DNA from: Candidatus Zixiibacteriota bacterium
GTDB taxonomy: Bacteria > Zixibacteria > MSB-5A5 > GN15 > FEB-12
Direction: 5' to 3'
Length of the DNA stretch: 64,000 nt
Assembly: GCA_034003725.1 (NCBI GenBank)
Contig: JAVEYB010000002.1
Span: forward strand, 142,568-206,567
Part shown: piece by piece, positions 1 through 64,000 of the stretch
Layout of the letters: the number at the start of each line of letters is the position of its first letter
How positions within the stretch are numbered: the stretch's first letter is position 1
The notes under the pieces: model-generated
What the model saw: only the letters and a program-made list of their open reading frames with translations
What the model was told of the DNA's origin: nothing
The model's database searches: none
Program-made: the position numbers and the translations under genes

Positions 1-285
1 GTTCGACCGCTGGGAATGGAGGGAGCGCCGGTTTCCCGCCTCAACGCGGCGCCGACAAGAGCGAACGCGTATTCGTTTGGAGCGACGCTCGGCAACAAGG
101 TTCATCTTACGGGGTCCGTATCGCTGTACGCTGAAGTCACCCACTTTTTCTATACGTCGTTTGCAGGCACATCCGGTGTATTCGACTCGGGTCTGCCTGA
201 TATCACATTCAACTACCACTGGGACCGCAACCCGACCTATCTGTCGTTGGGATTGACGTATTCATTCGCTGTTCCGTCGAAGTAG
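1..285 (+). CDS. 3' end of a gene entering from upstream; possible outer-membrane beta-barrel protein (partial)
   Basis: Frame 1 is open from base 1 to TAG 283-285. The C-terminal strands alternate hydrophobic and aromatic residues (..YLSLGLTYSF..). A hairpin plus T-run follows. Confidence 0.3.
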   Translation, partial: VRPLGMEGAPVSRLNAAPTRANAYSFGATLGNKVHLTGSVSLYAEVTHFFYTSFAGTSGVFDSGLPDITFNYHWDRNPTYLSLGLTYSFAVPSK

Positions 286-306
286 TCAGTCCCGGTCAGC
301 CTGTCG

Positions 307-366
307 ACGCCGAATGTCGGGGGGATTTTGCGGCAAGCGGGGCGGCTTGTCCGGGCGTTTTTTTTT
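307..366 (+). terminator. Rho-independent terminator candidate
   Basis: Inner hairpin GGCAAGC/GCTTGTC is enclosed by ACGCC/GGCGT and followed directly by a run of 9 T (358-366). Confidence 0.45.
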
Positions 367-381
367 CGCTACCTTTCAGCC

Positions 382-972
382 ATGGTAATCGGGTTAACCG
401 GTCAGATCGGTTCGGGCAAGTCTACCGCGGCCAGGATACTGGCGTCGTTCGGCGCCCGTGTCATTGACGCCGATTTGATTGGCAGAGAGGTCGTGGAGCA
501 ATCGGCGGAGCTTCGCCGCCGTCTGGCCCGGGTATTCGGGAAGGATGTTGTTGATTCGCGGGGTCGGCTAATTCGAAAGAAGCTGGCGGTTCGCGCGTTT
601 GCTACCGGGGCCTCGAGAGACAAACTCAACATGATAGTACATCCGCACCTGCTTCGGCGTTTACGGTCTCGAATTCGGGAGGAGCAGAAGCGGGGTCCGG
701 TGGTAATTGATGCGGCCCTGCTTTTGTACTGGGGGATGGACCGGGAGGTCGATGTTACGCTGGTTATCCATGCGGGGTTGGAAACCCGGCTCAAGCGCCT
801 GCAGGCGCGGGGGATACAGCCGGGTGATGCCAAGGCGCGCCAGCGTGCTCAGCTTCCGTATGCCGAATTTCGAACCCGGGCCGACCGGGTGATTCTGAAC
901 AACGGGACACCATCAGACCTCAGGCGCAAGCTTCGTCGGTTCTGGCAAGCGTATGTATCCGAAAGGGTTTGA
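382..972 (+). CDS. coaE: Dephospho-CoA kinase
   Basis: MVIGLTGQIGSGKST P-loop at the N-terminus, ..VIDAD.. motif, and typical CoaE length. ATG 382 is preferred over TTG 328 because 328-381 overlaps the upstream terminator. Confidence 0.9.
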   Translation: MVIGLTGQIGSGKSTAARILASFGARVIDADLIGREVVEQSAELRRRLARVFGKDVVDSRGRLIRKKLAVRAFATGASRDKLNMIVHPHLLRRLRSRIREEQKRGPVVIDAALLLYWGMDREVDVTLVIHAGLETRLKRLQARGIQPGDAKARQRAQLPYAEFRTRADRVILNNGTPSDLRRKLRRFWQAYVSERV

Positions 973-1038
973 CAGGCGACTCGAAATCCAGCTTATTACT
1001 TCCATCGAACGAACGCATGGGTGTATGGGTGAAGAAAG

Positions 1039-3051
1039 ATGGCACTAGTTGATGCTGCGACTAATTCTGTCCGGCGCGACTACTCGCTAAGCGAGCTCAA
1101 GGAACGCGCCAATTACATGCGCGGATTGAATGAAATAGCCCTGTGCTCCGCGGGATCGGGCCACTCCGGCGGCACACTGGGGATAATGGACGTCTGCGCC
1201 GCACTCTACCTCAAGGTGGCGAGGCACGACCCTCAGAATCCGTTCTGGCAGGAGCGCGACCGCATTATCTGGTCGGCGGGCCACAAGGCGCCGGCGCTGT
1301 ACACCTCGCTCGCCGTGGCCGGTTATTTCGATGAAGGTCAATTGATGACTTTGAGAATGCTTGGCTCGCCGTTACAGGGTCACCCTCACTGGCGCGACCT
1401 TCCGGGAGTGGAGATTTCCTCGGGCTCGCTCGGTCAGGGATTTTCAGTGGGGGTGGGCGTGGCGCTGGCGGCGAAACTCGACGGGGCGGATTATCGGGTG
1501 TTTGTGATTTGTTCCGACGGCGAGCAGCAGGAAGGGTCGATTTGGGAAGCGGCGATGGCGGCCGCACATCACAAGCTCGACAACCTGATTGTGATAGTCG
1601 ACAAGAATCGGCTGCAAATCGATGGCGAGGTGAAGGATGTGATGAATATCGATCCGCTGCCCGACAAGTACCGTTCTTTCGGCTGGGACGTGAGGGAGGT
1701 CGATGGGCATGACATGGAAGACATCGTATCGAGCCTTGAACAAGCGAGAAACGACAACAGATCGGGCCGGCCAGTCGCATTGATTTGTCACACCAACAAG
1801 GGGCGCGGTGTTTCCTTTATGGAGAATGTCGTCAGCTGGCACGGCAAGCCACCGAATCGGGCGGAACTGGAGAGGGTGCTTTCGGAATTGAAGCTGTCGG
1901 GCGCGTTCGATGTAGAGTCATTGCTGGCCCAGGGGTCCGCTCATCGTGAAAGGAGCGAGGCGGCGCTGGCATCGTCAATGCCGCGTTTCTCACGAGATTA
2001 TTGGTGGAACGCCCCGGGGACGATGTCGGTCGAAATGGATCCTACGCGGAAGGGGTTTGGGCGGGCTCTCGACAAGTACGGCGACGACGCGCGGGTGGTT
2101 TGTATCGGGGCGGACATTTCCGACTCGATCACCATATCCGATTTTTTCAAACGGCACCCCGAACGGAAGGATCGGTTCATCTCGGTCGGTGTGGCGGAGC
2201 AGAATGCGACAACGATAGCGGCCGGTCTGGCTAAAGAAGGGAGGATCCCGGTGTTCGGTACGTACGGGGTGTTTGCATCGGCGCGAAATCTGGACCAGCT
2301 CCGCGTATCGGTCTGTTACGGCAATTTCAACGTGTTGGTCGCAGGGGCCCACGGCGGCATTTCGGTCGGTCCGGACGGAGCCACGCACCAGGAGCTTGAG
2401 TCGATGTTTCAGATAGCGGGACTTCCCAACATGCATATGGGCGTTCCGTGCGATTCGATCGAGACCGAGAAGATGACCCGGGCACTGCTTTTCGACGTTG
2501 TCGGTCCGAAATACATTCGCTTTGCCCGTGAAGCGACACCTGTCATATCGACGCCGGATACTCCGTTCAGGTTCGGAGAGGCAAACGTGTATCGACTCCG
2601 CCGGGAAACTGCGCGGTTTGTCGATGCGTTCGAGGTCCGTGTCGCATCGGATTATGTCAACGAAAACGAGCATTTGACAATCGTGTCGTGCGGTCCGGAA
2701 GTCGCCGAGTCGTTACGTGCGGCCTGGATCCTGAAGCGCGAGCACGATATCGAAACGCGCGTGCTCAATGTTCACACCGTCAAGCCCATCGACACAGAGG
2801 CCATACTGAGCGCGGCCCGGGAGACCGGGGCGATGTTAACGGCGGAGGAGCACCAGGTCGGCGGGCTTGGCAACCGCATTGCCGGGATCATCGCGTGCGA
2901 TATCGCGCCGGGGGGAAGGAGGCTGCCGTTTGCGATGATCGGTATACCGGATGTATTCGGAGAGTCCGGAGAACCGTGGCAGTTGATTCGGAAGTTCGGT
3001 TTGGCCGCCGAACATATCGCAGCCAAAGCACAAGAACTACTCGGAATATAG
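1039..3051 (+). CDS. tkt: Transketolase, N-terminal (TPP-binding) and C-terminal (pyrimidine-binding) halves fused in one 670-aa chain
   Basis: SAGSGHSGGTLG, GSLGQG and DGEQQEGS TPP motifs in the N-half. FISVGVAEQNATTIAAGLA and a transketolase C-terminal section in the C-half. Confidence 0.9.
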   Translation: MALVDAATNSVRRDYSLSELKERANYMRGLNEIALCSAGSGHSGGTLGIMDVCAALYLKVARHDPQNPFWQERDRIIWSAGHKAPALYTSLAVAGYFDEGQLMTLRMLGSPLQGHPHWRDLPGVEISSGSLGQGFSVGVGVALAAKLDGADYRVFVICSDGEQQEGSIWEAAMAAAHHKLDNLIVIVDKNRLQIDGEVKDVMNIDPLPDKYRSFGWDVREVDGHDMEDIVSSLEQARNDNRSGRPVALICHTNKGRGVSFMENVVSWHGKPPNRAELERVLSELKLSGAFDVESLLAQGSAHRERSEAALASSMPRFSRDYWWNAPGTMSVEMDPTRKGFGRALDKYGDDARVVCIGADISDSITISDFFKRHPERKDRFISVGVAEQNATTIAAGLAKEGRIPVFGTYGVFASARNLDQLRVSVCYGNFNVLVAGAHGGISVGPDGATHQELESMFQIAGLPNMHMGVPCDSIETEKMTRALLFDVVGPKYIRFAREATPVISTPDTPFRFGEANVYRLRRETARFVDAFEVRVASDYVNENEHLTIVSCGPEVAESLRAAWILKREHDIETRVLNVHTVKPIDTEAILSAARETGAMLTAEEHQVGGLGNRIAGIIACDIAPGGRRLPFAMIGIPDVFGESGEPWQLIRKFGLAAEHIAAKAQELLGI

Positions 3052-3067
3052 CGAAGGACACGAAGAG

Positions 3068-4237
3068 ATGAAATACAGTGAGCGAATCCGGCGGCTCGAA
3101 TCGGAGGGGGCGTTTGCGGTACTGGCTCGGGCCAAGCAGATGGAGCGTGAGGGGAAGTCGATAATCCATCTCCAGATCGGTGAGCCGGATTTCGATACGC
3201 CGGCAAATATCACGGAAGCCGCCTACAAGGCTCTCCGAAACGGGCACACGCACTATGCGCCGTCGGGCGGTATTCCCGAGGCGCGCGAGGCGATCGCCGA
3301 TGAGGTGCGGCGGACCCGTAAAGTCAACGTCTCCGCCGAAAACGTAATCGTCATGCCGGGCTGTAAGCCGGTCATTTTCGCAGCGATTATGGCTCTTGTG
3401 GAGGAAGGCGACGAGGTGATAGTTCCCAACCCCGGCTATCCCACGTATCGATCGGTTACGCGTTTTTTGGGGGCTGAGCCCGTGCCGGTTCCGCTGCGCG
3501 AGGAACACGATTTCCGTTTCAACCTCGACGAGGTCAGGGCACTCATTACACCCCGGACGAGGGTGATAATCCTGAATTCACCGGGTAATCCCACGGGCGG
3601 CGTGTTGACGGAATCCGATCTCGAGGGGGTGTTCGCACTGGCGAAGAAACATGATTTGTGGATCGTGACGGACGAGATATATTCGCGGCTCGTGTACGAA
3701 GGCGAGTTCAAGTCGATACTGTCGGTTCCGGGCGCACTGGAGAGGACAATTGCGGTAGACGGGATGTCGAAGACGTACGCGATGACCGGCTGGCGACTGG
3801 GATACGGGATCATGCCGAAGCAGCTGGCCGACTATTTCTTCACATTCGCGATCAACAACTTCTCGTCCACCGCGACGTTTTCCCAGTACGCGATGGTGGA
3901 GGCACTGACGGGGCCCCAGGACGGCGTGGACCAAATGATCGAGCAGTTCCGTCGTCGCCGCGAAGTAATTGTGGACGGCCTCAACGCGATCGACGGCATT
4001 ACGTGTCTGAAGCCGCAGGGAGCCTTTTACGTGTTTCCGAACATCACCGGTACCGGCCTGAGTTCAAAGGAATTCGCCGAAGTCATGCTGGAGCAAGCGG
4101 GCGTGGCCTGTTTGTCGGGAACGGCGTTCGGTCAGTACGGGGAGGGCTACGTTCGATTCTCGTACGCAAACTCGATCGAAAACATCGAAGAGGCGCTCCG
4201 CCGCATCAAAAAGACACTGGCAGCAGTCAAGGTCTGA
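3068..4237 (+). CDS. PLP-dependent class I/II aminotransferase (aspartate aminotransferase-like)
   Basis: NPGNPTG motif, SKTYAMTGWRLGY with the PLP lysine, and a C-terminal ..GYVRFSYA.. motif. Confidence 0.9.
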   Translation: MKYSERIRRLESEGAFAVLARAKQMEREGKSIIHLQIGEPDFDTPANITEAAYKALRNGHTHYAPSGGIPEAREAIADEVRRTRKVNVSAENVIVMPGCKPVIFAAIMALVEEGDEVIVPNPGYPTYRSVTRFLGAEPVPVPLREEHDFRFNLDEVRALITPRTRVIILNSPGNPTGGVLTESDLEGVFALAKKHDLWIVTDEIYSRLVYEGEFKSILSVPGALERTIAVDGMSKTYAMTGWRLGYGIMPKQLADYFFTFAINNFSSTATFSQYAMVEALTGPQDGVDQMIEQFRRRREVIVDGLNAIDGITCLKPQGAFYVFPNITGTGLSSKEFAEVMLEQAGVACLSGTAFGQYGEGYVRFSYANSIENIEEALRRIKKTLAAVKV

Positions 4238-4259
4238 TGGTCAAGCGGAGCGGAGTTCG

Positions 4260-4288
4260 GGCCGGGCGGTTCGCCCGGCCTTTTTTTT
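4260..4288 (+). terminator. Rho-independent terminator
   Basis: GGCCGGGCG-gtt-CGCCCGGCC perfect 9-bp stem followed by T8, 23 nt after the stop codon. Confidence 0.8.
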
Positions 4289-4325
4289 GATTGATTGACG
4301 TCGTGCGGCACGCTACCGTACCGAC

Positions 4326-5123
4326 ATGAGATTCGGTTTTGTCTCAGCGAATATTCTCGACCTCAGACGCAGTCCGGACATGCATTCTGAGCGCGTTCAC
4401 CAGACGCTTTTTGGATCCCCGGTTCGAGTGCTCGAGGAGTCCGGGGCTTACGTGTTGGTCGAAGATCCCATCGGATACCGGGGGTGGGCACATCAGGGGG
4501 GACTGGCAGTAATCAATCGGTCGCAGTTCAGCGCGGCGAGGACAGGGCGGTTGGCCGTTGTCCGGGCGCTGCAGGCACGTCTCCACGAGGTCGATGGGAC
4601 AATCGCGGGGCCACCCCACATCGTCTACTATGGGACGATAGTTGCGCTTAAGGGGGTGGCGGGCAGTATGGTAATGATTGCGACGCCCGACGGTACCCGA
4701 TATGCGATCAAGCAGGCTCAAATTGCGCCGATCAACGGTAAAAGAGACAGAGTACCGACAGGCGCCGCGCTGGTACGTGAGGCCCGCCGCTTCCTCGGGG
4801 CACCGTATCTGTGGGGTGGTGTCAGCACCCCGGGATTCGATTGCTCGGGGCTGGTTCATACGATCTGCGCGAGGTTCGGAATCAGCGTGCCTCGGGATAC
4901 CGCGGACCAGATCGGCGCGGGGCGTCATGTCGAGCGAGCCGAAGTGCGCACCGGCGATTTACTGTTTTTCGATCGCCATGTCGGTTTTGCGGCTGGGCGA
5001 GGGCGCTTGATTCATTCTTCCCTGGCGGGCCAGGGCGTGAGGGAGCAGTCGCTGTCGCCCGATGACGCCGATTACCGAATCGATCTGGACCGGACGTATC
5101 GGGAAGCGAGGAGAATCGTATGA
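4326..5123 (+). CDS. NlpC/P60 (C40) peptidase with N-terminal SH3b-like domains; YkfC-like gamma-D-glutamyl-L-diamino acid endopeptidase
   Basis: PYLWGG..GFDCSGLV catalytic Cys motif, then ..GDLLFF..HVG.. His motif. Its stop overlaps the next start (ATGA). Confidence 0.85.
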   Translation: MRFGFVSANILDLRRSPDMHSERVHQTLFGSPVRVLEESGAYVLVEDPIGYRGWAHQGGLAVINRSQFSAARTGRLAVVRALQARLHEVDGTIAGPPHIVYYGTIVALKGVAGSMVMIATPDGTRYAIKQAQIAPINGKRDRVPTGAALVREARRFLGAPYLWGGVSTPGFDCSGLVHTICARFGISVPRDTADQIGAGRHVERAEVRTGDLLFFDRHVGFAAGRGRLIHSSLAGQGVREQSLSPDDADYRIDLDRTYREARRIV

Positions 5124-6151
5124 TAAGAATCGACACCGTGAAGGTATCTCTTCCGCTGAAGAAGAAGTTCGTTATTTCGAAAGGGCAGGCGGCCGTCAAG
5201 ACGAACCTGATAACGGTACTGAATAACCGGTACAGCGGAGAAGCATCGGGTTCGGTGTACTACGGGCCATCGATAGAGGATATCCAGGACGATATCCGGA
5301 GAGGCGTCGGTTTCCTGACGGCGAAAAAGGTAGTCGACCAGCACACGCTCGAGGAATTGAACGAACTGGACGTTCACCCGGCCGCACGTTCGGCGTTGAT
5401 CGCGATGACGCTCAATTACATATCGGGGGAGACCAATCGATATCCATGGGAGATTCTCGGAGTGGGATCACCGGTGGGTATACGCAACTCGATCACGATC
5501 GGTATTGATTCCCCCGAGCAGGTGAAGAGTGAAATCGCGCATACCGAGCATCCGATTATCAAGCTCAAGCTCGGGTCTCCCCACGACGCCGAAATCATAC
5601 TTCTCTTGAAGGAAGTGGGCGGTAAGGAGATCCGGGTGGATGCCAACGGCGCGTGGACGCTGGAGCAGGCTGAAGAAATGATCCACGGCCTCGCGATGAG
5701 CGGGGTTCGTGTCATCGAACAGCCGACCGGTCCGGAAAACGTTCGCGAGTGGCCCCATCTCAAAGGCAAGAATGAGGATATCGAGCTGCTTATCGACGAA
5801 GGCCTGTGCACCGTGGACGACTATCATTCGTTCTCCGAGTATGTCGACGGCGTGAATATCAAGATGGTTAAATCCGGCGGGGTGATCGAGGCGATCAAAA
5901 TCGCCACGAAGGCACGCGAGGAGAAGAAGAAAGTCATGCTCGGGTGCATGGTGGAATCGTCGGTCGGGATAGCCCAGTCGATCTACATGTCGTCTCTGGG
6001 CGATTATTATGATCTTGACGGTCCACAGTTGCTGGATGAAGATATCGCCTCCGGAATCAGCTACGACAAGGACTCGATCGCGGTGGATCGCGAGATTATC
6101 GGCGGGCCGAAGCTGAAACGGGATGTCGTTGAGAAGTACATTCAGGAATAG
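5120..6151 (+). CDS. Dipeptide epimerase (L-Ala-D/L-Glu epimerase-like), enolase superfamily
   Basis: KLKLG, VDANGAW, IEQP and NIKMVKSGG motifs typical of MLE-subgroup dipeptide epimerases. The start is coupled to the upstream NlpC/P60 gene. Confidence 0.8.
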   Translation: MIRIDTVKVSLPLKKKFVISKGQAAVKTNLITVLNNRYSGEASGSVYYGPSIEDIQDDIRRGVGFLTAKKVVDQHTLEELNELDVHPAARSALIAMTLNYISGETNRYPWEILGVGSPVGIRNSITIGIDSPEQVKSEIAHTEHPIIKLKLGSPHDAEIILLLKEVGGKEIRVDANGAWTLEQAEEMIHGLAMSGVRVIEQPTGPENVREWPHLKGKNEDIELLIDEGLCTVDDYHSFSEYVDGVNIKMVKSGGVIEAIKIATKAREEKKKVMLGCMVESSVGIAQSIYMSSLGDYYDLDGPQLLDEDIASGISYDKDSIAVDREIIGGPKLKRDVVEKYIQE

Positions 6152-8075
6152 GCTGCCGCTTGCAGCGGCGCTGGTGTGGCTGGGTGTCACGGCCGCATCG
6201 CAGACAAATCCCGGGATCACGATCATTTATCCCAAGCCGGGGCAGACGGTCGGGGCGGTAGACTCGACGTTTGTCCTCGGTCACCTTCCCGAAGGGCTAT
6301 CCGGGGAACTTGATGAGTATTATGTCACGGTCAACGGGGGCAGCGCGTTTCCGGTCCATCGAGACGGCGGGTGGATCGCGTTTGTGCCGGTGATGCCGGG
6401 CGACTTAACGTTCACGGTGGATGCGTATCCTTTGCACGGTGAGCGGGCCGAACCCGCAGGTGCGTCGTTTCCGGTGGCGAGTGGATCGGTCAGCGTGATC
6501 ATTCCGCAGCCGCTACCGCCGCTTCGACATGATTCCGTTCAGATCCTTGGTGATTTCCAGCCGCCGCAGGGAGATTTGTCTTTGCGCGGGGGCGACATGC
6601 TTGCGGTGTCGTTCCGCGGGACGCCGGGGCTGAGCGCGTGGTTTTCGATTTCGGGGGTGGCGGATTCCGTGCCGATGAGCGAGGGGGAGCCACGGCCCCA
6701 GGCGTATTGGGGGGAGTCGGTCTTTGGAGCAGGTGCGATTCCCGACTCACTTCTCATGCGGGGAATCTACTGGGGGTTTCTTACGGTGCCGGAGAGTGCG
6801 CGCGTAGTCGATTCACCCATCATGTATCGTCTGGGGCTATCGGAGGACGCATTGCGGACGATGCGTCTGCTTACGGGCGGAGCGATCACGGGCACGATCG
6901 GCGACTCGACGTTTTTCGGGCTGCGTCCGCTCGTTTCGCGACGAAGCGCGTATCGGGTGTCTATGAACGACCCTGATTTTCCGTTCACGGTGCGGTTTGT
7001 GGACTCGGTTCAGATCATTCGGCACGAGCCCCGGCGCGGCTATTTCTCCATATTTCAGCCGGCCGGCGTGGAGGCCCTGGCGGTGGGAGCCGAAGGCGAC
7101 TGGTACCGACTTCAGCTGTCGGAAACACAGTATGCGTGGGCGGCCAAGACTTCAGTGGAACGGCGGCCGCCGGGGATATTGCCGCCGAAGTCATATGTCA
7201 GGGTTATTCGGACCTACGCGCAGGAAGATCACGCACGGGTCGAGATTGCGTTGTCCGGCCAACATGTGTTCCAGGTATTCGAAGAAAGCGCGACACGGAT
7301 TCGAGTTCGCTTGTTCGGCGTGACCAGTGACACGGATTGGATCCGGTACGACACCAGGGATTCCCTGATCGAGCATATCACGTGGAATCAGCCGGAGCCG
7401 GGCTGCTACGAAGCGGTCGTGACGACCTCGCGGCCGATCTGGGGATACGACACGTATTATGAAGGAACGCGTTTCTACCTGCAGATAAACCGGGCGCCGG
7501 AGGACTTGCCGTCTGTCGAGGGTAAACGGATCGTGATCGATCCGGGGCATTCCGCCGATCCCGGGTCGGTAGGTCCGACCGGACTTACGGAGGCCGAAGC
7601 GAATCTCGGCATCGCGCTGGTTCTGGAAGAGCTGCTCGAGCATCGCGGCGCGGAGGTCATCATGACGCGCAGCGACGCCAGTCATGTGGCGCTGTATGAC
7701 CGGCCGGCAATCGCCAAGCTGGCCGACGCCGACCTGTTCGTATCCATACATAACAACGCACTGCCTGACGGCGTGAATCCGTTCGTCAACCACGGAACAT
7801 CGACATACTATTATCACCCGCACTCTTTGGCGCTGGGGCGCGCAATTCACCGGCGCATGGTTGATGCGACGGGATTGCCCGATCACGGTTTTTATCATGG
7901 AAATCTTGCGGTCAATCGACCGACACAGTATCCTGCGGTGCTTGTCGAATGCGCCTTTATGATCCTGCCGGAGCAGGAGGCGATGTTGAAGACAGAGTCG
8001 TTTCGGATAGAAGTGGCGCGCGCGATTGCCGCGGGGATAGATGACTTCCTCAAGGAGTATGTGCATGACCGTTAA
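6123..8075 (+). CDS. Secreted N-acetylmuramoyl-L-alanine amidase (Amidase_3) with a large N-terminal domain
   Basis: Signal peptide. The C-terminal block IVIDPGHSADPGSVG..TEAE..SIHNNA..ECAFM is the AmiA/B/C-type zinc amidase signature. Confidence 0.85.
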   Translation: MSLRSTFRNRLPLAAALVWLGVTAASQTNPGITIIYPKPGQTVGAVDSTFVLGHLPEGLSGELDEYYVTVNGGSAFPVHRDGGWIAFVPVMPGDLTFTVDAYPLHGERAEPAGASFPVASGSVSVIIPQPLPPLRHDSVQILGDFQPPQGDLSLRGGDMLAVSFRGTPGLSAWFSISGVADSVPMSEGEPRPQAYWGESVFGAGAIPDSLLMRGIYWGFLTVPESARVVDSPIMYRLGLSEDALRTMRLLTGGAITGTIGDSTFFGLRPLVSRRSAYRVSMNDPDFPFTVRFVDSVQIIRHEPRRGYFSIFQPAGVEALAVGAEGDWYRLQLSETQYAWAAKTSVERRPPGILPPKSYVRVIRTYAQEDHARVEIALSGQHVFQVFEESATRIRVRLFGVTSDTDWIRYDTRDSLIEHITWNQPEPGCYEAVVTTSRPIWGYDTYYEGTRFYLQINRAPEDLPSVEGKRIVIDPGHSADPGSVGPTGLTEAEANLGIALVLEELLEHRGAEVIMTRSDASHVALYDRPAIAKLADADLFVSIHNNALPDGVNPFVNHGTSTYYYHPHSLALGRAIHRRMVDATGLPDHGFYHGNLAVNRPTQYPAVLVECAFMILPEQEAMLKTESFRIEVARAIAAGIDDFLKEYVHDR

Positions 8076-8328
8076 GACCGTGCCTGCATCGGGAACCGGC
8101 AAGAAGAAGAAACAGCCGGTGTGGTTGCTGTATGGAGCGCTGATACTAGGGGGGCTGCTCTTTCTGGCGGAAGCGGTGGGGATCGCCGCGTTGCAGCGGA
8201 CGACGGCGCGGCTGGGGATTGCGCTTCTGTATTCGGCGCTGGCGTTGATCGTGGGGAACGGTCGGACAATGGGTTATGTGGCAACGGCGATCGTGTGTTT
8301 GTCGGCGTTGATAGTATTTTTCGTGTGA
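8065..8328 (+). CDS. Small hypothetical membrane protein
   Basis: ATG 8065 overlaps the amidase stop. A lysine-rich N-terminus is followed by three hydrophobic helices. No recognisable family. Confidence 0.4.
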   Translation: MTVKTVPASGTGKKKKQPVWLLYGALILGGLLFLAEAVGIAALQRTTARLGIALLYSALALIVGNGRTMGYVATAIVCLSALIVFFV

Positions 8329-8365
8329 GTTCGTTTCGGCGCCGCCCAGCTTTCCGATAAAATCA

Positions 8366-8393
8366 TTGACAACACAATCCACGACGGTATCTT
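8366..8393 (+). promoter_or_regulatory. Sigma70-like promoter candidate
   Basis: TTGACA (8366-8371), 16-nt spacer, TATCTT (8388-8393), about 50 nt upstream of ATG 8441. Confidence 0.35.
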
Positions 8394-8440
8394 TCCTGTA
8401 GGTTACGTCTGGTCACACCTATAAGCGGGAGGGATGCCCC

Positions 8441-9817
8441 ATGCGGAAGATTTCATTTGTTCTGGCCACGGTGCTTTTCTGTGCCATTCCTGTATTCTCA
8501 CAGGTTGAGATTATCCTCGATGAGCAATGCGGCTACTTGCCCGGCGGGGACGTGCCGGCCAACTACTTCACTCAGGATATCTATATACAAAACCCGAACG
8601 ACACCGTCTGGGAGTTGTGTGTGGTTATGGCGCTCCACAAATCCTCCGATATCCCTTCGATTGATGTGGATCCCTCGTGGAGCTATGACGTCGATTCGAT
8701 GTTCGGGTACTCCGAGATTTTCGTGCTTCAGGAGGATTCCATAACCTATCTTTTGCTTGAATTCGGGCAACCGCTGTGGTTTGGCGCTGGAATCCAGCCC
8801 TCGGAAGACCCAATAAAGCTCTGTAATTTATGGGTCTCGTTCGCACCGTTTGAGAATTCAGAGCCTGAGCGCCGAATCTGGTTCGATTCTACCGCCTATG
8901 ATACGTTGTCTCATTTCTGGCACTACAACGCCAACTATGAAGGCAGCCAGATGGCGTTCTCCGGACCGCCTGAGTACCGGATTGCGTGGCTGCCAAATAC
9001 GGCTCCGATCATCCTTGAACCCAACCCTGGTGGAGAAATGTGGATTGCGGGACCCGGCTGCACAAAGACCGGGTGGTGGTGGCCGCATGTCAACGTCTTG
9101 TTGGAATTCGATAGCGTTGTGGCGGCCGTATATGGGCCGGGACAGATAACTCGAGCTGACCTGTACGGGGTGCAGTGGGAGTATACGCCGGCTCCGGAGG
9201 ATGCCGGGCAGACCTTCCAAATGTACATAGGTATCAACTTCGCCGTTTGCGGTGAACCGGTGACCTCCTACTTCACGAATCTCCATCCGTACATCATACA
9301 CGTCGGAGAGGCGGACACGAAACCCGAGTTTGTCCATTTCCAGCAGACCACTTATATCGCGAGCGTTGGCGAACCTCTTGAAATCTCGTTCGAACTCGAC
9401 GATCCCGATCCAGAATACAATACCTATCGCTACTACGTCAGTTCTCAGGACCCTGAGCCTCCCGCGACAATCGATCCGGAGACAGGCGTGTTCACGTTCC
9501 TCGGCAGTATCGACGATACGGCGACCTACTGGGTGAACGAAGTGGTCGAAGGGAAGTGTGGTGCGGTCGCCGATACGATCGGGTTCTTCGTGTATCTGTA
9601 CACGGATCCGGTCTGCGGTGACGCCAACCACAACGGCAATATCGACCTTTCCGACCTGATCTGGATCACCAACTACATGTTTATGGGTGGTGTAGAGCCC
9701 GTGCCACTGCTTTCCGGCGATGTCAATTGCGATAGTAATGTTGATTTGTCCGACCTGATCGGTCTGGTCAACTACCTCTTCATGGGCGGGGCGGCCCCCT
9801 GCGCCGACTGCCCGTGA
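8441..9817 (+). CDS. Secreted hypothetical protein with C-terminal dockerin-like double EF-hand module
   Basis: Signal peptide MRKISFVLATVLFCAIPVFSQ. Tail 9608-9814: CGDANHNGNIDLSDLIWITNYMFMGG..GDVNCDSNVDLSDLIGLVNYLFMGGAAPC. Confidence 0.75.
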   Translation: MRKISFVLATVLFCAIPVFSQVEIILDEQCGYLPGGDVPANYFTQDIYIQNPNDTVWELCVVMALHKSSDIPSIDVDPSWSYDVDSMFGYSEIFVLQEDSITYLLLEFGQPLWFGAGIQPSEDPIKLCNLWVSFAPFENSEPERRIWFDSTAYDTLSHFWHYNANYEGSQMAFSGPPEYRIAWLPNTAPIILEPNPGGEMWIAGPGCTKTGWWWPHVNVLLEFDSVVAAVYGPGQITRADLYGVQWEYTPAPEDAGQTFQMYIGINFAVCGEPVTSYFTNLHPYIIHVGEADTKPEFVHFQQTTYIASVGEPLEISFELDDPDPEYNTYRYYVSSQDPEPPATIDPETGVFTFLGSIDDTATYWVNEVVEGKCGAVADTIGFFVYLYTDPVCGDANHNGNIDLSDLIWITNYMFMGGVEPVPLLSGDVNCDSNVDLSDLIGLVNYLFMGGAAPCADCP

Positions 9818-9842
9818 GCAGTCTATTTTGTTGGATGACTCG

Positions 9843-9877
9843 AGCCCGCGTCGGAGGTTTTTCGGCGCGGGCTTTTC
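9843..9877 (+). terminator. Rho-independent terminator
   Basis: AGCCCGCG ... CGCGGGCT 8-bp stem followed by TTTT. Confidence 0.65.
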
Positions 9878-10064
9878 AGTTCATTTGTCGTACATTCTGA
9901 TCTTGCCGCATTCGCCGAGTTATCCCTGTACTCTCAACGTCCCATAGATCTTGCCGGACTATCGCCGCCTGTCCCAACTTTGCACAGGTCAAGAAGGTCG
10001 GGCATTTTGTCGAATATGAGAGCATAGGGAGACGTATGCCTGCAAACAAGCACGGGAGGACCAT

Positions 10065-11228
10065 ATGGGTCTTTTGATTGAGGTTCTGGAATGGATGGAC
10101 CCCACCGGAGAGGAGATGATCTACCGAATCCCGCAGGAGGGATCGGCGGACATCAAATGGGGCGCGCAGCTTATTGTCCGCGACAGCCAGATGGCGATAT
10201 TTTTCAAGGACGGTCACGCCGCCGATTCGTTCGCGACGGGTCGTCATATGCTATCGACCCTGAACCTTCCGATCCTGACTCGTTTGCTTTCGTTTCCGTT
10301 CGGGTTCAATTCTCCGTTTCGGGCCGAGGTCTACTTCACGAATCTCAAGGTCTTTACGGACTTGAAGTGGGGGACCAAGCACCCGGTTACGTTTCATGAC
10401 AGCACGCTCGGCCTGATCAGGCTTCGCGGGCACGGCGCATTTACGATGCGGATCGCCGAGCCGATTCTGTTTCTGAACTCGATCGTCGGTCGCCAGGCGC
10501 GCTATACGACGGCCGACATTCAGAGCTACCTTCGCGACGTCATAATCGCGCGTCTGAACGACCTGCTCGGCGAGAAGCTGGACACGATTTTGGACCTGCC
10601 GAAGATCTATACCGAGCTGGCGGCGGAGTTCAAGGGGATCGTGAAGGTTGAGTTCGACAAGTACGGTCTCGAGCTGGTCGATTTTTATATTTCGTCGATA
10701 ACGCCGCCCGAGGATGTCGCGAGTTTGATCGATCAGCGTTCGGGGATGCAGGCGGTCGGGGATCTCGACGCGTTCTTGAAATTCCAGATGGCCAAGGGCC
10801 TGGGCGCACAATCGGGAACCGCCAGCGCCGGCGCGGGACTCGGGATGGGGGCGGGGATCGGGATGCTGATGCCGGGGATGATGTCGAAAGTATTCGCCCC
10901 GGAACAGACCGATCTGCGCACGGCTCCGGTGGCCACGGTGACATGCCCCAAGTGTCATGCCGACACGCCGGAGCAGTCGCGATTCTGCTACCGCTGCGGC
11001 CACGCCATGGTGCGGCAGAACCAGTGTCCCTCCTGCGGTCACGAACTGCCGACCGAATCCAAATTCTGTCTGGAGTGCGGTTACAAGCTGGATGCCGCGA
11101 TGAAGTGTCCGCATTGCGCCGCGGAGTTGATCGCGGGGTCGAAGTTCTGCGGGGAGTGCGGCAACCCGATCGTGACGAAGCCGAACAACGGTGAGGCGGA
11201 TGCAGACCGGCCTGAGCAATCCCGTTAG
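10065..11228 (+). CDS. SPFH/Band-7 family protein (YdjI / 'virion core protein'-like) with three C-terminal zinc ribbons
   Basis: N-terminus MGLLIEVLEWMD..IKWGAQLIVRDSQMAIFFKDG is typical of the COG4260 SPFH family. The C-terminus has three CPxC..FCxxCG ribbons. Confidence 0.8.
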   Translation: MGLLIEVLEWMDPTGEEMIYRIPQEGSADIKWGAQLIVRDSQMAIFFKDGHAADSFATGRHMLSTLNLPILTRLLSFPFGFNSPFRAEVYFTNLKVFTDLKWGTKHPVTFHDSTLGLIRLRGHGAFTMRIAEPILFLNSIVGRQARYTTADIQSYLRDVIIARLNDLLGEKLDTILDLPKIYTELAAEFKGIVKVEFDKYGLELVDFYISSITPPEDVASLIDQRSGMQAVGDLDAFLKFQMAKGLGAQSGTASAGAGLGMGAGIGMLMPGMMSKVFAPEQTDLRTAPVATVTCPKCHADTPEQSRFCYRCGHAMVRQNQCPSCGHELPTESKFCLECGYKLDAAMKCPHCAAELIAGSKFCGECGNPIVTKPNNGEADADRPEQSR

Positions 11229-12636
11229 CCGAGCGGCCGAACAGGCCGGATTCTATATCGGCGTCACGTGTCCCGGGTGCGGCAGCAAGCTCAAGCTCGG
11301 CGACAGCCTGTTCGTGCTGATTTGTCACTATTGCGGCTCGCATCTGAAAATCGAGATGCCTGACGTGCCGGCGGCGTACATGGTGAATCCAAAGACGGAC
11401 GCCCGCCAGGCGCGTTTTTCGATCGACCGGTACCTCAAGGAGCACGACCTGCCGCTAACCGGCCCGGACCTGTTCATGCGGTATTTTTACTATCCGTACT
11501 GGAAGATCGACGGGGCCCTGTTGAAAGTGCGCAATCGTATCGAGCGACGGACGGCGGTCGCCGGGGACTACGGCGAGACGGGCGAGACGGAGCAGACGAC
11601 GGAGGTGCGACGCACCGAGGTCGCGCTGACGCCGTTTTTGACGACAATCGCAGCCGGGCCGTTTCTCGAGGACATACCCTACACGATCGGTTTGCGCGCG
11701 GAGTATATCAGCCTGGCGCCGTACGCGCGCGATCAAATGGATGAGGCCTACGTTTCGCTGCCGATCGAGATGAGTCGTGAAAAAGCGCGGGAGAACGCGG
11801 AGCGTGCGATCAACCAGTTGAGCGTTACCTTTCAGGGGGATTTCGGCAAGAACCGGACCGATCTGCTTCACCCGCAGTTTTCGCTGATCTTCTACCCGTA
11901 CGTATCGGTGGAAATGGAATCGCCTCGGTACTACCGCTTTTTGGTCGACGGGCTGACCGGCAGGGTGCAGTTTTTTCGCGACGAACGGTCGGGGATATCG
12001 ACGGCACTCGACAAGGACCGTCCGCCGGGAATCGAACTGGGCGAGCTGCGCGTAACGTTGCATCGCTGCCACTCGTGCGGCGAGGATCTGCCTCGGGGTC
12101 GGTCGCACGTATACGTGTGCAACAACTGCCACACGGTGAATCTTGTCGACGCCCGTGGTCTCGATGTCGAGGCGATTCGCTGGGTGGAGCCGCCGGCAAG
12201 CAGCACCGATCCGTTGTTTCCGTTCTGGTCGTTCGAGCTGGCGGCGGAGGACAGCGCGGATGTAGCGCGCATGTTCGGCGGCGTGTATCGTTCGAATCGA
12301 TTGGTGGTACCGGCTTTTCGACTGCCGAATTTCGAGGCCGCGTACCGACTGACGCAGCGGATGTCGGCAGCGATCAACCAGATCGACACCGAATTGATCT
12401 ACACCTATCACCAGCGGTTCCGCCCGGTCACCCTGGGGCCGTCGGAGGCAATCGTGCACGCGGAGATCATGATCTATCGCGCGCGCGTGGGGAAAGCACC
12501 GCATGTGGATATCGGTGACATACGATTCAAGCCGTCGTCGGCCCAGATCGTGTATCTCGCGTTTCATGAAGAGGCATACTTCTTCGTCGACTCGGTACTG
12601 AATGCCGTAACATTCGAGAAGAATCTCGTGGTATGA
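11200..12636 (+). CDS. Hypothetical protein, internally duplicated, each half starting with a CxxC..CxxC zinc ribbon
   Basis: Ribbons CPGCGSKL..CHYCGSHL and CHSCGEDL..CNNCHTVN. Overlaps the SPFH gene end by 29 nt. The start could also be GTG 11191. Confidence 0.6.
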   Translation: MQTGLSNPVSRAAEQAGFYIGVTCPGCGSKLKLGDSLFVLICHYCGSHLKIEMPDVPAAYMVNPKTDARQARFSIDRYLKEHDLPLTGPDLFMRYFYYPYWKIDGALLKVRNRIERRTAVAGDYGETGETEQTTEVRRTEVALTPFLTTIAAGPFLEDIPYTIGLRAEYISLAPYARDQMDEAYVSLPIEMSREKARENAERAINQLSVTFQGDFGKNRTDLLHPQFSLIFYPYVSVEMESPRYYRFLVDGLTGRVQFFRDERSGISTALDKDRPPGIELGELRVTLHRCHSCGEDLPRGRSHVYVCNNCHTVNLVDARGLDVEAIRWVEPPASSTDPLFPFWSFELAAEDSADVARMFGGVYRSNRLVVPAFRLPNFEAAYRLTQRMSAAINQIDTELIYTYHQRFRPVTLGPSEAIVHAEIMIYRARVGKAPHVDIGDIRFKPSSAQIVYLAFHEEAYFFVDSVLNAVTFEKNLVV

Positions 12637-12640
12637 GGGT

Positions 12641-13105
12641 ATGAAACGCAGGGCTGTGAACGGTGGGGCGCGTGGGTACACGCTGATCGAGTTGGTGATC
12701 CTGATTGTCATTGTCGGGGTGCTCGCGGGAGCGGCGCTGCCCCGGTATCGTGATCTTTCGGTCGACGCCCGGGTGTCTGCCTGCAAAGGGAGCCTGAGCG
12801 CGGTGCGCGAGGGGATTTCGCTTTATTATGCCCGGCAGGTATTACTGAGCGGGGTGGGATCGTACCCCGATATCGACTCGCTGACTCATTCCGATTTGGT
12901 GATGCGGGGGGCGTTTCCGCCAAATCCATTTCAGATTCATGCGGCTGATTCAGTGGTGGCGGGTGAGTATCCCGGGCAGATTGGAGGGGAGCGGGGCGGC
13001 TGGGTATATAACCCGGCTACCGGTCAGTTCTGGGCAAACACGTCGACCGTGATTTCATCGGCGTGGCTAACGCCGGAACGCCAGATCAACGAGAATCTGT
13101 TCTGA
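12641..13105 (+). CDS. Type IV pilin / T2SS pseudopilin-like protein (prepilin N-terminal cleavage/methylation domain)
   Basis: GARG|YTLIELVILIVIVGVLAGAALPRY is a class III signal peptide with Glu at +5. Confidence 0.8.
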   Translation: MKRRAVNGGARGYTLIELVILIVIVGVLAGAALPRYRDLSVDARVSACKGSLSAVREGISLYYARQVLLSGVGSYPDIDSLTHSDLVMRGAFPPNPFQIHAADSVVAGEYPGQIGGERGGWVYNPATGQFWANTSTVISSAWLTPERQINENLF

Positions 13106-13505
13106 CGTCCGCTTGCTGAAGTCTTTGCCGGAATTCCTCCAAAAGCAAGAAAGTCGTCGTACAAGTTTGATAGAGTATGCGTTACGGCGAAATGGCTTTG
13201 TTTTGTCATTTTTAGGGGGCCTCATTTCCCCTCCCCTCCCGTCGGCGGTTGGGGTAACGACTTACGGTTCCCGGGTAGATTTTCGGTATTGTCGGATACG
13301 TGCAGCATCGCTTCCTCCTTTTACTATAGGGGGCGCGCCGTTTTATCCATCGAAAGTGTAGGGAAAGTGCGGGGGATTGAGTGGGGCGGCCGAGGTGTGG
13401 CAGGTCCGAAGCGGGACCTTCCCTGCGAAGATTGGCGGTTTCGAAGACGGAACCGCCCTACAGGGACTTCCGTTTCGCTTGTTCGTGGTCCTGAATGAGT
13501 AGCGC

Positions 13506-14282
13506 CTAGCTGCCGGGTTCATCATTGCCGATCGATTGTACCGCCGTTTTGATGGCATCAATGATCGCGGACATGTTCCGCTGCGCTGCCAGGTCTTCGA
13601 CTTTCGCGGGGCTGACCATGGTGCACAACCGTTGCCACACCGTCCAGGCTTTCTCCGGCGACCCAAACGATTCTTTATTGAGCAATCCGAGACCGGTCAG
13701 GCGGTCCGTCCATAGGCGGCCGAGTGTACGGAGTCTGTCAGCCTTTGCGTACACCTCGCGATCGCGCCCGGACAGGCGAGCCCGAGCAGCATAGTCCGGG
13801 GTTGCTCGAAGGATCGAGATAGCCGAGTCGGCTTCGGCTCTGCTCGCGAATGTCACCGACACTCGATAACGCTGCCATAGGGAAACAACAGTCAGCCCAG
13901 CCTTCTCATCAGGCGGACCGACCACTGTCAAACGATCGTTGCCGATTGCGACGCCGGCGTCGACACGGTCTTCGGCTGCCCCGCTTGCGGCGAAAGAGAT
14001 TCGGTCGCGTCCGGAATGATCGGACAGGGCGACGGCGAAACCGTTGGCATCTATCCCGAGCCACGCGGGATGTTGACGGCCTTCGGCGTCGTGGTACACA
14101 AAATCGATCTTCAGTTGTTCCGTATCCGGAGCAATCCTGACCTGTGACACGCCCGTGTTGGAGTTGGGTGTGAGCATCATTGGTTTCTCGGCATTCTTCT
14201 CGCCGGATTGATCGGCTAGCGGGAACGAGATTGGACTACATGCCAGCGCCAGAGAGAGCGCTGTGGTGATAAGGCATTTCAT
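13506..14282 (-). CDS. Secreted hypothetical protein, possible lipoprotein
   Basis: MKCLITTALSLALAC signal peptide with an imperfect lipobox. No recognisable domain. Confidence 0.6.
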   Translation of the reverse strand: MKCLITTALSLALACSPISFPLADQSGEKNAEKPMMLTPNSNTGVSQVRIAPDTEQLKIDFVYHDAEGRQHPAWLGIDANGFAVALSDHSGRDRISFAASGAAEDRVDAGVAIGNDRLTVVGPPDEKAGLTVVSLWQRYRVSVTFASRAEADSAISILRATPDYAARARLSGRDREVYAKADRLRTLGRLWTDRLTGLGLLNKESFGSPEKAWTVWQRLCTMVSPAKVEDLAAQRNMSAIIDAIKTAVQSIGNDEPGS

Positions 14283-14652
14283 TGGGACCTCCCCACCCGC
14301 GAGGGGGCGTCTGCGTCACACGATAGATGCAGTTCCCCCGATCTGAAGTCGCGCCTCTACCGTGATGATTCATTCGGTCTGCGTGAGGGTCGATTTGTTT
14401 GTTTCGAGGATCGGGAGAGTGTGTCCTGGCGGGCCAGCCACCGCCATACCGTGAAGACAACCGAATCCGCCCGGACACCTCCCGATCTCGATTCTCACCT
14501 CACCCTCTCGGGTGTACTTACTGCACCGCCGTGGTATACAACTTCGATGCCGAACCGCGTGCAGGTCATGTGACAGCCGGATATCGCACTCGGTGACAGC
14601 AGGTTGTGCGAGAAGTAGTGAGTTGCCCGGCTGAGTGTTTGTGGGGGGCTGG

Positions 14653-14758
14653 CTGCGCGAATTCGCGCAGTTCACTCACGGTTTTTCGCGCAGCAGCGTG
14701 AAGCTGTGATATGACAGGAGGTTTGTGTCTCGCGGATTCGCGCAGCGTTTTCGCGCAG
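14653..14758. promoter_or_regulatory. Array of four TTCGCGCAG motifs including a perfect 18-bp palindrome (candidate operator array)
   Basis: CTGCGCGAATTCGCGCAG at 14653-14670. Further TTCGCGCAG copies at 14685-14693, 14737-14745 (with a degenerate left half) and 14750-14758. Confidence 0.35.
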
Positions 14759-15044
14759 AATTGAATTGTCGTGGGTGTGTTTGTGATACCGAGCGGGGCT
14801 TTCGTTGTTGTGCTCAACCGGACATGGTGAATGCCTAAACAAGCTCGAGAAGGAGGATCCGGGGTGGCAGAACCGGTTCGTCCGAATTCTACGTTTCGAG
14901 GGGTCGTGAAAGGTGCAGTGCCGATTAACATCCGACCCGGGACGGTTGTACGGTACTTGGCGGGTCAGGAGTGGGGGCGGATATTCATCAGCGTCATGAT
15001 GGCGGGTTCGAAGGCGGATCTGCTACGGGGACCGATTTATGTGA

Positions 15045-15072
15045 TTGCCGGTTGGGGGATTTTTTGTATTAT
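15045..15072 (+). promoter_or_regulatory. Sigma70-like promoter candidate for the imuA-imuB-dnaE2 operon
   Basis: TTGCCG (15045-15050), 16-nt spacer, TATTAT (15067-15072). It lies immediately upstream of the LexA-box-like palindrome. Confidence 0.45.
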
Positions 15073-15074
15073 AG

Positions 15075-15096
15075 ATACTGCACGTGTGGGCAGTAT
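15075..15096 (+). promoter_or_regulatory. LexA (SOS) box candidate, CTG-N10-CAG type
   Basis: ATACTG-cacgtgtggg-CAGTAT matches the TACTG-N10-CAGTA architecture of the E. coli-type SOS box. It overlaps the predicted transcription start of a classic SOS operon. Confidence 0.55.
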
Positions 15097-15097
15097 T

Positions 15098-15250
15098 GAT
15101 CGAGATGAAAGACAGGGTCGTCGGCGCACGAGGACGTACGCCAACCACGAATCGGGAGGGGTCGTCGGCGCACGAGGACGTACGCCAACCACGAATCGAG
15201 ATGAAAGACAGGGTCGTCGGCGCACGGGGACGTACGCCAACCACGAATTA
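15098..15250 (+). repeat. Three ~40-bp direct repeats in the imuA leader
   Basis: GGGTCGTCGGCGCACGAGGACGTACGCCAACCACGAATCG at 15115-15154 and 15159-15198. A third copy with a few changes is at 15211-15248. ATCGAGATGAAAGACA precedes copies 1 and 3. Confidence 0.9.
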
Positions 15251-15265
15251 GTAATAAGGGAAGAT

Positions 15266-15982
15266 ATGAAACCGGACCACTCGTACAGCCCCGTCACCGA
15301 GCGATTTTTCGACAGTCTGATCGCCCGGGCCGAGCAAAAAGCTCCTGCGGCAGTTGTTCGGCAGGAGATTGCCGGGCGCTGGCCGGAGGCGGTGTGCGGG
15401 CACGAGCAGTTCGAACGGCGGGTGTTTGTTTCGGGGATAGAGTCGTTTGATCGTCTGTTTGTGTTGGGGGGGGTCCCGTACGGGCAGTTTATCGAGATCA
15501 CCGGGGGGAGTTGTTCGGGCAAGACGGGATTAATGTTTCGCTTGATATCAGGCATGGTAAGAAGTTACGGAAAAGCAGCTTATATCGATTTTTGCAATTG
15601 TTTTTTTGGTCCGGCCGCAGAATATGGGGGGCTTGATCCGGCTCATCTGCTGGTTGTCAAGCCGGACAGTCTAGCGGGGGGGATTCGCGCCGCTGAGCTG
15701 CTGCTCAAGCATCGGGAGGTAACAATTGCGGTGTGTGATCTGGTCGGGACCACCCGGGAGCTTCCCATAACCCTGTTGCACCGGCTTCGGCGCAAGACGG
15801 TTCGGGCTCGCGGGCTGGTGATTTTTCTGACCGATCGTGCCGCCGAGATTATTCCTGCCAGTATGGCATCGCTGCGGCTTTCGGTTGATCGAATTGATTC
15901 GGCCCGGGTGGCTGTGCAGGTGGTCAAAAGCCGACTTTGCAAACCGGGTCAGGCGGTGGAGGTGGTGCTTGAACCGCACTGA
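15266..15982 (+). CDS. imuA: ImuA (RecA/SulA-like SOS mutagenesis protein)
   Basis: GGVPYGQFIEITGGSCSGKTGLMF RecA-like P-loop, ~238 aa, directly upstream of imuB and dnaE2. ATG 15266 has an AGGGAAG SD. The upstream part of the tracked ORF is repeat DNA. Confidence 0.8.
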   Translation: MKPDHSYSPVTERFFDSLIARAEQKAPAAVVRQEIAGRWPEAVCGHEQFERRVFVSGIESFDRLFVLGGVPYGQFIEITGGSCSGKTGLMFRLISGMVRSYGKAAYIDFCNCFFGPAAEYGGLDPAHLLVVKPDSLAGGIRAAELLLKHREVTIAVCDLVGTTRELPITLLHRLRRKTVRARGLVIFLTDRAAEIIPASMASLRLSVDRIDSARVAVQVVKSRLCKPGQAVEVVLEPH

Positions 15983-17510
15983 GCGCATAGCGGCCCTGGT
16001 TGTCCCGGCTTTTCCGGTGGCGCTGTTTCTTTGCGATAATCCGCAGTATCGCGCCCGGCCGGTGGTCGTGGCTGACGGCGGAGAGGAGGCCTCGGAGATA
16101 ATCGCAGCGAATGATATCGCATTGGCGGGAGGTATTCGGTCGGGGCAGACAGTCGCCCAGGGGCGGCTTCGGGTGGACAATCTCCTGTCGGTCCCATACG
16201 ACCGGGAGCGGGAGATGGTGGGGTCCAGTCGTTTGATGAACCGTTTGCAGGCCCTGACGCCGTTTGTCGAGGAGGAATGTCCGGGGAGGTATTATCTCGA
16301 GGTCGGGGGGATGATGCTTTTGTATCGGAGCGAGCACCGTTTTGCCCGGGCGGTGTGTGACCTGCTGGCCGGGCTTGGGTTGCCGGCCACGGTCGGGGTG
16401 GCGAGCAATACATCGGTGGCGACGGTTGCGGCGGCGGTTGCGGGCGGGCAGGAGGAGCCGATAGTGGTTGTTCCCGACGGCACCGAGCAGGAGTTTTTGC
16501 GGCCGCTGCCGATTACGCGCCTTCCGATCAGCGACGACACAATCGAGAAACTTCGCCTGCTCGGGATCCGCACGATCGGCCAGGTGGCTTCGTTTGGGTC
16601 GAACGAGTTGATCGGTCGGTTCGAGGCCGACGGGATGACGCTGGCGCGGTTGTCGCACGGGGTCAGTGACGATCTGTTTGCGCCGGAACAGCCGACCGAG
16701 GCGATCGAGGCCGACAAGTCGCTGTTGTATCCGGTCGAGACGATCCCGGCTTTGCTTGCCGAAATCGAGCCGTTGCTGGATATCGTACTGCGGAGGCTTC
16801 GGACGGTCAGTCGCGGGTGTGCCTGCCTGGAGGTCGAACTGGTGTGCGAGGATAAGCAGCGGCAGACGGTATCGCTGGCGCTGGAGTCGCCCGGTTTGTC
16901 GGCTCGACCGTTTCTCCGGCAGTTGAAGCAGGCTCTATCATCGATCCGGTTTGGGGCCGGCGTCATAGGGATACGAGTGCACGTGCCGAATGCGGTGACG
17001 GTGGTTGGGGAGCAGCTTGATTTATCCCGCCTGGCCGGCGGTCGACCGCGGAGCAAACGCCAGTCGGTCACACTGCCGCCCGGTGTGGAGCGGGCGTATT
17101 GTTTTCGGCGGCAGTATTCCCCGCTGCCCGAAAAGATGTTCGTGCTGGCGCCTTATGGCGATGATACGCGGCGGTCACCCTCGGTCGAGCGTACGGTTAG
17201 TCCGGCGCCGTTTGTGCCGTACGCAGGCCGTTCCCCGGCGGGGCTTCGTCTTTTCCAGCCGCCGCAGTTGGTCCGGGTGGTGAGTGAAGGCGAGCGGCCG
17301 GTTCGCCTGACTCTCAACCGTCGCACGTACGGGGTTGTGCGGTTTGACGGTCCCTGGCGGTTGTCCGGAAATTGGTGGGACAGTCCGTTTGAGCGTCAGT
17401 ACTACGAGGTTACGCTTGATGATGCGCAGGGAGGGCGGAGTTATCTGGTGTTTGTGCAGGGGAGCGGGGAGCAGTCGGGGGAGTGGTTTGTGCAGGGGGC
17501 GTTTGATTGA
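15969..17510 (+). CDS. imuB: ImuB (catalytically inactive Y-family polymerase-like protein)
   Basis: The N-terminus ..RIAALVVPAFPVALF.. is the Y-family palm without the acidic catalytic residues. Sits between imuA and dnaE2. Start TTG 15969 overlaps the imuA stop; the start is uncertain. Confidence 0.8.
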   Translation: MNRTERIAALVVPAFPVALFLCDNPQYRARPVVVADGGEEASEIIAANDIALAGGIRSGQTVAQGRLRVDNLLSVPYDREREMVGSSRLMNRLQALTPFVEEECPGRYYLEVGGMMLLYRSEHRFARAVCDLLAGLGLPATVGVASNTSVATVAAAVAGGQEEPIVVVPDGTEQEFLRPLPITRLPISDDTIEKLRLLGIRTIGQVASFGSNELIGRFEADGMTLARLSHGVSDDLFAPEQPTEAIEADKSLLYPVETIPALLAEIEPLLDIVLRRLRTVSRGCACLEVELVCEDKQRQTVSLALESPGLSARPFLRQLKQALSSIRFGAGVIGIRVHVPNAVTVVGEQLDLSRLAGGRPRSKRQSVTLPPGVERAYCFRRQYSPLPEKMFVLAPYGDDTRRSPSVERTVSPAPFVPYAGRSPAGLRLFQPPQLVRVVSEGERPVRLTLNRRTYGVVRFDGPWRLSGNWWDSPFERQYYEVTLDDAQGGRSYLVFVQGSGEQSGEWFVQGAFD

Positions 17511-17633
17511 AGGGGTGTGGGGTTATGTTGATCTGTCACCCTTCGACCCGTCTCGGCGGGCTCAGGGTGAGGGGGGCTGGGGCGTGCACGAGTTCGGGAT
17601 GATATAGGCGGGGAGGAGGTAGTATGAGAAGTA

Positions 17634-20600
17634 ATGGCCGGAGTGTCATCGTATATCGAATTGCACTGTCATTCCAATTTTTCTTTTCTTGACGGCGCCG
17701 ATCATCCGGAGACGTTGATTGTCCGGGCGGCCGATCTGGGCTATGCCGCGCTGGCGCTTACCGATCACAACGGGCTGTATGGTGCGGTGCGATTTCACAA
17801 GGCGGCACAGGCGGCCGGCGTAAAGGCGATCATCGGGGCGGAGCTGACGCTTGACAACGGGCATCATCTGGTTGTGCTGGTCGAGACCCAACAAGGATAC
17901 GGCAATCTTTCGCAGATGCTTTCCGAGGCCCAGCTGGCGGGGAAGAAGGGGGAAGCCAGCGTGTCGTATGAGATGCTCGAGCGGTACCATGGGGGGTTGA
18001 TTGCGTTGTCCGGGTGTGTGCAGGGTGAAGTACCCTCGCTGCTGGTTTGCGGTCGGGAGGATGAGGCGGCAAAGCGGGCGAAATATTATCGGGACCTGTT
18101 TGGCGAGGGGCGGTTTTATTTCGAGTTACAGCATCACAATCTGCCGGTGCACGAGTTTTTGTGTGCGAAGCTGGTCGAGCTCGGCGAATCGCTGGGGATA
18201 CCGCCGGTTGCCACGAATAACGTCCATTACGCGACGGCCGACGGTCGTCGGCTGGCCGATGTGCTGGCATGTATCAAACATCACACGACGCTCGACGAGG
18301 CGGGGGAGGTTTTATATCCAAATGCGGAGCGGTATTTGAAGCCGCCGGAGGCGGTAGTTCGGCAGCTGGCGCGGTATCCCGAGGCGATCGCGAACACGGT
18401 TCGGATTGCCGAGCGTTGTGAATTTTCGATGGACCGGATACATCCGGTGTTGCCGGATTTCGAGGTTCCGTCGGGAGAGACGACATTCAGCTATCTTCGC
18501 AAGTTGACGTATGCGGGGGCGCGCAGTCGGTACGGGCGGTTGGGGGACAAGGTAGTTCGCCAGTTGCAGCATGAGCTTCGGATAATCAGGAAGCTCGACT
18601 TTTCGGGGTATTTTCTGATTGTCTGGGATATCGCGCGGTTTTGTCGTGACAGCGGTATTTTGAGTCAGGGGCGGGGATCGGCGGCGAATTCGGCGGTGTG
18701 TTATTGTCTCGGGATAACGGCGGTTGATCCGATCCGATTGGAGTTATTGTTCGAGCGGTTTCTTTCGGAGCACCGTCGCGAGCCTCCCGATATCGATATC
18801 GATATCGCCAACAACCGTCGGGAGGAAGTGATCCAGTATGTGTACGCCAAATACGGTCGTCGACACGCGTCGATGGTGTGCGAGGTGATAACGTATCGGG
18901 GGCGTTCGGCGATTCGCGACGTGGGCAAGGCGCTTGGTTTTTCGCCGTCGGAGGTGGATCGGCTGGCCAAGCATCTGGATTCCTACTCGCGCGGGGAGGA
19001 GATGGCGGAGCGTTTGCAGGAGGCCACGATCAATGTCAACGACCGTCGGGTGCAGTTGCTGCTCGATCTGTGCGCGCAGATTCGCAGGTTCCCGCGTCAT
19101 TTGGGGATTCATGTGGGGGGGATGTTAATCACCAAGACGCCGTTGTCGCAGATCGTGCCGGTTGAAAACGCGACGATGCCCGACCGGAGCGTAATCCAGT
19201 GGGATAAGGATGACGCGCAGGACATGGGGCTGGTGAAGATCGATCTGCTCGGTCTGGGGATGTTGTCGTTGATGGATATTGCGTTTCGGTTGATCGAGCG
19301 GCATCACGGGATAGGTATCGATCCGGCCAGGCTGACGTACGACGATCCTCGGGTATACGATTTATTGTGTACGGCGGACACGGTGGGGGTATTCCAGGTT
19401 GAGTCTCGGGCGCAGATGAACACGCTGCCGCGCCACAAGCCTCGTCGGTTTTACGATCTGGTGGTGGAGGTTGCGCTGATTCGGCCGGGGCCGATCCAGG
19501 GGGATATGGTTCACCCGTATCTTCGCCGTCGCAACGGCGAGGAGCCGGTGACGTATCCGCATCCTCGGTTGAAGCGAATCCTGCAGCGTACGCTGGGGGT
19601 GCCGTTGTTCCAGGAGCAGGGGATGCAGGTGGCGGTCGCGGCGGCGGGATTTACGCCGAGCGAGGCGGACGAGCTTCGTCGCGCCATGGGGCACAAGCGT
19701 TCCCGGGAGCGTATGGAGGAGCTTTCGACGCGGTTGATTGCGGGGATGGTGGCGCGGGGGATCGACGAGGAATCGGCGTGGAAGATATTCAACCAGCTGG
19801 CGGCGTTTGCGGATTTTGGATTCACCGAGTCGCACGCCGCATCGTTCGCGCTGCTGGTCTATGTTTCGGCATACCTGAAGGTGTATTTTCCGGCGGAGTT
19901 TTACTGTGCGCTGCTCAACGCGCAGCCGATGGGGTTTTACACGCCGTCGACCGTGGTCTACGAAGCGCAGCGTCGCGGGGTGGAGATTCTGGGGGTTGAC
20001 GTGTCGCGCAGCGAGTGGGATTGTAGGATCGAGAACGGCGCGGTGCGGCTCGGATTTCGGTATGTCAAATCGCTCGGGCCGTCGGCGCAGGGCGCGATCG
20101 AAGAGGCGTTGGCGGGCGGGCCGTTTCATACAATCGACGATTTTGTCTTTCGGACGAAACTGGATCGCGACGCACTCGAACAGATCGCCATGATCGGTGG
20201 ATTCGACTGTTTTGGTACGAGTCGTCGACAGGCGTTGTGGAGGGTGCTGGCGTTGATCAACCGGTCGGCCGACGAGCTGCAGATGTCATTCATGGAGGAG
20301 GGGGAGCGGAAGTTATCGCCGATGGAGACGCTGGAGCGGCTGGCGGCGGATTTCAAGGGGATGAACCTGTCGAACGGGCCGCACCCGATGACGTTGATCC
20401 GCGACCGGCTGCGTCGGAAGCGCGTGTTTGCGGCTGGGGAGCTCAACGGGTTGTCCAATTACTCGTCGGCGATCGTGGCGGGGGTGGTGGTGATCCGTCA
20501 GCGTCCCGTTACCGCGAAGGGGTTCATATTCATCACGCTCGAGGATGAGACCGGTTTTGCCAATATCGTGGTCAAGCCGGCGATCATGAAGCGTTTTCGC

Positions 20601-20744
20601 CGGATCATTATTTTCTCGCGCGCCCTGCTGGTCCAGGGGACGCTGGAGAAGAAAGACGGCGTGATCAATATCATCGCTCACCGGCTTTACCCGCTCGAGT
20701 TCGAGAGCCGGGCGGTGCAGGTCAAGTCGCGCGATTTCCGATAG
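17634..20744 (+). CDS. dnaE2: Error-prone DNA polymerase III alpha subunit DnaE2
   Basis: PHP domain YIELHCHSNFSFLDGA, Pol III alpha core, C-terminal OB fold, ~1036 aa, typical DnaE2 context. GGAGGAGG SD upstream. Confidence 0.93.
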   Translation: MAGVSSYIELHCHSNFSFLDGADHPETLIVRAADLGYAALALTDHNGLYGAVRFHKAAQAAGVKAIIGAELTLDNGHHLVVLVETQQGYGNLSQMLSEAQLAGKKGEASVSYEMLERYHGGLIALSGCVQGEVPSLLVCGREDEAAKRAKYYRDLFGEGRFYFELQHHNLPVHEFLCAKLVELGESLGIPPVATNNVHYATADGRRLADVLACIKHHTTLDEAGEVLYPNAERYLKPPEAVVRQLARYPEAIANTVRIAERCEFSMDRIHPVLPDFEVPSGETTFSYLRKLTYAGARSRYGRLGDKVVRQLQHELRIIRKLDFSGYFLIVWDIARFCRDSGILSQGRGSAANSAVCYCLGITAVDPIRLELLFERFLSEHRREPPDIDIDIANNRREEVIQYVYAKYGRRHASMVCEVITYRGRSAIRDVGKALGFSPSEVDRLAKHLDSYSRGEEMAERLQEATINVNDRRVQLLLDLCAQIRRFPRHLGIHVGGMLITKTPLSQIVPVENATMPDRSVIQWDKDDAQDMGLVKIDLLGLGMLSLMDIAFRLIERHHGIGIDPARLTYDDPRVYDLLCTADTVGVFQVESRAQMNTLPRHKPRRFYDLVVEVALIRPGPIQGDMVHPYLRRRNGEEPVTYPHPRLKRILQRTLGVPLFQEQGMQVAVAAAGFTPSEADELRRAMGHKRSRERMEELSTRLIAGMVARGIDEESAWKIFNQLAAFADFGFTESHAASFALLVYVSAYLKVYFPAEFYCALLNAQPMGFYTPSTVVYEAQRRGVEILGVDVSRSEWDCRIENGAVRLGFRYVKSLGPSAQGAIEEALAGGPFHTIDDFVFRTKLDRDALEQIAMIGGFDCFGTSRRQALWRVLALINRSADELQMSFMEEGERKLSPMETLERLAADFKGMNLSNGPHPMTLIRDRLRRKRVFAAGELNGLSNYSSAIVAGVVVIRQRPVTAKGFIFITLEDETGFANIVVKPAIMKRFRRIIIFSRALLVQGTLEKKDGVINIIAHRLYPLEFESRAVQVKSRDFR

Positions 20745-20824
20745 CGCCGCATCGGACTTGCATCATCGACCCGTCCTGCCTACATTCGGCAACACCCGTC
20801 AAGAACATACCCGGAGAAGATACA

Positions 20825-21211
20825 ATGACACGTGAACAACGAATGGCCGGCTCAGTCACCCACGTCTGCAAGGCGATCTTCCCGAACACGACGAACCACT
20901 ACGATACGCTGTTCGGGGGGCAGGCGCTCGGCTGGATGGACGAAGTCGCGTTCATCACCGCCACGCGGTTTTGCCGTCGCGATGTCGTGACCGTTTCCAT
21001 GGACCGCACCGACTTCACGAAGCCGATCCCGGCCGGGACGATTGTCGAGATGATCGGGCGAGTGGTTGGGGTCGGCAGGACCAGCATAAAAGTGGAAGTC
21101 GAGTTGTACATGGAAGAGATGTTCTCGGATGGTCGGGAGAGCGCGATCAAGGGGACGTTTACGATGGTTGCGATCGACGAGCAGCGTCGGCCGATATCGA
21201 TAAGCGGATAA
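20825..21211 (+). CDS. Acyl-CoA thioesterase (hotdog fold, YciA/BFIT-like)
   Basis: ..NHYDTLFGGQALGWMDEVAFITATRF.. motif and 128-aa length are typical of acyl-CoA hydrolases. Confidence 0.85.
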   Translation: MTREQRMAGSVTHVCKAIFPNTTNHYDTLFGGQALGWMDEVAFITATRFCRRDVVTVSMDRTDFTKPIPAGTIVEMIGRVVGVGRTSIKVEVELYMEEMFSDGRESAIKGTFTMVAIDEQRRPISISG

Positions 21212-21229
21212 GAGCGCGGGGCAAGGCGC

Positions 21230-21763
21230 TCAGGACGACGGGGCGTCTGAGGGGTGATCGCCGGGCGGCGTTTCGATTTCCTCGGAGATCACCTTTTCGA
21301 GCGAACGTAATTGCGGGGAGCCGGGGACAAACATACGCCGGGCGACCTTGCGCAAGTCCTGAACCTGGCGGTAGTCACGGGCGCGGTGGAGAAAATCGCG
21401 AACGGGGCGATCGTCGGACGCAAGGGCCGTGAGTGCTTCGTAAATACGGCCGGCTTCGATCAGTCCATCGCCGAGCGCCCACAAGATGCGGGTAATCGCC
21501 ATTGCAGTCAGGGAGACAACGATCGGTGAGATGATGTTCAGATGAAGGATGTACACGGAGGCGAGGAAGAACAGGATCGCCGCGGCGGTCATGACCTTGC
21601 CGGAGCGCAGGCAGGTATCATTGCTGCAAGAGATGACGCTGTCTTCGAAGAAGACGAAGTAGATCAGACCACCGATCATCAGACCGGCGGCGCAGCCGGC
21701 GAGGACGGATACGATGCGAAGAATTATCGGCCAGAATTCCGTGAACATGTCCGTACCAACCAC
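21230..21763 (-). CDS. Hypothetical membrane protein
   Basis: Three or four predicted TM helices followed by a charged soluble tail. Last gene of a co-directional four-gene cluster. Confidence 0.5.
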   Translation of the reverse strand: MVGTDMFTEFWPIILRIVSVLAGCAAGLMIGGLIYFVFFEDSVISCSNDTCLRSGKVMTAAAILFFLASVYILHLNIISPIVVSLTAMAITRILWALGDGLIEAGRIYEALTALASDDRPVRDFLHRARDYRQVQDLRKVARRMFVPGSPQLRSLEKVISEEIETPPGDHPSDAPSS

Positions 21764-21906
21764 ATCCTGTGCACCCGTCCGGGAGCTGTCGCGAACCGGT
21801 TGGGTGGCGACGTTTCCCGTGTTGATCCCGAACCCAGGACAAAGATAGCGAGTTGAAACGGGGTGTCAACAAAATGCATTCGTTGCGGTGCGTATGTGGG
21901 GGCGAC

Positions 21907-23232
21907 TCATCGATCACGGCGGGCCAAAATGAAGACGCCGAGCGCGAAACAGGCAACGCCGGTGCCGAGCAGGATGGCGACGGGGGTGACCATCTGAGCG
22001 GCGGTGAAACCGCGCCAGATAGCGCCTTCGAGGGCCGTCACGCTCCACCGGACGGGGCTGAAGGCGCCGATCGAGAGCATCCACCGGGGCATCGCGATAA
22101 GCGGCACCATGCCGCCGCCGGTCATCGCCATGATGAGGAGAATGGCCCATCCGGCGCCGCCGACGGCCTGTTCGGTCCTGCCCATGACGGAGATAAGCAT
22201 CATGATGCCGGTAAAGCAAACTCCGGCGGAGAGGATAGCGACTGCCAGCCCCAGCGGCCAAGCGACGCGCACGCCGAATACGAGAATGCCGACCAGCATC
22301 AACAGGGCACAGATGCTCACCGACGCGATGTAGCAGGCGAGGCCTTTGCCGGCGAGGATCTGCGCTCTGCTGATGGGGGCAAGTCTTAGTCTCAGGTAGG
22401 TACCCCGGGTGTGTTCCACAACCAGCGACATCGCAAATGCGGCCACGACTCCGAGGAGTCCCCATTGCACGGACTGGGGAAACGTTATCTCCCAACTGGT
22501 ACGAGGTTCCAGGCTGGTCACTACGGCTTCAGTGAACTGAATATCAGGAGGCCGGAAGGGCGAAAAGTCGTCAGAGGAGTCTGAGGAGCCGGAGGCAGCT
22601 GTATCCGAACCTCGGGAGTCGGTAGAGTCGGTAGAATCAAGGGCCGCGATCGATCCGAGAAAATCGTTAAATCGGTTCAGCATCGAACCAATCTGCGCAC
22701 GATCGTCGGGCGGTATACCGGAGGCGGTATCAAACAGCCGTATCTGGTCGGCCAGTGCGTTCTGCATGGCGGGGATATCCATCATGCGACGCTGGACGAT
22801 CGAGAAATACGCCTGACTGATGAGGCCGTTGAGGTAGCCGGACTCCGCCTTGCGGCTCGGATCAATCCATACCTCGATGGATGGTCGCGAGGGGGAGAAG
22901 ATGCTGAATTGAGTAGACGACGTGTCGGTGTATCCGACGAAGGCGATCAGTTTGCCGGCGGAAACGAGCGATCTTCCGGAGTCAGCGGGCAGCACGGTGA
23001 TATCGAGAACGTCCGATTTCGCCAACTCATCGTAAAACGATTTCTCCGCGGCACGCGGTTGGTCGGGGATACCGATTTTCATCGAGCGTGCCCCGCCTCC
23101 GCCCGAGCCGCCGAAGATGGCGCCGAAGAGCAGGGCCATAATCAACGGGAAGACGAGCACGAAGAACATGCCGCCGTAGTCACGCAGGAGCAGGCGGAGG
23201 TCTTTGATCGCGATGGCGAGGATTTGAGACAT
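21907..23232 (-). CDS. ABC-2 type transporter permease
   Basis: N-terminal TM helix, a large external loop with a Ser/Asp-rich tract, and five C-terminal TM helices. Its start overlaps the ATPase stop (TGATG). Confidence 0.8.
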   Translation of the reverse strand: MSQILAIAIKDLRLLLRDYGGMFFVLVFPLIMALLFGAIFGGSGGGGARSMKIGIPDQPRAAEKSFYDELAKSDVLDITVLPADSGRSLVSAGKLIAFVGYTDTSSTQFSIFSPSRPSIEVWIDPSRKAESGYLNGLISQAYFSIVQRRMMDIPAMQNALADQIRLFDTASGIPPDDRAQIGSMLNRFNDFLGSIAALDSTDSTDSRGSDTAASGSSDSSDDFSPFRPPDIQFTEAVVTSLEPRTSWEITFPQSVQWGLLGVVAAFAMSLVVEHTRGTYLRLRLAPISRAQILAGKGLACYIASVSICALLMLVGILVFGVRVAWPLGLAVAILSAGVCFTGIMMLISVMGRTEQAVGGAGWAILLIMAMTGGGMVPLIAMPRWMLSIGAFSPVRWSVTALEGAIWRGFTAAQMVTPVAILLGTGVACFALGVFILARRDR

Positions 23233-24122
23233 CAGTCGCGGAGCCTCCGTCCGGTGAGGTTCAGAAAGACGCTTTCGAGGTCGGGCTGGTCGACGGCGAG
23301 CGTGCGGAAGTCCAGACCCGAGCGGGCGAGTCGCGCGATGTCTTCCATGGGGTAGTTCGTCTCGAAGCGGAGATGGTCGCCGTCCAACGGCGCGGGGAGG
23401 AGGGACCGGTCATCGGGAATAGTGTTCAGGTCGGCGGCGACAACGGCTTTGCCGCCGTGGCGGGCGATCAGTTCACGGACGGTGTCGAGGGCGAGAATCC
23501 TGCCGTGGTCGATGATGGCGACCCGGTCACAGAGCCGCTGAGCTTCTTCCATGTAGTGGGTCGTGTATACGATCGTACGGCCCTGTTTTTTGAGTTCCTC
23601 AATCTTTTCGAAGATCAGGTTTCGGGACTGCGGATCGACGCCGACAGTGGGTTCGTCGAGCAGCAGGATAGGCGGGTCGTGGACGAGCGCGCAGCCGAGG
23701 TTGAGCCGTCGCTGCATTCCGCCGGAGAATGTTTTCACGCGGTCGAGGCGGCGTTCGGTCAGGCCGACGAGATCGAGGATGGCGGTGACCCGCTCGCTCA
23801 GCACTCGGCCGGATAGTCCGTAGAGGCGGCCGAAGAAGCGAAGGTTCTCGACGGCGGTGAGGTCATCGTACAGGGCGAGGGCCTGCGGCGAGTTGCCGAT
23901 GCTTTTTCGGACGGTCGGCTTCGTGGAGTCATCGACGCCGTCGATGGTGACGGTACCGTGATCGGGCTTGAGGACGCCGACGATCATGCCGATGGTAGTG
24001 GTTTTGCCGGCGCCGTTCGGTCCGAGCAGGCCGAAAGTTTCGCCGGCGGGGATATCAAAGGAGACGTCGTCGACGGCGATCAGGCCAGGGAACTGCTTGC
24101 GGAGCCCGGTAACTCTAATCAT
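23232..24122 (-). CDS. ABC transporter ATP-binding protein
   Basis: Walker [10 protein letters not shown], signature FSGGMQRRL, Walker B ILLLDEPT. Confidence 0.93.
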
Positions 24123-24135
24123 CTACGTTACGACC

Positions 24136-24510
24136 TCACGGTGTGATGACTTTCCTGAAGTGCAGCATGGATTCAACGGTCTCGCGCATGTTTGACGGTT
24201 GTCCGACCACGAGCTTGTCACGGCGATTGAAGTAATCGAGGCAGGTACCGCATGAGAGTATCAGGGTTCCTTTGGCCTCCATCGTTTTCAGGATGTCTTC
24301 GACAGGGGAGTCCACGGTGGTGAGAAAGACGCCGGAGTTCATGCAAATAATACGAGCGGGAATCTGGCCCATCTCAACCAGCATGGACAGGAACGAACGC
24401 ATTAGCTTGTTGCCGAGATCGATTTCACCGTCTCCGATGCCGGAGGACTTCAGGATAAGCAGTAAGTCTTTGTCAAGGGTCATTCGTGCAACTCTCCCAC
24501 GATTTGACAC
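24136..24510 (-). CDS. DsrE/DsrF-like protein resembling the C-terminal domain of selenium-metabolism protein YedF
   Basis: ..[43 protein letters not shown].. matches the YedF/DsrE-like pattern as I remember it. The true start is probably ATG 24483. Confidence 0.6.
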
Positions 24511-24638
24511 GGACCTGTGATTGAATACGGTCGGTCGAGCGATATGTTTCAGTCAAAGGCACCGGGGCCCGATACGCACATTGGGAGAACATACGTGTAT
24601 GCTGTATTGGTATCAAGCGCAAAGGCACGGGAGCCGCG

Positions 24639-24665
24639 AAAAAGGCCGGGGCGGCCCGGCCTTTT
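24639..24665 (-). terminator. Rho-independent terminator with a bidirectional look
   Basis: AAAAA-GGCCGGG-gcgg-CCCGGCC-TTTT, 25 nt downstream of the stop of the 24690-28031 gene. Confidence 0.65.
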
Positions 24666-24689
24666 GTATCAGTGATGGGAAGCGCGTCG

Positions 24690-27600
24690 TTATTTCAGGA
24701 GCAGCATTTTGCGAGAGGCGGCGAACCCGGCGGCATCGATGCGATACAGGTAGACGCCGCTGGCGACGGTGTTACCGTAGTTGTCGAGGCCATTCCAGAC
24801 GACCGCGTGATAGCCGGCGGGCAAGTGGGTGTCGGCGAGTGTGCGTACGATCCGGCCCTGGATGTTGTAGATCGTGATGCGAGTATCGGCGGCCACCGGA
24901 AGGGCGAATTCTATAGTGGTTGCAGGATTGAAGGGGTTCGGGTAGTTCTGCTCAAGGGCGAAGTGGTCGGGAAGGTTTTCGGTTTCGTCGCCGACGTCGG
25001 CGGGGGTGTCGTAGATGCACTGGACGGCGCGTCCCCAGTAATCGGCTGCTACTATCGAGCGGATGGCCGCACAGCCACCGGGCAGAAGGTCCATGAAGTG
25101 GCCGTGGTTGGCCTCAATGTACTCACCGTCGAAACTGTACAGCAGGACGACCGTGGAGTCGCCACTGGTGTAGTACTGCATTTCCATCTGGTCGAGCAGT
25201 GAGCCTGGTGCGCAGTCGCCCTCGTAGACGATCCGGACGGCGCCCAGATCATACTCACCTTCGTAGGACAGATAGCCGTACTCGCTGAGGGTGAAAGTGA
25301 CCGGATGGGGGGCGGGATCCTGCGGAGGATACGGGACGGCATCTCCATAGATCACCCGAATCAAGCAGACGAAGTCTTCGATGGTGAACGGGTCGCCGTC
25401 GGCATTGATATCGGAGGCGTACCTGGCGGCCTCAAGCGGGAACTGAACGCCGGGAATCGACAGGAAGACCGTGTCGCCGTAGAGGAGATAGCGCGAGAAC
25501 ATGACAGCATCGGCAATTGTGTACGGGATACCGTCGAGGTTCAGGTCCCCTCGTGACAGATCGCCGTCGTTGAGCAGAACGCCACCGCCGACTAACTCGA
25601 CGGCCTTCACGGGATAGATGACATCGGGACCGAATTCGCCGAAGCATTCCTGCTGGACACCTGTGTAGGTGGGGAAGCCGGTCGTTTCATCGGTCACGTT
25701 CACCCAGTACGGATCGTTGGCGGTATCGGGAAGCGGGTGAGATTGGAGCCGTTTTACTGTATGAGAGACAAAGAGGGTGTCGCCCGCTATGCTGGATAGT
25801 GCGTTGTCGGCGCAGTCAGTCCAATAGAAGTCAATGGGCACCCACTCAGGAACGTAAGTCGCCGAACCGCCGTGCAGGAAAGGCATCGTGAAGAGAAGTT
25901 GCGATTCGGTTTCCGCGAGGTTGCATGTGTCGGGGTGGTAGGGGCCGTTGTTGGTCTCGGCGAGTCCGACTACGGTCAGGAGGCCGGAGGGACAGTTCGG
26001 TTCGCAGTTCGAGTTCGCGTGCTGTCGAAAGGTGAAGTACTCCCATCCGCAGTCGGCATACAGGGGAGATGTTTGGTGTTCCAGGCCGAGGCCGCCATAC
26101 AGCGAGATTCTCGATCTATCATAGGCCAGCAGGAAGCTGAAGCCGCCGATAGGAGCGGGTGCATTTTCCAGATAGACGTCGACATTGGGAATCTCGTCCG
26201 GCGCATGGCCGTCCCCGCCGTATCCGGAGTTGGCCTGGATGACCACGCGATATGGAGCGGGCTGTTGGATGATGCGGACGGGCATTCTGCGACCGTCGCG
26301 AGTTGACGCCTCGACGTCAACTAGTTCATCGCGTCCGGTGTACGCCAGGAGGATGCCGTCTCGAAATGTCGGGAACTCGAGGGGAGTTACTGCACCCAGT
26401 GGGGCGGAGATGGCGATATGGGTGAACAGGCTCGGAGTGGATTCGGCGAGGGCGTGCTCGTTTTGGACATACGAAATGGTCGAACCTCGGATGAGCATGA
26501 TGTACAAAGCAGAGATCGAGTCAGCGCCACTGATGGATATGGTATTGGCGACGGTGTCATGGAAGACTGTTACATTGGGGCCGAGAGTTGAATCGAAAGG
26601 AGTCATTTCCGGAATTTCACCGGCTCGAGTTCGTATCGTGTGGACAAACTCAGCGATGTGGATATTAGAGTAGCCCAATATGTGCTTAAAGCATACGATA
26701 TCCGCGGGATCAAGATGATCTCCATCACCGTCGCAGTCGCCATCCAGGTCCGGCTGAATCGTGTCAGCGAAACTGACTACACCGTGTATGTAGGTGGTGG
26801 TCCGTTGTGCGTACGGGTTGGCGAAGCAATCAAGCGGGATTCCGGAGAAGGACGGAAGTTCGTCCGGCAGCGGCAGATAGTTGCCGTTGACATAGCGAAC
26901 CCGGTCGGCGATGCACTTGTATTCCGTATCGTTGTCGATGAGGTAGTCGTCGTAACAACCGCTGAAATAGAACCGGACGGGTAGTCCTCGGGTGTGCAGC
27001 GACGTGTCGTTGGCAGTCGTGAAATTGAGGACAAACAGTTCGGCGTGCAGGGAGTCGGGTCGGTAGCAGAGAGCGGAGCCTTCATCGCCGGCATCGAGTG
27101 TGATTTGCACTCCCTGCATATTCAGGAATCCGGGATAGTGATCGGTGAAGGTGACATCCTGCCATTCGACCTCGTTCCACCCGCAGTCGGTGAGGAATTG
27201 GCCGGTTCGGACTTCGTTGAGTTCGAAGAATCTGGAATCGTAGGCGATGTGGAATCGACCGGCATTGAAGTCGCGGTCAGTCCTTTCGAGCCACACCGGC
27301 AGGTCGAAGGTTTCTCCCGGTCGGATGCCGGAAATCGTATCGATTCGAACGATCGGCAGGATCTGGGCGGCCACAGGACCGACGTCGATTACCAGATTGT
27401 AAACGATTGAAGCGCTACCCTGCCGAAAGGAGACGGCTATGGAGACGTGGAAGCGGGTAAGCCGGTCGGCGTGCACGGGGGCAAACCGAAACTTTCCAGT
27501 CAGGCTGTCCAGGGACCATGCGCCTGTCGGTTCGGGGAGGAACTGGTACACGAAGAAGCCGACATCGTCGCACTCGTCGGGGTCGTACGCCTCGAGTTGG

Positions 27601-28031
27601 ACGACCAGCTCTTCGTCCTGGTCGATTTCGTACATTTGCCAGCCTCGATCGTTCCAAACAGGAGGCTGGTCCAATGCGCGGACGGTGAACCGGCAGTTCT
27701 GGTCGCCGGTAGTCATGGTGTCGTTGGCGGAGGCCGCGATTTCAACCTGGTAATTGTGATAAACATCGAGTGGTTCCGGATGCCAGAGCCAGAGGCCTGT
27801 TTTGAAGTCGACTGTGCCGGGGCCGGAGACCAAGTGGTAGCGGACATTTCGGCTGTAGCCGGGCTGAGAGCTGTTGGGATCGATGGCAACAACCGAGTAC
27901 AGCAACGAGTCACAGTGGTTACCGGTCACTTCGGTTGGGCAACCGGTAAAAATGGGCGGCTCGGGAGGGTTGGCTATCGCTAACACTGGCGATAGCGCGG
28001 CTGAAAAAAGGAGGACTTTGAGAATCTGCAT
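24690..28031 (-). CDS. Large secreted protein: two cohesin-like modules, dockerin-like EF-hand pairs and a T9SS type-A C-terminal sorting domain (candidate scaffoldin)
   Basis: Signal peptide MQILKVLLFSAALSPVLAIA. PGETFDLPVWL..FNAGRFHIAYDSRFFEL and VDVYLENAPAPIGGFSFLLAYDRSRISL are cohesin-like. Also GDLNLDGIPYTIADAVMF / DINADGDPFTIEDFVCL pairs and the tail LEQNYPNPFNPATTIEF...SGVYLYRI...RKMLLLK. Confidence 0.8.
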   Translation of the reverse strand: MQILKVLLFSAALSPVLAIANPPEPPIFTGCPTEVTGNHCDSLLYSVVAIDPNSSQPGYSRNVRYHLVSGPGTVDFKTGLWLWHPEPLDVYHNYQVEIAASANDTMTTGDQNCRFTVRALDQPPVWNDRGWQMYEIDQDEELVVQLEAYDPDECDDVGFFVYQFLPEPTGAWSLDSLTGKFRFAPVHADRLTRFHVSIAVSFRQGSASIVYNLVIDVGPVAAQILPIVRIDTISGIRPGETFDLPVWLERTDRDFNAGRFHIAYDSRFFELNEVRTGQFLTDCGWNEVEWQDVTFTDHYPGFLNMQGVQITLDAGDEGSALCYRPDSLHAELFVLNFTTANDTSLHTRGLPVRFYFSGCYDDYLIDNDTEYKCIADRVRYVNGNYLPLPDELPSFSGIPLDCFANPYAQRTTTYIHGVVSFADTIQPDLDGDCDGDGDHLDPADIVCFKHILGYSNIHIAEFVHTIRTRAGEIPEMTPFDSTLGPNVTVFHDTVANTISISGADSISALYIMLIRGSTISYVQNEHALAESTPSLFTHIAISAPLGAVTPLEFPTFRDGILLAYTGRDELVDVEASTRDGRRMPVRIIQQPAPYRVVIQANSGYGGDGHAPDEIPNVDVYLENAPAPIGGFSFLLAYDRSRISLYGGLGLEHQTSPLYADCGWEYFTFRQHANSNCEPNCPSGLLTVVGLAETNNGPYHPDTCNLAETESQLLFTMPFLHGGSATYVPEWVPIDFYWTDCADNALSSIAGDTLFVSHTVKRLQSHPLPDTANDPYWVNVTDETTGFPTYTGVQQECFGEFGPDVIYPVKAVELVGGGVLLNDGDLSRGDLNLDGIPYTIADAVMFSRYLLYGDTVFLSIPGVQFPLEAARYASDINADGDPFTIEDFVCLIRVIYGDAVPYPPQDPAPHPVTFTLSEYGYLSYEGEYDLGAVRIVYEGDCAPGSLLDQMEMQYYTSGDSTVVLLYSFDGEYIEANHGHFMDLLPGGCAAIRSIVAADYWGRAVQCIYDTPADVGDETENLPDHFALEQNYPNPFNPATTIEFALPVAADTRITIYNIQGRIVRTLADTHLPAGYHAVVWNGLDNYGNTVASGVYLYRIDAAGFAASRKMLLLK
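24693..24968 (-). other. T9SS type-A C-terminal sorting domain (Por_Secre_tail / FlgD-Ig-like)
   Basis: L-x-QNYPNPFNP-x-T-x-I-x-F ... aGxH ... W-x-G ... SGVYLYRI ... KMLLLK is the standard T9SS CTD pattern. Confidence 0.8.
25752..26252 (-). other. Cohesin-like module 2 (aa ~594-760)
   Basis: IPNVDVYLENAPAPIGGFSFLLAYDRSRISL...YADCGWEYFTF. Paralogous to module 1 (shared CGWxxxxF and P-x-x-FY-x-x-x-C motifs). Confidence 0.45.
26907..27356 (-). other. Cohesin-like module 1 (aa ~226-375 of the 1113-aa protein)
   Basis: IRPGETFDLPVWLERTDRDFNAGRFHIAYDSRFFELNEVRTGQFLTDCGWNEVEW follows the G-x-T-x-x-PV ... x-F-x-x-x-YD-x-x-x-L cohesin pattern. Confidence 0.45.
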
Positions 28032-28070
28032 GGCGATTCTCCCCCGCTAGAGTGTTTATGATGACCTATA

Positions 28071-28098
28071 AATATACCTCAATGTCCCCGTTTGTCAA
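28071..28098 (-). promoter_or_regulatory. Sigma70-like promoter for the 24690-28031 gene
   Basis: On the minus strand: TTGACA (28098-28093), 16-nt spacer, TATATT (28076-28071), ~40 nt upstream of the ATG. Confidence 0.5.
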
Positions 28099-28197
28099 CC
28101 CGGGTGAGCGAGGGTTGTTGTGGCCGTTCGCCAAGTAGTTGCGGCCCGGTGGGGTAGATATCCGCCGGGCCGATCTCAGTTGCGAGGTCGTGGTAGC

Positions 28198-29646
28198 TTA
28201 TGGACAGGGGGCCGGTTCCGGACCGCCCTGAAACAGGAATCCAACCAGGTAAATCAGGTCGGATAAATCGATTGCCGATTGGCTGTCACCATCGACGTTC
28301 GCTTCGTCCGGGCACACGGGTCCCTGACCCCCGAGAAAGAGGTAATTGACCAAGAAGATGAGGTCGGAGAGGTCGGACGAATCCAGGGGATCCCCGTTGA
28401 CGTTGCCCGTGAGTCCGGTACAGCAGTTGGAGGAAAGGAACTGCACCGGCATCCGCGCGCCGTCGCGGTTGGAGGCCTGAACGGATTGGAGACTTCCGCC
28501 CGAATACGTGAATAGCTCACCATCGCTTATCGGCTGAAACACCGGAGACTGTGCATCAAAAGTGGGAAGTTCAAAGACAAGCGTCGTTTGGCCATCGGTG
28601 GCTCGGATGAACTCGGCGCCGGACGGCCCGGCGGTAATTTCAACGTCGCCGGAAAACACGAAACAGAGAGCGCCAATCGAGTCGGTGTTCTCGATGTGGA
28701 TGGAGCCGAGTTGATTATCATACGTGATGGCTGGAGCTTGGTCAGAGGTCGGTGCGGGCTCTTGAGATGGATCTACCAGATTCAACATGCAGAGCAATAC
28801 GTACACGTAGTCGGACACCTGATCTGCCTGCCCATCCTGATTGGGATCGCCACACCCATTGAGGACGCCAGTCGAATTGAAGTAGTTGCCGAAGCTTACG
28901 ACGTCGGCAATCGACCACGGGACTCCGTCGCGGTTGCAGTCGCCGCGCGACGATTCTACATCCACCGGCAGCAGAATACCTTCACACGTCGACGCCTGCG
29001 CTGAAACCAACCATCCACCCGTGTGGTACAGCAACGTACCGTCGACGAGCGGTCTTCGATCGAGGGTTGAAGCTGCGTAGTCGACGTCGGGGAGGCCAAG
29101 CACGTAGGTGTACTCACCATCAGTCCACGAGTTCAGCTCGGCGAGGGGTTGTCCGGATGTGATAGGGATATCGCCGTAGAAGACGAGAAAGACGGCGCAG
29201 GCGGAATCGGCGCCCCCAATGCCAACGCGGCCTTCGTACAGGTAGTCCCACAAGGTGAGTACGTACTCCGACGTATCAGGCTGGGTCGACTGTGGGTCGA
29301 TCAAGCCGAGCGAGGCGAGTTGCATGTAGACCAGATCGGAGATATGATTGGGGACACCGTCCAGATTGAGGTCGCCGCAGGTGATACCGGCACCCTGGGG
29401 GTCGGCGAACAAGGTGGAGAAGTAAACGGCATCGCCAATCGTCCACGGGATGCCATCGAGATTGCAGTCGCCGCGTTCGGTGATTTCGTCACCCATCGAT
29501 GTGGAAATACCGTTCGTCCGGGAGTTCGAGATACTGCCGCTAAGTGTTGGTCCTGCAAGGGGTTGATTGGCGGATGAAAAGTCCTGGGCAAGCGCGGCGC
29601 CAACCAGAAGCAGGAGACACATTAATGCAAGCGGATAGGAACGCAT
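28198..29646 (-). CDS. Secreted protein with three dockerin-like EF-hand pairs and two copies of an unknown beta-rich X module
   Basis: Signal peptide. RGDCNLDGIPWTIGDAVYF..CGDLNLDGVPNHISDLVYM and RGDCNRDGVPWSIADVVSF..CGDPNQDGQADQVSDYVYV pairs, each followed by an X module. The Cys-framed tail module is at 28201-28425. Confidence 0.8.
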   Translation of the reverse strand: MRSYPLALMCLLLLVGAALAQDFSSANQPLAGPTLSGSISNSRTNGISTSMGDEITERGDCNLDGIPWTIGDAVYFSTLFADPQGAGITCGDLNLDGVPNHISDLVYMQLASLGLIDPQSTQPDTSEYVLTLWDYLYEGRVGIGGADSACAVFLVFYGDIPITSGQPLAELNSWTDGEYTYVLGLPDVDYAASTLDRRPLVDGTLLYHTGGWLVSAQASTCEGILLPVDVESSRGDCNRDGVPWSIADVVSFGNYFNSTGVLNGCGDPNQDGQADQVSDYVYVLLCMLNLVDPSQEPAPTSDQAPAITYDNQLGSIHIENTDSIGALCFVFSGDVEITAGPSGAEFIRATDGQTTLVFELPTFDAQSPVFQPISDGELFTYSGGSLQSVQASNRDGARMPVQFLSSNCCTGLTGNVNGDPLDSSDLSDLIFLVNYLFLGGQGPVCPDEANVDGDSQSAIDLSDLIYLVGFLFQGGPEPAPCP

Positions 29647-29750
29647 GGAAGATCCTCCCTTTGAATGATTGCAGGGGACAGTAGAAAGATAGTCCGTGCT
29701 GTGTGTTTGTCAAGGGTTGAACAGCGATTGGACGGATGAGTCAGCAAAGT

Positions 29751-29776
29751 CGGCGGCCGGTCATAACCGGCCGCCG
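29751..29776 (-). terminator. Terminator-like hairpin
   Basis: CGGCGGCCGG-tcataa-CCGGCCGCCG perfect 10-bp stem, 30 nt after the stop of the 29807-30385 gene. The U-tract is weak. Confidence 0.45.
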
Positions 29777-29806
29777 TCCACAGACCCGCGTTTTCCAGCC
29801 AGCTGA

Positions 29807-30385
29807 TTACAGGCAGGCGGGCAGTTGATAGGGGGGCGTGAAGAGATGCTGAACCAGCCGCAACAGATCACTGAGATCTACGCGGCCGAGGACATCGCCG
29901 TCGATATTCGCTTCCTCGGGGCAGCAAATCTGTCCATTCAGAAACAGATAGCCCGCAAGGCGGACGACATCGCTGAGATCAACGTCATCGAACGGATCGC
30001 AGTCGACATTTCCGACGACACCGCTGCATACCTGCATAGGGGCACGTCTGGAGATGACGTTTGAGATGTCCGACCAGTTTCGGTACTCATCGGCCGCTCT
30101 GATGGCGAAATAGTACCGCACACCGGGTTCGAGACCGGATACGAGCCACTCTTCCCGGGCGCCGGCCGGTTTGGGGTTCGGGATAACCCGAGCCGGTGTG
30201 GCCGACGACCAGTTTTCGGCCGTGATGGCCGAGCGGGAGAACCTAATATCATAGAAAGACGCCGTACCGACGGCGCCATCGTCACCTGTCGCAGTCCAAG
30301 ACAGGGTGACGCAGGCGGACAGTGCCTGCTGTCCACACAGGCATAGTCCAACCACCAGCAAGACGGCTATCCGTGATGCTGTCAT
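29807..30385 (-). CDS. Secreted FN3-like domain protein with C-terminal dockerin-like module
   Basis: ATG 30385 with a GGAGGTG SD and signal peptide MTASRIAVLLVVGLCLCG. FN3-like ..LSWTATGDDG..YDIRFS..GLEPGVRYYFAIRA... Tail module at 29810-30028. The upstream 45 codons of the tracked ORF are unlikely to be coding. Confidence 0.75.
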   Translation of the reverse strand: MTASRIAVLLVVGLCLCGQQALSACVTLSWTATGDDGAVGTASFYDIRFSRSAITAENWSSATPARVIPNPKPAGAREEWLVSGLEPGVRYYFAIRAADEYRNWSDISNVISRRAPMQVCSGVVGNVDCDPFDDVDLSDVVRLAGYLFLNGQICCPEEANIDGDVLGRVDLSDLLRLVQHLFTPPYQLPACL

Positions 30386-30602
30386 TGCACCTCCGTTGTC
30401 GATGTCATGCACGGAAGTCTGGCGCTTCCAGTTGCAAAACCGACCAACGGTAGTATAGATTTGACATCGATGCAACTTTTTTGACCAGTCAAAACGGGGG
30501 GCGCAAACTTTACGCCGCACGCGTGAGGGGTGACACTTTTGGACGGTGTAGACGTATATGTGGCTGTAAGCTATGTAGTTTTGGTAAACGTGAAAGGACC
30601 AG

Positions 30603-32501
30603 TTGGAGATGGCCTACCAATTATCGATTCGCTTCGCGGCTGCAGTTTCTGCGGCCATTATTCTGTTGACTGCTCCCGCGCCGCAAGCCCAGTCGCGTGA
30701 TGAGGACCCGTATGACATTCTTCGGAGACACTACCAGGCGATGGGCGGAGTCGAGCGTCTGAGGGCGGTCAAGACGGTGTACATGGAAGGATCGATCGAT
30801 TTGATAGGTACGGGGTTAAAGGGCACATTCACCCGCTGGAGTTCCGACCTGCTGAAGTATCGCACGGAGGTTGACCTGGGTTCAATGCGGCAGGTGGACG
30901 GAGATAACGGATCGTTTCGGTGGGTTGTGGATCACAACAGCAAACTTCAGCTTCGGCGCGACTCCGTGACGCTGCGGGAGCGCCTGATAGACAGCCTTCG
31001 GGCGGAGTTCGAAGAACTCAATCCTGCTTCGCCGTGGTTTGACATCGAGCTGGTGGGCACGGAGGATGTGGGTGCGGCGGCGTGTTATGTACTTCGGACG
31101 ACGAACGCCGTGAACCAGTCGGTCCGGCTCGACTACTATGACAAGGCGACGCACTACATACTGAAGACGGTGACGATCACACCGGACGACACCACGACGA
31201 CTCTTCTGTCGGACTACCGGGCGGTGGGCGATTTCGTACGGCCGTTCGTACAGACCACGACAACGAATCCTCCCGGGATGACGCAGAAGGTCGTTTTCAC
31301 ACGGATCGAGCAGGACATTCCGGTACCGGCGGAGCTGTTCGAGCCGCCTGATGTCGACGTTCGTGATTTTGTGTTTGCCAACGGTGTATCGGCGGAGCGG
31401 GTTCCGTTCGAGTATATCGAGAATCACATTTATCTCCCGGTCGTTGTCGATGGAGACACGGGGCTGTGGATTCTCGATTCCGGGGCCGGGTCGACGGTGA
31501 TCGACAGGGCGTACGCGGAGCGGCACGGGATCGAGCGTGAGGGGGACATCAAGGGGCAGGGAGCGGGGAATGTAGTCGATGTTTCGTTCGGCCGAATGCC
31601 GGCATTTTCGCTTCCGGGGGTGCAGTTCGCATCGCAGCGCGTGGCAATCATCGATATCGACGGTGTGATCGGCAAGCTGCTGGGGTTCAAAGTGGCAGGG
31701 ATTCTTGGATACGACTTTCTCTCCCGGGTCATAACAAAAGTGGATTATGCGGCGAGGGAGGTGTCGTTTTATGATCCGAAGGCCTTTGAGTACTACGGAG
31801 ACGGTGTGGTACTCGATGCGCCCCTGTCCAAGCAAAACATCTTTTTGGTTCCGCTGACGGTCGACGGTACGACGGAGGGAGTGTGGAGTCTGGATTTGGG
31901 TGCAACGGGCACCAGTTTTAATTATCCGTTCGCAAAAAAGCGTGGATATCTGGATCGAGCCGGTATCGACGGGGTGGCGTTCGGTGCCGGCGGGGGATTC
32001 GATACGCGTCACATTCAGGTGGATTCGGTCAGTTTCGCGGGCCTTACGGTGCCGGAGCGTATCATGTCGTTTTCCACAGAGTCCAATGCCGGGGCGCTGG
32101 CGGGCGGCGAGCAGACCGGCAATATCGGCAATACGCTGCTTCGGCATTTCACATTGTACCTCGATTACCAGAATCAGCGCCTGATCGTAGAGAAGGGCGG
32201 CGATTTCGGCAAGCAGTTGCCTCCACGTTTGCTCACGGGCCTGCAGTTGTCGCTCGACGACAGCGGTCGAATAGCCATACATCACGTGATGAAGGGGACG
32301 TCGGCCGATGAGGCGGGTTTGGCTGCGGGCGACGTTATTCTGTCGGTGGGCGGACGCCCGGTCGCCGAATATGGAGGACTGGTGGGAACACGCGAGGCGT
32401 TTCAGGGAGAGCCGGGGTCGAAGGTCGCGGTGGAAGTGCAGCGGAACGGCGAGAAAAAGAAAGTCACGTTCAAGCGATTCGACCCATTCGAGCGTCTGTA
32501 G
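30603..32501 (+). CDS. Secreted protein: LolA-like N-domain + two retropepsin-like aspartic protease lobes + C-terminal PDZ
   Basis: Signal peptide. WILDSGAGSTVID and WSLDLGATGTSFN are two D-[SL]-G-A lobes. PDZ motif ..GTSADEAGLAAGDVILSVGGRPV... The start may be ATG 30609. Confidence 0.8.
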   Translation: MEMAYQLSIRFAAAVSAAIILLTAPAPQAQSRDEDPYDILRRHYQAMGGVERLRAVKTVYMEGSIDLIGTGLKGTFTRWSSDLLKYRTEVDLGSMRQVDGDNGSFRWVVDHNSKLQLRRDSVTLRERLIDSLRAEFEELNPASPWFDIELVGTEDVGAAACYVLRTTNAVNQSVRLDYYDKATHYILKTVTITPDDTTTTLLSDYRAVGDFVRPFVQTTTTNPPGMTQKVVFTRIEQDIPVPAELFEPPDVDVRDFVFANGVSAERVPFEYIENHIYLPVVVDGDTGLWILDSGAGSTVIDRAYAERHGIEREGDIKGQGAGNVVDVSFGRMPAFSLPGVQFASQRVAIIDIDGVIGKLLGFKVAGILGYDFLSRVITKVDYAAREVSFYDPKAFEYYGDGVVLDAPLSKQNIFLVPLTVDGTTEGVWSLDLGATGTSFNYPFAKKRGYLDRAGIDGVAFGAGGGFDTRHIQVDSVSFAGLTVPERIMSFSTESNAGALAGGEQTGNIGNTLLRHFTLYLDYQNQRLIVEKGGDFGKQLPPRLLTGLQLSLDDSGRIAIHHVMKGTSADEAGLAAGDVILSVGGRPVAEYGGLVGTREAFQGEPGSKVAVEVQRNGEKKKVTFKRFDPFERL

Positions 32502-32600
32502 CGGCGGGCGTCGTTTCGCGGAGGCGATTCAGCGCACTGATTGGGCAGGTCGATGGAGCTATCGCTTGCGAGTGATCACGGATAGCCGTATCCTTGATGT

Positions 32601-33704
32601 ATGGCACACTGGCCGGCGCTGTTTGAACCGCTTCAAGTTGGCCGGAAACTCCGTCTTGACAATCGACTGGTCATGGCACCCATGACGACCACGGCGGGGG
32701 AGGTGGACGGTTCGTTCTCGGACCAGGAGATCGCATACCTTGCCAGACGGGGGCGATCAGGCATCGGGCTGGTGATGACCCCGGCCTGTTACTGTCATAA
32801 ATCGGGGCACTCATTCGAACGACAGGTGGGTTGCGATCGTGACGAGCTGCGGGGGTCGCTGGCTCGATGTGCGGAGTCTATTAATCGTACGGGGGCGGCA
32901 TCCTTCCTGCAGATTCACCACGGGGGAAACGCCGCGAGGCAGCAACTCTGCGGAGCGCAGCCCGTGGCGCCATCGGCGGTGCATAATCGGCGGGGGACCT
33001 CGGAGCTTCCCCGGGCCTTAACCGGCGCTGAGATAGAGAATCTCATTGAGTCGTTCGCAGGAGCCGCTGCCCGTGCAAAAGCCGCGGGCTTCAGCGGGAT
33101 TGAACTTCACGGCGCAAACACCTATTTGTTTCAGCAGTTCTTCTCGCCATTCACAAACAAGCGCGACGATGAGTGGGGGGCGGGGACCTGGGTGAATCGG
33201 GTCCGTTTTGCATCGGAAGTCGTGAAGGCCGTGCGACAGGCGGTGGGCGACGAGTACCCCGTGTCTTTTCGAGTGTCTCCGGAGGAACCGGACCCCGATG
33301 GATATTCGACGTATGACGCGATCAAGCTATTGAAGGCGCTGGTTCCGCTCGGGGTCGACATCGTTCATGTTTCGAGTTGGGATTACGGGGTGGGGGTTCG
33401 CGGGGACTATCCGAACCATACACATCCGACGAAGTTGATTCGCGAGTCGTTGCCGGCCGAAGTGCCGGTTATCGGCGTGGGTGGAATACAGCGGCCCGAA
33501 CAGGCTCAGCGCGTGCTCGATGATGGTATCGATATGGTTGCGATCGGCAGGGGTTTGCTGCTGGACGCCGACTGGGCTGCGAAAGTTCGGGACGGGCGCG
33601 AGGGCAGTATCCGCAAGTCGGCGAGCACGACCGAGGAGGTATACGGGCTCGACATTCCCGTACTCATGAAGCCGTACGCCGCGCGGTTCTTTGTGACCAC
33701 GTAA
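32601..33704 (+). CDS. NADH:flavin oxidoreductase, Old Yellow Enzyme family
   Basis: ..RLVMAPMTT.., ..IHHGG.., ..[29 protein letters not shown].. are OYE-family motifs. Confidence 0.9.
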   Translation: [367 protein letters not shown]

Positions 33705-33728
33705 GCGGTCGGGATCTAAGATAGTGAA

Positions 33729-33759
33729 ACGGCCGGGTCGCGAGGTGCGACCCGGCCGT
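33729..33759. terminator. Bidirectional terminator between convergent genes
   Basis: ACGGCCGGGTCGC-gaggt-GCGACCCGGCCGT perfect 13-bp stem, flanked by A-rich sequence upstream and T-rich sequence downstream. Confidence 0.7.
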
Positions 33760-33785
33760 TTGCTATTCGGCAGAGTTCAAGAACC

Positions 33786-36700
33786 TTACTGGCAGGGCAC
33801 CGGCTCGGGTCCTGCGTTAAACAGGTAGTTGACCAGGTAGATCAAATCGGTCAGATCCACGTTCCCTTCCGGATCGCCGGTCACGTTGGCCTCGGGAGCG
33901 CACGTGGGGGCGGGTCCGCTCGTGAAGAGGAAATTCACGAAGTAGAGGAGATCCGACAGGTCGGTCTCATCGGACGGATCGGCATTGATATTGCCGGTCA
34001 AGCCCACGCAGCAACTGACGGTCAAGTGGACCGGGATACTGCCGGTGAGGTGCATGTTGTCGTTGGTGGTATACAGCAGGGAGCCCTCGTATTGGGCCTT
34101 TTCCATTCCCGCGCAGTTGAAGGTTACCGGGAACAGGAGGCTGTCCGCCGGGTCGATCAACTGAGCCGAGGTGGAACACGACAACCATATCTCGTTCGAG
34201 GTGAACGTGACTCTGAGGACGGCGTCACCCAGGTTGCGCACGACGAGGTTGTGCACTTCCTGTTCGCCGGGAGCCACGGTCATGGTCACCTCGTTTTCGG
34301 CGAACTGGCAGATCGGGTGAGCCGCGGTGCCGTACGCCTTGATCTCGATGTCATCGATATTCCAGCCGCAGTACCTAACGGAGACATCGGTTGTACCCAT
34401 GCCGAACCGGAGCTGGAACAGGGCGTTGCCGTCGGCATACGCGGAGACATCGAAATTCTGTTCCTGCCATGACGGATCGGTGAAGGAGACATCGGGATTT
34501 TCGTACAACCGGACCCAGCCGGAGCCGTCAAACACTTCGAAGTAGGCGTGGTCGTATGTCGCACGTTCGATACCCAGCCAGCGATAGAACGTCATGATGG
34601 TGCCGGTCATTGCCGAGCAATCTATGACGGGCGACGTCACCCACTGGGTGGATCCGATGTAGTTTTCATACTGTCCCTGACTGGTCAGGTCGTTGCCGAG
34701 CACCTGATTGTCGGTGCTGGGCGAGTGGTCGCTGGCCGGGTCGCCGTTGGCACCCGCAGGCGGACCGATTTGCCATTCGGCGGAGCCGCCGAGCCCAGTC
34801 CAGCCCTGATCATAGGAGAAATCATCCGAGAAGATGACGACGCGGTCGCCGACCACAATCTCGCACTGCAGGGTCGCGGAGTAACCACCCTCGGCCTGAA
34901 TGTCGATCTCCATGGTCGCGGGATGTCCGAGCGGACAGGTGGGGTCGGCGGTGACGGTGAAGACGTCGGCCGAGTTGTTGGCCGCGCCGTTAATCGAGTC
35001 GACGAGGCCGAAGACCGACCAGGTGTCGTCTCCCGTAACGTAGCTGTCGTTCGCGTAGAGGTACCCTTCGGTGGCGACAGCTCGACCGGTGCCGGTATTC
35101 TGGATGTTCACGACCAGATCGGCGGTTTCACCCGGGTCGAGGATCCCGTTCTGATTGCCGGACGCGTCATTAACGGAGACGGAGACGAATCCGATAACCG
35201 GGGCGTGCACCGGGACGCGGAAGGTTCCGGTCCACGTATCGCGGGCGGTGCCGGTGACTTCGAGGTCGAACGAGATGTTGTGCTTGTCCGGTGCATCGGC
35301 AGCGACGGTAAACGCGAATCCGTCGGCGACATAAGCGGTGCCGTTGTCTCCGGTCACGGTTCCGTAGCTCTCGGAGCCGTCGGTGATGGTCACATACGGA
35401 TCGGCGCTGGTGATGTTGGCGACGACGTCGATGGCATCGTCGGGTCCGACGTTGATGAGCTGGACGCCCATCAGGATGTCTTCACCGATATCGATAAGGC
35501 CGTTGGCGTTGCCAAGCTGGTCGTTGATCGTCCGGCCGTCAAACACGACATACGGGCCACTGGGGGTAATGACGGTGACGCCGGCGACATACGGAAGCGC
35601 GTTGAACGCGGTGACGGTCAGGGTCATAGACTGTCCGACCGGGAGCGCATCGGCGAACGGGATAACCGCGACGCCGGACGCATCGGTGAACGCCGATCCG
35701 AACAGGACGCCGTTATAGGAGACGGCGCACAGCGCGCCTTCCTCGCCGCCAACGGTAACCTGGAACTCGGTATCGCTGATAAGCATCACCGGGTCGTGGG
35801 TGACGGTAAGCGCGGCAGGAAGGTCAGTCCGCAGCTGCACGGACGGGTCACCGAAGATGTGCCAGGTGTCGTACATGGACACGCCACCGCTGCCGTTAAC
35901 GTCTATCATCTTGCACGAACCATTGAAGCAGATGCCGCCGAAGGTAGTTTTCGCCTCAGCGACGAGCAGGTCGTTTATTTCGTCCTGGGCGTCCATGGGC
36001 GGATCCCACGTCTGGTTGATGGACGACATGTAGACGGCGACGGCACCGGTCGGATCGCCGGAACCGTCAGTGGCGCGCATCCACGCTTCAGCAAAGCAAG
36101 TGTAGCCGTCAAACTCACCGTTGACGCAGGCGACACTGATGATAAAGGGGAGCATGGCGGTATTGACGAGATCGTTGACGTCCGTATTGCTGAAGCCGGT
36201 GGTCGACCACGCGGACGTGGAGCCGTGACCGCAGTAGTTGACGATGCTTCGGCCGGCGTTCAGTGCATTTGCGACGTCGGTTGCGGACGCGGCATAGCCG
36301 TAGAGGCCGTCAACTTCGGTATACGTAAACGCGAGCAGGTCGTCGCGGATAAAGCCCATATGCTCGTTGTCGTACTCGTTGAAGTGCCCCGGGCCTTCGG
36401 TCGAGGCGACCCCGGTTCCGCGATGGAGCCAGTCACCGATCAGCGGGTCGGTTTCATAGTCGACCGTACGTTCGACCTGAGTCTCGACATCGGCCACGGA
36501 CTCGGCAGAGAACCGTCCGATGAAGATATCCGGGTAGTCATCGGTCCCCGCCACTTTGGCGTACGACGGGTCGGAGGCGCCGCCGGAGACCTGGGGTGTG
36601 GCGACGTGGTTGTGGTCGCCGACGAGGATCACCCAGGCGAGGTTGGTGGTGTCATAGAAATTCTGGATGAACGCATCGATCGCGGTGCTGGTGTTGCCTA

Positions 36701-37523
36701 TGGAAGAGACGTTCACGAGAGTGGTCTTGATACCCTTCTGCGTCTTCCAGTCGACGAGCGGCGCCATGGCAGCCGCGTACGAGTCGTAGGCGATAATCAG
36801 CATGTCGCCCGACTCCATGACGGGCGTGTATTTCTGCTCACTGCTGAAGTTGAGGAAGTGCCGGGAGTAGAGCAGGTCGAAATCCGGGACGGCCGCGGCC
36901 GATTTGCGATCGTACAGCGGATTTGCGCCGCCACTGCCTTCGGTTTCCACCTCGACGGTCACGGACGTGTAGACGCGAAGCGTTTTGGTATCCGGGTCGT
37001 ATTGGAACGGCTGCAGATCAATCACCGTCCCACGATAATCCCGGAGGATATACGGTTCACGCGTCGATGCAAGTTCCTGGGGGTAGAATCCGGGCTTGGA
37101 GTACTCCGGCCCAAAGACGTAGGGGACATCGGAGGGATTCACCGTTCGCAGCAGGTCACCCTTGGAGGGAGCGACCGGAGTGTTAGGGAAGTCGACGAAT
37201 TCAGCGTCGGTGACGCGAACGGCGACCGATCCCTGGTCGGCGATGATAATGCTGCGACTGATGCGCGGCAGAGAAGGCGCCCCTTCGATTCTGGTTTCCC
37301 CCTCCCCGGGAAGATCGATCAGGTTCCAGGTCGCGCCGTCTATGGTCGCCCCCGTGCGATCAAACGCGTTCACCTCAAACCGAACGACGGTACGCGAGTC
37401 GTTTGATTGTTGGACGATGACCTCAACATCGTCGCCCCCAGTGCCCAGCTCAATTCGTTCCGCGGAAACGAACGAGGCAGCGAATAGAACCAGGAAAGCA
37501 GCCGTTAGCACACTGATCCGCAT
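33786..37523 (-). CDS. Gingipain-like cysteine peptidase (family C25) with propeptide, CARDB-like repeats, jelly-roll domain and dockerin-like tail
   Basis: Signal peptide. C25 propeptide-like N-terminus, then VILVGDHNHV..SDPSY..YPDIFIGRFSA. His motif NYCGHGSTSAW and Cys motif IISVACVNGEF. Tail module at 33789-34013. Confidence 0.9.
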   Translation of the reverse strand: MRISVLTAAFLVLFAASFVSAERIELGTGGDDVEVIVQQSNDSRTVVRFEVNAFDRTGATIDGATWNLIDLPGEGETRIEGAPSLPRISRSIIIADQGSVAVRVTDAEFVDFPNTPVAPSKGDLLRTVNPSDVPYVFGPEYSKPGFYPQELASTREPYILRDYRGTVIDLQPFQYDPDTKTLRVYTSVTVEVETEGSGGANPLYDRKSAAAVPDFDLLYSRHFLNFSSEQKYTPVMESGDMLIIAYDSYAAAMAPLVDWKTQKGIKTTLVNVSSIGNTSTAIDAFIQNFYDTTNLAWVILVGDHNHVATPQVSGGASDPSYAKVAGTDDYPDIFIGRFSAESVADVETQVERTVDYETDPLIGDWLHRGTGVASTEGPGHFNEYDNEHMGFIRDDLLAFTYTEVDGLYGYAASATDVANALNAGRSIVNYCGHGSTSAWSTTGFSNTDVNDLVNTAMLPFIISVACVNGEFDGYTCFAEAWMRATDGSGDPTGAVAVYMSSINQTWDPPMDAQDEINDLLVAEAKTTFGGICFNGSCKMIDVNGSGGVSMYDTWHIFGDPSVQLRTDLPAALTVTHDPVMLISDTEFQVTVGGEEGALCAVSYNGVLFGSAFTDASGVAVIPFADALPVGQSMTLTVTAFNALPYVAGVTVITPSGPYVVFDGRTINDQLGNANGLIDIGEDILMGVQLINVGPDDAIDVVANITSADPYVTITDGSESYGTVTGDNGTAYVADGFAFTVAADAPDKHNISFDLEVTGTARDTWTGTFRVPVHAPVIGFVSVSVNDASGNQNGILDPGETADLVVNIQNTGTGRAVATEGYLYANDSYVTGDDTWSVFGLVDSINGAANNSADVFTVTADPTCPLGHPATMEIDIQAEGGYSATLQCEIVVGDRVVIFSDDFSYDQGWTGLGGSAEWQIGPPAGANGDPASDHSPSTDNQVLGNDLTSQGQYENYIGSTQWVTSPVIDCSAMTGTIMTFYRWLGIERATYDHAYFEVFDGSGWVRLYENPDVSFTDPSWQEQNFDVSAYADGNALFQLRFGMGTTDVSVRYCGWNIDDIEIKAYGTAAHPICQFAENEVTMTVAPGEQEVHNLVVRNLGDAVLRVTFTSNEIWLSCSTSAQLIDPADSLLFPVTFNCAGMEKAQYEGSLLYTTNDNMHLTGSIPVHLTVSCCVGLTGNINADPSDETDLSDLLYFVNFLFTSGPAPTCAPEANVTGDPEGNVDLTDLIYLVNYLFNAGPEPVPCQ

Positions 37524-37844
37524 ACAGGGCCTTTCTTGTGTGGAATTGAAAACTGTTGCTCTTCGATCTGTGGATACACGAGAGCCGCCAATCGCTAAGG
37601 TAGTATTGTGTATCGATTTGTCCTTTTAATATAATGTACGGAGACTGTTTCCCAATAAAAAAAGAGGGTGGAGCGGGAAAAAACAGGACCAAATGGTGTG
37701 TGATACCTGATGTTTGTTTTGGTGAAACGGCGGGTGGAGGGAGGCTATGCTGAGGAATCGCCGAAGGCGGAGGCGGGGGAGACGCGGAAGTGACCGATGT
37801 AAAGCTTCGCGGATTTCGTCTAACTGTCCGATTGGTTGCGAGTT

Positions 37845-37874
37845 ATAAAAGAGGCCGCCCCTCAGGGCGGCCTC
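37845..37874 (-). terminator. Rho-independent terminator
   Basis: On the minus strand: GAGGCCGCCC-tgag-GGGCGGCCTC followed by TTTTAT, 35 nt after the stop of the 37909-41952 gene. Confidence 0.8.
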
Positions 37875-37908
37875 TCTGGCGCTGTCGAGCACGAGGCTCA
37901 ACAACCGG

Positions 37909-40900
37909 TTACAAGCAGTGTGCCGGTGGAACTCCACCGAGGAAAAGATAATTGACGAGTGCGATGAGATCCGACAGATCGACTGCTCCGGCGAGATCGC
38001 CGTTGATGTTCGCTTCCTCCGGACACCACGGAGCCGGCCCGCCGAGGAACAGGTAGTTGACGAGGTAAATCAGGTCGGAGAGATCAATCGCCGCTCCTGA
38101 GTCGTTGATGTTGCCCGTTTCGTCGCGGCAGCAGGTGACCGGGGGATTGACGCAGGTGCATTGGACCGGCGCGCTGCCGGTACCGTTGATGTATGAATCG
38201 AGGAACGCGATGTCGGTGTAATCGATATCGCAGTCGCCATCGGGATCGGCGTTCGCCGGGACGGTTGGCGCGGGACCGCCTGAGTCGATAAACGACGCAA
38301 GATAGTCGATGTCGTCGCTGTCGATGACGCCGTTGTTGTCGACGTCGCCGGGGTATTGACCGGCGCAGGTGTCGAGCGGGCAGATGATGACGGCGTAATC
38401 GATGAGAGTGCGGATTTCACCTCCCGCATAGGGAATGGGTGGACCGCTCCATTCTGCCGGATTGAGCTGGAAGAAGTTGACGACGTCCGTCCAGAGGTCC
38501 GGATAGTCGATGAGTTCGACGATCGGGGGATACTGCGGACAGACCTGCTGAACGGCGAGGTTGTAGGCATCGTGCTGGATCTGACCGTGCGGACCGGAGA
38601 TGAGGGCGGCGTCGTTGTGCACGGCCGAGCCGTGCGCGGAGCCGGCGGGCGGTTCCCCTTCGTTGGCGTCGAAGTACGGATCGGAGATGCAGATGCGGAA
38701 CTCTTCGGGGCAGACGCCGGCGACGGTGACATAATGGCCACCGTGTCGTACGCAGCCCGAACCGGTCGGCTCGAACTCGTAGAAACCGAGCAGGAGGATA
38801 ACATCCTGTGACCGCATCACTTCGTCGCGGATCAGTTCAAACGGAGGCGCGGGGACAAGGACGCTGGTGTAGTCCCCCGCGAGGCCGACGCTGGACAGCC
38901 ATGCCTGCAGGCCGGTGAAGAGATCGAGGATGAAGGTTCCAATCCCTCCCGGCGGGCAGTTGGTATAGCGGGCCAGCGAATCAACGAAGGGAATGACATT
39001 CGACGGATCGTGGTCGTCCCACGGCCCGTACGGAGTGACGAGCGGGTAGTTGTCGTTGATGGTCGGCGGCACAACCGGGGTGGGTTCGAATTTCGAATCG
39101 AACCACCAGAAGCAGTTGGCAAGCGCCACCGGACCGCAGAAGGACCATCCGCCGAGCGGACCGCCGGTCCAGGCGTTCTGTTTCTGATCGAAGTCCGGCA
39201 TCCCGAACGGGGCATAATCCTCGTACGGAGCCTTGTAGTATTCGCACGTGTCCTGTTGAGGCTCTGTCGGACAGATTACGAACGCCTGACTGATGATCGT
39301 AATCACGGGTCCACCGTCGTAGGGAGCCCAGTCCTCCCACGCGTTCATGCCCAGGAAGTTGGTAACGAGCTCCGGTGGAGTCGGATAGTTCACTACTTCG
39401 ACAGGCACGAGGAATCCGGGAAGCATCATCGACGTGAGCATGTAGGGATCGTGCTGGATCTGACCGTGCGGGCCGCTGATGTTGTTGGCGTCATTGTGGA
39501 CGCCGCCGCCGTGAGCCGATCCTACGGGCGGCTCACCCTCGAGAGCGTCGAGGAACGGGTCGGAGATACAGATCTGGGTCTTCGTCGTACAGACGCCGGC
39601 CACGGTGACCCAGTGCCAGCCGATCGGCATGGGTATGGCGGCGGTTTCCTCATAAAACGCCAGCAGGAGGATTACGTCCTGACAGTCGAGGACCTGATCG
39701 CGGATGAACTCATAGGTCGGCAGCGGCACCAGGGTATCCTTGAAGTAAGGATCGAGACCGCGCTCAACGAAGATCTGCCTGACGGCGTCGACGAGGTAGT
39801 TCGGCGGGGTGCCGGACCCGTGGACATTCGTGCCCATACGCATGGCCAGATCGTTAATGAATGGAATGACGTTGGTGGTATCGTGATCGTCAAACGGGCC
39901 AAAGGCCTGCACCAGCGGGTAGTTGTCATTCGGGGGCGGGTTGCCCGGGCCGGGGAAGAACGGCCGAGGATCGATCGGGGAAGGTTCGAACCTGGAATCA
40001 AACCACCAGAGGCAGTTCGCCACGGCGGCGGGTCCGTCGTGCGACCACACGCCGAACTCGTCCTGCCACATGGCCTGTTTCTGGTCGAAGTCGGGCATTC
40101 CCTGCGGTGCGTAGTCGAGATACGGCGGTTTGTAGTACTCACACGGTTCTTCGGGCGCCTGCGGTTCGCCCGGACAGATCATGACCGCGTATTCAACTTC
40201 GGCGTGGTACGGGTACATGGTCGGGTCGGGATTGGCGAGGGTGACGCTCTGGAACTCGGCCGGGCAATTGGCGCCGGTCGGTGAGAAGCCGCGTGGGAAT
40301 CCGGGCAGCCACCAGGTGCCGCCGGGCGACGGTGAATCGAGCATGACCGGGTACGCATCATGCGACACCGGGTAGTCGTAGCTTCCGGGTGTGACCGGGT
40401 ACCAGTGAGTGGGATCGCGAGGGTCGTGCACGATACCGGCGTGCGAGGGCGGACGGACCCGTCCCGCGCCGCCGGCTTCGGCGTTATCGGTTTCGGGATC
40501 GGATACGGCGACCATCATTGTGGTCATATCGACACCGGCCATGGTGACATACCGGCCGCCGTCGCGCCACCACTGCTCACCGTCGAACCACCAGTTTCCG
40601 ATCAGCAGGATGATGTCCTGACAGACCATGAGCGATTCGGCCATCACGAAGAAGTCCGGCATCCGGTACGTGGTTTCGTAGAATTGCCACTTGGGGTCCG
40701 GATCCCAGAAGAACCGGGTGAGGCCGTCTTCCATGACGTGGACATCGGTGCCGCCCCAGGGGTCAAAGACGGTGTCCGAATGGAAATAGGTGAACAGCTC
40801 GTCCTTGAGCTCGATCGCGTTGACAAAGGGGTAGTAGCCCATCGCTCCGTACCACCAGAGGCAGTTCGTGACGGCGGTGGGTCCGCTGTGGCAGGGGAGC

Positions 40901-41952
40901 TGACTCGGGAAGTCCGGCATGCCGGTCAGCGCGTAAGTGGTGTCGGGTTTCCAATACCAGGTGTCCGGTGTCTCCCTCGGGCAGATGATTTCGGCGTACT
41001 CAATGACGGCGAAGATCGGCCCCGGAATACCGGGCGGGCAGGTGGTTCCTCCATTCTGATCGACGAACTCGTAGGCGAAGGGATCGGCCGGGTAGTCGGG
41101 GAGGAAAAGGCATCCTGCAACCGTCTCGCAGAGGGTCGGGTCCATGACGGCTATGGAGTATATGTCATGCGAGACGACCGCGGCGTCGTTGTGCGAGGGT
41201 GGCGGCGGACTGGCGAGGTCGAGGTACGGATCGGAGACGGCGATGAGCGCTTCGACGGAGTCAACGCCGGCAACGGTCACGTAATGGCCGCCCAGCCGGC
41301 AGCATTCCTGGGGGTTGCCGCCGGGCGCCAGATAGAAGCCAATGAGGAGAATGACATCCTGGCTGCGCCGCACTTCGCCGGCAAGGAAGTCCCAGGTGAA
41401 GGCGCCGCACGAATAGAGATTGACGTCGTAGTCGTCAAGGAGTCCTCTGGATGCCAGCCAGTCACGGACGCCGGCGTCAAAATCGACGATATTCGTTCCG
41501 GGTGCGAGAAGATTGGTATTCAGCGTGGTCGCCATAGCGGCCACGAGCGGTTGAACGTTTAATGGATCATGGTCATCCCACTGGGCGTAAGGGGTTACGA
41601 GTGGGTAGTTATCGCTGATTCCGGGCGGCACGACCGGAAGTGGTTCGAACTTTGAATCGAACCACCAGAGGCAGTTGGCCAGAGCGACGGGACCGCAATA
41701 GCCGGCGTCGACGCTGCCGTCCGGCGGTTGCGAGAAGTCCTGTACCTGGCTGAAGTCGGGTGTGCCCGAGGGACAGTAGTCCGGATACCCGGCTTTGAAG
41801 TAGAATTCCTTTTCGCCTCGGTCTGGCTGAGCGGAAGGGGGAGTCCCGGATGAAGTCGGCGGTGTCGGTTGCGATTGCTCGGGGATCACCGGCAATCCGA
41901 TCAGGAGAACGATGGCCATGAAAAGAAAAGCGGAATGATACCACTTCAACAT
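37909..41952 (-). CDS. Secreted 1347-aa protein built from four ~270-300-aa tandem repeats of a putative papain-fold (C39_2-like) thiol peptidase domain, plus a classical dockerin-like pair and the Cys-framed tail module
   Basis: Each repeat has MPDF-x-Q, (C)GP-x-A-x-x-NC-x-WW, QD[VI]ILL, GG[HR]YVT[VM]AGV, [IV]SDP and ends in ..ICP... GDVDNNGVIDSDDIDYL is a classical dockerin-like pair. Tail module at 37912-38133. Confidence 0.8.
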   Translation of the reverse strand: MLKWYHSAFLFMAIVLLIGLPVIPEQSQPTPPTSSGTPPSAQPDRGEKEFYFKAGYPDYCPSGTPDFSQVQDFSQPPDGSVDAGYCGPVALANCLWWFDSKFEPLPVVPPGISDNYPLVTPYAQWDDHDPLNVQPLVAAMATTLNTNLLAPGTNIVDFDAGVRDWLASRGLLDDYDVNLYSCGAFTWDFLAGEVRRSQDVILLIGFYLAPGGNPQECCRLGGHYVTVAGVDSVEALIAVSDPYLDLASPPPPSHNDAAVVSHDIYSIAVMDPTLCETVAGCLFLPDYPADPFAYEFVDQNGGTTCPPGIPGPIFAVIEYAEIICPRETPDTWYWKPDTTYALTGMPDFPSQLPCHSGPTAVTNCLWWYGAMGYYPFVNAIELKDELFTYFHSDTVFDPWGGTDVHVMEDGLTRFFWDPDPKWQFYETTYRMPDFFVMAESLMVCQDIILLIGNWWFDGEQWWRDGGRYVTMAGVDMTTMMVAVSDPETDNAEAGGAGRVRPPSHAGIVHDPRDPTHWYPVTPGSYDYPVSHDAYPVMLDSPSPGGTWWLPGFPRGFSPTGANCPAEFQSVTLANPDPTMYPYHAEVEYAVMICPGEPQAPEEPCEYYKPPYLDYAPQGMPDFDQKQAMWQDEFGVWSHDGPAAVANCLWWFDSRFEPSPIDPRPFFPGPGNPPPNDNYPLVQAFGPFDDHDTTNVIPFINDLAMRMGTNVHGSGTPPNYLVDAVRQIFVERGLDPYFKDTLVPLPTYEFIRDQVLDCQDVILLLAFYEETAAIPMPIGWHWVTVAGVCTTKTQICISDPFLDALEGEPPVGSAHGGGVHNDANNISGPHGQIQHDPYMLTSMMLPGFLVPVEVVNYPTPPELVTNFLGMNAWEDWAPYDGGPVITIISQAFVICPTEPQQDTCEYYKAPYEDYAPFGMPDFDQKQNAWTGGPLGGWSFCGPVALANCFWWFDSKFEPTPVVPPTINDNYPLVTPYGPWDDHDPSNVIPFVDSLARYTNCPPGGIGTFILDLFTGLQAWLSSVGLAGDYTSVLVPAPPFELIRDEVMRSQDVILLLGFYEFEPTGSGCVRHGGHYVTVAGVCPEEFRICISDPYFDANEGEPPAGSAHGSAVHNDAALISGPHGQIQHDAYNLAVQQVCPQYPPIVELIDYPDLWTDVVNFFQLNPAEWSGPPIPYAGGEIRTLIDYAVIICPLDTCAGQYPGDVDNNGVIDSDDIDYLASFIDSGGPAPTVPANADPDGDCDIDYTDIAFLDSYINGTGSAPVQCTCVNPPVTCCRDETGNINDSGAAIDLSDLIYLVNYLFLGGPAPWCPEEANINGDLAGAVDLSDLIALVNYLFLGGVPPAHCL

Positions 41953-42098
41953 GGCGTCTCCTTGTGTGATAGAACGTTGTTCGGACGTGTACGATTCGGC
42001 GCATGCCCCAGGAGACGCATTCGGCTCCCGCAGCCGAGCCCCGGCATCCCCGATGCGTGTGCCAAATAGTGTGAAAGTTGAGTGAATAGTCTATTATG

Positions 42099-42127
42099 AA
42101 TATAGACGCGCCGCCAGCGAGTGTCAA
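42099..42127 (-). promoter_or_regulatory. Sigma70-like promoter for the 37909-41952 gene
   Basis: On the minus strand: TTGACA (42127-42122), 17-nt spacer, TATATT (42104-42099). Implies a ~140-nt leader. Confidence 0.55.
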
Positions 42128-42180
42128 GACGTGTTTGATGATGAGCCCGGAATGGGGCGCGACTTCCGTGTGAGTCATAT

Positions 42181-42223
42181 GAAAATGAAAGAAGAAGGCC
42201 ATCTCCGGGAGGAGATGGCCTTC
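42181..42223 (-). terminator. Rho-independent terminator
   Basis: GAAGGCCATCTCC-ggga-GGAGATGGCCTTC perfect 13-bp stem. On the minus strand it is followed by the T-rich TTCTTTCATTTTC. Confidence 0.8.
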
Positions 42224-42250
42224 GAAGAGAAATCGATGTTCAATCGCGAG

Positions 42251-45200
42251 TTACTGACACGGTTGTGGCAGCGGACCCGAATTAAACAGGAAGTTCACGA
42301 GGTAGATGAGATCCGAGAGGTCGGTCTGTCCATCGAGGTCGCCGTCAACATTGGCTTCCGCGGGGCAGGGAATCGGGGCTCCGCTGGAGAACAGGTAGTT
42401 GACGAAGTAGATGAGATCGGACAGGTCGACTTCATCCTGGGCGTCATTGTTGACATTACCTGTCAAGCCGACGCAACAGGCGACGGTTAAGGTTACCGGA
42501 ATCACACCGGTCGGATGGCCGCCATCGTTTGAAGTGTAGGTTAGGCTGCCGGTGTGTACGCCCTGAGACATGCCACCGCAGTTGACCTGAACCGGGAACT
42601 CAACGCTGTCGCCGGCAGCAATGACCAGCTGGTCGCCGGAGCAGGAGAGCCAGGTATAGGCCGAGGCGAAGGTGATGCGGAGAGCGCCGTCACCGGCGTT
42701 TCTCACGGTGATGTACTCGGTCGTCGCCGACCCGGGCTGCAGCATGACATGAAGTTCATCGTCGGGGATGTCGCACACCGGGGTGGCCGCAGTTCCGTAG
42801 CCTTTCAACTCGATGTCGTCAATGTTCCAGCCGCAATAGGTTAGGGACACGTCGGTTGTGCCCATACCGAAGCGGATCTGGAAATCGGGGTTGTGGTCGG
42901 CGTAGGCCCCTACGTCATAATTCTCTTCTGTCCAGTTGCCATCGGTGAACGAATTGTCCGGGTTTGCATAGAGCTGCACCCAGTCGGTGCCGTCAAACAC
43001 GGACAGGTATACGTGGTCGTACTGGCTCCGTTCGACACCGAGCCAGCGATAGAACTTGAACAGCACGCCGCTCATATTGCTGCAGTCGATAACCGGTGAG
43101 GTGACCCACTGCGTTGGCGAGATGTAGTTCTCATACTGGCCGTCGCCATTGAGATCGTTTCCGAGGACGGCATTATCGGAGGTTCCGGAATAGTCACTGG
43201 CCGGATCGCCGCCGATTCCGCCCACCGGACCCATCTGCCACTCGGCGGAGCCGCCAAGGCCGGTCCAGCCCTGATCGTACGAGAAATCATCGAAGAAGAA
43301 GACGACCCGGTCACCGACGGTGATGTCGAATGACAGAGCTTTCGTGAAGCCGTTGTCGGCGCTGATGTCGAGCGACACGGTAACGCCATAACCCATCGGG
43401 CACCCGGCGTCGACAGACACTTCGAACGGGTCGCCGGAGTTGATCGCCATGCCGTTCACAGAGTCCACCAGTCCGTAGTAGCCGTAGTTGTCGCTGATGC
43501 TGACAAAGGGGTCGGCGACGAACAGCATGCCGGAGGTATTGATGGCCTGGCCGGTACCGCTGTTTTCGATAGTAACGGTAATGGAAGCCGTCTCTCCGGG
43601 GTCGATGATGCCATTGTCGTTACCCGCGTCGTCGATGGCAACCGAGACAATACCGATTTCGGGCGCGTGGACGGGGACACGGAACGAGCCGGTCCATGTG
43701 TCACGGGCGGTCCCGGTCACCTCGATATCGAAGGCGATCTGGTATTTATCCGGGCAGGTTGACGACACCGTGAATGCGAAGCCGTCGGCGACGTAGGCCG
43801 TGCCATTATCGCCGATGATCGTGCCGTACGACTCGGCATTATCGGTGATGGTGACGTACGGGTCGGTGGTGCTGATGGTCGCGTTGACGTCGTAGGCGTC
43901 ATCGGGACCAACGTTAATCAGCTGAACACCCATGAGGATCGCTTCGCCGGCGTCCACGAGTCCGTTGTCGTTGCCGGAGGCATCATTGACGGACGCGTCG
44001 TCGAAAATGACATACGGGCCGGAGGGGGTAATCACCTGAATGGCGCCGAAGTACGGCTCGCGATTCTGGGCGGTTACGACCACGTTGGCGACGCCCGGGG
44101 CGGCGAATCCGGCGAGGTCAATGGTAGTCGTTCCCGACGTGCCGATGTATCCGGAACCCTGCAGTTCGCCGTTGAAGGTGATGCCGACGTATGATCCGGG
44201 ATCAGCTGAAATGGTGAGGCTGGTCGTGGCGAGCACCACGGCAGCATCGTGGGTCACGTTGTTGACGGCCGGGATGCCGAGGTAGGTCATCACGGAGGGA
44301 TCACCCATGAGGTGATAGATTTCCCAGTAATAGTCTTCCCGGCTGGAACCCGACTCGCTGACGGCCATGTTGCCGGCAAAAACGATGGCATCATTGGTGA
44401 CGTAGTGGAAGTTGACGGGTTCGCCGTGGTCGTGGAAGAGACCGTCGTAGGCGCCCAGCGTGGTCTGCTCATAGGTTGGGCCGGCGGCCACAACCGGGCC
44501 GTAGCCGACGCCCCAGTAGTAATCTTCGTACCAGTACGTGGAATTGGAGCCGCCGATGTAGCCGATACCGCCGCGTTCGGAGATCTGCAGGAACGCCTCA
44601 CCGAAGCACGGGGTGGAGTAATCGGTTCCAAACGTGTTCGACTCACAGCAGTTACCGATGCCGAGCAGGTACTGATGCCAGTTGGTCAGGCCGGGGATAT
44701 CGGATGTGTTGAACGGCGGGTCGGCATGCCCTGAGTGCGAGCAGTGGGCGGTGTAGTTGTACAGCCCTGCGCCGTCGTTAATGGACTGAATAATTGCGGC
44801 GGCCGCGCCGGACTGGTCCGACGCCGGATACAGCCAGACGTGCGGCGTGATGCCGTGCAGCGCGTTGAAATACAGGGTCGTGCCGTAGTTGAGCTGGCCG
44901 TTGCCGTGCGTGGCGGCGTAGGTGCCGTCAACACCGGAGACGAGGGTGACGAATTCGAGATAGGACGGATCGGGCATCTCGTAGCGTTCGTACTCCAGCG
45001 TCTTATCGATCTGGGGCTGCAGTTGGGTGGTGTTCTGCGCCGAGAAGCGGCCGTAGTAGATCTCGGGGAAGATGTCGCCGGTGAACTCGCAGAACCGGAG
45101 GTCGGTGACGTGTGACCCGGTCGAACCGGAGAACGGCGGAATCTGCTGGGCGTCGCCGACGAACAGAACAAACGACGGCGCCGGGTCAGCCGGCGTCCCG

Positions 45201-46147
45201 GCATTGTACAGCCCCTGGATATATGACTTTATGGCCGTACTGGAGGTTCCGATGACGTCGGTATAGGCGGTGATGACCTCAAAGCCCTTTTCCGTTTTCC
45301 ATTCGATAAACGGCTGAAGCTGCGCTTCAAACATCCGATCCGAGACGATCAGGTACTTCACCGGATATTCGACAAGGTCGTCCTTGTACGTGGAGGCCTG
45401 CTCGGTGTAATTCATGACGCGATAAAGGGCCGGTTCAAAGTAGGGCGAATATCCTTTGCGAAAGTTGGCTTCCGTTTCCGCCCAGTCGGGGTTATTGAAC
45501 GCAACCCGGACGGTGACCTTGTTGTACACGCGGATGCGGGCGTTGACAGGGTCGTATTCGATCGGGGCGACGGAGACGAGGGCGAGGCGGACGGACCGCA
45601 TGACGCCCTTGATTTCAGTGTTGACCAGCGGGAGGGAGTAGTATCCGGGCTGCTGGTACATGGCCGTATTGATTTCGAACGGTATCGACATCGGATCCTC
45701 CGACTTCGACACCGACGGCTGGACCGGCATGAGCGGATAGGTCAATCCGAGATCGGTGAGCGAGTATTCCTCGAAATCACTGGCGATGACTTCTGCGGAC
45801 AACTCGCAGCCGAACGGGATAGAGATCAGTCGATTGGCCGTCGGCAGGGAGGGCTCGCCGATGCGCTGTGACCGGGCGAGTCCGGCACCCGAGAGAAGCG
45901 TGTAAACGCCCTGCTGGGTGACGACTTCTTCGAACATGAGTGAGCCGACGTCAACTCTGACAGTGAGGCCGGAATTGTCTTGCGAGAGGAGGGTCATGGC
46001 GTTCTCGGCATCGCTGACTTGCAGTGTAGTGGTGGCGTGTCCGACACCGACCCAGAGCAGGCAGGCAACAAGAAGCAGACCCAGACCAATAGCCCTTTTT
46101 GCCACAATGACCTCCGATTTCCTTAAGTCGCTAAGGGTTACAATCAT
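42251..46147 (-). CDS. Gingipain-like cysteine peptidase (family C25), paralog of 33786-37523, with dockerin-like tail
   Basis: FVLFVGDAQQIP..TDLRF..FPEIYYGRFSA. His region NYTAHCSHSGHA and Cys region LLGIGNCCESNTF. The C-terminal half is collinear with the other C25 (..TGTARDTWTG[ST]FRVPVHAP..). Tail module at 42254-42478. Confidence 0.9.
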   Translation of the reverse strand: MIVTLSDLRKSEVIVAKRAIGLGLLLVACLLWVGVGHATTTLQVSDAENAMTLLSQDNSGLTVRVDVGSLMFEEVVTQQGVYTLLSGAGLARSQRIGEPSLPTANRLISIPFGCELSAEVIASDFEEYSLTDLGLTYPLMPVQPSVSKSEDPMSIPFEINTAMYQQPGYYSLPLVNTEIKGVMRSVRLALVSVAPIEYDPVNARIRVYNKVTVRVAFNNPDWAETEANFRKGYSPYFEPALYRVMNYTEQASTYKDDLVEYPVKYLIVSDRMFEAQLQPFIEWKTEKGFEVITAYTDVIGTSSTAIKSYIQGLYNAGTPADPAPSFVLFVGDAQQIPPFSGSTGSHVTDLRFCEFTGDIFPEIYYGRFSAQNTTQLQPQIDKTLEYERYEMPDPSYLEFVTLVSGVDGTYAATHGNGQLNYGTTLYFNALHGITPHVWLYPASDQSGAAAAIIQSINDGAGLYNYTAHCSHSGHADPPFNTSDIPGLTNWHQYLLGIGNCCESNTFGTDYSTPCFGEAFLQISERGGIGYIGGSNSTYWYEDYYWGVGYGPVVAAGPTYEQTTLGAYDGLFHDHGEPVNFHYVTNDAIVFAGNMAVSESGSSREDYYWEIYHLMGDPSVMTYLGIPAVNNVTHDAAVVLATTSLTISADPGSYVGITFNGELQGSGYIGTSGTTTIDLAGFAAPGVANVVVTAQNREPYFGAIQVITPSGPYVIFDDASVNDASGNDNGLVDAGEAILMGVQLINVGPDDAYDVNATISTTDPYVTITDNAESYGTIIGDNGTAYVADGFAFTVSSTCPDKYQIAFDIEVTGTARDTWTGSFRVPVHAPEIGIVSVAIDDAGNDNGIIDPGETASITVTIENSGTGQAINTSGMLFVADPFVSISDNYGYYGLVDSVNGMAINSGDPFEVSVDAGCPMGYGVTVSLDISADNGFTKALSFDITVGDRVVFFFDDFSYDQGWTGLGGSAEWQMGPVGGIGGDPASDYSGTSDNAVLGNDLNGDGQYENYISPTQWVTSPVIDCSNMSGVLFKFYRWLGVERSQYDHVYLSVFDGTDWVQLYANPDNSFTDGNWTEENYDVGAYADHNPDFQIRFGMGTTDVSLTYCGWNIDDIELKGYGTAATPVCDIPDDELHVMLQPGSATTEYITVRNAGDGALRITFASAYTWLSCSGDQLVIAAGDSVEFPVQVNCGGMSQGVHTGSLTYTSNDGGHPTGVIPVTLTVACCVGLTGNVNNDAQDEVDLSDLIYFVNYLFSSGAPIPCPAEANVDGDLDGQTDLSDLIYLVNFLFNSGPLPQPCQ

Positions 46148-46289
46148 GTGTTATCTTTCCGGGGAGTAAGAGATGTTCTGCAGCGTGACCTGCTATGAGA
46201 GCGGTTGTCTTGCGGCGTGGCACCTGCTATCTCCCGCGATCAGCCTGAAGACGAATGTGGTAATGTCGAATAACTTCCGACGCTTCAAA

Positions 46290-46318
46290 AATATACAGAA
46301 TATGGAGTACTTTGTCAA
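46290..46318 (-). promoter_or_regulatory. Sigma70-like promoter for the 42251-46147 gene
   Basis: On the minus strand: TTGACA (46318-46313), 17-nt spacer, TATATT (46295-46290). Implies a ~135-nt leader. Confidence 0.55.
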
Positions 46319-46628
46319 TCCCCCGCCGTCAACTAAAATCGAGTAATCGACCCGTGATTCTTCGTCGGGGTCTTATCAATACCATGTCGCAAATCTGAAG
46401 AAGAGCCAGCGCCGGAGGCTCGTACTCCCGCCGGGCATCTAATGCGCTGAGATTCAATACAATAGAGGCTTAAGGGGGAGCGCGTAGATGTCGATGAAAT
46501 AAGGGAGGCAATCCCCTGGTGAAACAGGGGGAAGACGACCTCTGCCGGGCAGGGCTGGTGAGTGCTGGCTGCTTGGTCATGTGGTCGGGGACTGCTCAGT
46601 GGAATGAATGTGATACGCGACGGGTCGG

Positions 46629-49600
46629 ATGCAAGATTCGAACAATACAACGAGTCCTGAGCGTCAGATGATCGAGCTACTGCCGGTGGCCGTGCTGGAA
46701 CTGGACCTTTCGGGTTTGCGGCCGGTATTGCTCCGGTGGTCGAATGAAAACAGGTCATCGGATGGGCGACCGGCCGCCGACGCTTACGAGGCGGGTGCCG
46801 GGACGATTCGTATCGTTTCTGTCAACGCCGCGGCCCGTGAGATACTGGTTCCTTCGGGTGGAGCAGGGACGGAAATAGCGTCGACCTGGGTTGCTGATGC
46901 CGTGGTTGATGCGGCGGGTGTGCTGTTGTCCGGGGGGCGCGGCTTTATACCGACTCGTATCGCGGCAGGCGAGGGGAACTGGATTGCAGTGCAGGCCCAA
47001 TTGCTTTTGCCTTCGGGAGCGGAAGGCGCGTGGACGCCAAGTTACCTTGTGTTGCGATCTTCGTCGGAGCATTCATCCCGGGTCGACAGGAGCGCCACCG
47101 AGGCGCACCGGATGCGGTCGATGCTTGACGCGGCACCGGTAGGATACCAGTCGCTGGATTCGGACGGTCGCATACTTGAAGTCAACGCCGCGTGGCTCGA
47201 GACTCTGGGTTTCCGTCGCGAGGAAGTCATCGGGCGGTCGCTGGCAGACTTCATGACGGAGCCTCATCGGGCCCGGTTCCACGAGTCGTTTTCGCGATTC
47301 AAGAAGGCGGGATTCGCCACCGGAGTCGAATACGATCTGGTACGAAGCGACGGGTTGGTGCTCTCCCTGCTGTTCAACGGACGGATCCTCTACAACGAGG
47401 ACGGTTCGGTCGACCGGACGATCTGCATCATGCACGACATCACGGAGCGTCGCCAGATGGAGGACGAGCTGCGGGAGAGCGAACTGCGCTTCCAGCAGTT
47501 AGCTTCGACGATCAACGAGCTGTTCTGGCTGCGCACCGAGCGTGAGATGTTGTATGTCAGTCCGGCGTACGAGCGCATTTTCGGGCGAACCTGCCTGTCG
47601 TTGTATGAAGATCATTTGTCGTTTCTGGAGGGCATACACCCGGCCGACCGCGACCTGCTTCGCATGGCCCACGAGCGGGAATGGGAACGGGGCGTGCCGG
47701 TCGATACGGAGGTTCGGGTCGTTCGCAGTGACGGAACGACGCGCTGGATATGGATACGTACGTTTCACGTGCACGGCAAAGACGGCGAGGTTGTTCGGAG
47801 CGCCGGAATCGCCGAGGATATCACGGACCGGAAGTACGCGGAGGAGGCGCTGCACGAAAGTATTGCGCGGTTCCGGAACATTGTGGAGGCTGCCGAGGCC
47901 GGGTATTTCTTTGTCGACCTGGAAGGGCGTTACGGCTATGTGAACCTTGCGTGGCTGCGGATGCACAAGTACTTGTCGCCGGGCGAGGTGATCGGACGTC
48001 CGTTCGAGATCACGACGCCGGCGATCGACAGTCATCTTGCCCCGGTGGATATCGAATCGATGTTGTCCTCGGAGAACGGCTTTCAGTGCGAGTGTGCGCG
48101 GTTGTGCAAGGACGGATCGATCGGCTATCATTTGTTTTCCGGCAATCCGGTAGTCGCGAACGGACGACAGATCGGCATTGAAGGGTTTCTCATCGACATC
48201 ACCGACCGGAAGATTGCGGAGCAGGCGCTTCGGGAGTCCGAAGAGAGATTTCGGGCGGCGTTTCAAACCAGCCCGGACGCGATCGCGATCAACCGCGAGT
48301 CCGACGGCATGTACGTGGACATCAATGAGGGGTTCGAGCGGATCACGGGCTATCGGCGCGAGGATATTGTCGGGGTAACGTCGCTCGATATGGACATCTG
48401 GGTGGATCGTGCGGACCGCGTGCGGCTGGTCGATGCGCTGAGCGAGCGCGGGTACATGGACAACCTCGTGGCGCAATTCCGGATGAAGGACGGTCGGATC
48501 ATCACGGGCAACATGTGCGCCCGAAGCTTCATGATTGCCGGGCTTCGGCACAATTTGACGATAACGCGTGATATCACCAGGGAGACAGCGGCCCAGGCCG
48601 TTTTGGCGAAACGCGACCGGGTGTTGTCGGCGGTTGCGACGGTGGCCGACGTGTTGCTGAGGAGCGAGGATATCAAGGGGGCTCTTGACGAGGTATTGCG
48701 GGTGATCGGACAGGCGGCGGAGGTGAGCCGCGTCTATGTGTTTCGCAACGACCGTGACACGCGGTACGACCTAACCTGTTCGCAGATTGCAGAGTGGGCG
48801 GACGAGGGGATCGAGCCGCAGATCAACAATCCTGAGATGCAGCGGCTGTCGTACACAGAGACGGGAATCGACTACTGGATTGCGACGCTCGGCAATAACG
48901 ATGCGATATTCGGCGAGACCGATTCATTCGACGACCCCATCCGGTCCGTGTTCGTCGACCAGGATATCCAGTCGGTCGCGATCGTTCCGATCTTTGCGGC
49001 GAATCGATGGTGGGGGTTCATGGGGTTCGATGACTGCCGCCAGCGGAGACAGTGGAGCCGGACGGAACTGGATGCGCTCAGGTCTGCGGCGGGCATAATC
49101 GGCGCGCGAATCGAGCGGCACCGGGCCGAACAGGAGCTTCGGGAGAGCGAAACGAAGTTCCGGGAGATCGCCGAGATGCTGCCCGAGGCGGTTTTCGAGA
49201 GCGATGCAGAGGGGCGTATCACCTATGCGAATCAGAAGGCGACCCAGTATTTCGGTTTCGAAACCAGGGATTACAGCCGGGGCCTGAGCATACTGGATGT
49301 GATTGTGCCGGAGGAACGGGAACGCGCGTTGGCCAGCCATCAGCAACTGTTGCGGACGGGAGAGCATGGCGTAGTCGAATACACGGGGGTGCGAAAGGAC
49401 GGCGTCAAATTTCCCATCAGTGTCCGCTCCAGCCGGATAGTTCGCAACGGCGTGCCGGTCGGCACGCGCGGAGTCGTGATCGATATCTCGATGGAGAAGG
49501 CCTACGAGCGGGAGCAACTTCGGTCTCAGAAGCTCGAGTCGCTGGGCATTCTGGCGGGAGGGCTTGCGCATGACTTCAATAACCTTCTGACGGGTATTCT

Positions 49601-50660
49601 GGGCAATATCTCGATCGCCCGTCTTTCGGAAAAACTGGACACGGAAACGGACCAGGGACTTGAGGTCGCGGAGCGGGCGGCGATGCGGGCCCGGGATTTG
49701 ACACAGCAACTGCTCACGTTTTCCAAAGGCGGAGAACCGGTGAAGAAAGTGATCTCGGTGGAACCCGTACTCCGGGAATCGGTGACGTTCGCGTTGCGGG
49801 GATCTAATGTCCGGGCGGAGATTTCGATTGCCGAGGATTTGAAGTGCATCGACGCGGACGCCGGCCAGATAAGCCAGGTGATACACAACCTTACGATCAA
49901 CGCCGTGCAGGCCATGCCGGAGGGGGGGACGATTACGGTCCGTGCGTGCAACCGCCTGATAAAGCCGCACAGCCATCCTGCGCTCGGCGACGGAGCCTAT
50001 GTGGAGATTTCTGTTGCGGACGAGGGGTTGGGAATCCCGGAGCGTCTACTTGCACGGATATTCGACCCATACTTCACGACAAAACAAACCGGCAGCGGAC
50101 TGGGACTGGCGTCATCGTATTCGATCGTTAAGAAGCACGGGGGGCATATCGACGTGTCTTCGATTCAGGGAACGGGCACGACGTTCACGGTTTACCTGCC
50201 CGCCTGCGGCGTGAACGCAACACCGGACCCGCAGGGTGAGGAGTTACCGGCGGTCGGGTCGGGGCGGATCCTACTGATGGATGACGAGGGGTACATTCGT
50301 GATCTTGCGACCAGGGTTTTGTCCAAAGCCGGATTCGAGATAGACTGCGCAGCGCACGGGCGGGAAGCTATAGAACTATTCGAGGCGGCGCGCAGCTCGG
50401 GAGTACCCTACGATGTCGTGATTCTGGACCTGACGGTTCCCGGCGGAATGGGCGGGCGCGAGACACTTGAGCACCTGCAGACGATTGACCCGGGTGTTCG
50501 CGCTATCGTGTGCAGCGGATATTCCAACGATCCCATACTGTCCCGATACGGGGAGGTCGGTTTTGCGGCCATGGTGACCAAGCCGTACCGGCCCGGGGAG
50601 CTGGTTCAGGCCGTGACGGTGGTACTCGGGTCCGAACGTGTCCGGTCCCGCGCGAATTAA
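46629..50660 (+). CDS. Hybrid sensor histidine kinase (multiple PAS, one GAF, HisKA, HATPase_c, C-terminal receiver)
   Basis: At least five PAS blocks ending in ..DITERRQ/DITDRK.. linkers and a GAF block. H-box LAGGLAHDFNNLL, G-boxes ..GLGIP..GSGLGLA.., and a receiver ILLMDDE..VILDLTVPGGMGG..KP. Confidence 0.9.
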   Translation: MQDSNNTTSPERQMIELLPVAVLELDLSGLRPVLLRWSNENRSSDGRPAADAYEAGAGTIRIVSVNAAAREILVPSGGAGTEIASTWVADAVVDAAGVLLSGGRGFIPTRIAAGEGNWIAVQAQLLLPSGAEGAWTPSYLVLRSSSEHSSRVDRSATEAHRMRSMLDAAPVGYQSLDSDGRILEVNAAWLETLGFRREEVIGRSLADFMTEPHRARFHESFSRFKKAGFATGVEYDLVRSDGLVLSLLFNGRILYNEDGSVDRTICIMHDITERRQMEDELRESELRFQQLASTINELFWLRTEREMLYVSPAYERIFGRTCLSLYEDHLSFLEGIHPADRDLLRMAHEREWERGVPVDTEVRVVRSDGTTRWIWIRTFHVHGKDGEVVRSAGIAEDITDRKYAEEALHESIARFRNIVEAAEAGYFFVDLEGRYGYVNLAWLRMHKYLSPGEVIGRPFEITTPAIDSHLAPVDIESMLSSENGFQCECARLCKDGSIGYHLFSGNPVVANGRQIGIEGFLIDITDRKIAEQALRESEERFRAAFQTSPDAIAINRESDGMYVDINEGFERITGYRREDIVGVTSLDMDIWVDRADRVRLVDALSERGYMDNLVAQFRMKDGRIITGNMCARSFMIAGLRHNLTITRDITRETAAQAVLAKRDRVLSAVATVADVLLRSEDIKGALDEVLRVIGQAAEVSRVYVFRNDRDTRYDLTCSQIAEWADEGIEPQINNPEMQRLSYTETGIDYWIATLGNNDAIFGETDSFDDPIRSVFVDQDIQSVAIVPIFAANRWWGFMGFDDCRQRRQWSRTELDALRSAAGIIGARIERHRAEQELRESETKFREIAEMLPEAVFESDAEGRITYANQKATQYFGFETRDYSRGLSILDVIVPEERERALASHQQLLRTGEHGVVEYTGVRKDGVKFPISVRSSRIVRNGVPVGTRGVVIDISMEKAYEREQLRSQKLESLGILAGGLAHDFNNLLTGILGNISIARLSEKLDTETDQGLEVAERAAMRARDLTQQLLTFSKGGEPVKKVISVEPVLRESVTFALRGSNVRAEISIAEDLKCIDADAGQISQVIHNLTINAVQAMPEGGTITVRACNRLIKPHSHPALGDGAYVEISVADEGLGIPERLLARIFDPYFTTKQTGSGLGLASSYSIVKKHGGHIDVSSIQGTGTTFTVYLPACGVNATPDPQGEELPAVGSGRILLMDDEGYIRDLATRVLSKAGFEIDCAAHGREAIELFEAARSSGVPYDVVILDLTVPGGMGGRETLEHLQTIDPGVRAIVCSGYSNDPILSRYGEVGFAAMVTKPYRPGELVQAVTVVLGSERVRSRAN

Positions 50661-50796
50661 CTGCCCTCGTATATCGCGTTATCAATCTTCCATTGCCGAA
50701 ATTCGGTAATCGCGTATCTTATCCATAATGGAGTAGACATCGCCGGGCGTCGGGCGACTTGCCGATTCTCCAGTCACTATCAGCCGGGAGTTCTGT

Positions 50797-52653
50797 ATGC
50801 GCAAGAGTCCGTTGGTCCTGGGGCTTGTACTGCTTGTTTGTCTGCTGGCATCGCCGAAGGCGGTTCAGGCGGACTCTACCGAAACGTTACTGCCGATCGG
50901 GTTGACGGAGGAGGAAAAGGGGCGTCTGCACGAAATCGGCAAGAATCATACGGTGACGAAGGCGCCGACCGGCGTGCTGCGGAATCCGGCGGAGTGGGAA
51001 CCCTCGGAGGGGGTGATTATTCGCTGGCCTCTCGGGATATCGGTTGCGCTGGTTCGCGAGATGTCGGAGGACCTGATGGTTACGACTATCGTCGCCAACT
51101 CGAGCGAGCAGGCCTCGGCAACGAGCGCATACCAGAGCGGGGGGGTGGTGATGGCCAACACGCAGTTCCTGATTGCATCGACAAATTCGATATGGACCCG
51201 CGACTATGGACCATGGTTCATATTCTCGGATGAAGCGCTGGGTATCGTGGACCACATCTACAACCGACCGCGTCCGCTTGACGACCTGATTCCCGGCATA
51301 CTCGGCAGTCAGTGGGGTATTCCGGTGTACGGGATGGACCTGATTCACACGGGCGGCAACCACATGTCCGACGGACTGGGCCGTTCGATGTCGACGCGGC
51401 TGGTCTACAACGAGAATTCCGGCAAGACGCCCGCGCAGGTTGATTCGATCATGCTCGCGTACCTGGGCAACGACTATACGGTGCTGGACTATATTGAGAG
51501 CGGCGGCATTCACCATATCGATTGCTGGGCGAAGTTTCTGAGTCCGACCACCATAATGGTGAAGGATGTTCCGGTGGGCGATTACAGCTATGAGTTGCTG
51601 AATGACCGTGCCGAGTACCTCTCCCAGCAGGTATCCGCATGGGGGCAGCCGTACACGATCGTACGGGTGTATTGTCCGTACGGCACCGCTTATACCAATT
51701 CGATTATTCTGAACGACAAAGTGCTGGTGCCGATATTCGGTTCCGGATACGACAATATCGCGTTACAGACGTACCGCGACGCGATGCCCGGATATGAGGT
51801 GATCGGTTTTACGGGATCCTGGTACGATGACGACGCCGTTCACTGCCGGACGATGGGGGTCCCGGATCGATACATGCTGCGCGTACACCACGTGCCGCTG
51901 GTTCGTGTCGCGGACTCGCTTGCCGGGTATGAGATCAGCGCGCTGATTCATGCGTGTTCCGGAGCGGCGCTGATTGGCGACTCGCTGAAGGTAGTGTATC
52001 GGGTCGGAGAAGGGGAGTGGGAAAGCGCGTTGCTCAGCGCCGGGACGGAGACGGACTGGTTTGACGGGACTCTTCCACCGCAGGCTTCAGGGGCGGAGGT
52101 CTCTTACTACGTTCAGGCGGCCGACCTGTCCGGCCGGATGGAGACCCACCCATATATCGGAGCGCCGGGGGCGCACCGCTTTTCCGTCAATATCACACCG
52201 ACGATAGTGGCGGATTCGAGCATTCTGTGTACCGGCGGAACCACTATTGCGTTCTGTCCGGATATTGTCGACGGTGAAGATTCCTCTCATACGATCACGT
52301 ATGCGAACTACCCAGCGTGGTTGTCGCCGTCGGGAGACAGCCTTACAGGCACGGTGCCGATGGGGATGACATCGACGGGTTCGTTTGATGTAGTTGTCAG
52401 TGATGCATACAACAGCGCAGCTCAGACAGTGGCGCTGGATGTGATCCTCTGCGGAGATGTGAACGACGATGCCATCGGTCCTGATCTTTCCGATTTGATA
52501 TACCTGGTCAACTATCTGTTCCTGTCGGGTCCGGCGCCGAATTCGGCGACGGCGTCGAACGTGGACGGGGTCGGGGGAGTGGACTTGTCGGATCTTATCT
52601 ACCTGGTCAACCTGCTGTTCATGGGCGGACCGCCGGCAACCTGCGGGCTCTGA
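50797..52653 (+). CDS. Secreted agmatine deiminase / Porphyromonas-type peptidylarginine deiminase family enzyme with Ig-like domains and dockerin-like tail
   Basis: Signal peptide. IWTRDYGPWF, GGNHMSDG, GGIHHIDCWAKF and the catalytic-Cys motif DDAVHCRTMGVP are PAD_porph family hallmarks. Tail module at 52450-52650. Confidence 0.85.
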   Translation: MRKSPLVLGLVLLVCLLASPKAVQADSTETLLPIGLTEEEKGRLHEIGKNHTVTKAPTGVLRNPAEWEPSEGVIIRWPLGISVALVREMSEDLMVTTIVANSSEQASATSAYQSGGVVMANTQFLIASTNSIWTRDYGPWFIFSDEALGIVDHIYNRPRPLDDLIPGILGSQWGIPVYGMDLIHTGGNHMSDGLGRSMSTRLVYNENSGKTPAQVDSIMLAYLGNDYTVLDYIESGGIHHIDCWAKFLSPTTIMVKDVPVGDYSYELLNDRAEYLSQQVSAWGQPYTIVRVYCPYGTAYTNSIILNDKVLVPIFGSGYDNIALQTYRDAMPGYEVIGFTGSWYDDDAVHCRTMGVPDRYMLRVHHVPLVRVADSLAGYEISALIHACSGAALIGDSLKVVYRVGEGEWESALLSAGTETDWFDGTLPPQASGAEVSYYVQAADLSGRMETHPYIGAPGAHRFSVNITPTIVADSSILCTGGTTIAFCPDIVDGEDSSHTITYANYPAWLSPSGDSLTGTVPMGMTSTGSFDVVVSDAYNSAAQTVALDVILCGDVNDDAIGPDLSDLIYLVNYLFLSGPAPNSATASNVDGVGGVDLSDLIYLVNLLFMGGPPATCGL

Positions 52654-52798
52654 TCAGCGGCCGTCGCCCTGTCGGTAGTGCGTCCACGCGAGGCAGGCTT
52701 TTCGCTTGTCCGGTCATTCCGTGCGACATACCATATACAACCGTGACGAGAAATTATCGTACATGTATGTATAGTGACAAGTCGAGAGGAGGCAGGGA

Positions 52799-55294
52799 AT
52801 GAGCGGATGGAGTGCGTGCCTGGCGAAACCGGGCATTACCACGATTCTTGTTTTGATCATCGTGAGTGGCGGCATCGCTCAGACGGATTCGGTGACGCCG
52901 GGGTACCGGATGCCGCCTGAGGAGATAGCGGCGTTAATCGACGCGCCGTGGACGCCGTCGGTGTACATCAGCCCCGACCGTGAGTGGATGCTGTTGGCGT
53001 CGTGGCCGGGTCTGCCGCCTCTGGAAGAGGTGGCCCAGCCGGAGCTTCGGCTTGCCGGTCTTCGTATCAACCCGCGGACCAACGGACCGAGCCGGGCGTG
53101 GTTTGCGTCGGCCCTGTCGTTCAAACGCATGTCCGACGGGGCGGAGTTTCCAGTCACCGGACTTCCGGAATCTCCCCGTATCACGAGCATCACCTGGTCG
53201 CCCGACGGGAGCAAGGTGGCATTCGCGTTGACCCTCGAGCGTCATATCGAGTTGTGGGTGGTGGAGGTCGAGGCAGCGGCTGCACGACGGCTGATGGATC
53301 GTCCGCTGAACGCGATTGACGGCAGTCCGTTCTCATGGCTGTCGGACAACGAGACGATCATCGCGCGCACGGTCCCGGAGGGTCGTGGTGAGCCACCGGC
53401 GGAGCCGCTGGTACCGGCGGGACCGGTAATCCAGGAAAACCTGGGGCGGGTGGCGGCAGCTCGCACGTATCAGGATCTGCTCGAAAACGAATATGATGAG
53501 GCGCTCTTTGATTACTATGCGACCTCGCAGATTGTCCGGGTGGGGGCGGATGGAGGGGTAACGGATATCGGCGGGGAGGGTGTCCACGCCGCCGTTCTTC
53601 CATCGCCGGACGGCAACTTCCTCCTGGTGGAGACGATGCACCGTCCGTACTCCTACACGGTTCCGGCGGACCAGTTCCCGTTGCGGTCGGTGGTGTGGGA
53701 TCGAAACGGCAACGAGGTGTACGAGGTGGCGGATCAGCCGCTGGCGGACCAGATACCGCTGGCGTTCGGATCGGTACGGAGCGGTCGGCGGTCGATCGAC
53801 TGGCGGGCCGACGCGGACGCGACGCTGTATTGGGCCGAAGCGCTCGATGGCGGCGACGCGGGTGTCGAAGCAGATGCACGGGATCGGATATTCATGCTGT
53901 CGGCCCCGTTCACGGGCGACCCTGTGGTACTGTTCACGGTACCGGATGTTCGCTATTCGAGTATCACGTGGGGCAATGACGAGCTGGCGATCGTATCGGG
54001 CTGGTGGTGGTCCAACCGCAAGATAAAGACATGGCGTATACTTCCGGGGGATCCAGCCGCCGAGGCGGTGTTGCTTCAGGATCGTTCGTGGGAAGATCGC
54101 TACAATGACCCCGGCAGTCCGCTGACGACGCGCACCCGGTACGGGACGTACGTGCTGATGACCGCGAATAACGGGAACACGATTTTTCTGTCGGGCAGCG
54201 GCGCGTCGCCCGAAGGGGACCGGCCATTCCTGGACGCGCTCGATCTGACGACGCTCACGACCACGCGGCTGTTCCGGTCGGAGGCGCCGTATTATGAGTC
54301 GGTGGTGACGCTTCTGGATGCGGAGAGTCGGTTGCTGTTGACGCGCAGGGAATCCGTAACGGAGCCGCCGAATTATTTCGTCCGCGACCTGGTGAATGAC
54401 GAGCTGACCCAGAAGACGGATTTCCCGCACCCGACGCCACAGCTTGCCGACGTACGCAAGGAGCAGGTTCGATACCAGCGCGCCGATGGGGTGCACCTGA
54501 CCGCGACGCTGTATACGCCGCCGGGGTATGACCCGGCGAAGGACGGCGCGCTGCCGATGTTGATGTGGGCCTATCCTCAGGAGTACAAGAGCGCTGATGC
54601 GGCGGGGCAGGTAACGGATTCACCGTATCGGTTCATTCGCGTCTCCTGGTCATCGCCGCTTCTCTGGCTGGTCCGGGGCTATGCCGTACTCGACGATCCG
54701 GGCATGCCGATTGTCGGCGAGGGGGACGAAGAACCAAATGACAGCTATGTCGAGCAGCTGGTATCGAGCGCGCAGGCGGCGGCAGACGAGATGGTGCGGC
54801 GGGGCGTGGCCGATCCGGACCGGATCGCAGTCGGCGGGCATTCGTACGGCGCGTTCATGACGGCGAATCTGCTGGCGCACTCGGACATATTCCGGGCCGG
54901 GATCGCCCGCAGCGGCGCATACAACCGCACGCTGACACCGTTTGGTTTCCAGTCGGAAGAACGGACGTACTGGGAAGCGCCGGAGATTTACAATACGATG
55001 TCACCGTTCATGCAGGCCGACAAGATCAACGAGCCGATTCTTCTGATTCACGGCGAGGCGGACAACAACTCGGGGACATTCCCGATGCAGAGCGAGCGTT
55101 TCTACGGCGCCCTGAAGGGGCTCGGGGCCACGGTTCGGCTGGTTATGCTGCCTCATGAGAGTCACGGATACCGCGCCCGCGAGTCGGTGATGCATGTTTT
55201 GTGGGAAACGTCCGAGTGGCTCGATCGGTATGTCAAAAACGCGGAGCCGATGTCAGTCACACGCGAAGTAGACGTGCCGGTTGAGGCCAGGTAG
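52799..55294 (+). CDS. Prolyl oligopeptidase family (S9) serine peptidase with N-terminal beta-propeller
   Basis: N-terminal signal/anchor. Nucleophile elbow GGHSYGAFM, ..IHGEADNN.. (Asp) and ..PHESHGY.. (His). Confidence 0.9.
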   Translation: MSGWSACLAKPGITTILVLIIVSGGIAQTDSVTPGYRMPPEEIAALIDAPWTPSVYISPDREWMLLASWPGLPPLEEVAQPELRLAGLRINPRTNGPSRAWFASALSFKRMSDGAEFPVTGLPESPRITSITWSPDGSKVAFALTLERHIELWVVEVEAAAARRLMDRPLNAIDGSPFSWLSDNETIIARTVPEGRGEPPAEPLVPAGPVIQENLGRVAAARTYQDLLENEYDEALFDYYATSQIVRVGADGGVTDIGGEGVHAAVLPSPDGNFLLVETMHRPYSYTVPADQFPLRSVVWDRNGNEVYEVADQPLADQIPLAFGSVRSGRRSIDWRADADATLYWAEALDGGDAGVEADARDRIFMLSAPFTGDPVVLFTVPDVRYSSITWGNDELAIVSGWWWSNRKIKTWRILPGDPAAEAVLLQDRSWEDRYNDPGSPLTTRTRYGTYVLMTANNGNTIFLSGSGASPEGDRPFLDALDLTTLTTTRLFRSEAPYYESVVTLLDAESRLLLTRRESVTEPPNYFVRDLVNDELTQKTDFPHPTPQLADVRKEQVRYQRADGVHLTATLYTPPGYDPAKDGALPMLMWAYPQEYKSADAAGQVTDSPYRFIRVSWSSPLLWLVRGYAVLDDPGMPIVGEGDEEPNDSYVEQLVSSAQAAADEMVRRGVADPDRIAVGGHSYGAFMTANLLAHSDIFRAGIARSGAYNRTLTPFGFQSEERTYWEAPEIYNTMSPFMQADKINEPILLIHGEADNNSGTFPMQSERFYGALKGLGATVRLVMLPHESHGYRARESVMHVLWETSEWLDRYVKNAEPMSVTREVDVPVEAR

Positions 55295-55324
55295 TCTGCG
55301 GGCACACATTCCGGCGAATGAAAA

Positions 55325-55362
55325 CTGCGGGGGAAGGGCATCTTCTCCCGCAGTTTCGTTTT
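55325..55362 (+). terminator. Rho-independent terminator
   Basis: CTGCGGG..GAAGggcatCTTC..CCCGCAG hairpin followed by TTTCGTTTT, 30 nt after the S9 peptidase stop. Confidence 0.8.
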
Positions 55363-55372
55363 CCTTGCGCGT

Positions 55373-58300
55373 TTGTCGGATATATGGTATCGTGAATCAG
55401 ACACATGGTATAAAGTCATACCCGTCGAGGATCTCGGGACGGTATACCAGGTGATTCTGGGGCAGATTCAGCACGAATCATCACCTGCATCTCCCGCTAT
55501 GTCTGCTTCCCGGGAGGCTTCAACGGCAATCAGTCGGCCGTGCGAGTCAGAGATTCGTCGGCCCGCAGGGGTACAGACATTGGCGGTAGAGCACCAGCAT
55601 TCCGAGCAATCGCGCTCCGGTGAGCTTCCGGCAGTGGGGGAGACGGTATCTCATTACCGGTTGTTGCAGCCGCTGGAAGATGACTACGAGCAGGCGGCGT
55701 TCATGGCGGAAGATCTGGAATTGAACCGCCGCGTGTGTCTCAGATTCCTCCCGTCACCACACTGGCAGAATCCCGACCGGGTTGAACAATTTCGACAGGA
55801 TGTACGAAAGACAGGTTCGGTTCGCAGTCCGCACATTGTGGCGGTCCACGAACTGGCGATCGTTGATTCAAGGCCGTTTGCGGTTTTTGAGTGTGTGTCC
55901 GGATTTACGCTTGCCGATTTGGTTGCGGACGCGCGCCGGCATCCAATAGTGGAGTTGGGGGATATCCTGATGCAGGCCGGGCGCGGGCTTCAGACCGCAC
56001 ACGATATCGGCGTAGCCCACCTCCAGTTGCGACCGTCCAATGTGGGGCTGGATCCGCAGCACCGGGCAATCCTGACGGGGTTCGCGTTTGGCGGACCGTT
56101 CGACGGGGTGTTTGATGATCGCGGGGGCAGCTCGCGGGCCTACGAATATGCCGCTCCGGAGCAGTTGGAGGGGGGGCGGCAGGACTATCGCAGCGACATT
56201 TTCGCGCTCGGCGTCATCATGTACGAGACGCTGACCGGGACACATCCGTTTCGTTCGGAGTCGCGACGCGCCACGGTGCGGGCGATCCTCGAGAACGATC
56301 CGGTCCCGGTGACGGACCTTCGTGCGGGACTCCCGGAGCAGGTCGGCGATGTTGTTGCGCGGGCGCTCGAGAAGAGACCCGAGGAGCGGTTCCAGAGGGT
56401 GGATCATCTGCTGAACGCGTTTTCTCACGCGCTTGCGGAAGTTCGTCTGGAGGATTCCCGGGAATTTCTGATAAACGTAATCAACGGGCTGGACGACCCG
56501 GTGTTCGTGAAGGACGAAAACCACCGCTGGGTGATTCTCAACGACGTCATGTGCGAGCTGATGGGCCGTCCCCGTGAGGAGCTAATCGGGAAAAGCGATT
56601 ACGAGATCTTTCCGCGCGAGCAGGCGGACGTGTTCTGGGCGTACGACGCGCTGGTGCTTCGCACCGGCAAAACCAGCGTCAACGAGGAAGAAATCACGTT
56701 CAAGGGCGTCACGCGCACGATCTCCACCAAGAAGTCCATCCTTCGGGAGCCCGAGTCCGGGCGCCGGTTCATTGTCGGGACGATCAGGGACATCACTGAT
56801 CAGAAGGAGCTGGCCCGCGAGTTGGAGGAGCGACACCGGAGGTACGAGCTGGCGGCGCGAGGGGGGAACGTCGGTGTATGGGACTGGGATCTTCAGACGG
56901 ACCACCTGTTTGTCGATCCGCACATCAAGAGCCTGCTGGGGTTCGCGGACGAGGAGATTTCGAACACCCTGGATGCCTGGCTGAACCATGTTCATCCGGA
57001 TGACCGAAGCTCCCTGGTGACGTCGGTGCGTCGATATCTCAAAGGGGATGCGGACCAGTATGAGGTTGAGCACCGGATGCATCATCGGGACGGCAGTCTT
57101 CGTTGGATCCTCATGCGCGGGGCGATCGTACGGGACGAGCACGGCGATGCGGTCCGGATGATCGGAACGCAGAGTGACGTGACTCGTTTCAAGCAGGCGG
57201 AGAACGCACTGCGCGAGAGCGAAGAGAAGTACCGGAGCGTGGTCGAGCGGGCGAGCGACGGCATCTGTATCGTGCACGAGAACCGGATAGTCTACGCCAA
57301 TCGTCGTCTGGCCGATATGGTGGGGCTGGACGAGCGCGAGTTGATTGGCACGCACTATACGGAGTATATCCATTCCAGCGAGATATCAAAGGTTGCGCAG
57401 ATGTATGCGGCGCGGATGGCGGGCAAGGACGTGCCGCAGCAGTACGAAACGGTCCTGGTGACGGTGGCGGGCGAGAGTCTGCATGTGGAGTTCAACTCGG
57501 CGGCGATACCGTACGAAGGGCGGCGCGCCGTGCTGGCGATTATTCGGGACATCACAGAACGTCGCAAAGCCGACGCGGCGTTGAGGGAAAGCGAGCGGAC
57601 GGCCCGTGCGCTCATTAACGCGCCGACCGACGACGTGGTTGTGCTGCTCACGACCGAGGGGCACATCATCGACTCCAACGAACAACTGGCGCGTCGTTTC
57701 GGAATGACGATAAGCGAGATTATGGGCAAGAGTGCATGGGAGTTGTTTCCCTCGGACGTCAGCCGCTTCCGACTGGACCAGCTCCAGAAAGTGGTTGAGT
57801 CGCGCAAGCCGGTGCGATTCGAGGACGAGAGTCACGGGCGGTGGTTCGACCATATTCTGTATCCTGTGCTGGACCGCCGGGGCGAGGTAGGCAAGATAGC
57901 CGTGATTGCTCGTGACGTTACGGAGAGCCGGCTCGCGCACCGGGCGCTGCGAGAGAGCGAACAGTCCCTCGAGGAGGCGCAGCGTATTGCGCACGTCGGG
58001 AGCTGGCGACTACCGGTAGGCGGCGACGCGGCGACCTGTACGGACGAGGTATATCGGATAGTGGGTATCGAACCGGGATCGGTTCCGCCGTCGCTCAGCG
58101 CTTTCCTGACGTTCGTGCATCCCGACGATCGGGACCAGGTGGAGTCCGCGATTCGCCAATCGATGCAATCAGGACAGCGGTACGATCTGCGACACCGCGT
58201 GGTACGGCCTGACGGTTCTACCCGATTCCTGCATGGGCGGGCGGAGGTGCGGATAGATGATGACGGCCGGCCGGTGGAGCTGATCGGTACGATGCATGAC

Positions 58301-59911
58301 ATCACGGATCTTGTCCGAGCTGAACAGGCTCTTCGCATTCGGGAGGCGGAGTATCGGGCAGTGGTAGAGATGCAAACGGAGTTCATCTGCCGTTTGCGAC
58401 CGGACGGAGTGCTGACATTCGTCAATGACGCATTTTGCCGGCAGTTCAATCGCACGCGCGAAGAGCTTATAGGTACCGACCTGACAGACCTGTTTCCGGC
58501 GGAGGAACGCGCCGCCATACGGGACGGGCTGACACGGTGCGGTTCGGAGGCTCACGGTGTTTCACAGGAGCGGCGGATTGTTCTGCCCGGGGGGGAGGTC
58601 CGATGGCAGTTGTGGAACGACCGGGCCGTTCTGGACGAGGCCGGGGCCGTGGTCGGATATCAATCGGTGGGGCGTGATGTGACCAAGCGGCGGGAGGCCG
58701 AGGATGCGCTGCGCGAGAGCGAAGAGCGGTTCAGGACGCTCACCGAGCTGTCACCGGACGGGATTTTCGTAATTGCCGACAGGCGGATCGTGTTCGCCAA
58801 CCGGGCTGCTGTGCATTTTGTCGGGGCGGAAGCCGCTGAAGATCTGGCAAACCTGGATCCGCTCGATCTCGTCCACCCGGACTTTCAGGCGGACCTGCTC
58901 ACGCGTTTTGACGACCTGGTGGCCGATCGCATAACTGCGCATGCGATAGAGGGGACGCTCGTGCGACGGGATGGGCAACAGGTAATGGCCGAAGTAATTG
59001 CCGCCCCACTGACCTACAAGGGGCGTCCTGCTGTTCAGATGGTGGTGCGCGATATCACCGAACGAAAGCGTGCTGACGAGGTGTTACGGGAATCGGAGGA
59101 GAAATACCGACTGCTGGTCGAAAACCAAACGGACCTGGTGGTGAGGGTCGACACGGAAGGTCGGTTCACGTTTGTGAGTCCGTCCTATTGCCGGACGTTT
59201 GGCATGGCCGCCGAGGACCTTGTCGGGACGACATTCTGGCCGCTTGTGCATGCCGATCATCATGAGGCGACTCGAAGGGCCATGGAGGATCTGTACCGGC
59301 CACCATACGAATGCTATGTCGAGCAGTTGGCCAGGACGAAGGAGGGCTGGCGCTGGTTCGCGTGGGCAGACAAGGCGATTCTGGACCGCGAGCATCGGGT
59401 CACCGCGATCGTGGCTGTGGGGCGCGATATTACCGAACGAAAGGAAGCGGAGGCGTTACTTCGCAAGACGACAGACGAACTCGAAACTGAACGCGCCGCT
59501 CTTCTCGAGAAGAACATTACTCTGAAACAGGTACTCGAACATATTGAGATGGAGCGAAAGGATTTTCGGACGCAGACGTTTAAGGCGTTGGAGGATACGA
59601 TTGAACCGGTTCTTCAGAGGTTGCGCGAGATATCGGATAGCCGGGGAGCAGTGGAGATCGACCGTTTAGAGAGAAATGTTAAGGCCATAATAAATAAGGA
59701 CATAGACGAGTTTAAGGCACGATTTGCACGTTTGACCGCCCGGGAATCGGAGATATGTGGCATGATTAAGCGGGGATTGTCATCGAAGGAGATTTCAGAG
59801 AGTCTGAACCTGTCGTTGTTGACCGTCCACAAGCATCGTGAGCGCATTCGCCGCAAGTTGGAAATCACATCGAAAGATGTCGACCTAAGTACCTTCCTAA
59901 AGCTCCACTAG
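55373..59911 (+). CDS. Hanks-type pseudokinase domain + eight PAS domains + coiled coil + LuxR-type HTH
   Basis: A kinase-like fold is present (APE, DIFALGVIMYETLTG) but VAIK is VCLR, HRD is HLQ and DFG is GFA. Eight PAS blocks. C-terminal TARESEICGMIKRGLSSKEISESLNLSLLTVHKHRERIRRKL. The start is uncertain (TTG 55373 abuts the terminator; ATG 55499 is an alternative). Confidence 0.85.
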   Translation: MSDIWYRESDTWYKVIPVEDLGTVYQVILGQIQHESSPASPAMSASREASTAISRPCESEIRRPAGVQTLAVEHQHSEQSRSGELPAVGETVSHYRLLQPLEDDYEQAAFMAEDLELNRRVCLRFLPSPHWQNPDRVEQFRQDVRKTGSVRSPHIVAVHELAIVDSRPFAVFECVSGFTLADLVADARRHPIVELGDILMQAGRGLQTAHDIGVAHLQLRPSNVGLDPQHRAILTGFAFGGPFDGVFDDRGGSSRAYEYAAPEQLEGGRQDYRSDIFALGVIMYETLTGTHPFRSESRRATVRAILENDPVPVTDLRAGLPEQVGDVVARALEKRPEERFQRVDHLLNAFSHALAEVRLEDSREFLINVINGLDDPVFVKDENHRWVILNDVMCELMGRPREELIGKSDYEIFPREQADVFWAYDALVLRTGKTSVNEEEITFKGVTRTISTKKSILREPESGRRFIVGTIRDITDQKELARELEERHRRYELAARGGNVGVWDWDLQTDHLFVDPHIKSLLGFADEEISNTLDAWLNHVHPDDRSSLVTSVRRYLKGDADQYEVEHRMHHRDGSLRWILMRGAIVRDEHGDAVRMIGTQSDVTRFKQAENALRESEEKYRSVVERASDGICIVHENRIVYANRRLADMVGLDERELIGTHYTEYIHSSEISKVAQMYAARMAGKDVPQQYETVLVTVAGESLHVEFNSAAIPYEGRRAVLAIIRDITERRKADAALRESERTARALINAPTDDVVVLLTTEGHIIDSNEQLARRFGMTISEIMGKSAWELFPSDVSRFRLDQLQKVVESRKPVRFEDESHGRWFDHILYPVLDRRGEVGKIAVIARDVTESRLAHRALRESEQSLEEAQRIAHVGSWRLPVGGDAATCTDEVYRIVGIEPGSVPPSLSAFLTFVHPDDRDQVESAIRQSMQSGQRYDLRHRVVRPDGSTRFLHGRAEVRIDDDGRPVELIGTMHDITDLVRAEQALRIREAEYRAVVEMQTEFICRLRPDGVLTFVNDAFCRQFNRTREELIGTDLTDLFPAEERAAIRDGLTRCGSEAHGVSQERRIVLPGGEVRWQLWNDRAVLDEAGAVVGYQSVGRDVTKRREAEDALRESEERFRTLTELSPDGIFVIADRRIVFANRAAVHFVGAEAAEDLANLDPLDLVHPDFQADLLTRFDDLVADRITAHAIEGTLVRRDGQQVMAEVIAAPLTYKGRPAVQMVVRDITERKRADEVLRESEEKYRLLVENQTDLVVRVDTEGRFTFVSPSYCRTFGMAAEDLVGTTFWPLVHADHHEATRRAMEDLYRPPYECYVEQLARTKEGWRWFAWADKAILDREHRVTAIVAVGRDITERKEAEALLRKTTDELETERAALLEKNITLKQVLEHIEMERKDFRTQTFKALEDTIEPVLQRLREISDSRGAVEIDRLERNVKAIINKDIDEFKARFARLTARESEICGMIKRGLSSKEISESLNLSLLTVHKHRERIRRKLEITSKDVDLSTFLKLH

Positions 59912-59984
59912 TATACGTATTGATATACGTAATATAGTCGCATTGACTGTGACTCTCAAATCGGTTTGATTGGTATCAAGATGT

Positions 59985-60206
59985 GGGGGCGAATCGGCAC
60001 CGCGTACTTCGCTCGACAGCATCGCCCCCGAAAAGCACCTGTCGGGTGCATGCCCCGTATTCCCGGCAGGTACATAAAGGCATGTTCGTATGACAGCATG
60101 CCTGTCCGGATCACTGATCCGGATGCCCCCTATGCCCCTACGTCAAGGCAGCCCTGGTGGTGGATGTGCCCCCGATACCGCAGGGCTCCTTGACGAGTTT
60201 TTTTTT
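59985..60206 (+). ncRNA. Candidate structured small RNA or structured 3' region (five stem-loops plus a T9 tract)
   Basis: Stems: 59985-92/60022-29, 60035-39/60045-49, 60078-84/60097-60103, 60105-12/60116-23, and 60145-56/60181-91. T9 follows at 60198-60206. The only ORF here (59966-60193) looks non-coding. Confidence 0.3.
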
Positions 60207-60309
60207 ACCGCTTAAGGCCACCCTCTTCCTCTTGTTGCACTTGACCTCCTAAGCGATTATGCGCCAAACAGCTTGAGTTCGATTTCGGGTTGATTCAGGC
60301 GGGATTGTA

Positions 60310-60337
60310 TTGACACCACAACATGGATAGTTATATC
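60310..60337 (+). promoter_or_regulatory. Sigma70-like promoter for the histidine kinase operon
   Basis: TTGACA (60310-60315), 16-nt spacer, TATATC (60332-60337), ~40 nt upstream of ATG 60375. Confidence 0.5.
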
Positions 60338-60374
60338 TTTTAATCCAGAATTCTTCGACTGGTGACTTGATTCA

Positions 60375-62120
60375 ATGCTGCTGCCCCATGGTCGGCTTCG
60401 CTTGCCGGTAACCAGCGGCGGGATGGCCAAAACGGTGTTTATGAGAAAGAGGACGGTTATTCTACCGGAATTCCTGCCGTTTGACGGGCAGCATTACCGG
60501 GAGTTGAGACGCAGAATCACCGTCCGTTTACTCCTGTTATATCTCGGGCCGGTTGTTCTACTGGCTGCATATTTTTATTTTCAGTATGATGCCATAGTAT
60601 CGGAGAGCAATCGCCTTCATCTGCAAGCGATAGCCGAGAGCCAGGCCAAGACGCTGGATCTGTTTTTGTCGGAACGACTGGTGAATCTGTCGAACGTGGT
60701 AGATGATCCGCGCCTGGTTTTCCCTCCGACCTCAGAGTCGATGGAGGGGAATCTTCTAAAGCTGAAGCGGTACAGCGACGCGTTCGTTGATTTCGGTTAT
60801 TTTGAATCGAGCGGTATCCAGTCGGCGTATGCGGGCCCGTACCCGTCGCTCGAAATGCGCAATTATCGGTCTGAGCCGTGGTACCAGACATTACACGATA
60901 CGGACACCGGTTTTGTCATTACCGACATTTATCTTGGATTTCGCAATCGGCCGCATTTCACGATGGCGGTGAGTCGGGTGGTCGGGGGGCAGTTTGTCGC
61001 TTATCGGGCGACGCTTGATCCTGAGCGGATATACGAGTATATCAGTTCATTTGGCGATGGCCAGGACGTGTTTACGTCGATTGTCAATGCGGCGGGAGAT
61101 TTCCAGCTTGTCGCACCGAGGATTGGCTCACCGCTGCAGCCAAGCGGAGTCACGCCGCCCCGGCTTCCTGCGCTGGGATTCCTGCGCACCGATTTGGGCG
61201 GAGCGACGAAGCCCCTGGCGTATTCCTGGCTTCGCAGCGCGGACTGGGCGCTGCTGGTGCAGGATGTGACGGATGAAACGGATGGCCTTCTGGCGGGGTA
61301 CCGGCTTCGGATTATCGGTATCGCCGCGGGCATGATCCTGGTGGGCTTTTTTATCATCGTCATCCGCGCCCGTCGGCAGGTCGACCTGCAGATGGAGAGC
61401 GACCGGACACGCGCCCAGCTCGAGCATGCGGCCAAGCTGGCGTCGGTCGGTGAGCTCGCGGCCGGGATCGCCCATGAGATAAACAACCCGCTGGCATCGA
61501 TCAACGAAGAGGCCGGTCTGGTACTGGACCTGTCAGATCCATCGTACGGCCAATCGATGTCTGCGGATGAACAGCGGGAACACCTGAAGTCAATACAGGA
61601 GCTCGTGTTTCGGTGTCGCGATATCACCCACAAGCTGCTCGGGTTCGTTCGCAAGTCGGACATGGACCTTCGGCAGCACAACATTCACACGCTCATCGAC
61701 GGAGTAATTGACGGCTTGCTGGGGCCGGAGGTTGCGGTGTCGAATGTGGAGATCCGGCGGCGGTATACTTCGGACAGCACCGTGATAATGACGGACGGCA
61801 ACCAGTTGCAGCAGGTGGTGTTGAATATCGTTAATAACGGTATCGATGCCACGGGGGGGCGTGGCGGCGTAATCGACATTGCGACCCAGGTGGTGGGGAG
61901 ACGTCTGTTCATATCAATTGCGGACAACGGCAAAGGCATATCGCCGGAGCAGATGGAGAAGATCTTCGTCCCGTTCTATACGACGAAGGACGTGGGGAAG
62001 GGTACGGGACTGGGGTTGTCGGTGAGCTACGGAATAATCAAGAATCTGGGGGGAGAGATTCAGGTGGAAAGTCAGCCCGGTCGGGGAAGCACGTTCACGG
62101 TGGTGCTGCCCCTTCGATAG
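60375..62120 (+). CDS. Membrane sensor histidine kinase with a periplasmic Cache-like domain
   Basis: Two TM helices flank a ~230-aa external domain. H-box ELAAGIAHEINNPLASI, plus N/G boxes ..NIVNNGIDA.. and ..GKGTGLGLSVSYGI... The start could be 60423 or 60441. Confidence 0.85.
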   Translation: MLLPHGRLRLPVTSGGMAKTVFMRKRTVILPEFLPFDGQHYRELRRRITVRLLLLYLGPVVLLAAYFYFQYDAIVSESNRLHLQAIAESQAKTLDLFLSERLVNLSNVVDDPRLVFPPTSESMEGNLLKLKRYSDAFVDFGYFESSGIQSAYAGPYPSLEMRNYRSEPWYQTLHDTDTGFVITDIYLGFRNRPHFTMAVSRVVGGQFVAYRATLDPERIYEYISSFGDGQDVFTSIVNAAGDFQLVAPRIGSPLQPSGVTPPRLPALGFLRTDLGGATKPLAYSWLRSADWALLVQDVTDETDGLLAGYRLRIIGIAAGMILVGFFIIVIRARRQVDLQMESDRTRAQLEHAAKLASVGELAAGIAHEINNPLASINEEAGLVLDLSDPSYGQSMSADEQREHLKSIQELVFRCRDITHKLLGFVRKSDMDLRQHNIHTLIDGVIDGLLGPEVAVSNVEIRRRYTSDSTVIMTDGNQLQQVVLNIVNNGIDATGGRGGVIDIATQVVGRRLFISIADNGKGISPEQMEKIFVPFYTTKDVGKGTGLGLSVSYGIIKNLGGEIQVESQPGRGSTFTVVLPLR

Positions 62121-62205
62121 CAGGACGGAAGCTGTGATTCGTATCGTTAACAGCAGATAGTCAGAGAACGGCTCAGGCACGAGACACATACAGGGATGCG
62201 GCAGT

Positions 62206-62757
62206 ATGAACAAGACGATAGTGCGCGAACTCATGGTACCGCTCGACGACTATGCGGTGGTCCCCGACACTGCCACGCTTCTTGATGCGGTGAAGGCTCT
62301 GGATCGGGCACAAGAGCGCCTTCCGGCGGGTCGTCAGCCGCACCGTGCGGTGCTGGTGGCGGATGCGTCGGGAGCTATCGTGGGCAAGATCGGGCAGCTG
62401 GGTTTCCTCAAGGGTCTCGAGCCCAAGTACAACATGCTGGGTGATCTGGACACGCTGGCGCGGGCCGGGGTGAGCGACACTCTCGTGTCGACCATGCGGG
62501 ATCACTTTCGGTATTTCGAAGACACGTTCAGCGACATATGTCAGCGGGGGGCGGTTATTCCGGTGCGTGAGGTGATGCACGCAGTTCGGGAGGGTATAGA
62601 CGAGAGCGCCACGCTCAGCGAGGCGCTGCACCAGTTAGTCATGTGGCAGCAGTTGTCGCTGCTGGTGACGCGGGGTGGTCGGGTCACGGGGTTAATTCGA
62701 CTGTCGGACCTCTTCGATGAGGTTGCCCGGCAGATGAAGGCGCAATCCCGCGCATGA
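62206..62757 (+). CDS. CBS-pair domain protein
   Basis: Two CBS motifs (..VRELMVPLDDYAVVPDTATLLDAVKAL.. and ..VREVMHAVREGIDESATLSEALHQLV..LLVTRGGRVTGLIRLSDL). Confidence 0.85.
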   Translation: MNKTIVRELMVPLDDYAVVPDTATLLDAVKALDRAQERLPAGRQPHRAVLVADASGAIVGKIGQLGFLKGLEPKYNMLGDLDTLARAGVSDTLVSTMRDHFRYFEDTFSDICQRGAVIPVREVMHAVREGIDESATLSEALHQLVMWQQLSLLVTRGGRVTGLIRLSDLFDEVARQMKAQSRA

Positions 62758-62781
62758 CGACGGTACACCTGGGAGAATGCT

Positions 62782-64000
62782 ATGGCGAAAGTACTTTTGG
62801 TAGACGACGAGGAGAAGTTCCGCACGTCGCTTGCCCGCCGCATGAACCTTCGGGGGTATGAGACCTCGGAAGTTGATAACGGAGAGGACGCCGTCAAGCG
62901 CATTCGTGCGGACGGCGATATCGACGTCGTTTTGCTTGACCGGACGATGCCGGGGATGAGCGGTGAACAAGCGCTCAAGGAGATGAAGAGTTTCCGTCCG
63001 GAGCTGCAGGTAATCATCCTGACCGGTCAGTCGACGCTGGAATCGGCGATGGAAACGGGTCGGCTGGAGGCCTACTCGTACCTTCGCAAGCCTTACGACC
63101 TCGACGATCTGCTCAAGATGGTCGACCGCGCGCGGGAAGACAAGGTGCATGCGATGGCGCGCCACGAGATCGTGCATGTAGAGAAGGGGTCGTTCTGGAA
63201 ATGGCTGGTGGGTTCGCACAATTCCCGCCCGCTGATAATCGGTCTGGGTATTGTGCTGTTCTGCGCGATCACGTTCATGCCGACGCCGGATCGGATGCTG
63301 GCGTTGTTGTCGGCGCCCAAGACTGGAGAGATGACCGACGCCAATTTCGGATATGCCAGCTACCGTTCGATGACGGAGGGGCAGACTATAGCCGATGCGT
63401 ACAGCAAGGAGGGAAAAGTCGCGAAGGTGTCGTACGAGGCCGACGGCAAAAGAGTATCGGTGCCTCTGACGCCGGAGGAGACGGCAACCAAGGCAAAGAT
63501 CATGCTTGCGGTGCTGGTGGTGGCGGCGCTGTTCTGGGCGAGCGGAGCGGTGCCGGTCGGGATATCGGCGCTCATCGTGGCATTAGCCATGTACTTCGGC
63601 GGAGTCATGCCTCCCGACTACATCGCGCAATCGTTTGCGAAGGATTCGGTGATATTCATTTTCGGTGTGCTGGCAATCTCATCGGCGATCAGCAAGACCG
63701 GCCTGGATCGACGGATCGGGCTCTTGATGCTTGGTCCGGCCAGAAACCTGCCCAAGTTACTGTTTCTCTTTTTGCCGCTGCTTGGGATGGCCTGCTCATT
63801 CGTGTCGGAGCATGCGCTGATTGCATTCCTGATGCCCCTGTTCATGGTGGTGTACACGACGGCGGTCAAAACGGCGGGGATCCGAAAGGACCGGGCACTG
63901 GCGGTCATGTTCGTGCTTTCGATGACGTATGTCGCGAACTCGGGAGGTCCCGGTTCGCCGGCTGCGGGAGGCCGCAACGCGGTGATGATGAGTATCCTGG
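62782..64000 (+). CDS. Response-regulator receiver domain fused to an SLC13/DASS-type anion permease (partial, runs off the window)
   Basis: Translated by hand; it is not in the ORF track because there is no stop in the window. MAKVLLVDDEE..VVLLDRTMPGMSG..IILTGQS..LRKPYD is an intact REC domain. TM helices follow, then ..VANSGGPGSPAAGGRNAVM.., a DASS-like hairpin motif. Confidence 0.85.
   Translation, partial: MAKVLLVDDEEKFRTSLARRMNLRGYETSEVDNGEDAVKRIRADGDIDVVLLDRTMPGMSGEQALKEMKSFRPELQVIILTGQSTLESAMETGRLEAYSYLRKPYDLDDLLKMVDRAREDKVHAMARHEIVHVEKGSFWKWLVGSHNSRPLIIGLGIVLFCAITFMPTPDRMLALLSAPKTGEMTDANFGYASYRSMTEGQTIADAYSKEGKVAKVSYEADGKRVSVPLTPEETATKAKIMLAVLVVAALFWASGAVPVGISALIVALAMYFGGVMPPDYIAQSFAKDSVIFIFGVLAISSAISKTGLDRRIGLLMLGPARNLPKLLFLFLPLLGMACSFVSEHALIAFLMPLFMVVYTTAVKTAGIRKDRALAVMFVLSMTYVANSGGPGSPAAGGRNAVMMSIL

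What the first reader, a model, noticed from the sequence alone, without database searches (positions are those of the whole stretch)
9608..52650. Seven secreted proteins share one cysteine-framed ~70-aa C-terminal dockerin-like module
Tail modules lie at 9608-9814(+), 28201-28425(-), 29810-30028(-), 33789-34013(-), 37912-38133(-), 42254-42478(-) and 52450-52650(+). By eye the consensus is CC-x-G-x-TGN-[IV]-N-x-D-x(3-5)-DLSDLI-x-LVNYLF-x-GG-P-x-P-x-CP-x-EAN-[IV]-x-GD-x(3-5)-DLSDLI-x-LVN[YF]LF-x-GG-P-x-P-x-C. That is two EF-hand-like Ca-binding loops plus helices, as in type I dockerins. Conserved Cys residues sit at the start, the middle and the extreme C-terminus, with the protein ending 1-2 residues after the last Cys. 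The strict terminal position, the Cys frame and the cargo types make it look like a dedicated sorting or assembly tag. Cargo comprises C25 peptidases, a papain-like repeat protein, a PAD-family enzyme, an FN3 protein and unknowns. The gingipain-like enzymes here carry this tag instead of the T9SS CTD that gingipains carry in Porphyromonas.
Basis: seen in the sequence. Interest (0 to 1): 0.7.

Follow-up and report, generated by a model that had tools for sequence, protein, structure and literature searches.

The report
Disulfide-stapled dockerin tails on secreted enzymes
Seven secreted proteins of an uncultured Zixibacteria/GN15-like bacterium end in a cysteine-stapled, unusually diverged dockerin, which most likely clips proteases and other enzymes onto a neighbouring cohesin-like surface protein rather than acting as a new export signal.

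Summary
Exactly seven ~70-aa modules lie at the stated coordinates, each ending 1-2 residues before a stop codon, and each protein has a signal-peptide-like N-terminus.

The module has the dockerin fold. The AlphaFold model has pLDDT 93.8, and its 29 best PDB matches are all dockerins. It is a diverged subfamily:
- Its Ca-loops are 13-14 residues long instead of 12.
- Its Cys positions co-vary.
- Pfam Dockerin_1 detects only 1 of the 7 tails.

The subfamily is common in Zixibacteria/GN15, Ignavibacteriales and Calditrichaeota MAGs. One relative carries at least 49 tail-bearing proteins, mostly peptidases and adhesin-like proteins. The module is usually C-terminal (123 of 139) but also occurs N-terminally and internally. 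That argues against a sorting signal.

It encodes two cohesin-like modules and a genuine T9SS C-terminal domain, so it is a candidate surface scaffold. Homologous C25 peptidases end either in this tail or in a T9SS CTD.

Best reading: a non-cellulosomal cohesin-dockerin display system for proteases. A comparable system was proposed for Cloacimonadota in 2021. This is a new variant of a known kind. Binding, Ca2+ dependence and the disulfides are inferred, not shown.

The parts
9608..9814 (+). Tail t1 on p1. Variant with canonical 12-residue loops and the Cys pattern C...NCD...CxxC.
   Evidence: 94.5 bits; Pfam Dockerin_1 32.4 bits, the only tail that passes.
28201..28425 (-). Tail t2 on p2. CC...C...C type with 14-residue loops.
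   Evidence: 129 bits; no Pfam hit.
29810..30028 (-). Tail t3 on p3. It has an extra loop-1 Cys and an extra middle Cys (the co-varying pair, columns 11/37).
   Evidence: (110 bits).
33789..34013 (-). Tail t4 on the C25 peptidase p4.
   Evidence: (127 bits).
37912..38133 (-). Tail t5 on the repeat protein p5.
   Evidence: 124 bits.
42254..42478 (-). Tail t6 on the C25 peptidase p6. This is the module that was modelled.
   Evidence: 125 bits; pLDDT 93.8; top 29 PDB matches are dockerins.
52450..52650 (+). Tail t7 on the PAD-family protein p7. Two-Cys 'clasp' variant: C at the start, C near the end, no middle Cys.
   Evidence: (93.6 bits).
8441..9817 (+). p1, 458 aa. Signal peptide, unknown cargo, tail t1.
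   Evidence: (no family for the cargo part).
28198..29646 (-). p2, 482 aa. Signal peptide, then 2 x (dockerin-like pair + beta module), then tail t2. It is a paralogue of Sca residues ~817-970.
   Evidence: (E 3e-12 and 1e-10).
29807..30385 (-). p3, 192 aa from the ATG at 30385. Signal peptide, FN3-like domain, tail t3.
   Evidence: fn3 E 5.7e-4, below cutoff; 192-aa orthologue with a tail next to the Sca orthologue.
33786..37523 (-). p4, 1245 aa. Gingipain-like C25 peptidase (propeptide, catalytic domain, Ig-like domains) with tail t4.
37909..41952 (-). p5, 1347 aa. Four ~280-aa repeats, possibly C39/papain-like (unconfirmed), then a second type of dockerin, then tail t5.
38185..38352 (-). 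Internal dockerin of p5. A different Cys-framed type (C..QYPGD...NADPDGDC...PVQCTC), directly upstream of tail t5.
   Evidence: Dockerin_1 27.2 bits, aa 1201-1256; 25 bits to the tail HMM; the same type in tandem arrays in relatives.
42251..46147 (-). p6, 1298 aa. Second gingipain-like C25 peptidase, with tail t6.
50797..52653 (+). p7, 618 aa. Porphyromonas-type peptidyl-arginine/agmatine deiminase family protein with tail t7.
   Evidence: (PAD_porph E 1.5e-29).
24690..28031 (-). 'Sca', 1113 aa, the candidate scaffold/anchor. Signal peptide, Ig/cadherin-like domains, two cohesin-like modules, a dockerin-like pair, a beta module and a T9SS C-terminal domain.
26769..27359 (-). Cohesin-like module A of Sca.
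   Evidence: Pfam Cohesin 25.6 bits against a cutoff of 24.1; only profile positions 3-54 aligned; 190 bits to the module HMM.
25572..26255 (-). Cohesin-like module B of Sca. It has four conserved Cys.
   Evidence: 14 best PDB hits are all cohesins, E 0.004-0.3; 6/19 members hit Pfam Cohesin at E<=1, best E 1.3e-4; 226 bits.
25332..25553 (-). Dockerin-like pair inside Sca (RGDLNLDGIPYTIADAV...SDINADGDPFTIEDFV), shared with p2.
   Evidence: (Dockerin_1 E 0.011, below threshold).
24693..24968 (-). T9SS C-terminal sorting domain of Sca.
   Evidence: Por_Secre_tail 29.0 bits against a cutoff of 27; FlgD_ig 43.4 bits; orthologues named 'T9SS type A sorting domain-containing protein'.

Best explanation
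The tail is a diverged, disulfide-stapled dockerin. It consists of two near-identical halves, each a Ca-binding-type loop followed by a helix (core motif D-L-S-D-L-I-Y-L-V-N-Y-L-F-x-G-G-P). In most copies the loops are lengthened from 12 to 13-14 residues. Cysteines lock the N-terminal segment, the inter-repeat linker and the C-terminal segment together.

Proposed mechanism:
1. The enzymes are exported by Sec.
2. They fold in the periplasm, where the disulfides form.
3. They reach the cell surface.
4. There the tail docks non-covalently onto cohesin-like modules of a scaffold that is itself exported and anchored by the type IX secretion system. The best candidate is the neighbouring gene, 24690-28031(-).

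The result would be a surface-displayed, mainly proteolytic multi-enzyme assembly of C25 gingipain-like peptidases, a PAD-family enzyme and adhesin-like proteins.

Shown here: the seven copies, their homology to one another, the predicted dockerin fold, the conservation and co-variation of the Cys positions, the cargo repertoire, and the presence of a cohesin-like protein with a T9SS CTD next door and in related genomes.

Inferred, not shown: Ca2+ binding, the disulfides themselves, binding to a cohesin, which cohesin is the partner, and how the tailed proteins cross the outer membrane.
For: Homology and fold:
- The seven tails score 94-129 bits against one another.
- The profile's best PDB sequence matches are C. 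thermocellum dockerins.
- The AlphaFold2 model has pLDDT 93.8 and pTM 0.82, with helices at 24-35, 44-47 and 59-70 and an N-to-C beta-bridge.
- The 29 best Foldseek matches in the PDB are all dockerins. The best is 4fl4_A: probability 1.00, TM 0.80, rmsd 1.7 A over 70 columns.
- The two halves are 60-80% identical in 6 of 7 tails, spaced 33-35 residues apart. This is as in dual-binding type I dockerins (my own knowledge of that family).

It behaves as a binding module, not a terminal signal:
- It is usually terminal: 123/139 modules lie within 12 aa of the stop.
- The same CC..C..C module also occurs directly after a signal peptide (L066, L074) and internally (L028, L041, L059; P0123, P0126 and others).
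- It follows arrays of other dockerin types.

Cys frame:
- Columns 1, 2, 38 and 74 co-occur.
- The extra loop-1 Cys (column 11) and the extra linker Cys (column 37) co-occur 42 times, against 5 and 1 single occurrences (phi 0.93).

Partner:
- Sca has Pfam Cohesin above the gathering score.
- A profile of its module hits only cohesins as its 14 best PDB matches.
- Sca ends in a T9SS CTD.
- Sca-like genes lie within one or two genes of tail genes in the window, in MAG50 (L076 and L027) and in Zixibacteria bin1124 (L077).

Alternative anchors on the same cores:
- Among the 120 closest homologues of p4, 82 end in the tail and 5 in a T9SS CTD.
- p2 is a paralogue of the Sca C-terminal half with the tail where Sca has the CTD.
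- Of 131 tail-bearing reading-frame segments (stop-to-stop translated stretches) and 16 strong CTD-bearing segments in the relatives' loci, none carries both modules.

Precedent:
- Dockerin-tailed C25 and S8 peptidases, together with a cohesin scaffoldin bearing a T9SS CTD, were proposed for Cloacimonadota (PMC8542988).
Against: - The cohesin assignment of Sca is weak. Only the first ~55 of 139 Pfam positions align. PDB E-values are 0.004-0.3. Module B of the window protein itself gives no Pfam hit on its own. The whole-protein fold search was uninformative.
- No binding was tested.
- Sca carries only 2-3 cohesin-like modules, against at least 49 tailed proteins in a related genome.
- Adjacency is weak evidence because tail genes are so frequent.
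- The lengthened loops may not bind Ca2+ as canonical F-hands do.
- Tailed proteins lack a T9SS CTD, and the window shows no other outer-membrane export route. How they reach a surface scaffold is unexplained.
- The Cys co-variation statistics ignore the relatedness of the sequences.
Confidence: 0.6

Rival explanations
1. The tail is a dedicated C-terminal export or sorting signal. An outer-membrane translocon or a sortase-like enzyme would recognise it, and possibly cleave it, as happens with the T9SS CTD.
For: - Most copies sit at the extreme C-terminus: 119/139 within 5 residues of the stop. 43 of 67 terminal CC-type copies end exactly one residue after the last Cys.
- The tail and the T9SS CTD are mutually exclusive alternatives on homologous C25 cores.
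- Tailed proteins have no other recognisable outer-membrane export signal.
Against: - The same module occurs at the N-terminus and in the middle of proteins, and related forms occur in tandem arrays.
- It is clearly homologous to dockerins and predicted to share their fold, and dockerins are binding modules.
- It is alpha-helical, whereas the T9SS CTD is a beta-sandwich (PMC4804311 abstract).
- It has no hydrophobic anchor or basic tail of the kind seen in sortase or exosortase signals.
- Solved dockerins also usually sit at C-termini (my own knowledge of the family).
Confidence: 0.1
2. The tail is a dockerin-fold interaction module whose ligand is not a cohesin. Candidates are another dockerin-like module (p2 and Sca carry such pairs), a cell-surface glycan or LPS, or a different beta module such as the '...SLDHVDG...NGFRVYS...' unit that alternates with these dockerins in some relatives.
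For: - The cohesin evidence for Sca is marginal.
- Relatives P0101 and P0108 alternate dockerins with a conserved ~200-aa module of unknown function and end in the tail.
- Several internal CC-type modules are followed by that same unit.
- Non-cellulosomal dockerins without matching scaffoldins are reported (PMC9012536).
Against: - Every solved dockerin complex among the structural matches is with a cohesin.
- A cohesin-like protein with a T9SS CTD is present, conserved in related genomes, and close to tail genes.
Confidence: 0.2
3. The tail has no partner. It is a Ca2+- and disulfide-stabilised C-terminal cap that protects secreted enzymes, which sit in a protease-rich environment, against proteolysis or unfolding.
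For: - The cargo set is rich in peptidases.
- The Cys staples suggest selection for stability.
Against: - The exposed helix residues (DLSDLIYLVNYLF) are nearly invariant across ~50 paralogues that have unrelated cargo. That is the signature of a shared binding surface, not of a passive cap.
- The module also occurs N-terminally and in tandem arrays.
Confidence: 0.05

Closest known systems
Type I dockerins of clostridial cellulosomes (Pfam PF00404; e.g. PDB 4fl4, 2mte, 1ohz)
   Same: - About 70 aa, usually C-terminal.
- A tandem duplication of a Ca-loop plus helix.
- A three-helix fold (predicted here: TM 0.7-0.8, rmsd 1.5-2 A).
- The two halves are highly similar, which suggests two equivalent binding faces.
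- One conserved module on dozens of different enzymes in one genome.
   Different: - Loops of 13-14 residues instead of 12 in five of the seven tails.
- A conserved, co-varying Cys frame of 2, 4 or 6 Cys. I know of no such frame in clostridial dockerins (my own knowledge).
- Below Pfam detection in 6/7 tails here and in at least 46/49 tail-bearing proteins of a relative.
- The host is a diderm of the Zixibacteria/GN15 lineage.
- The cargo is peptidases and adhesin-like proteins, with no glycoside hydrolase among the 25 most frequent families listed.
Proposed cellulosome-like complex of Ca. Stygibacter (Cloacimonadota), Williams et al. 2021 (PMC8542988)
   Same: Signal-peptide enzymes, including a gingipain-like C25 peptidase and an S8 peptidase, carry C-terminal dockerins. 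A cohesin-bearing scaffold protein ends in a T9SS CTD for surface attachment.
   Different: - That system was recognised with standard domain models and has a 3,755-aa scaffoldin with tandem cohesins and CBMs.
- Here the dockerin is a Cys-framed subfamily that standard models miss.
- The candidate scaffold has only 2-3 atypical cohesin-like modules with a Cys-rich insert and no CBM.
- Neither system has been tested experimentally.
T9SS C-terminal domain (Por_Secre_tail / 'type A sorting domain') of gingipains
   Same: A C-terminal module of about 70-90 aa that decides where secreted FCB-group enzymes end up. It is interchangeable with the tail on homologous C25 peptidases in the same phylum.
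   Different: - The CTD is a beta-sandwich export signal that is cleaved by PorU (PMC4804311 abstract).
- The tail is helical, has the dockerin fold, shows no HMM similarity to the CTD, and is not restricted to the C-terminus.
Intramolecular 'clasp' of type II/III dockerins, and non-cellulosomal dockerins in general
   Same: The N- and C-terminal segments of the module are brought together to stabilise it. The model has a beta-bridge between residues 10 and 78. The occurrence outside cellulose degraders also matches non-cellulosomal dockerins (PMC9012536).
   Different: Here the clasp would be covalent (Cys to Cys) rather than a stacking contact. The comparison with the published clasp rests on my own knowledge, not on a test made here.

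Membership tests
Dockerin (type I, Pfam PF00404) | Scores above the Pfam gathering threshold (22.9 bits) | tested here: not met
   Only t1 passes (32.4 bits). The other six tails give no Dockerin_1 hit even at E<=10. In a related genome 3 of 49 tail-bearing proteins hit Dockerin_1, and the hit shown, for member 1, lies on its internal dockerin.
Dockerin (type I, Pfam PF00404) | Tandem duplication of a ~22-residue loop+helix segment | tested here: met
   There are two DL[ST]D[LV]-helix segments 33-35 residues apart. The halves are 12-16/20 identical in six tails and 8/20 in t3.
Dockerin (type I, Pfam PF00404) | 12-residue EF-hand-type Ca loop with D/N at positions 1, 3, 5, 9 and 12 | tested here: inconclusive
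   - The acidic/amide ligand positions are conserved.
- Loop length is 12/12 only in t1.
- It is 14/14 in t2, t3, t4 and t6, 13/14 in t5 and 13/12 in t7.
- Whether the longer loops bind Ca2+ cannot be told from sequence.
Dockerin (type I, Pfam PF00404) | Three-helix dockerin fold | tested here: met
   This rests on a predicted model only: pLDDT 93.8. The top 29 Foldseek PDB matches are all dockerins, with probability up to 1.00, TM (target) 0.70-0.82 and rmsd 1.5-2.0 A for the best.
Dockerin (type I, Pfam PF00404) | Ca2+-dependent binding to a cohesin | not testable with these tools
   No complex prediction or binding assay was available. The only evidence is a candidate partner nearby.
Cohesin (Pfam PF00963), for the neighbouring protein Sca | Scores above the gathering threshold over the domain | tested here: inconclusive
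   - The full protein scores 25.6 bits against a cutoff of 24.1, but only profile positions 3-54 of 139 align.
- The excised module A scores 22.3 bits, and module B gives no hit.
- 6 of 19 module sequences hit Cohesin at E<=1.
Cohesin (Pfam PF00963), for the neighbouring protein Sca | Nine-stranded beta-sandwich related to solved cohesins | tested here: inconclusive
   - The 14 best PDB matches of the module profile are all cohesins, but at E 0.004-0.3 and over the first ~55 residues only.
- The AlphaFold model is beta-rich at residues 227-421 and 594-820.
- The Foldseek search of the whole 1113-aa model was swamped by Ig/cadherin arrays.
T9SS C-terminal sorting domain (Por_Secre_tail, TIGR04183 type) | HMM match and beta-sandwich structure at the C-terminus of the tailed proteins | tested here: not met
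   - Pfam and NCBIfam give no CTD hit on p1-p7.
- A CTD HMM built from Sca orthologues hits only Sca in the window.
- The tail model is helical.
T9SS C-terminal sorting domain (Por_Secre_tail, TIGR04183 type) | Present on the candidate scaffold Sca | tested here: met
   - Por_Secre_tail scores 29.0 bits against a cutoff of 27, and FlgD_ig scores 43.4 bits.
- NCBI names the orthologues 'T9SS type A sorting domain-containing protein'.
Sortase/exosortase-type C-terminal signals (LPXTG, PEP-CTERM, GlyGly-CTERM, MYXO-CTERM) | Short motif followed by a transmembrane helix and a basic tail at the extreme C-terminus | tested here: not met
   - There is no strongly hydrophobic C-terminal stretch: the maximum Kyte-Doolittle 15-residue mean in the last 45 residues is 1.75 or less.
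- The proteins end 1-2 residues after a Cys.
- No NCBIfam sorting-domain hit.

The most novel reading that the evidence does not exclude
The tail could be a 'hitch-hiker' tag. Tailed enzymes would fold and oxidise in the periplasm and dock there onto the cohesin-like modules of the CTD-bearing scaffold. They would then be carried through the T9SS translocon as a pre-assembled complex. One CTD would export and anchor many CTD-less enzymes. This would explain two things: why about 50 secreted proteins per genome have no outer-membrane export signal of their own, and why the tail and the CTD are strict alternatives on homologous enzymes.
Probability: 0.08. Interest if true: 0.85.

Novelty: new variant of a known kind. 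Interest (0 to 1): 0.45.

Why it matters
- **Annotation.** If the reading is right, a large set of 'hypothetical' secreted proteins in Zixibacteria/GN15, Ignavibacteriales and Calditrichaeota MAGs are members of cohesin-dockerin surface assemblies that current domain models overlook. The profile search found 5,563 representative proteins at E<=1e-10, although that count includes related dockerin types.
- **Ecology.** The cargo points to protein rather than polysaccharide degradation. This matters for how these abundant sediment and soil lineages feed.
- **Protein engineering.** A covalently stapled dockerin would be a useful, more robust alternative to clostridial dockerins.
- **Cell biology.** The system raises a concrete question: how do CTD-less, dockerin-tailed enzymes reach a T9SS-anchored scaffold in a diderm cell?

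Tried and rejected
1. **Chance or low-complexity repeat: rejected.** Seven hits at 94-129 bits, and nothing else in 64 kb apart from one related dockerin.
2. **Ordinary Pfam dockerin: rejected.** This holds for 6 of 7 tails.
3. **T9SS CTD or a known NCBIfam sorting domain in the tails: rejected.** No hits.
4. **Fold search of the whole 1113-aa Sca model: uninformative.** It returned only Ig/cadherin-type arrays and could not confirm or deny the cohesin fold.
5. **First genome scan with the 7-sequence alignment: failed.** It had no conserved 7-10-column stretch. The scan succeeded with a 3-sequence alignment.
6. **'Papain-like' p5: not confirmed.** One repeat has no PDB sequence match and only a sub-threshold Peptidase_C39_2 hit (E 0.12).
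7. **Literature.**
   - No paper in the held library combines Zixibacteria with dockerin.
   - A combined search on Zixibacteria, gingipain, T9SS and cohesin listed no paper that mentions Zixibacteria.
   - Searches on dockerin with FCB or Ignavibacteria added nothing specific.
   - A search combining dockerin, disulfide and cysteine gave no title that suggests this module; only PMC9012536 was opened.
   - Peer et al. 2009 on non-cellulosomal dockerins is not held.
8. **Conserved synteny as proof of partnership: only weak.** The Sca-p3 adjacency is conserved in MAG50. In the more distant bin1124 the neighbours differ, apart from one tailed gene about 0.9 kb away.

Full report
**1. Observation**

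Each is the last 67-75 residues of a long ORF and is followed directly by the stop codon.

An HMM made from the seven tails was run against all six reading frames of the 64-kb window. It recovers exactly these seven at 94-129 bits (E 1e-28 to 3e-39). The only other match is a 25-bit hit to a different dockerin that sits just upstream of the tail in p5. The next hit has E about 9.

In the alignment the invariant positions are G7, the two D-L-S/T-D motifs, the helix residues L, V, L and F, and the last Cys. The Cys frame is not uniform:
- t2, t4, t5 and t6 have CC...C...C.
- t3 has a single start Cys, an extra Cys in loop 1 and a CC in the linker.
- t1 has C...NCD...CxxC.
- t7 has only a start Cys and an end Cys.

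All seven proteins start with a basic n-region and a hydrophobic core. None has a hydrophobic C-terminal segment.

The call is weak for p3 (fn3, E 5.7e-4) and unconfirmed for p5 ('papain-like'): the only match is a sub-threshold Peptidase_C39_2 hit, and there is no PDB sequence match.

**2. What the module is**

Pfam Dockerin_1 recognises only t1 (32.4 bits). The other six give no Dockerin_1 hit even at E<=10, and NCBIfam has nothing for any of them.

A profile of the seven tails still finds C. thermocellum dockerins as its best PDB sequence matches (E about 0.02). An AlphaFold2 model of t6, built with 71 aligned relatives, is very confident: pLDDT 93.8 and pTM 0.82, with helices at 24-35, 44-47 and 59-70 and a beta-bridge between residues 10 and 78. 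Its 29 best Foldseek matches in the PDB are all dockerins. The best is 4fl4_A, with probability 1.00, TM 0.80 and rmsd 1.7 A over 70 columns.

So the module has the dockerin fold and is a remote dockerin homologue.

The reason Pfam misses it is visible in the sequence. t1 has canonical 12-residue loops. The others have 13-14-residue loops (t2, t3, t4, t6: 14/14; t5: 13/14; t7: 13/12).

The two halves of each tail are 60-80% identical over the helix in six of the seven tails. In clostridial type I dockerins this kind of symmetry goes with two equivalent binding faces (my own knowledge of the family).

**3. Relatives, position and the Cys frame**

A full HMMER scan of 1.84 billion representative proteins gave 29,068 proteins at E<=1e-3, 5,563 at E<=1e-10 and 49 at E<=1e-30. 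The lower-scoring part of this list will include other dockerin types.

Where the sources name the organism, the names are candidate division Zixibacteria, GN15 and Calditrichaeota.

A scan of one genome per species found 75 loci:
- An unclassified MAG, 'MAG50' (JAHLKV01), is syntenic with the window and contributes most of them.
- The complete Zixibacteria chromosome CP070824 has at least 11.
- Others come from Ignavibacteriales and Calditrichaeota MAGs.
- One contig sits in an Aenigmatarchaeota bin, which I suspect is misbinned.

In these loci 139 modules were found. Of these, 119 end within 5 residues of a stop, 4 within 6-12 residues, and 16 are internal. Among the best 150 representatives, the CC+middle-C+end-C type is C-terminal in 63 of 70 cases. 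43 of 67 terminal copies end exactly one residue after the last Cys.

The exceptions are informative:
- The same module lies directly after a signal peptide in L066 and L074.
- It lies in the middle of proteins in L028, L041, L059, P0123, P0126 and others.
- The two-Cys relatives form arrays of 9-12 tandem copies (P0094, P0095, P0097).

The Cys positions behave as pairs:
- Columns 1, 2, 38 and 74 co-occur.
- The extra loop-1 Cys (column 11) and the extra linker Cys (column 37) occur together 42 times, and alone 5 and 1 times (phi 0.93).

These counts ignore the relatedness of the sequences, so the p-values are inflated. The pattern is nonetheless what disulfide partners would give.

The Cys frame is conserved in relatives, so the finding is not refuted on that count. 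The position is predominantly but not exclusively C-terminal, which weakens the 'terminal tag' idea.

**4.

ORF 24690-28031(-), 1113 aa, lies directly next to p2. I call it Sca here. Its features are:
- **A signal peptide.**
- **Ig/cadherin-like domains.**
- **A Pfam Cohesin match above the gathering score.** It scores 25.6 bits against a cutoff of 24.1, but only over profile positions 3-54.
- **A C-terminal T9SS sorting domain.** Por_Secre_tail scores 29.0 bits against a cutoff of 27, and FlgD_ig scores 43.4 bits.

Full-length orthologues (44-59% identity) exist in GN15 and MAG50, and a 1319-aa relative exists in Zixibacteria bin1124. NCBI names these 'T9SS type A sorting domain-containing protein'.

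The protein contains two copies of a ~200-aa module (residues ~225-421 and ~593-820). The bin1124 relative has three copies. A profile of 19 copies of this module has four conserved Cys. All of its 14 best PDB matches are cohesins, but at marginal E-values (0.004-0.3) and only over the first ~55 residues. Six of the 19 copies hit Pfam Cohesin at E<=1, with a best E of 1.3e-4.

The AlphaFold model is beta-rich in both regions. The fold search of the whole model was swamped by Ig-like arrays and does not help.

I therefore call the modules 'cohesin-like': the assignment is supported but not proven.

**5. Links between the tail and the T9SS-anchored protein**

- **Proximity.**
  - In the window, Sca is next to p2 and p3.
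  - In MAG50 the Sca orthologue is next to the p3 orthologue, in a block syntenic with the window.
  - A second protein with a cohesin-like module and a CTD (L027 6635-9241) lies between two tail genes.
  - In bin1124 a tailed gene lies ~0.9 kb from the Sca-like gene.
  - Because tail genes are frequent, this is only modest evidence.
- **Paralogy.** p2 is a paralogue of the C-terminal half of Sca (dockerin-like pair plus beta module; E 3e-12). It carries the tail where Sca carries the CTD.
- **Alternative endings.** Of the 120 closest homologues of the C25 peptidase p4, 82 end in the tail, 5 end in a T9SS CTD, 1 has an internal copy, and 32 have neither. Many of the 32 are fragments, and one group ends in a single half-dockerin.
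- **Mutual exclusion.** In the relatives' loci, CTD-bearing genes are interleaved with tail-bearing genes. Of 131 tail-bearing reading-frame segments (stop-to-stop translated stretches) and 16 strong CTD-bearing segments, none carries both modules.

**6. Cargo**

In MAG50 the loci alone give 49 distinct tail-bearing proteins. Their Pfam families are:
- Peptidases: S8 (3), C25 (2), M28 (2), M14 and M4.
- PAD_porph.
- Repeat, adhesin or lectin-type domains: PKD, FG-GAP, BNR, sortilin, Ig-like and lectin-like.

No glycoside hydrolase is among the 25 most frequent families listed. Only 3 of the 49 proteins match Dockerin_1. For the one member whose table was printed, that hit lies on an internal dockerin, not on the tail.

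**7. Mechanism I consider most likely (confidence about 0.6)**

The tail is a disulfide-stapled dockerin. It docks Sec-exported enzymes onto cohesin-like modules of a T9SS-anchored surface protein and so builds a mainly proteolytic surface assembly.

That the fold is a dockerin fold I regard as nearly certain. Docking to a cohesin-like partner is an inference. That Sca is the partner is a further inference, which I put at about 0.4.

The Cys staples fit a diderm cell in which the module folds in an oxidising periplasm. The candidate partner module also has conserved Cys.

The unexplained step is how CTD-less tailed proteins cross the outer membrane.

**8. Rivals**

- **Dedicated sorting or export signal (0.1).**
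  - For: the terminal position and the exclusivity with the CTD.
  - Against: the N-terminal and internal copies, the tandem arrays, the dockerin homology, the helical rather than beta-sandwich structure, and the absence of a membrane anchor.
- **Dockerin-fold module with a non-cohesin ligand (0.2).** It stays open because the cohesin evidence is marginal, and because some relatives alternate these dockerins with another conserved ~200-aa unit.
- **Passive stabilising cap (0.05).** It does not explain the near-invariant exposed helix residues across ~50 paralogues with unrelated cargo.

**9. Comparison with what is known**

The closest family is the type I dockerin. The module shares its architecture and predicted fold. 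It fails the family's sequence threshold in 6 of 7 cases and departs in loop length and in the Cys frame.

The closest system is the cellulosome-like complex proposed from MAGs of Ca. Stygibacter (Cloacimonadota). There, signal-peptide enzymes, including a C25 gingipain-like peptidase, carry C-terminal dockerins, and a cohesin scaffoldin ends in a T9SS CTD (PMC8542988). The general idea is therefore not new.

What appears new is the following:
- This specific dockerin subfamily, Cys-stapled, loop-expanded and invisible to Pfam.
- Its abundance in Zixibacteria/GN15 and their neighbours.
- The atypical Cys-containing cohesin-like module.
- The clear either/or use of the tail or the CTD on homologous peptidases.

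I found no paper in the held library that describes it. The library is incomplete, and the key review on non-cellulosomal dockerins is not held.

**10. Verdict**

- Novelty: a new variant of a known kind.
- Interest is moderate (0.45).
- The most novel reading not excluded is hitch-hiking of tailed enzymes through the T9SS on the CTD-bearing scaffold (probability about 0.08).

Noticed in passing
window 14831-20744 (+): Three consecutive genes: a RecA-like protein (383 aa), an IMS/ImuB-like Y-family polymerase homologue (557 aa) and a DnaE-type pol III alpha (1036 aa). This looks like an ImuA-ImuB-DnaE2 damage-inducible mutagenesis cassette. The DnaE gene is syntenic in MAG50.
   Followed up: no
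window 37909-41952 (-), p5: Four tandem ~280-aa repeats with conserved 'CGPVALANCLWWF' and 'GGHYVTVAGV' motifs, which could be a Cys/His catalytic pair. There is only a sub-threshold Peptidase_C39_2 hit (E 0.12) and no PDB sequence match. A protein with four putative peptidase-like units in a row is unusual.
   Followed up: partly
window 38185-38352 (-); also P0098, P0099, P0102, P0109, P0112: A second, distinct Cys-framed dockerin type ('C..Q.PGD...NADxNGDC...PVxCTC') precedes the tail in p5. In relatives it forms arrays of 3-8 copies that end in one CC-type tail. Proteins made of little else than dockerins may be adaptors.
   Followed up: partly
P0094 (720 aa), P0095 (1187 aa), P0097 (1006 aa): Proteins made of 9-12 tandem two-Cys 'clasped' dockerins. 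P0095 and P0097 also have an N-terminal signal peptide followed by a short N-terminal segment that could be coiled-coil (not tested). Their organism and function are unknown.
   Followed up: no
window 28198-29646 (-), p2, and 25332-25553 (-) in Sca: p2 and Sca share a further dockerin-like pair ('RGDxNLDGIPxTIxDAV...') followed by a ~100-aa beta module (E 3e-12). It scores below Pfam Dockerin_1 (E 0.011). The scaffold candidate may therefore itself dock onto something.
   Followed up: partly
P0324, P0325, P0340, P0343, P0347, P0351 and others (homologues of p4): A group of Zixibacteria C25 peptidases ends in a single half-dockerin ('GDVNGNC.F.G.D.TYLV.YF.G...C') followed by a ~25-aa extension with several basic residues, instead of the full tail or a T9SS CTD.
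   Followed up: no
L066 10120-10863, L074 8977-9738: Small proteins in which the CC-type module comes directly after the signal peptide and is followed by a ~140-aa Cys-rich domain. The same domain follows an internal module in L041.
   Followed up: no
P0101, P0108 and the sequences after the internal modules of P0123, P0126, P0134, P0168, P0196: A conserved ~200-aa unit ('...SLDHVDG...NGFR[VI]YS...DT[VI]GF...') alternates with dockerins in several relatives. It is a possible alternative binding partner or a second scaffold type.
   Followed up: no
L028 (contig JBDRNB010000038.1): A 1902-aa protein with two CC-type modules lies on a contig binned as Candidatus Aenigmatarchaeota. One locus is labelled Sedimentisphaerales (L036). 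Misbinning is more likely than true occurrence, but transfer is not excluded.
   Followed up: no
window 46629-50660 (+), 55373-59911 (+), 60375-62120 (+): The cluster of tailed genes is interleaved with very large sensory proteins:
- a multi-PAS/GAF hybrid histidine kinase;
- a Ser/Thr kinase with about 8 PAS domains and a LuxR-type output;
- a dCache histidine kinase.
These are possible regulators of the secreted enzymes.
   Followed up: no
window 30603-32501 (+) and 52799-55294 (+): Two further peptidase genes in the cluster, a retropepsin-like aspartyl protease with a PDZ domain and an S9 prolyl-oligopeptidase family protein, carry neither the tail nor a T9SS CTD.
   Followed up: partly

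Follow-up and report, generated by a model that had tools for sequence, protein, structure and literature searches.

The 1113-aa protein encoded at positions 24690 to 28031 of the window (the whole 64,000-nucleotide stretch analysed here) probably serves, judging from sequence comparisons and structural models, as a platform at the cell surface on which protein-degrading enzymes dock. This reading follows from the combination of two cohesin-fold modules, a type IX secretion system (T9SS) tail on the same polypeptide and adjacent genes for dockerin-tailed proteases. We put at roughly 55% the probability that the protein is a scaffoldin exported by Sec and then by the T9SS, with cohesins that bind the tails and so gather the enzymes at the cell surface; the evidence as a whole, drawn from profiles and models, supports such an assembly. 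The host is an uncultured Zixibacteria/GN15-like bacterium. The gene and its modules, in N- to C-terminal order, are as follows:

24690..28031 (-): scaffoldin-like gene, 1113 aa, ATG start; domain map from iterated HMMs and an orthologue alignment
27972..28031 (-): Sec signal peptide, aa 1-20, MQILKVLLFSAALSPVLAIA, then NPPEPP; read by eye, position conserved among orthologues
27438..27959 (-): N-terminal Ig/cadherin-like region, aa 25-198; weak Pfam Cadherin match below cutoff (E 2.8e-4, isolated segment)
26814..27344 (-): cohesin-like module 1 (Coh1), aa 230-406(-420), divergent subtype
26673..26741 (-): remnant of internal dockerin A (DocA), aa 431-453, from orthologue alignment and HMM
26268..26600 (-): X1 module, aa 478-588, diverged, beta-rich, from X HMMs
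25566..26267 (-): cohesin-like module 2 (Coh2), aa 589-822, the family's canonical subtype
25338..25553 (-): internal dockerin-like module B (DocB), aa 827-898, GDLNLDGIPYTIADAVMF...SDINADGDPFTIEDFVCL
25002..25316 (-): X2 module, aa 906-1010, predicted nine-strand beta sandwich, from HMM and AF2 secondary structure (pLDDT 85-92)
24693..24950 (-): T9SS type A C-terminal sorting domain (CTD), aa 1028-1113, 86 aa

A preliminary description of the locus had noted two sorting signals in the protein, a signal peptide and a T9SS sorting domain, and both are present. The C-terminus passes TIGR04183 (31.1 bits, cutoff 23), whereas Pfam Por_Secre_tail stays sub-threshold (24.1 against 27); FlgD_ig also matches these 86 residues, at 40.2 bits. 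Pfam and profile annotation found no T9SS machinery genes encoded in the window, and profile searches of the 1113-aa protein found no CBM or catalytic domain. The N-terminal region is common to many family members, its 'N' HMM matching P0001-P0014.

On the profile and model evidence, Coh1 and Coh2 are of cohesin fold. Coh1 matches Pfam Cohesin (PF00963) at E 1.5e-5 and 25.6 bits in the full protein, above the gathering score of 24.1, with an alignment that spans only 52 of 139 profile positions and a score of 22.5 bits when the module is isolated. Coh2, which has a Cys-rich insert (CGWEYFTFR...CPSG...ETNNGP), has no match in a Pfam search; the 20 best PDB matches of its 24-sequence family profile are nevertheless all cohesins (best E 0.0019). 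Its AlphaFold2 model (pLDDT 83.3, pTM 0.85) retrieves only cohesins in the Foldseek top 50 against PDB (E from 1.8e-5, probability 1.00), a result that two independent models share, the target-normalised TM reaching 0.83. The two modules are paralogous, as had been proposed, since an HMM iterated from either retrieves the other in six of six orthologues. Both cohesin-motif cores quoted in the preliminary description are present in the sequence, but the modules are longer than the ~150 aa assigned there (aa 226-375 and aa 594-760), running from ~aa 230 to 406(-420) and from ~aa 589 to 822. They are also very divergent and carry Cys-rich inserts, with 8-18% identity to solved cohesins and sequence matches limited to the first ~55 residues, and the dockerin-binding face may not be conserved.

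The two cohesin-like modules had been seen before; the internal dockerins and X modules had been overlooked. With its own dockerin-like modules, one intact and one decayed, and two X modules, this is a [Coh-Doc-X] cassette protein and not a plain string of cohesins. DocB is weak against Pfam Dockerin_1 (E 0.011), while its family profile A7 matches type I dockerins in PDB (E 2.5e-4), and aligns to the tail profile with a probability of 94% in hhalign; the module itself is helical in the AF2 model. In DocA, a 17-aa deletion relative to the orthologues takes out the second Ca loop region, and the HMM score is 2.3 bits against 68-74 bits in the orthologues. Each canonical cohesin directly precedes its own dockerin-like module, which could fill the neighbouring cohesin in cis or in trans.

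The proposed cargo is encoded nearby. A six-frame HMM scan found exactly seven tail-bearing ORFs in the window, including, as the preliminary description had it, six within the next 25 kb and a seventh at 8.4 kb:

8441..9817 (+): 458-aa secreted protein with tail dockerin
28198..29646 (-): 482-aa secreted non-catalytic protein, Doc-X, Doc-X, tail dockerin (tail HMM)
29807..30385 (-): 192-aa secreted fn3-like protein with tail dockerin (fn3 E 3.8e-4; tail HMM; synteny)
33786..37523 (-): 1245-aa C25 gingipain-like peptidase with propeptide, catalytic and Ig-like domains and tail dockerin (Peptidase_C25 E 1.8e-58)
37909..41952 (-): 1347-aa protein with four ~290-aa Cys/His repeats and tail dockerin (tail HMM), possibly C39/papain-like
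42251..46147 (-): 1298-aa second C25 gingipain-like peptidase with tail dockerin (Peptidase_C25 E 3.5e-53)
50797..52653 (+): 618-aa PAD_porph-type deiminase with tail dockerin (PAD_porph E 1.5e-29)

The tail is a Cys-bracketed, duplicated EF-hand module at the C-terminus, and by sequence comparison the tails are dockerin homologues, related to those of type I. The seven form one family (41-68% identity), each with two Ca-loop plus helix repeats, and the best PDB match of their profile is a dockerin aligned end to end. Six of the seven fall below the Pfam Dockerin_1 threshold, the exception being the isolated tail of the 458-aa protein (31.1 bits against 22.9); in the 1347-aa protein one canonical dockerin is found at aa 1201-1258 (Dockerin_1 E 4.6e-6). 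Among 120 tail homologues listed, about half carry PF00404, and NCBI annotates them, in Zixibacteria and GN15, under the name dockerin type I protein. All these proteins have Sec signal peptides and lack a T9SS CTD or known outer-membrane export signal. That they are mostly hydrolases holds in part, since two of the seven are Peptidase_C25 proteins with propeptide and one is a PAD_porph deiminase, but two are non-catalytic. The gingipain-like and deiminase assignments are thus borne out, whereas the papain-like assignment of the 1347-aa protein amounts to a weak Peptidase_C39_2 hint (E 0.13), beside a match to PDB 8x39 at E 1.1e-6.

The arrangement recurs in other genomes. GN15 relatives, at 44-59% identity, retain the synteny of the scaffold gene with the fn3 and tail gene, the C25 and tail gene and the double-dockerin gene; the 192-aa fn3-like gene is the conserved directly upstream neighbour there, its L009 homologue being 76% identical. 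The 482-aa gene is a window-specific insertion between the scaffold and this usual neighbour, absent from the orthologous loci L002 and L003, and its Doc-X dyads resemble the orthologues' DocA-X1 (35-44% identity). The scaffold family itself is large and unannotated: at 50% identity it comprises 1884 clusters, from Zixibacteria, GN15 and related MAGs of the FCB group. At the C-terminus its members have one of two modules, a T9SS CTD or the tail dockerin that the neighbours also carry, the latter replacing the CTD in 29 of 160; at the level of sequence, this swap is the logic of an adaptor scaffoldin. A tail ORF lies within 10 kb in 42 of 80 family loci from other species. Across Zixibacteria one lies directly upstream on the same strand of 29 of 70 testable cohesin genes, against 2.4 expected, counts that include inherited, non-independent gene pairs. 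Across 19 such pairs, variation in the upstream tail is correlated with that in the downstream cohesin (partial Mantel r 0.22, p 0.04), a weak mirror-tree signal from a liberal test, and shows no correlation with that in the Doc, X or CTD of the downstream gene. More distant Zixibacteria (P0008, P0012, P0009) have no proteases flanking the scaffold, so the protease cargo is specific to the GN15 clade.

We propose that the scaffoldin-like protein would cross the inner membrane via Sec, leave through the T9SS and then be either exposed on the outer membrane or shed from it. Its cohesins would bind the tail dockerins in a Ca2+-dependent manner, bringing to the cell surface the two C25 gingipain-like peptidases, the PAD-type deiminase, the multi-repeat putative cysteine peptidase and the non-catalytic adaptors, as a proteolytic counterpart of the cellulosome. 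For the internal Doc-X dyads the probable partner is another class of cohesin or some other ligand, so that they would link scaffold molecules or adaptors. DocA has decayed here, and two intact copies of the DocA-X1-type dyad are encoded instead by the adjacent 482-aa gene, which has its own tail; this is compatible with re-attachment in trans, the tail docking to a cohesin.

The cassette build raises another reading, that of a self-assembling surface protein whose cohesins would bind internal Doc-X dyads belonging to that family, either in cis or from one molecule to another, in a lattice, fibre or adhesin layer, the tails binding some other receptor. We consider this unlikely, although the Coh-Doc-X order is invariant with no Coh-Doc linker, most family members have a single cassette and hence no 'free' cohesin, and the Ig/cadherin-like N-terminal region is adhesin-like. 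Proteins with Doc-X and CTD but no cohesin also occur (L003), so Doc-X must act in trans. The cassette model, however, reaches a pTM of 0.52, compared with 0.85 for the cohesin on its own, and thus predicts no cis packing with confidence, and in our protein Coh1 lacks a cis partner because DocA has decayed. Self-assembly also leaves unexplained the directly upstream tail genes and the exchange of CTD for tail. Where genes are paired, the Doc and X of the downstream gene show co-variation with the cohesin-like domain of the upstream protein, while any with their cis cohesin is not obvious. Distinctly unlikely, in our view, is a cohesin fold without dockerin binding, which would make the protein a T9SS-secreted adhesin or substrate-binding protein, the tails Ca2+-stabilised modules with another role and the protease clustering co-regulation only. 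The low identity to functional cohesins, the confinement of matches to the start of the module and the want of a CBM or catalytic domain as functional anchor would suit it, and non-cellulosomal cohesin-like and dockerin-like modules are described as widespread with function not assigned (Peer et al. 2009, as cited in PMC8542988). Yet the two kinds of module, cohesin-fold and dockerin, occur together time and again in hundreds of family clusters, both within one polypeptide and in neighbouring genes, a pattern hard to account for if they did not interact.

A role of the tail mainly in export is improbable, and the least favoured reading. The tail would here be a sorting signal of its own, or a handle by which CTD-less enzymes ride the T9SS translocon on a periplasmic CTD-bearing cohesin protein. 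It sits nearly always at the extreme C-terminus, where it alternates with the CTD in the scaffold family, and the gingipain and PAD homologues here are tailed whereas the Porphyromonas ones carry CTDs; the tail proteins' Sec signal peptides, with no known outer-membrane export signal, point the same way. Against this, the tail is clearly a dockerin homologue, and two ORFs have a tail-type module internally, ahead of a CTD, which means that it need not be a terminal signal. We know of no precedent for T9SS hitch-hiking.

Returning to the docking platform, one of its closest parallels is Porphyromonas gingivalis, also of the FCB group, in which C25 cysteine peptidases and a Porphyromonas-type peptidylarginine deiminase (PPAD) act jointly at the surface and T9SS type A CTDs serve export and anchoring. 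There a CTD is part of every enzyme, and each is linked without intermediary to anionic LPS. Here the CTD is confined to the cohesin protein and the enzymes carry dockerins, so surface attachment would be indirect. Clostridial and ruminococcal scaffoldins (CipA, ScaA/ScaB, OlpA-C; PDB 1ohz, 3ul4, 4uyp, 1g1k) share the cohesin beta-sandwich fold, duplicated EF-hand dockerins on enzymes, anchoring and adaptor scaffoldins (cohesins plus a terminal dockerin), X modules beside dockerins and clustered scaffoldin genes. Those cellulosomes belong to Gram-positive hosts with SLH or sortase anchoring, CBM3 and CAZyme cargo, whereas our system is diderm, with a T9SS CTD, no CBM, proteolytic cargo, X after and not before the dockerin, and putative binding. 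Cohesin-dockerin modules outside cellulose degradation are also known from the Clostridium perfringens NagJ/NagH toxin complexes and Archaeoglobus fulgidus cohesin 2xdh, structures that are among the sequence and fold matches of our modules; these are pairwise enzyme-enzyme links or single modules, not multi-cassette T9SS-sorted scaffolds.

The preliminary description knew of no characterised example of this combination, which holds as to experiments; in silico there are precedents. The 'planctosome' of freshwater Planctomycetes (Nemodlikiaceae) is likewise a hypothetical Gram-negative cohesin-dockerin complex for peptides, not cellulose, with an anchoring protein, a dockerin plus cohesin adaptor and dockerin-bearing peptidases (Andrei et al. 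2019, PMC6461901). It differs in its lamin-tail anchor in place of a T9SS CTD, its M12B and M14 metallopeptidase cargo, its phylum and its module families. A second is Ca. Stygibacter (Cloacimonadota), another uncultured FCB-group host, for which Williams et al. (2021, PMC8542988), from sequence analysis, inferred a CTD-bearing cohesin scaffoldin and dockerin-tagged C25, S8 and GH enzymes and proposed both polypeptides and polysaccharides as substrates. Both systems have a non-catalytic tandem-cohesin protein with a T9SS-type C-terminal domain as proposed anchor, and signal-peptide enzymes with C-terminal dockerins that include a C25 gingipain-like peptidase. The Ca. Stygibacter scaffoldin, however, has 3755 aa, Pfam-detectable cohesins and CBM2/CBM3, with GH18 and GH57 among its cargo, whereas ours, from the GN15/Zixibacteria lineage, has 1113 aa, no CBM, divergent cohesins barely detectable by Pfam and an arrangement in Coh-Doc-X cassettes that include internal dockerins, its putative cargo, as far as identified, consisting of peptidases and a deiminase. 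The scaffold locus would thus be a further variant of the predicted CTD-anchored cohesin/dockerin protease systems previously proposed in silico.

The scaffold is encoded, as the preliminary description had it, by an ORF of 1113 aa at 24690..28031 on the minus strand. Its N-terminus (MQILKVLLFSAALSPVLAIA, then NPPEPP) reads as a Sec-type signal peptide conserved in orthologues, the call being a reading of the sequence by eye (hydrophobic stretch, A-x-A-like site). At the other end, the proposed type A C-terminal sorting domain (CTD) of a type IX secretion system (T9SS) scores 31.1 bits with TIGR04183 against a cutoff of 23, over aa 1030-1109 of 1113. Pfam Por_Secre_tail (PF18962) falls just under its cutoff (24.1 against 27 bits), Pfam FlgD_ig also matches the last ~86 residues, and the CTD is invariant in an alignment of scaffold orthologues. 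Signal peptide, two modules and CTD, the layout originally described, are all present, but iterated HMMs and the orthologue alignment revealed repeated cassettes that this layout had only half captured. Each cassette consists of a cohesin-like module (~180-220 aa), a dockerin-like module (~65 aa) and a beta-rich X module (~105 aa), and in the scaffold family one to three cassettes stand between a signal peptide with a conserved Ig/cadherin-like N-region and the T9SS CTD.

Modules of the scaffold protein (residues of 1113)
aa 230-406: Coh1, cohesin-like module
aa 431-453 (window 26673-26741, minus strand): DocA, decayed dockerin-like module missing 17 aa that are present in all orthologues
aa 478-588: X1, beta-rich module
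aa 589-822: Coh2, cohesin-like module
aa 827-898: DocB, intact dockerin-like module
aa 906-1010: X2, beta-rich module
aa 1028-1113: CTD

GN15-type and unclassified MAGs supplied six orthologues of full length, at 44-59% identity, and Zixibacteria hold shorter or longer relatives. The idea that the locus is a horizontally acquired island was considered and set aside, GC being 0.57-0.58 against ~0.59 window-wide and the skew showing no break.

Both cohesin core motifs quoted in the preliminary description are found in the scaffold modules, which are paralogues, since an HMM of each recovers the other. The cohesin model PF00963 gave a divided answer. Coh1 is matched within the full protein (E 1.5e-5; score 25.6 bits, gathering threshold 24.1), with the alignment limited to positions 3-54 (52 of 139), but in isolation it reaches 22.5 bits, and isolated Coh2 has no Pfam match even at E<=10. 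With whole proteins and isolated modules alike, the Pfam and NCBIfam signals for cohesins and dockerins were marginal, and profiles and structure prediction were needed. A2, a profile of 24 family modules, returned cohesins as its 20 best matches among all PDB sequences (best E 0.0019), and its matches include non-cellulosomal cohesins of C. perfringens and Archaeoglobus. An AF2 model of Coh2 built with the A2 alignment (pLDDT 83.3, pTM 0.85) bore out the suggested fold: it is a nine-strand beta-sandwich superposable on solved cohesins, and the top 50 Foldseek matches in the PDB are all cohesins (E from 1.8e-5 up, probability 1.00, target-normalised TM up to 0.71). Modelling the entire cassette gave an independent second structure, which likewise retrieved cohesins (highest TM 0.83, for 1g1k_A). 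Taken together, the profile matches, the AF2 models and Foldseek establish a predicted cohesin fold for Coh2, and homology to Coh2 establishes it by sequence comparison for Coh1. The scaffold modules exceed classical cohesins in length by ~60 residues, and Cys-rich inserts are conserved among them (CGWEYFTYR...CPSG...ETNNGP); no cohesin annotation is attached to their family.

The remainder of the cassette model shows a helical dockerin-like module and an X module folded as a nine-strand beta sandwich, at pLDDT 80-92 per well-folded domain. With a pTM of only 0.52, the arrangement of DocB on its own Coh2 is not confidently placed. Foldseek with this model returned cohesins alone from the PDB, and no match for X.

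A regular expression followed by a six-frame HMM scan of the window found exactly seven ORFs ending in a Cys-bracketed double EF-hand module of ~75 aa, hereafter the tail, at the positions originally reported. The seven tails share 41-68% identity and repeat a Ca loop and helix, each carrying twice the pattern G[ND][VI][ND]xD....[VI]DL[ST]DL[IV]xLVNYLF; this is the type I dockerin layout of two ~22-residue segments, each with a 12-residue EF-hand-like Ca loop and a helix. Pfam Dockerin_1 (PF00404) places one of the seven above its gathering threshold (31.1 against 22.9 bits) and has no match to the other six, and the NCBIfam dockerin and sorting-signal models match none of the tail proteins. 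The tail profile finds a type I dockerin, 4fl4_A, as its best PDB match (E 0.017, whole length aligned), dockerins making up 8 of its 12 matches. PF00404 is present on about half of 120 listed tail homologues, which NCBI names dockerin type I proteins and which occur in Zixibacteria, GN15, Planctomycetota and others. The internal dockerin-like modules form a second dockerin subtype: their profile matches type I dockerins at E 2.5e-4 and the tail profile with an hhalign probability of 94%, and in DocB the two repeats (GDLNLDG...ADAV and SDINADG...IEDFV) are helical in the AF2 model.

The enzymes bearing these tails were predicted to be gingipain-like, papain-like and deiminase proteins, and two of these three assignments held. 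Two tail ORFs encode full-length C25 peptidases, complete with a propeptide and a C-terminal Ig domain, and one is a homologue of the Porphyromonas-type peptidylarginine deiminase (PAD). For the supposed papain-like protein of 1347 aa, Peptidase_C39_2 at E 0.13 is a weak hint that we do not regard as confirmation. Beyond its four repeats come first a canonical dockerin and next the tail, which together make a tandem double dockerin, and its best PDB match is 8x39, a "serine protease" double-dockerin entry. A further tail protein of 458 aa has no detectable family, and two are small and non-catalytic. The tail-bearing enzymes have signal peptides and lack a CTD. Neither the scaffold nor any of the window's tail-bearing proteins gave a match to a CBM or GH family.

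Tail-bearing 1347-aa protein and tail-less genes of the cluster
37909-41952 (minus strand): 1347-aa protein with four tandem ~290-aa Cys/His repeats, each with CGPxAxxNCLWWF and GGHYVTVAGV
30603-32501 (plus strand): Asp_protease_2 and PDZ protein, of peptidase type, its place beside the scaffold kept in all GN15-type loci
52799-55294 (plus strand): S9 prolyl-oligopeptidase-family protein
46629-50660 and 55373-59911 (both plus strand): two very large PAS-rich sensors

The two sensors, a hybrid histidine kinase (about five PAS, GAF, receiver) and a Ser/Thr kinase with eight PAS and a LuxR HTH, flank the PAD-and-tail gene and the S9 peptidase. They may possibly regulate the secreted-enzyme cluster. 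Directly downstream of the scaffold lies a small ORF without a Pfam family (24136-24510, minus strand; 124 aa in the ORF listing but called at 115 aa), kept in three related loci (L001-L003) and followed by an ABC transporter pair. Further off, a DnaE-type polymerase of 1036 aa (17634-20744, plus strand), whose orthologue in locus L002 has PHP, DNA_pol3_alpha and HHH_6, is preceded by two overlapping ORFs at 14831-17510; together these look like a candidate ImuA/ImuB/DnaE2-type mutagenesis cassette.

One gene of the cluster bears on the decayed DocA. Between the scaffold and its usual fn3-and-tail neighbour, in this genome only, stands a gene for a 482-aa protein (28198-29646, minus strand) built of two Doc-X dyads and a tail. 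Both dyads find their nearest match in DocA-X1 of the scaffold's orthologues (35-44% identity, E as low as 1e-36) and lie far from the scaffold's own DocA remnant. A tail-bearing protein thus brings two intact copies where the scaffold lost DocA, an arrangement that would be understandable if its tail docks back onto the scaffold.

Support from beyond this genome was sought in relatives. A HMMER scan of 1.84 billion representatives placed the cohesin-like module in 1884 clusters at 50% identity, 744 of them at E<=1e-30. Among the best 150 of the 1884 clusters and 15 scaffold-family proteins (P0001-P0015), most have the layout (N-)Coh-Doc-X-CTD, and in 29 of 160 a tail-type dockerin takes the place of the CTD, for example Coh-Coh-Doc-X-Tail; a terminal tail instead of a CTD follows the logic of adaptor scaffoldins. 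In GN15 relatives the gene order is kept: double-dockerin 1348-aa protein, C25 peptidase with tail, OYE reductase, Asp-protease/PDZ protein, 192-aa fn3 protein with tail, scaffold. Around the distant members P0008, P0012 and P0009 no protease cluster was found, so proteolytic cargo is taken as a trait of the GN15 clade and is not extended to the family at large.

When a single genome of each species was scanned with Coh2-type modules (A4) as the sole query, 268 loci emerged, often several per genome and mostly labelled as Zixiibacteriota, GN15, FCB group or "Ignavibacteriales" MAGs. In 42 of the 80 loci examined a tail ORF lies within 10 kb. Upstream sequence was long enough for 70 cohesin genes in these loci, and for 29 of them the next gene upstream, on the same strand, is a tail ORF, where local tail density predicts 2.4; the pairs are partly inherited and hence not independent events. 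The linkage nonetheless persists at 35-44% identity. Usually the upstream gene encodes a secreted protein of ~370-440 aa with a cohesin-like N-domain of a third, more divergent class (Coh') and a tail, this N-domain being called cohesin-like solely from its hhalign match to A2 (probability 91%, E 1e-6). Pfam gave no cohesin match to the upstream Zixibacteria tail proteins, and their one PDB sequence match, thermitase (E 0.008), was taken as spurious. No A5-type cohesin was found in the window or the GN15 loci.

In Zixibacteria-type MAGs (loci L010-L088) this arrangement is a two-gene module that is conserved, the Coh'-tail gene lying directly upstream of a Coh-Doc-X-CTD gene for ~850-900 aa; L010 has two such pairs in tandem.

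Examples of the two-gene module (upstream gene, downstream gene)
L010: 7327-8427 and 8843-11449
L012: 7253-8473 and 8768-11437

Mirror-tree comparison of 19 pairs, a small sample judged by the liberal partial Mantel test, found the tail of the upstream protein to co-vary with the cohesin of its downstream partner (r 0.22, p 0.04), and not with that partner's Doc, X or CTD. For the cohesin-like domain of the upstream protein, co-variation is with the partner's X (r 0.68, p 2e-4) and its Doc (r 0.33, p 8e-4). We take these values as a hint of reciprocal docking within gene pairs, and as a lead only.

How the enzymes would leave the cell is a separate matter. No T9SS component (SprA/Sov, PorK/L/M/N, PorU/V) is encoded in the 64-kb window; 23 further CTD-bearing ORFs in the 80 related loci, along with the NCBI names of homologues, lend indirect support to T9SS machinery in the genome. 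In Porphyromonas, the homologous gingipains and PPAD each have their own CTD; type A cargo of P. gingivalis is known to stay on the surface once the T9SS has exported it, which is not universal. The CTD-less enzymes here might cross the outer membrane through a different secretion system or by hitch-hiking on a CTD-bearing cohesin protein. A third view, in which the tail is purely a terminal sorting signal, is consistent with its place at ORF ends, and is argued against by two ORFs of the 80 loci in which an internal tail-type module is followed by a CTD (L078:9277-12180 and L020:3506-5962). Another protein (L003:13512-14603, plus strand) is Doc-X-CTD without any cohesin. As proteins of both kinds exist, dockerin modules can themselves be displayed through the T9SS.

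The locus thus combines, as a scaffoldin system would, two cohesin-fold modules in a protein without a catalytic domain and seven dockerin-tail proteins in the same window. Its cargo consists of C25 peptidases and a PAD deiminase, with neither CBM nor CAZyme, so that it is not a cellulosome and shares only the principle. We consider the scaffold mechanism plausible, with independent genomic support, and put it at roughly 0.55; tail binding and surface anchoring are what we infer here from sequence. A far more ambitious reading, to which we give little credence, would see a phylum-wide cohesin-dockerin surface code in Zixibacteria/GN15, made up of three or more classes of cohesin, two of dockerin, and X. 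Only the cohesin proteins would carry the T9SS sorting domain, and the CTD-less peptidases and deiminase would reach and stay on the surface by docking, maybe already in the periplasm, hitch-hiking through the T9SS translocon; the Coh'-tail and Coh-Doc-X-CTD pairs would be reciprocal "double-handshake" heterodimers.

The cohesin-dockerin principle has been studied almost only in Gram-positive cellulose degraders. If the scaffold cohesins bind the tails, it would also organise protein-degrading enzymes on the outer membrane in an FCB lineage that is widespread and uncultured. A single CTD-bearing platform with interchangeable docked enzymes would then be a second solution beside the one-CTD-per-gingipain arrangement of Porphyromonas, and would offer new orthogonal cohesin-dockerin pairs for protein engineering. 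The locus also poses the concrete question of how CTD-less enzymes cross the outer membrane.

Searches of a literature library found nothing tying Zixibacteria or Zixiibacteriota to dockerins or type IX secretion, nothing on Latescibacteria with dockerin and cohesin, and, among the matches listed, no link of Zixibacteria or GN15 with cohesin and cellulosome. Precedent exists in the form of genome-based proposals. The closest is a "cellulosome-like" complex proposed in silico for Ca. Stygibacter (Cloacimonadota), with a 3755-aa protein carrying tandem cohesins, CBMs and a CTD, and dockerin-tagged GH18, GH57, S8 and C25 enzymes (PMC8542988); the other is the peptide-degrading "planctosome" of Planctomycetes (PMC6461901). 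The scaffold locus differs from both in lineage, in a cohesin family barely detected by standard models, in its Coh-Doc-X cassette with two dockerin subtypes, and in having no CBM or CAZyme. In contrast to both it is also compact and syntenic and names its candidate partners, and because similar systems have twice been proposed from genomes and never tested, it offers a practical test case.

Follow-up and report, generated by a model that had tools for sequence, protein, structure and literature searches.

Gene content of the locus

The window (the whole stretch of 64,000 nt that was analysed) ends inside a four-gene signalling-and-transport cassette, probably an operon, which encodes a dCache histidine kinase, a CBS-pair protein, a receiver (REC) domain fused to a DASS transporter (REC-DASS) and a single-domain REC protein. 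Locus L001 matches the tail of the window exactly, and the remainder of the fusion gene and the fourth gene were read from it (Table 1). The kinase and CBS genes are separated by 85 nt, and the CBS and fusion genes by 24 nt. A promoter-like site, which is a consensus match only, precedes the kinase ORF by about 36 nt, and a strong hairpin follows the last gene; the promoter sites found were not more numerous than the shuffled expectation. No sulfur-metabolism genes are present within the window.

Table 1. Features of the REC-DASS locus (window positions, or L001 positions where indicated).
Feature	Position	Strand	Basis or remark
Sigma-70-like promoter match (TTGACA, 18 nt, TATCTT)	60310..60339 (L001 7529-7558)	+	Consensus match only
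Sensor histidine kinase, 581 aa from ATG 60375	60375..62120	+	Pfam dCache_1 + HisKA + HATPase_c
Stand-alone CBS-pair (Bateman) protein, 183 aa	62206..62757	+	Pfam CBS, one repeat
REC domain of fusion, residues 1-115	62782..63126	+	Pfam Response_reg
Linker, residues 116-146	63127..63219	+	Conservation and helix prediction
First TM helix, residues 147-171, equivalent to DASS TM1	63220..63294	+	Hydropathy; predicted helix 150-165
Periplasmic insert, residues 172-232, about 61-65 aa, TM1-TM2	63295..63477	+	Alignment, model
N-terminal DASS/SLC13 core, residues 233-406 of 677 (TM2-TM4, HPin, TM5)	63478..64000	+	
Remainder of REC-DASS gene	L001 11220-12034		Gene continues 813 nt past window end
Free single-domain REC, 162 aa	L001 12051-12539		16 nt downstream of REC-DASS, past window end
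GC-rich hairpin, 10 bp	L001 12567-12590		3' of free REC gene

In the kinase, two TM helices enclose a periplasmic dCache_1 domain and are followed by HisKA and HATPase_c domains. The start of its gene is uncertain (ATG 60375 or 60423), and its dCache_1 score of 45.2 bits (Pfam) is barely over the cut-off of 45. The kinase keeps an intact H-box (AHEINNPL) and intact ATP-binding boxes (N, G1, F and G2), and its core is nearest to AtoS/ZraS-like models (NCBIfam). The CBS protein has one repeat above the Pfam threshold (residues 121-174, 31.6 bits) and another recognised by eye only (residues 5-65), separated by an insert of about 50 aa, and its sole PDB sequence match is weak (7msu, E 0.001). The free REC protein is 42% identical to the fused REC and carries a tail whose 45 residues could not accommodate a winged-helix or LuxR domain.

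The fusion gene opens at ATG 62782, 8 nt downstream of a ribosome-binding site (GGGAG), and its frame is free of stops for 406 codons up to the window end. Once completed from the source contig it specifies a protein of 677 aa, comprising the REC domain, a conserved linker and an 11-helix DASS/SLC13 transporter, with no stop or frameshift between the REC and DASS parts in L001. Relatives occur in 523 species-level genomes, at least 120 protein clusters have a length of about 677 aa, and the protein is conserved at 58-88% identity, with the full length covered, in 80 fetched genome loci. REC-DASS is a single, continuous fusion gene and not an artefact.

The receiver domain and linker

Fusion residues 4-114 match Response_reg (PF00072) at E 5e-24, over 110 of the 111 profile positions (Pfam). 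The active site is complete, with the acidic pair D8/D9, the phospho-acceptor D53 and the switch residues T81, Y100 and K103, and these residues are kept in 73-74 of the 74 sequences of family A (that of the window) and in 20-23 of the 23 sequences of family B (described below). The predicted fold (pLDDT about 85) gives a TM-score of 0.90 to receiver structures (Foldseek), and the nearest solved receivers by sequence are NtrC1, Spo0F, NtrC and DctD. Sequence evidence establishes that the fusion carries a catalytically complete cytoplasmic receiver; phosphotransfer to it is inferred, and is supported solely by the adjacent kinase gene. Two divergent REC-DASS clusters have degenerate receivers, the acidic pair being replaced by NC and D53 by E in P0123, and the acidic pair by ES in P0128, so phosphorylation is dispensable in at least some lineages.

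The linker comprises an extended alpha-5 helix (predicted at residues 107-127) and, after it, a juxtamembrane motif that is both conserved and amphipathic, S-x-W-K-W-L-x-G-S-H-N-S-R-P, within which a short helix is predicted (138-143). Invariant residues in and around the linker are A117, R118, K121, E129, S137, W141, L142, G144, H146, N147, R149 and P150. Relatives with a USP domain, or with no N-terminal domain, have the juxtamembrane motif too.

The transporter domain

The part of the fusion within the window matches CitMHS (residues 250-402) and Na_sulph_symp (231-318), both above their Pfam gathering scores, and residues 231-406 align to positions 3-184 of TIGR00785 ('dass', NCBIfam). The full-length protein covers positions 23-470 of the 472 in Na_sulph_symp (PF00939; E 3e-36, 125.9 bits, cut-off 27), while the DASS part alone does not reach the TIGR00785 cut-off (163.4 bits against 198.6). 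A PDB sequence search matched VcINDY over residues 242-664 (E 1e-19), and the fold model, which keeps all 11 helices and both hairpins, returned a TM-score of 0.83 to VcINDY, with 0.83-0.85 as the range to target (Foldseek). The membrane part is a full-length DASS (SLC13-type) elevator transporter by homology and fold; that it transports is assumed. The model is of a monomer and so says nothing reliable about how the REC domain docks.

The Foldseek alignment to VcINDY extends over 536 columns for a target of 445 residues, and the match therefore begins ahead of the periplasmic insert. The resulting placement of TM1 locates the REC domain in the cytoplasm. The insert is predicted to form two short helices and a beta-hairpin (pLDDT 85-95); its function is unknown. 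R171, K180, D186, G190, Y194, M197, Y207 and G222 are invariant at this insert, which by sequence comparison is missing from family B and from clusters P0125, P0141 and P0158.

Neither of the SNT motifs that form the Na+/dicarboxylate site of VcINDY is present. Their places are taken by S342-E343-H344, in the HPin hairpin, and S579-D580-G581, both of which are invariant in family A, and TM5 carries G396-G397-R398-N399. The invariant transport-site residues of family A are S342, H344, N386, R398, N399, S579, D580, G581, T623, P624 and N626, and unfused relatives down to 25% identity share S-[E/D]-H, GGRNA and MSDG. With both SNT motifs gone, neither substrate nor coupling ion can be assigned. 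The most likely substrate, by inference, is a divalent anion, inorganic or organic; the one reason to consider sulfate is that gene clusters of sulfate reducers have been described with these four components.

An initial annotation, made from sequence alone, had described a Cache-type sensor kinase and a CBS-pair protein closely upstream, on the same strand, of an intact receiver (DD pair, phospho-acceptor Asp, Thr and Lys) fused in frame from ATG 62782 to a polytopic membrane protein resembling SLC13/DASS (CitT/ArsB-superfamily) transporters. These claims held: the kinase by its three Pfam domains, the CBS pair with one repeat resting on reading by eye, the receiver by Pfam and its invariant residues, the fusion by the completed ORF and Pfam, and the transporter by Na_sulph_symp, CitMHS, VcINDY and fold. 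The peptide strings it quoted are all present in the translation. A frameshift or stop between the two parts, or a membrane part matching no transporter family, would by its own account have refuted it; both are excluded, the rest of the gene having been obtained from the contig unbroken and the membrane part being full-length DASS by sequence and fold. Its three-gene module is corrected to four genes, since the free REC beyond the window was missed, as were the additional TM helix and periplasmic insert between the REC domain and DASS core, the non-canonical substrate-site motifs and the uncertain kinase start.

Conservation of the cassette and related systems

Of the 66 loci that extend far enough to either side, 58 have the order kinase, CBS, REC-DASS, REC. 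Among loci with enough flank, the kinase lies upstream on the same strand in 67/69 and a CBS protein is present in 64/69 (as a tandem duplicate in nine loci). The free REC is present in 73/75 loci. The linkage of kinase and CBS genes to the fusion, as initially annotated, is thus conserved across loci, and the genes flanking the cassette vary between genomes. At every locus inspected (families A and B and two split loci) the cassette proteins were free of DNA-binding domains, and the flanks of the inspected loci showed no conserved candidate target of the free REC.

Family B comes from Ignavibacteria/Kapabacteria and has the order CBS, REC-DASS, REC, dCache kinase. Between families A and B, the kinases share 41-46% identity, the CBS proteins 40% and the free RECs, the most conserved part, 46-64%, while the DASS parts share only 25%. 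Unfused sets were seen in Alkalidesulfovibrio alkalitolerans and Desulfocurvus vexinensis (two loci inspected, both from cultured organisms), where CBS, DASS and a REC of 137-149 aa are repeated beside dCache kinases, each CBS-DASS pair being followed by its own REC gene. The kinase, CBS and REC proteins of these Desulfovibrionales are 26-44% identical to their window counterparts (26-35% for the CBS proteins). Their DASS proteins are about 25-26% identical to that of the window and 52-55% to those of family B. The set of four parts is found again with a different DASS clade, and as separate genes in Desulfovibrionales. Residues F137, D139, G141, Y152, G154, P155, Y164, W169, G188, R190, P193, H194 and F195 of the kinase sensor domain are invariant across families A and B and the split systems. 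In cluster P0129, a USP domain stands in place of REC on a DASS that is 48% identical.

Proposed mechanism

A REC domain fused to a transporter, beside a kinase and two small regulators, suggests that the signal probably switches transport and not genes. The phosphorylation-gated transporter proposed in the initial annotation is supported by comparison along three lines, namely the invariant REC active site, the absence of a DNA-binding output and the recurrence of the four parts elsewhere, but has not been shown functionally. The reading favoured here, somewhat more likely than not, is of a two-component system that acts post-translationally on a transporter and receives a second, intracellular input from the CBS protein; in it, phosphotransfer, gating and the nature of the substrate are inferences.

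In this view, the dCache domain would bind a small periplasmic molecule, probably an anion, upon which the kinase would autophosphorylate and pass the phosphoryl group on, both to the tethered receiver (at D53) and to the free one of 162 aa. The arrangement of the two receivers beneath the DASS dimer would change on phosphorylation, and the NtrC1/DctD analogy suggests that the alpha4-beta5-alpha5 face and the extended alpha-5 helix mediate this. The change may be relayed through the juxtamembrane helix and TM1 (scaffold domain), allowing or blocking the elevator movement of the transport domain, so that uptake would be switched within seconds, without transcription. The CBS-pair protein would be a trans-acting second regulatory subunit, responsive to an adenosyl ligand or to the energy state inside the cell, and the free receiver may compete for phosphoryl groups or run a parallel branch. 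Against gating, the direction of information flow is inferred and not shown, and transport activity itself is assumed. The free receiver is also as conserved as the fused one, so the true output could lie elsewhere.

A bolder reading can be put forward only tentatively, as somewhat less likely than not. It makes three claims: that secondary transporters are a true output class of two-component systems; that a portable regulatory set (Cache kinase, receiver and CBS protein, at times with USP) attaches to DASS anion transporters from the cytoplasmic side and controls uptake post-translationally; and that REC-DASS is a 'Rosetta stone', the single-domain response regulators in the DASS clusters of sulfate reducers likewise acting on the transporter and not on DNA. 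If true, the regulation of anion uptake in sulfate reducers, possibly including dissimilatory sulfate uptake, would need reinterpretation.

Alternative explanations

The best-surviving alternative, itself unlikely, is that the fusion is a flux sensor or phosphate sink. The DASS part would report its own transport state to the tethered receiver, which would drain phosphoryl groups from the kinase at a rate set by transporter occupancy; the real output would be the free receiver acting on an unknown target, and information would flow from transporter to signalling. The near-constant presence of the free REC (73/75 loci), its position as the part most conserved between families and the lack of any other obvious output of the module speak for this. 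Transporters are known as co-sensors in two-component systems (DctA and DcuB with DcuS, PstSCAB with PhoR, BceAB with BceS). However, these touch the kinase and not the receiver, the separate REC after each split CBS-DASS pair fits a one-to-one transporter partner, the exchange of REC for USP within a single DASS clade suggests a choice of inputs to the transporter, and the flanks offer no conserved target.

A second alternative, which is very unlikely, is a transceptor, in which the DASS domain would not transport and would serve as membrane receptor or anchor, making the fusion a membrane-localised response regulator. The replacement of both SNT motifs and the TIGR00785 score below cut-off are in its favour, and DASS-like sensors exist, such as SAC1 of Chlamydomonas. 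Against it, family A shows no variation at the hairpin tips or in the TM5 and TM10 motifs, which its unfused relatives share, as expected of a working binding site in a DASS subclade, and all 11 helices and both hairpins are kept, with TM-scores of 0.8-0.85 to transporters.

It is still less probable that the REC domain is a pseudo-receiver, a structural or dimerisation module never phosphorylated, with the kinase signalling to another target. The degenerate receivers of P0123 and P0128 point this way, and phosphorylation-independent receivers exist; yet families A and B keep the whole acidic pocket, the acceptor Asp and the Thr, Tyr and Lys without change, the kinase adjoins in 67/69 loci, and the 42% identity of fused and free REC is consistent with one shared kinase. 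Control by transcription only, in which the kinase would act on a DNA-binding regulator encoded at another locus and the fusion would be incidental, is also very unlikely. Such control was proposed for the DASS clusters of sulfate reducers (PMC11887813), but the cassettes of families A and B and the two split loci contain no DNA-binding domain, the tail of the free REC has no room for one of the winged-helix or LuxR type, and the N-terminal fusion, conserved in hundreds of species, would be left unexplained. Finally, an assembly or gene-calling error that merged two genes, for which the sole support was an ORF running off the window, is all but excluded and already refuted by the same unbroken ORF in an independent contig (L001), the clusters of matching length, the 80 loci spanning the full length and the conserved linker.

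Comparison with known systems

The preferred reading, direct switching of transport, can be set against several known systems. Gene content is shared by the DASS 'sulfate transporter' clusters of Desulfosarcina variabilis and a further 25 species (PMC11887813, Sci Adv 2025), which include a DASS transporter, a Cache-domain histidine kinase, a response regulator and a CBS-domain protein; the cluster legend also lists a 'response regulator with CBS domain' and USP proteins. The window cassette and the two Desulfovibrionales loci have the same four-part list, and kinase sensor-domain residues are shared with the window. In those clusters the parts are separate genes, whereas the window REC is fused to the transporter. 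That study terms the response regulators 'WalR type' and proposes transcriptional control, with sulfate as substrate or ligand a hypothesis there too; a REC-DASS fusion and direct gating are neither described nor proposed in it. Orthology of the transporters is not supported, given 26% identity and different site residues (SEH, SDG and TPNN in the window DASS, FHD, SNS and CPPT in the sulfate-reducer type), this comparison having used Desulfovibrionales and not Desulfosarcina proteins.

VcINDY and the SLC13 transporters (NaS1, NaDC, NaCT) share full-length homology (E 1e-19) and fold (TM-score 0.72-0.84) with the DASS part. They bind Na+ and carboxylate with two SNT motifs where the fusion has SEH and SDG, GSPPN of VcINDY corresponds to GGRN with an invariant Arg, and the fusion has in addition a receiver at its N-terminus and, after TM1, a periplasmic insert of 61 residues. 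The yeast DASS phosphate transporters Pho87, Pho90 and Pho91 likewise carry an N-terminal cytoplasmic regulatory domain (SPX), which controls transport, and Pho90 is among the fold matches of the DASS part (Foldseek). SPX, however, binds inositol pyrophosphates, while the domain of the fusion is a phospho-accepting receiver with a kinase, and the two are unrelated in sequence. LacS of Streptococcus thermophilus, a lactose transporter with a PTS IIA-like domain phosphorylated by HPr(His~P), is the best-characterised bacterial fusion of a phosphorelay domain to a secondary transporter, and its phosphorylation alters transport kinetics. It differs in belonging to the GPH family, in the C-terminal position of the domain, and in histidine phosphorylation from the PTS without a sensor kinase.

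From the signalling side, NtrC1 and DctD are among the solved receivers nearest to the fusion REC (1zy2, 1ny5, 1qkk, 1l5y) and have a coiled-coil alpha-5 linker, as the fusion model has an extended alpha-5 (107-127) that runs towards the output. In those proteins the receiver dimer keeps an AAA+ ATPase inactive, whereas the fusion would have a membrane transporter as its output; the analogy does not settle whether REC control would be negative or positive. CbrA is an SLC5-type transporter domain fused to a histidine kinase (the CbrAB system is reviewed in PMC8871633). As in REC-DASS, a secondary-transporter domain is covalently joined to a two-component protein, but in CbrA the transporter stands on the input (kinase) side and in REC-DASS on the output (receiver) side.

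The receiver–transporter fusion gene

The open reading frame that begins at ATG 62782, preceded at 8 nt by a GGGAG ribosome-binding site, runs for 406 codons without a stop up to the window end. Pfam places a receiver (REC) domain at residues 4–114 (E 5e-24) and, from residue 231 onwards, the beginning of a DASS/CitMHS-type transporter, with both gathering thresholds exceeded by the in-window portion, and residues 231–406 match positions 3–184 of the NCBIfam profile TIGR00785. The database protein P0001 (677 aa) is identical to the window ORF across all 406 residues, and on its contig (L001), whose sequence agrees exactly with the tail of the window, it is encoded by a single unbroken gene. 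At full length the protein covers positions 23–470 of the 472 in PF00939 (E 3e-36). The initial annotation had claimed a receiver and a transporter fused in one frame, downstream of a sensor kinase and a CBS protein. The fusion (REC-DASS) is real, since the same gene is uninterrupted in L001, and the two upstream genes are as it described.

In this protein an intact receiver is joined to TM1 of a DASS transporter that is likewise intact. Residues D8, D9, D53, T81, Y100 and K103 are invariant in 74 members of its family (family A), with one sequence gapped at D8 and D9, and the N-terminus of the predicted model matches receiver structures with a fold score of 0.90. The linker is also conserved: an extended alpha-5 helix leads into an amphipathic SxWKWLxGSHNSRP segment directly before the first membrane helix. 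Two divergent REC-DASS cluster representatives have degenerate receivers: in P0123 the acidic pair is replaced by N-C and the acceptor Asp by Glu, and in P0128 the acidic pair is replaced by E-S. These are possibly phosphorylation-independent variants.

Transporter fold and substrate site

A usable structure model (mean pLDDT 85.6, pTM 0.75) came from a 124-sequence alignment that included unfused DASS proteins and a second REC-DASS family (family B); one built from a 24-sequence alignment was poor (mean pLDDT 53.8) and was discarded. In a fold search, the transporter part of the model matched human NaS1, NaCT, VcINDY, AtDiT2.1 and Pho90, with TM-scores to the target of 0.83 for VcINDY and 0.85 for AtDiT2.1. 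The hydrophobic helix at residues 147–171 is the counterpart of DASS TM1, and a conserved periplasmic insert of 61 residues (172–232), made up of two short helices and a hairpin, separates it from TM2. From this topology the receiver is predicted to be cytoplasmic and joined to the scaffold domain of an elevator transporter.

The substrate site differs from that of VcINDY. In the alignment, the two Ser-Asn-Thr hairpin motifs of VcINDY correspond to S342-E343-H344 and S579-D580-G581, GSPPN corresponds to GGRN (with R398 invariant) and TPPN to TPNN. Because these non-canonical residues are invariant within family A, and variants of them are carried by unfused DASS relatives with identities down to ~25%, we infer from sequence alone that they characterise a DASS subclade and do not reflect decay of the site; the coupling ion cannot be assigned on this basis. 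They match no characterised DASS member available for comparison, so no substrate was assigned, and no sulfur genes that would support sulfate were found within the window.

The four-gene cassette and its surroundings

The fusion is accompanied by a dedicated kinase, a CBS protein and a second, free receiver with a 45-residue C-terminal tail (coordinates in the table). The cassette lacks a transcriptional output domain, no DNA-binding domain having been found in any of its proteins. A promoter-like site lies 5′ of the kinase gene, and a 10-bp GC-rich hairpin 3′ of the free receiver gene in L001 ends the candidate transcription unit. A PDB sequence search with the CBS protein yielded no more than a marginal match.

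To assess conservation, the four window proteins were compared with 80 genome loci by tblastn. In 67 of the 69 loci with enough flank the kinase gene lay upstream in the same orientation, a CBS gene was present in 64 of 69, a free receiver followed in 73 of 75, and all four genes occurred in the same order in 58 of 66. Two tandem CBS paralogues were seen in nine loci. Flanking genes vary between genomes, which marks the cassette as a self-contained unit. PEP-synthase-type neighbours were dropped as partners, as their recurrence (L085, L089 and L004) was not general across loci. The CBS gene is absent from four loci (L024, L046, L063 and L067). One genome, JAHLKV01 MAG50, carries two REC-DASS paralogues (L005 and L055, with 87% and 65% identity to the window protein), and at L055 tblastn detected no adjacent kinase or free receiver.

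Coordinates of cassette genes, their relatives and other window features
Feature	Sequence	Position	Description
Sensor kinase	Window	60375-62120	dCache_1-HisKA-HATPase_c
CBS protein	Window	62206-62757	
Free REC	L001	12051-12539	162 aa, single-domain; just past window end, 16 nt 3′ of fusion gene
Tandem CBS paralogues	L005	3813-4379 and 4409-4975	Between kinase and fusion gene
PPDK_N/PEP-utilizers protein	L085 (Kapabacteria)	12515-15163	3′ of cassette
PPDK_N/PEP-utilizers protein	L089 (Alkalidesulfovibrio)	12529-13464	3′ of cassette
PpsR-like kinase/pyrophosphorylase	L004 (one Zixibacteria genome)	4697-5521	5′ of cassette
CBS-DASS pair	L086	67-1993 (-)	CBS 128 aa, DASS 410 aa
Large regulator	Window	55373-59911 (+)	1512 aa; directly upstream of cassette
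Hybrid histidine kinase	Window	46629-50660 (+)	1343 aa; several PAS, GAF, HisKA, HATPase_c, C-terminal receiver
Peptidase-rich region	Window	33786-37523 (-), 37909-41952 (-), 42251-46147 (-), 50797-52653 (+), 52799-55294 (+)	
Error-prone polymerase cassette	Window	14831-20744 (+)	imuA-like (RecA-fold), imuB (Y-family IMS), dnaE2

Elsewhere in the window, the large protein that adjoins the cassette is an unusually large one-component-style regulator with a Ser/Thr protein kinase domain, eight PAS domains and a C-terminal LuxR/GerE helix-turn-helix. The peptidase-rich region specifies two C25 gingipain-like cysteine peptidases with propeptides, a 1347-aa dockerin-containing protein, a Porphyromonas-type peptidyl-arginine deiminase and an S9 peptidase, and is reminiscent of the gingipain/PPAD set of Porphyromonas.

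Distribution and related systems

At least 120 database matches are 62% identical or more, most of them belonging to Zixibacteria and candidate division GN15. Nearly all are ~677 aa long, and their names go no further than 'SLC13 family permease', 'anion permease' or 'response regulator'. When one genome per species was scanned, relatives turned up in 523 genomes, and nearly all of the best 80 loci span residues 1–677 at 58–88% identity. The labels of metagenome-assembled genomes (Ignavibacteriales, Acidobacteriota, Planctomycetota and others) are unreliable, and no phylum-level spread is claimed. REC-DASS fusions are a large, conserved and uncharacterised family that is open to experiment.

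Searching 1.84 billion cluster representatives returned further REC-DASS clusters (30–54% identity) and relatives without any N-terminal domain. One representative, P0129 (692 aa), has a USP domain in place of the receiver; it shares the juxtamembrane helix and periplasmic insert of the window protein, and its DASS shows 48% identity in the transporter part.

The P0158 cluster led to family B (~590 aa), found in Ignavibacteria, Kapabacteria and the Bacteroidetes/Chlorobi group, where the same four parts occur in another order (CBS, REC-DASS, REC, dCache kinase). Between families A and B, identity is 41–46% for the kinase, 40% for the CBS protein and 43% for the fused receiver, while the DASS domains share only 25% and differ in their site residues. 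Instead, the family B transporter shares 52–55% identity with DASS proteins that occur unfused in Desulfovibrionales. In Alkalidesulfovibrio alkalitolerans DSM 16529 and Desulfocurvus vexinensis these belong to repeated CBS-DASS-REC sets adjoining dCache kinases, with REC proteins of 137–149 aa and no DNA-binding regulator at these loci. Invariant residues of the periplasmic sensor domain, including R190 and H194, are common to families A and B and these split systems, and would fit a shared ligand class, which is an inference from the residues only.

At L086, a separate CBS-DASS pair without kinase or receiver lies 4 kb from a family B cassette, and CBS proteins may possibly partner DASS transporters more generally. 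A small Pfam family adjoins the family B cassette in L085; this DVU0150 lead was dropped, as it went to papers on a syntrophy-induced operon of D. vulgaris with no demonstrable link to the cassette.

Proposed mechanism

The initial annotation read the fusion as a phosphorylation-gated transporter, and this is supported as far as inference from sequence alone can reach. In such a direct-gating model, the kinase would phosphorylate D53, and a change in receiver dimerisation would pass through the alpha-5 and juxtamembrane helices to the scaffold domain and gate the elevator movement. The CBS protein may contribute an intracellular adenosyl or energy signal, and the free receiver may be a competitor for phosphoryl groups or the carrier of a branch. 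REC-DASS, USP-DASS and REC-CBS fusions occur across the network, the classic signature of proteins in physical contact. Phosphotransfer, transport and gating are all inferred, and we lean only modestly towards the model as a whole.

In the main rival, it is the transporter that reports to the pathway, acting as a flux sensor or a sink for phosphate, and the free receiver is the output. That receiver is the best-conserved part of the module, with 64% identity between family A and one family B counterpart and 46% to another, and its target is unidentified. We consider this rival unlikely.

Direct gating, if true, would provide a fast route from an extracellular signal to membrane transport without a transcription factor in the conserved operon, and would bear on the control of anion uptake in sulfate reducers. 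With four genes, and an unfused counterpart in cultured Desulfovibrionales, the system is tractable, and it may serve as a natural design for engineered, signal-gated uptake.

Comparison with published systems

No description of a receiver–transporter fusion was found in the full-text literature searched; the Galperin response-regulator censuses were outside that search and may list the architecture. A 2025 study of Desulfobacteraceae (PMC11887813) reported a 'DASS-type sulfate transporter' cluster that is conserved across 26 sulfate reducers; besides Cache kinases and response regulators, it includes CBS and USP proteins and even a 'response regulator with CBS domain'. Its authors proposed that expression is controlled by the kinase, which would respond to sulfate outside the cell, and that CBS proteins add a second layer of regulation. 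Marietou et al. (PMC5840216) described a DASS clade in sulfate reducers (474–691 aa), some members of which are induced by low sulfate. Neither paper includes the fusion, the missing DNA-binding output of the loci read here, or direct action on the transporter. The clusters of PMC11887813 have the same four-component gene content as the REC-DASS cassette, and our results suggest another reading of such DASS/two-component/CBS clusters, which have recently been linked to the uptake of sulfate by marine sulfate reducers. In the textbook view response regulators switch transcription, and their known non-DNA outputs are enzymes and protein-binding or RNA-binding domains; the output inferred here for a two-component receiver is a DASS transporter.
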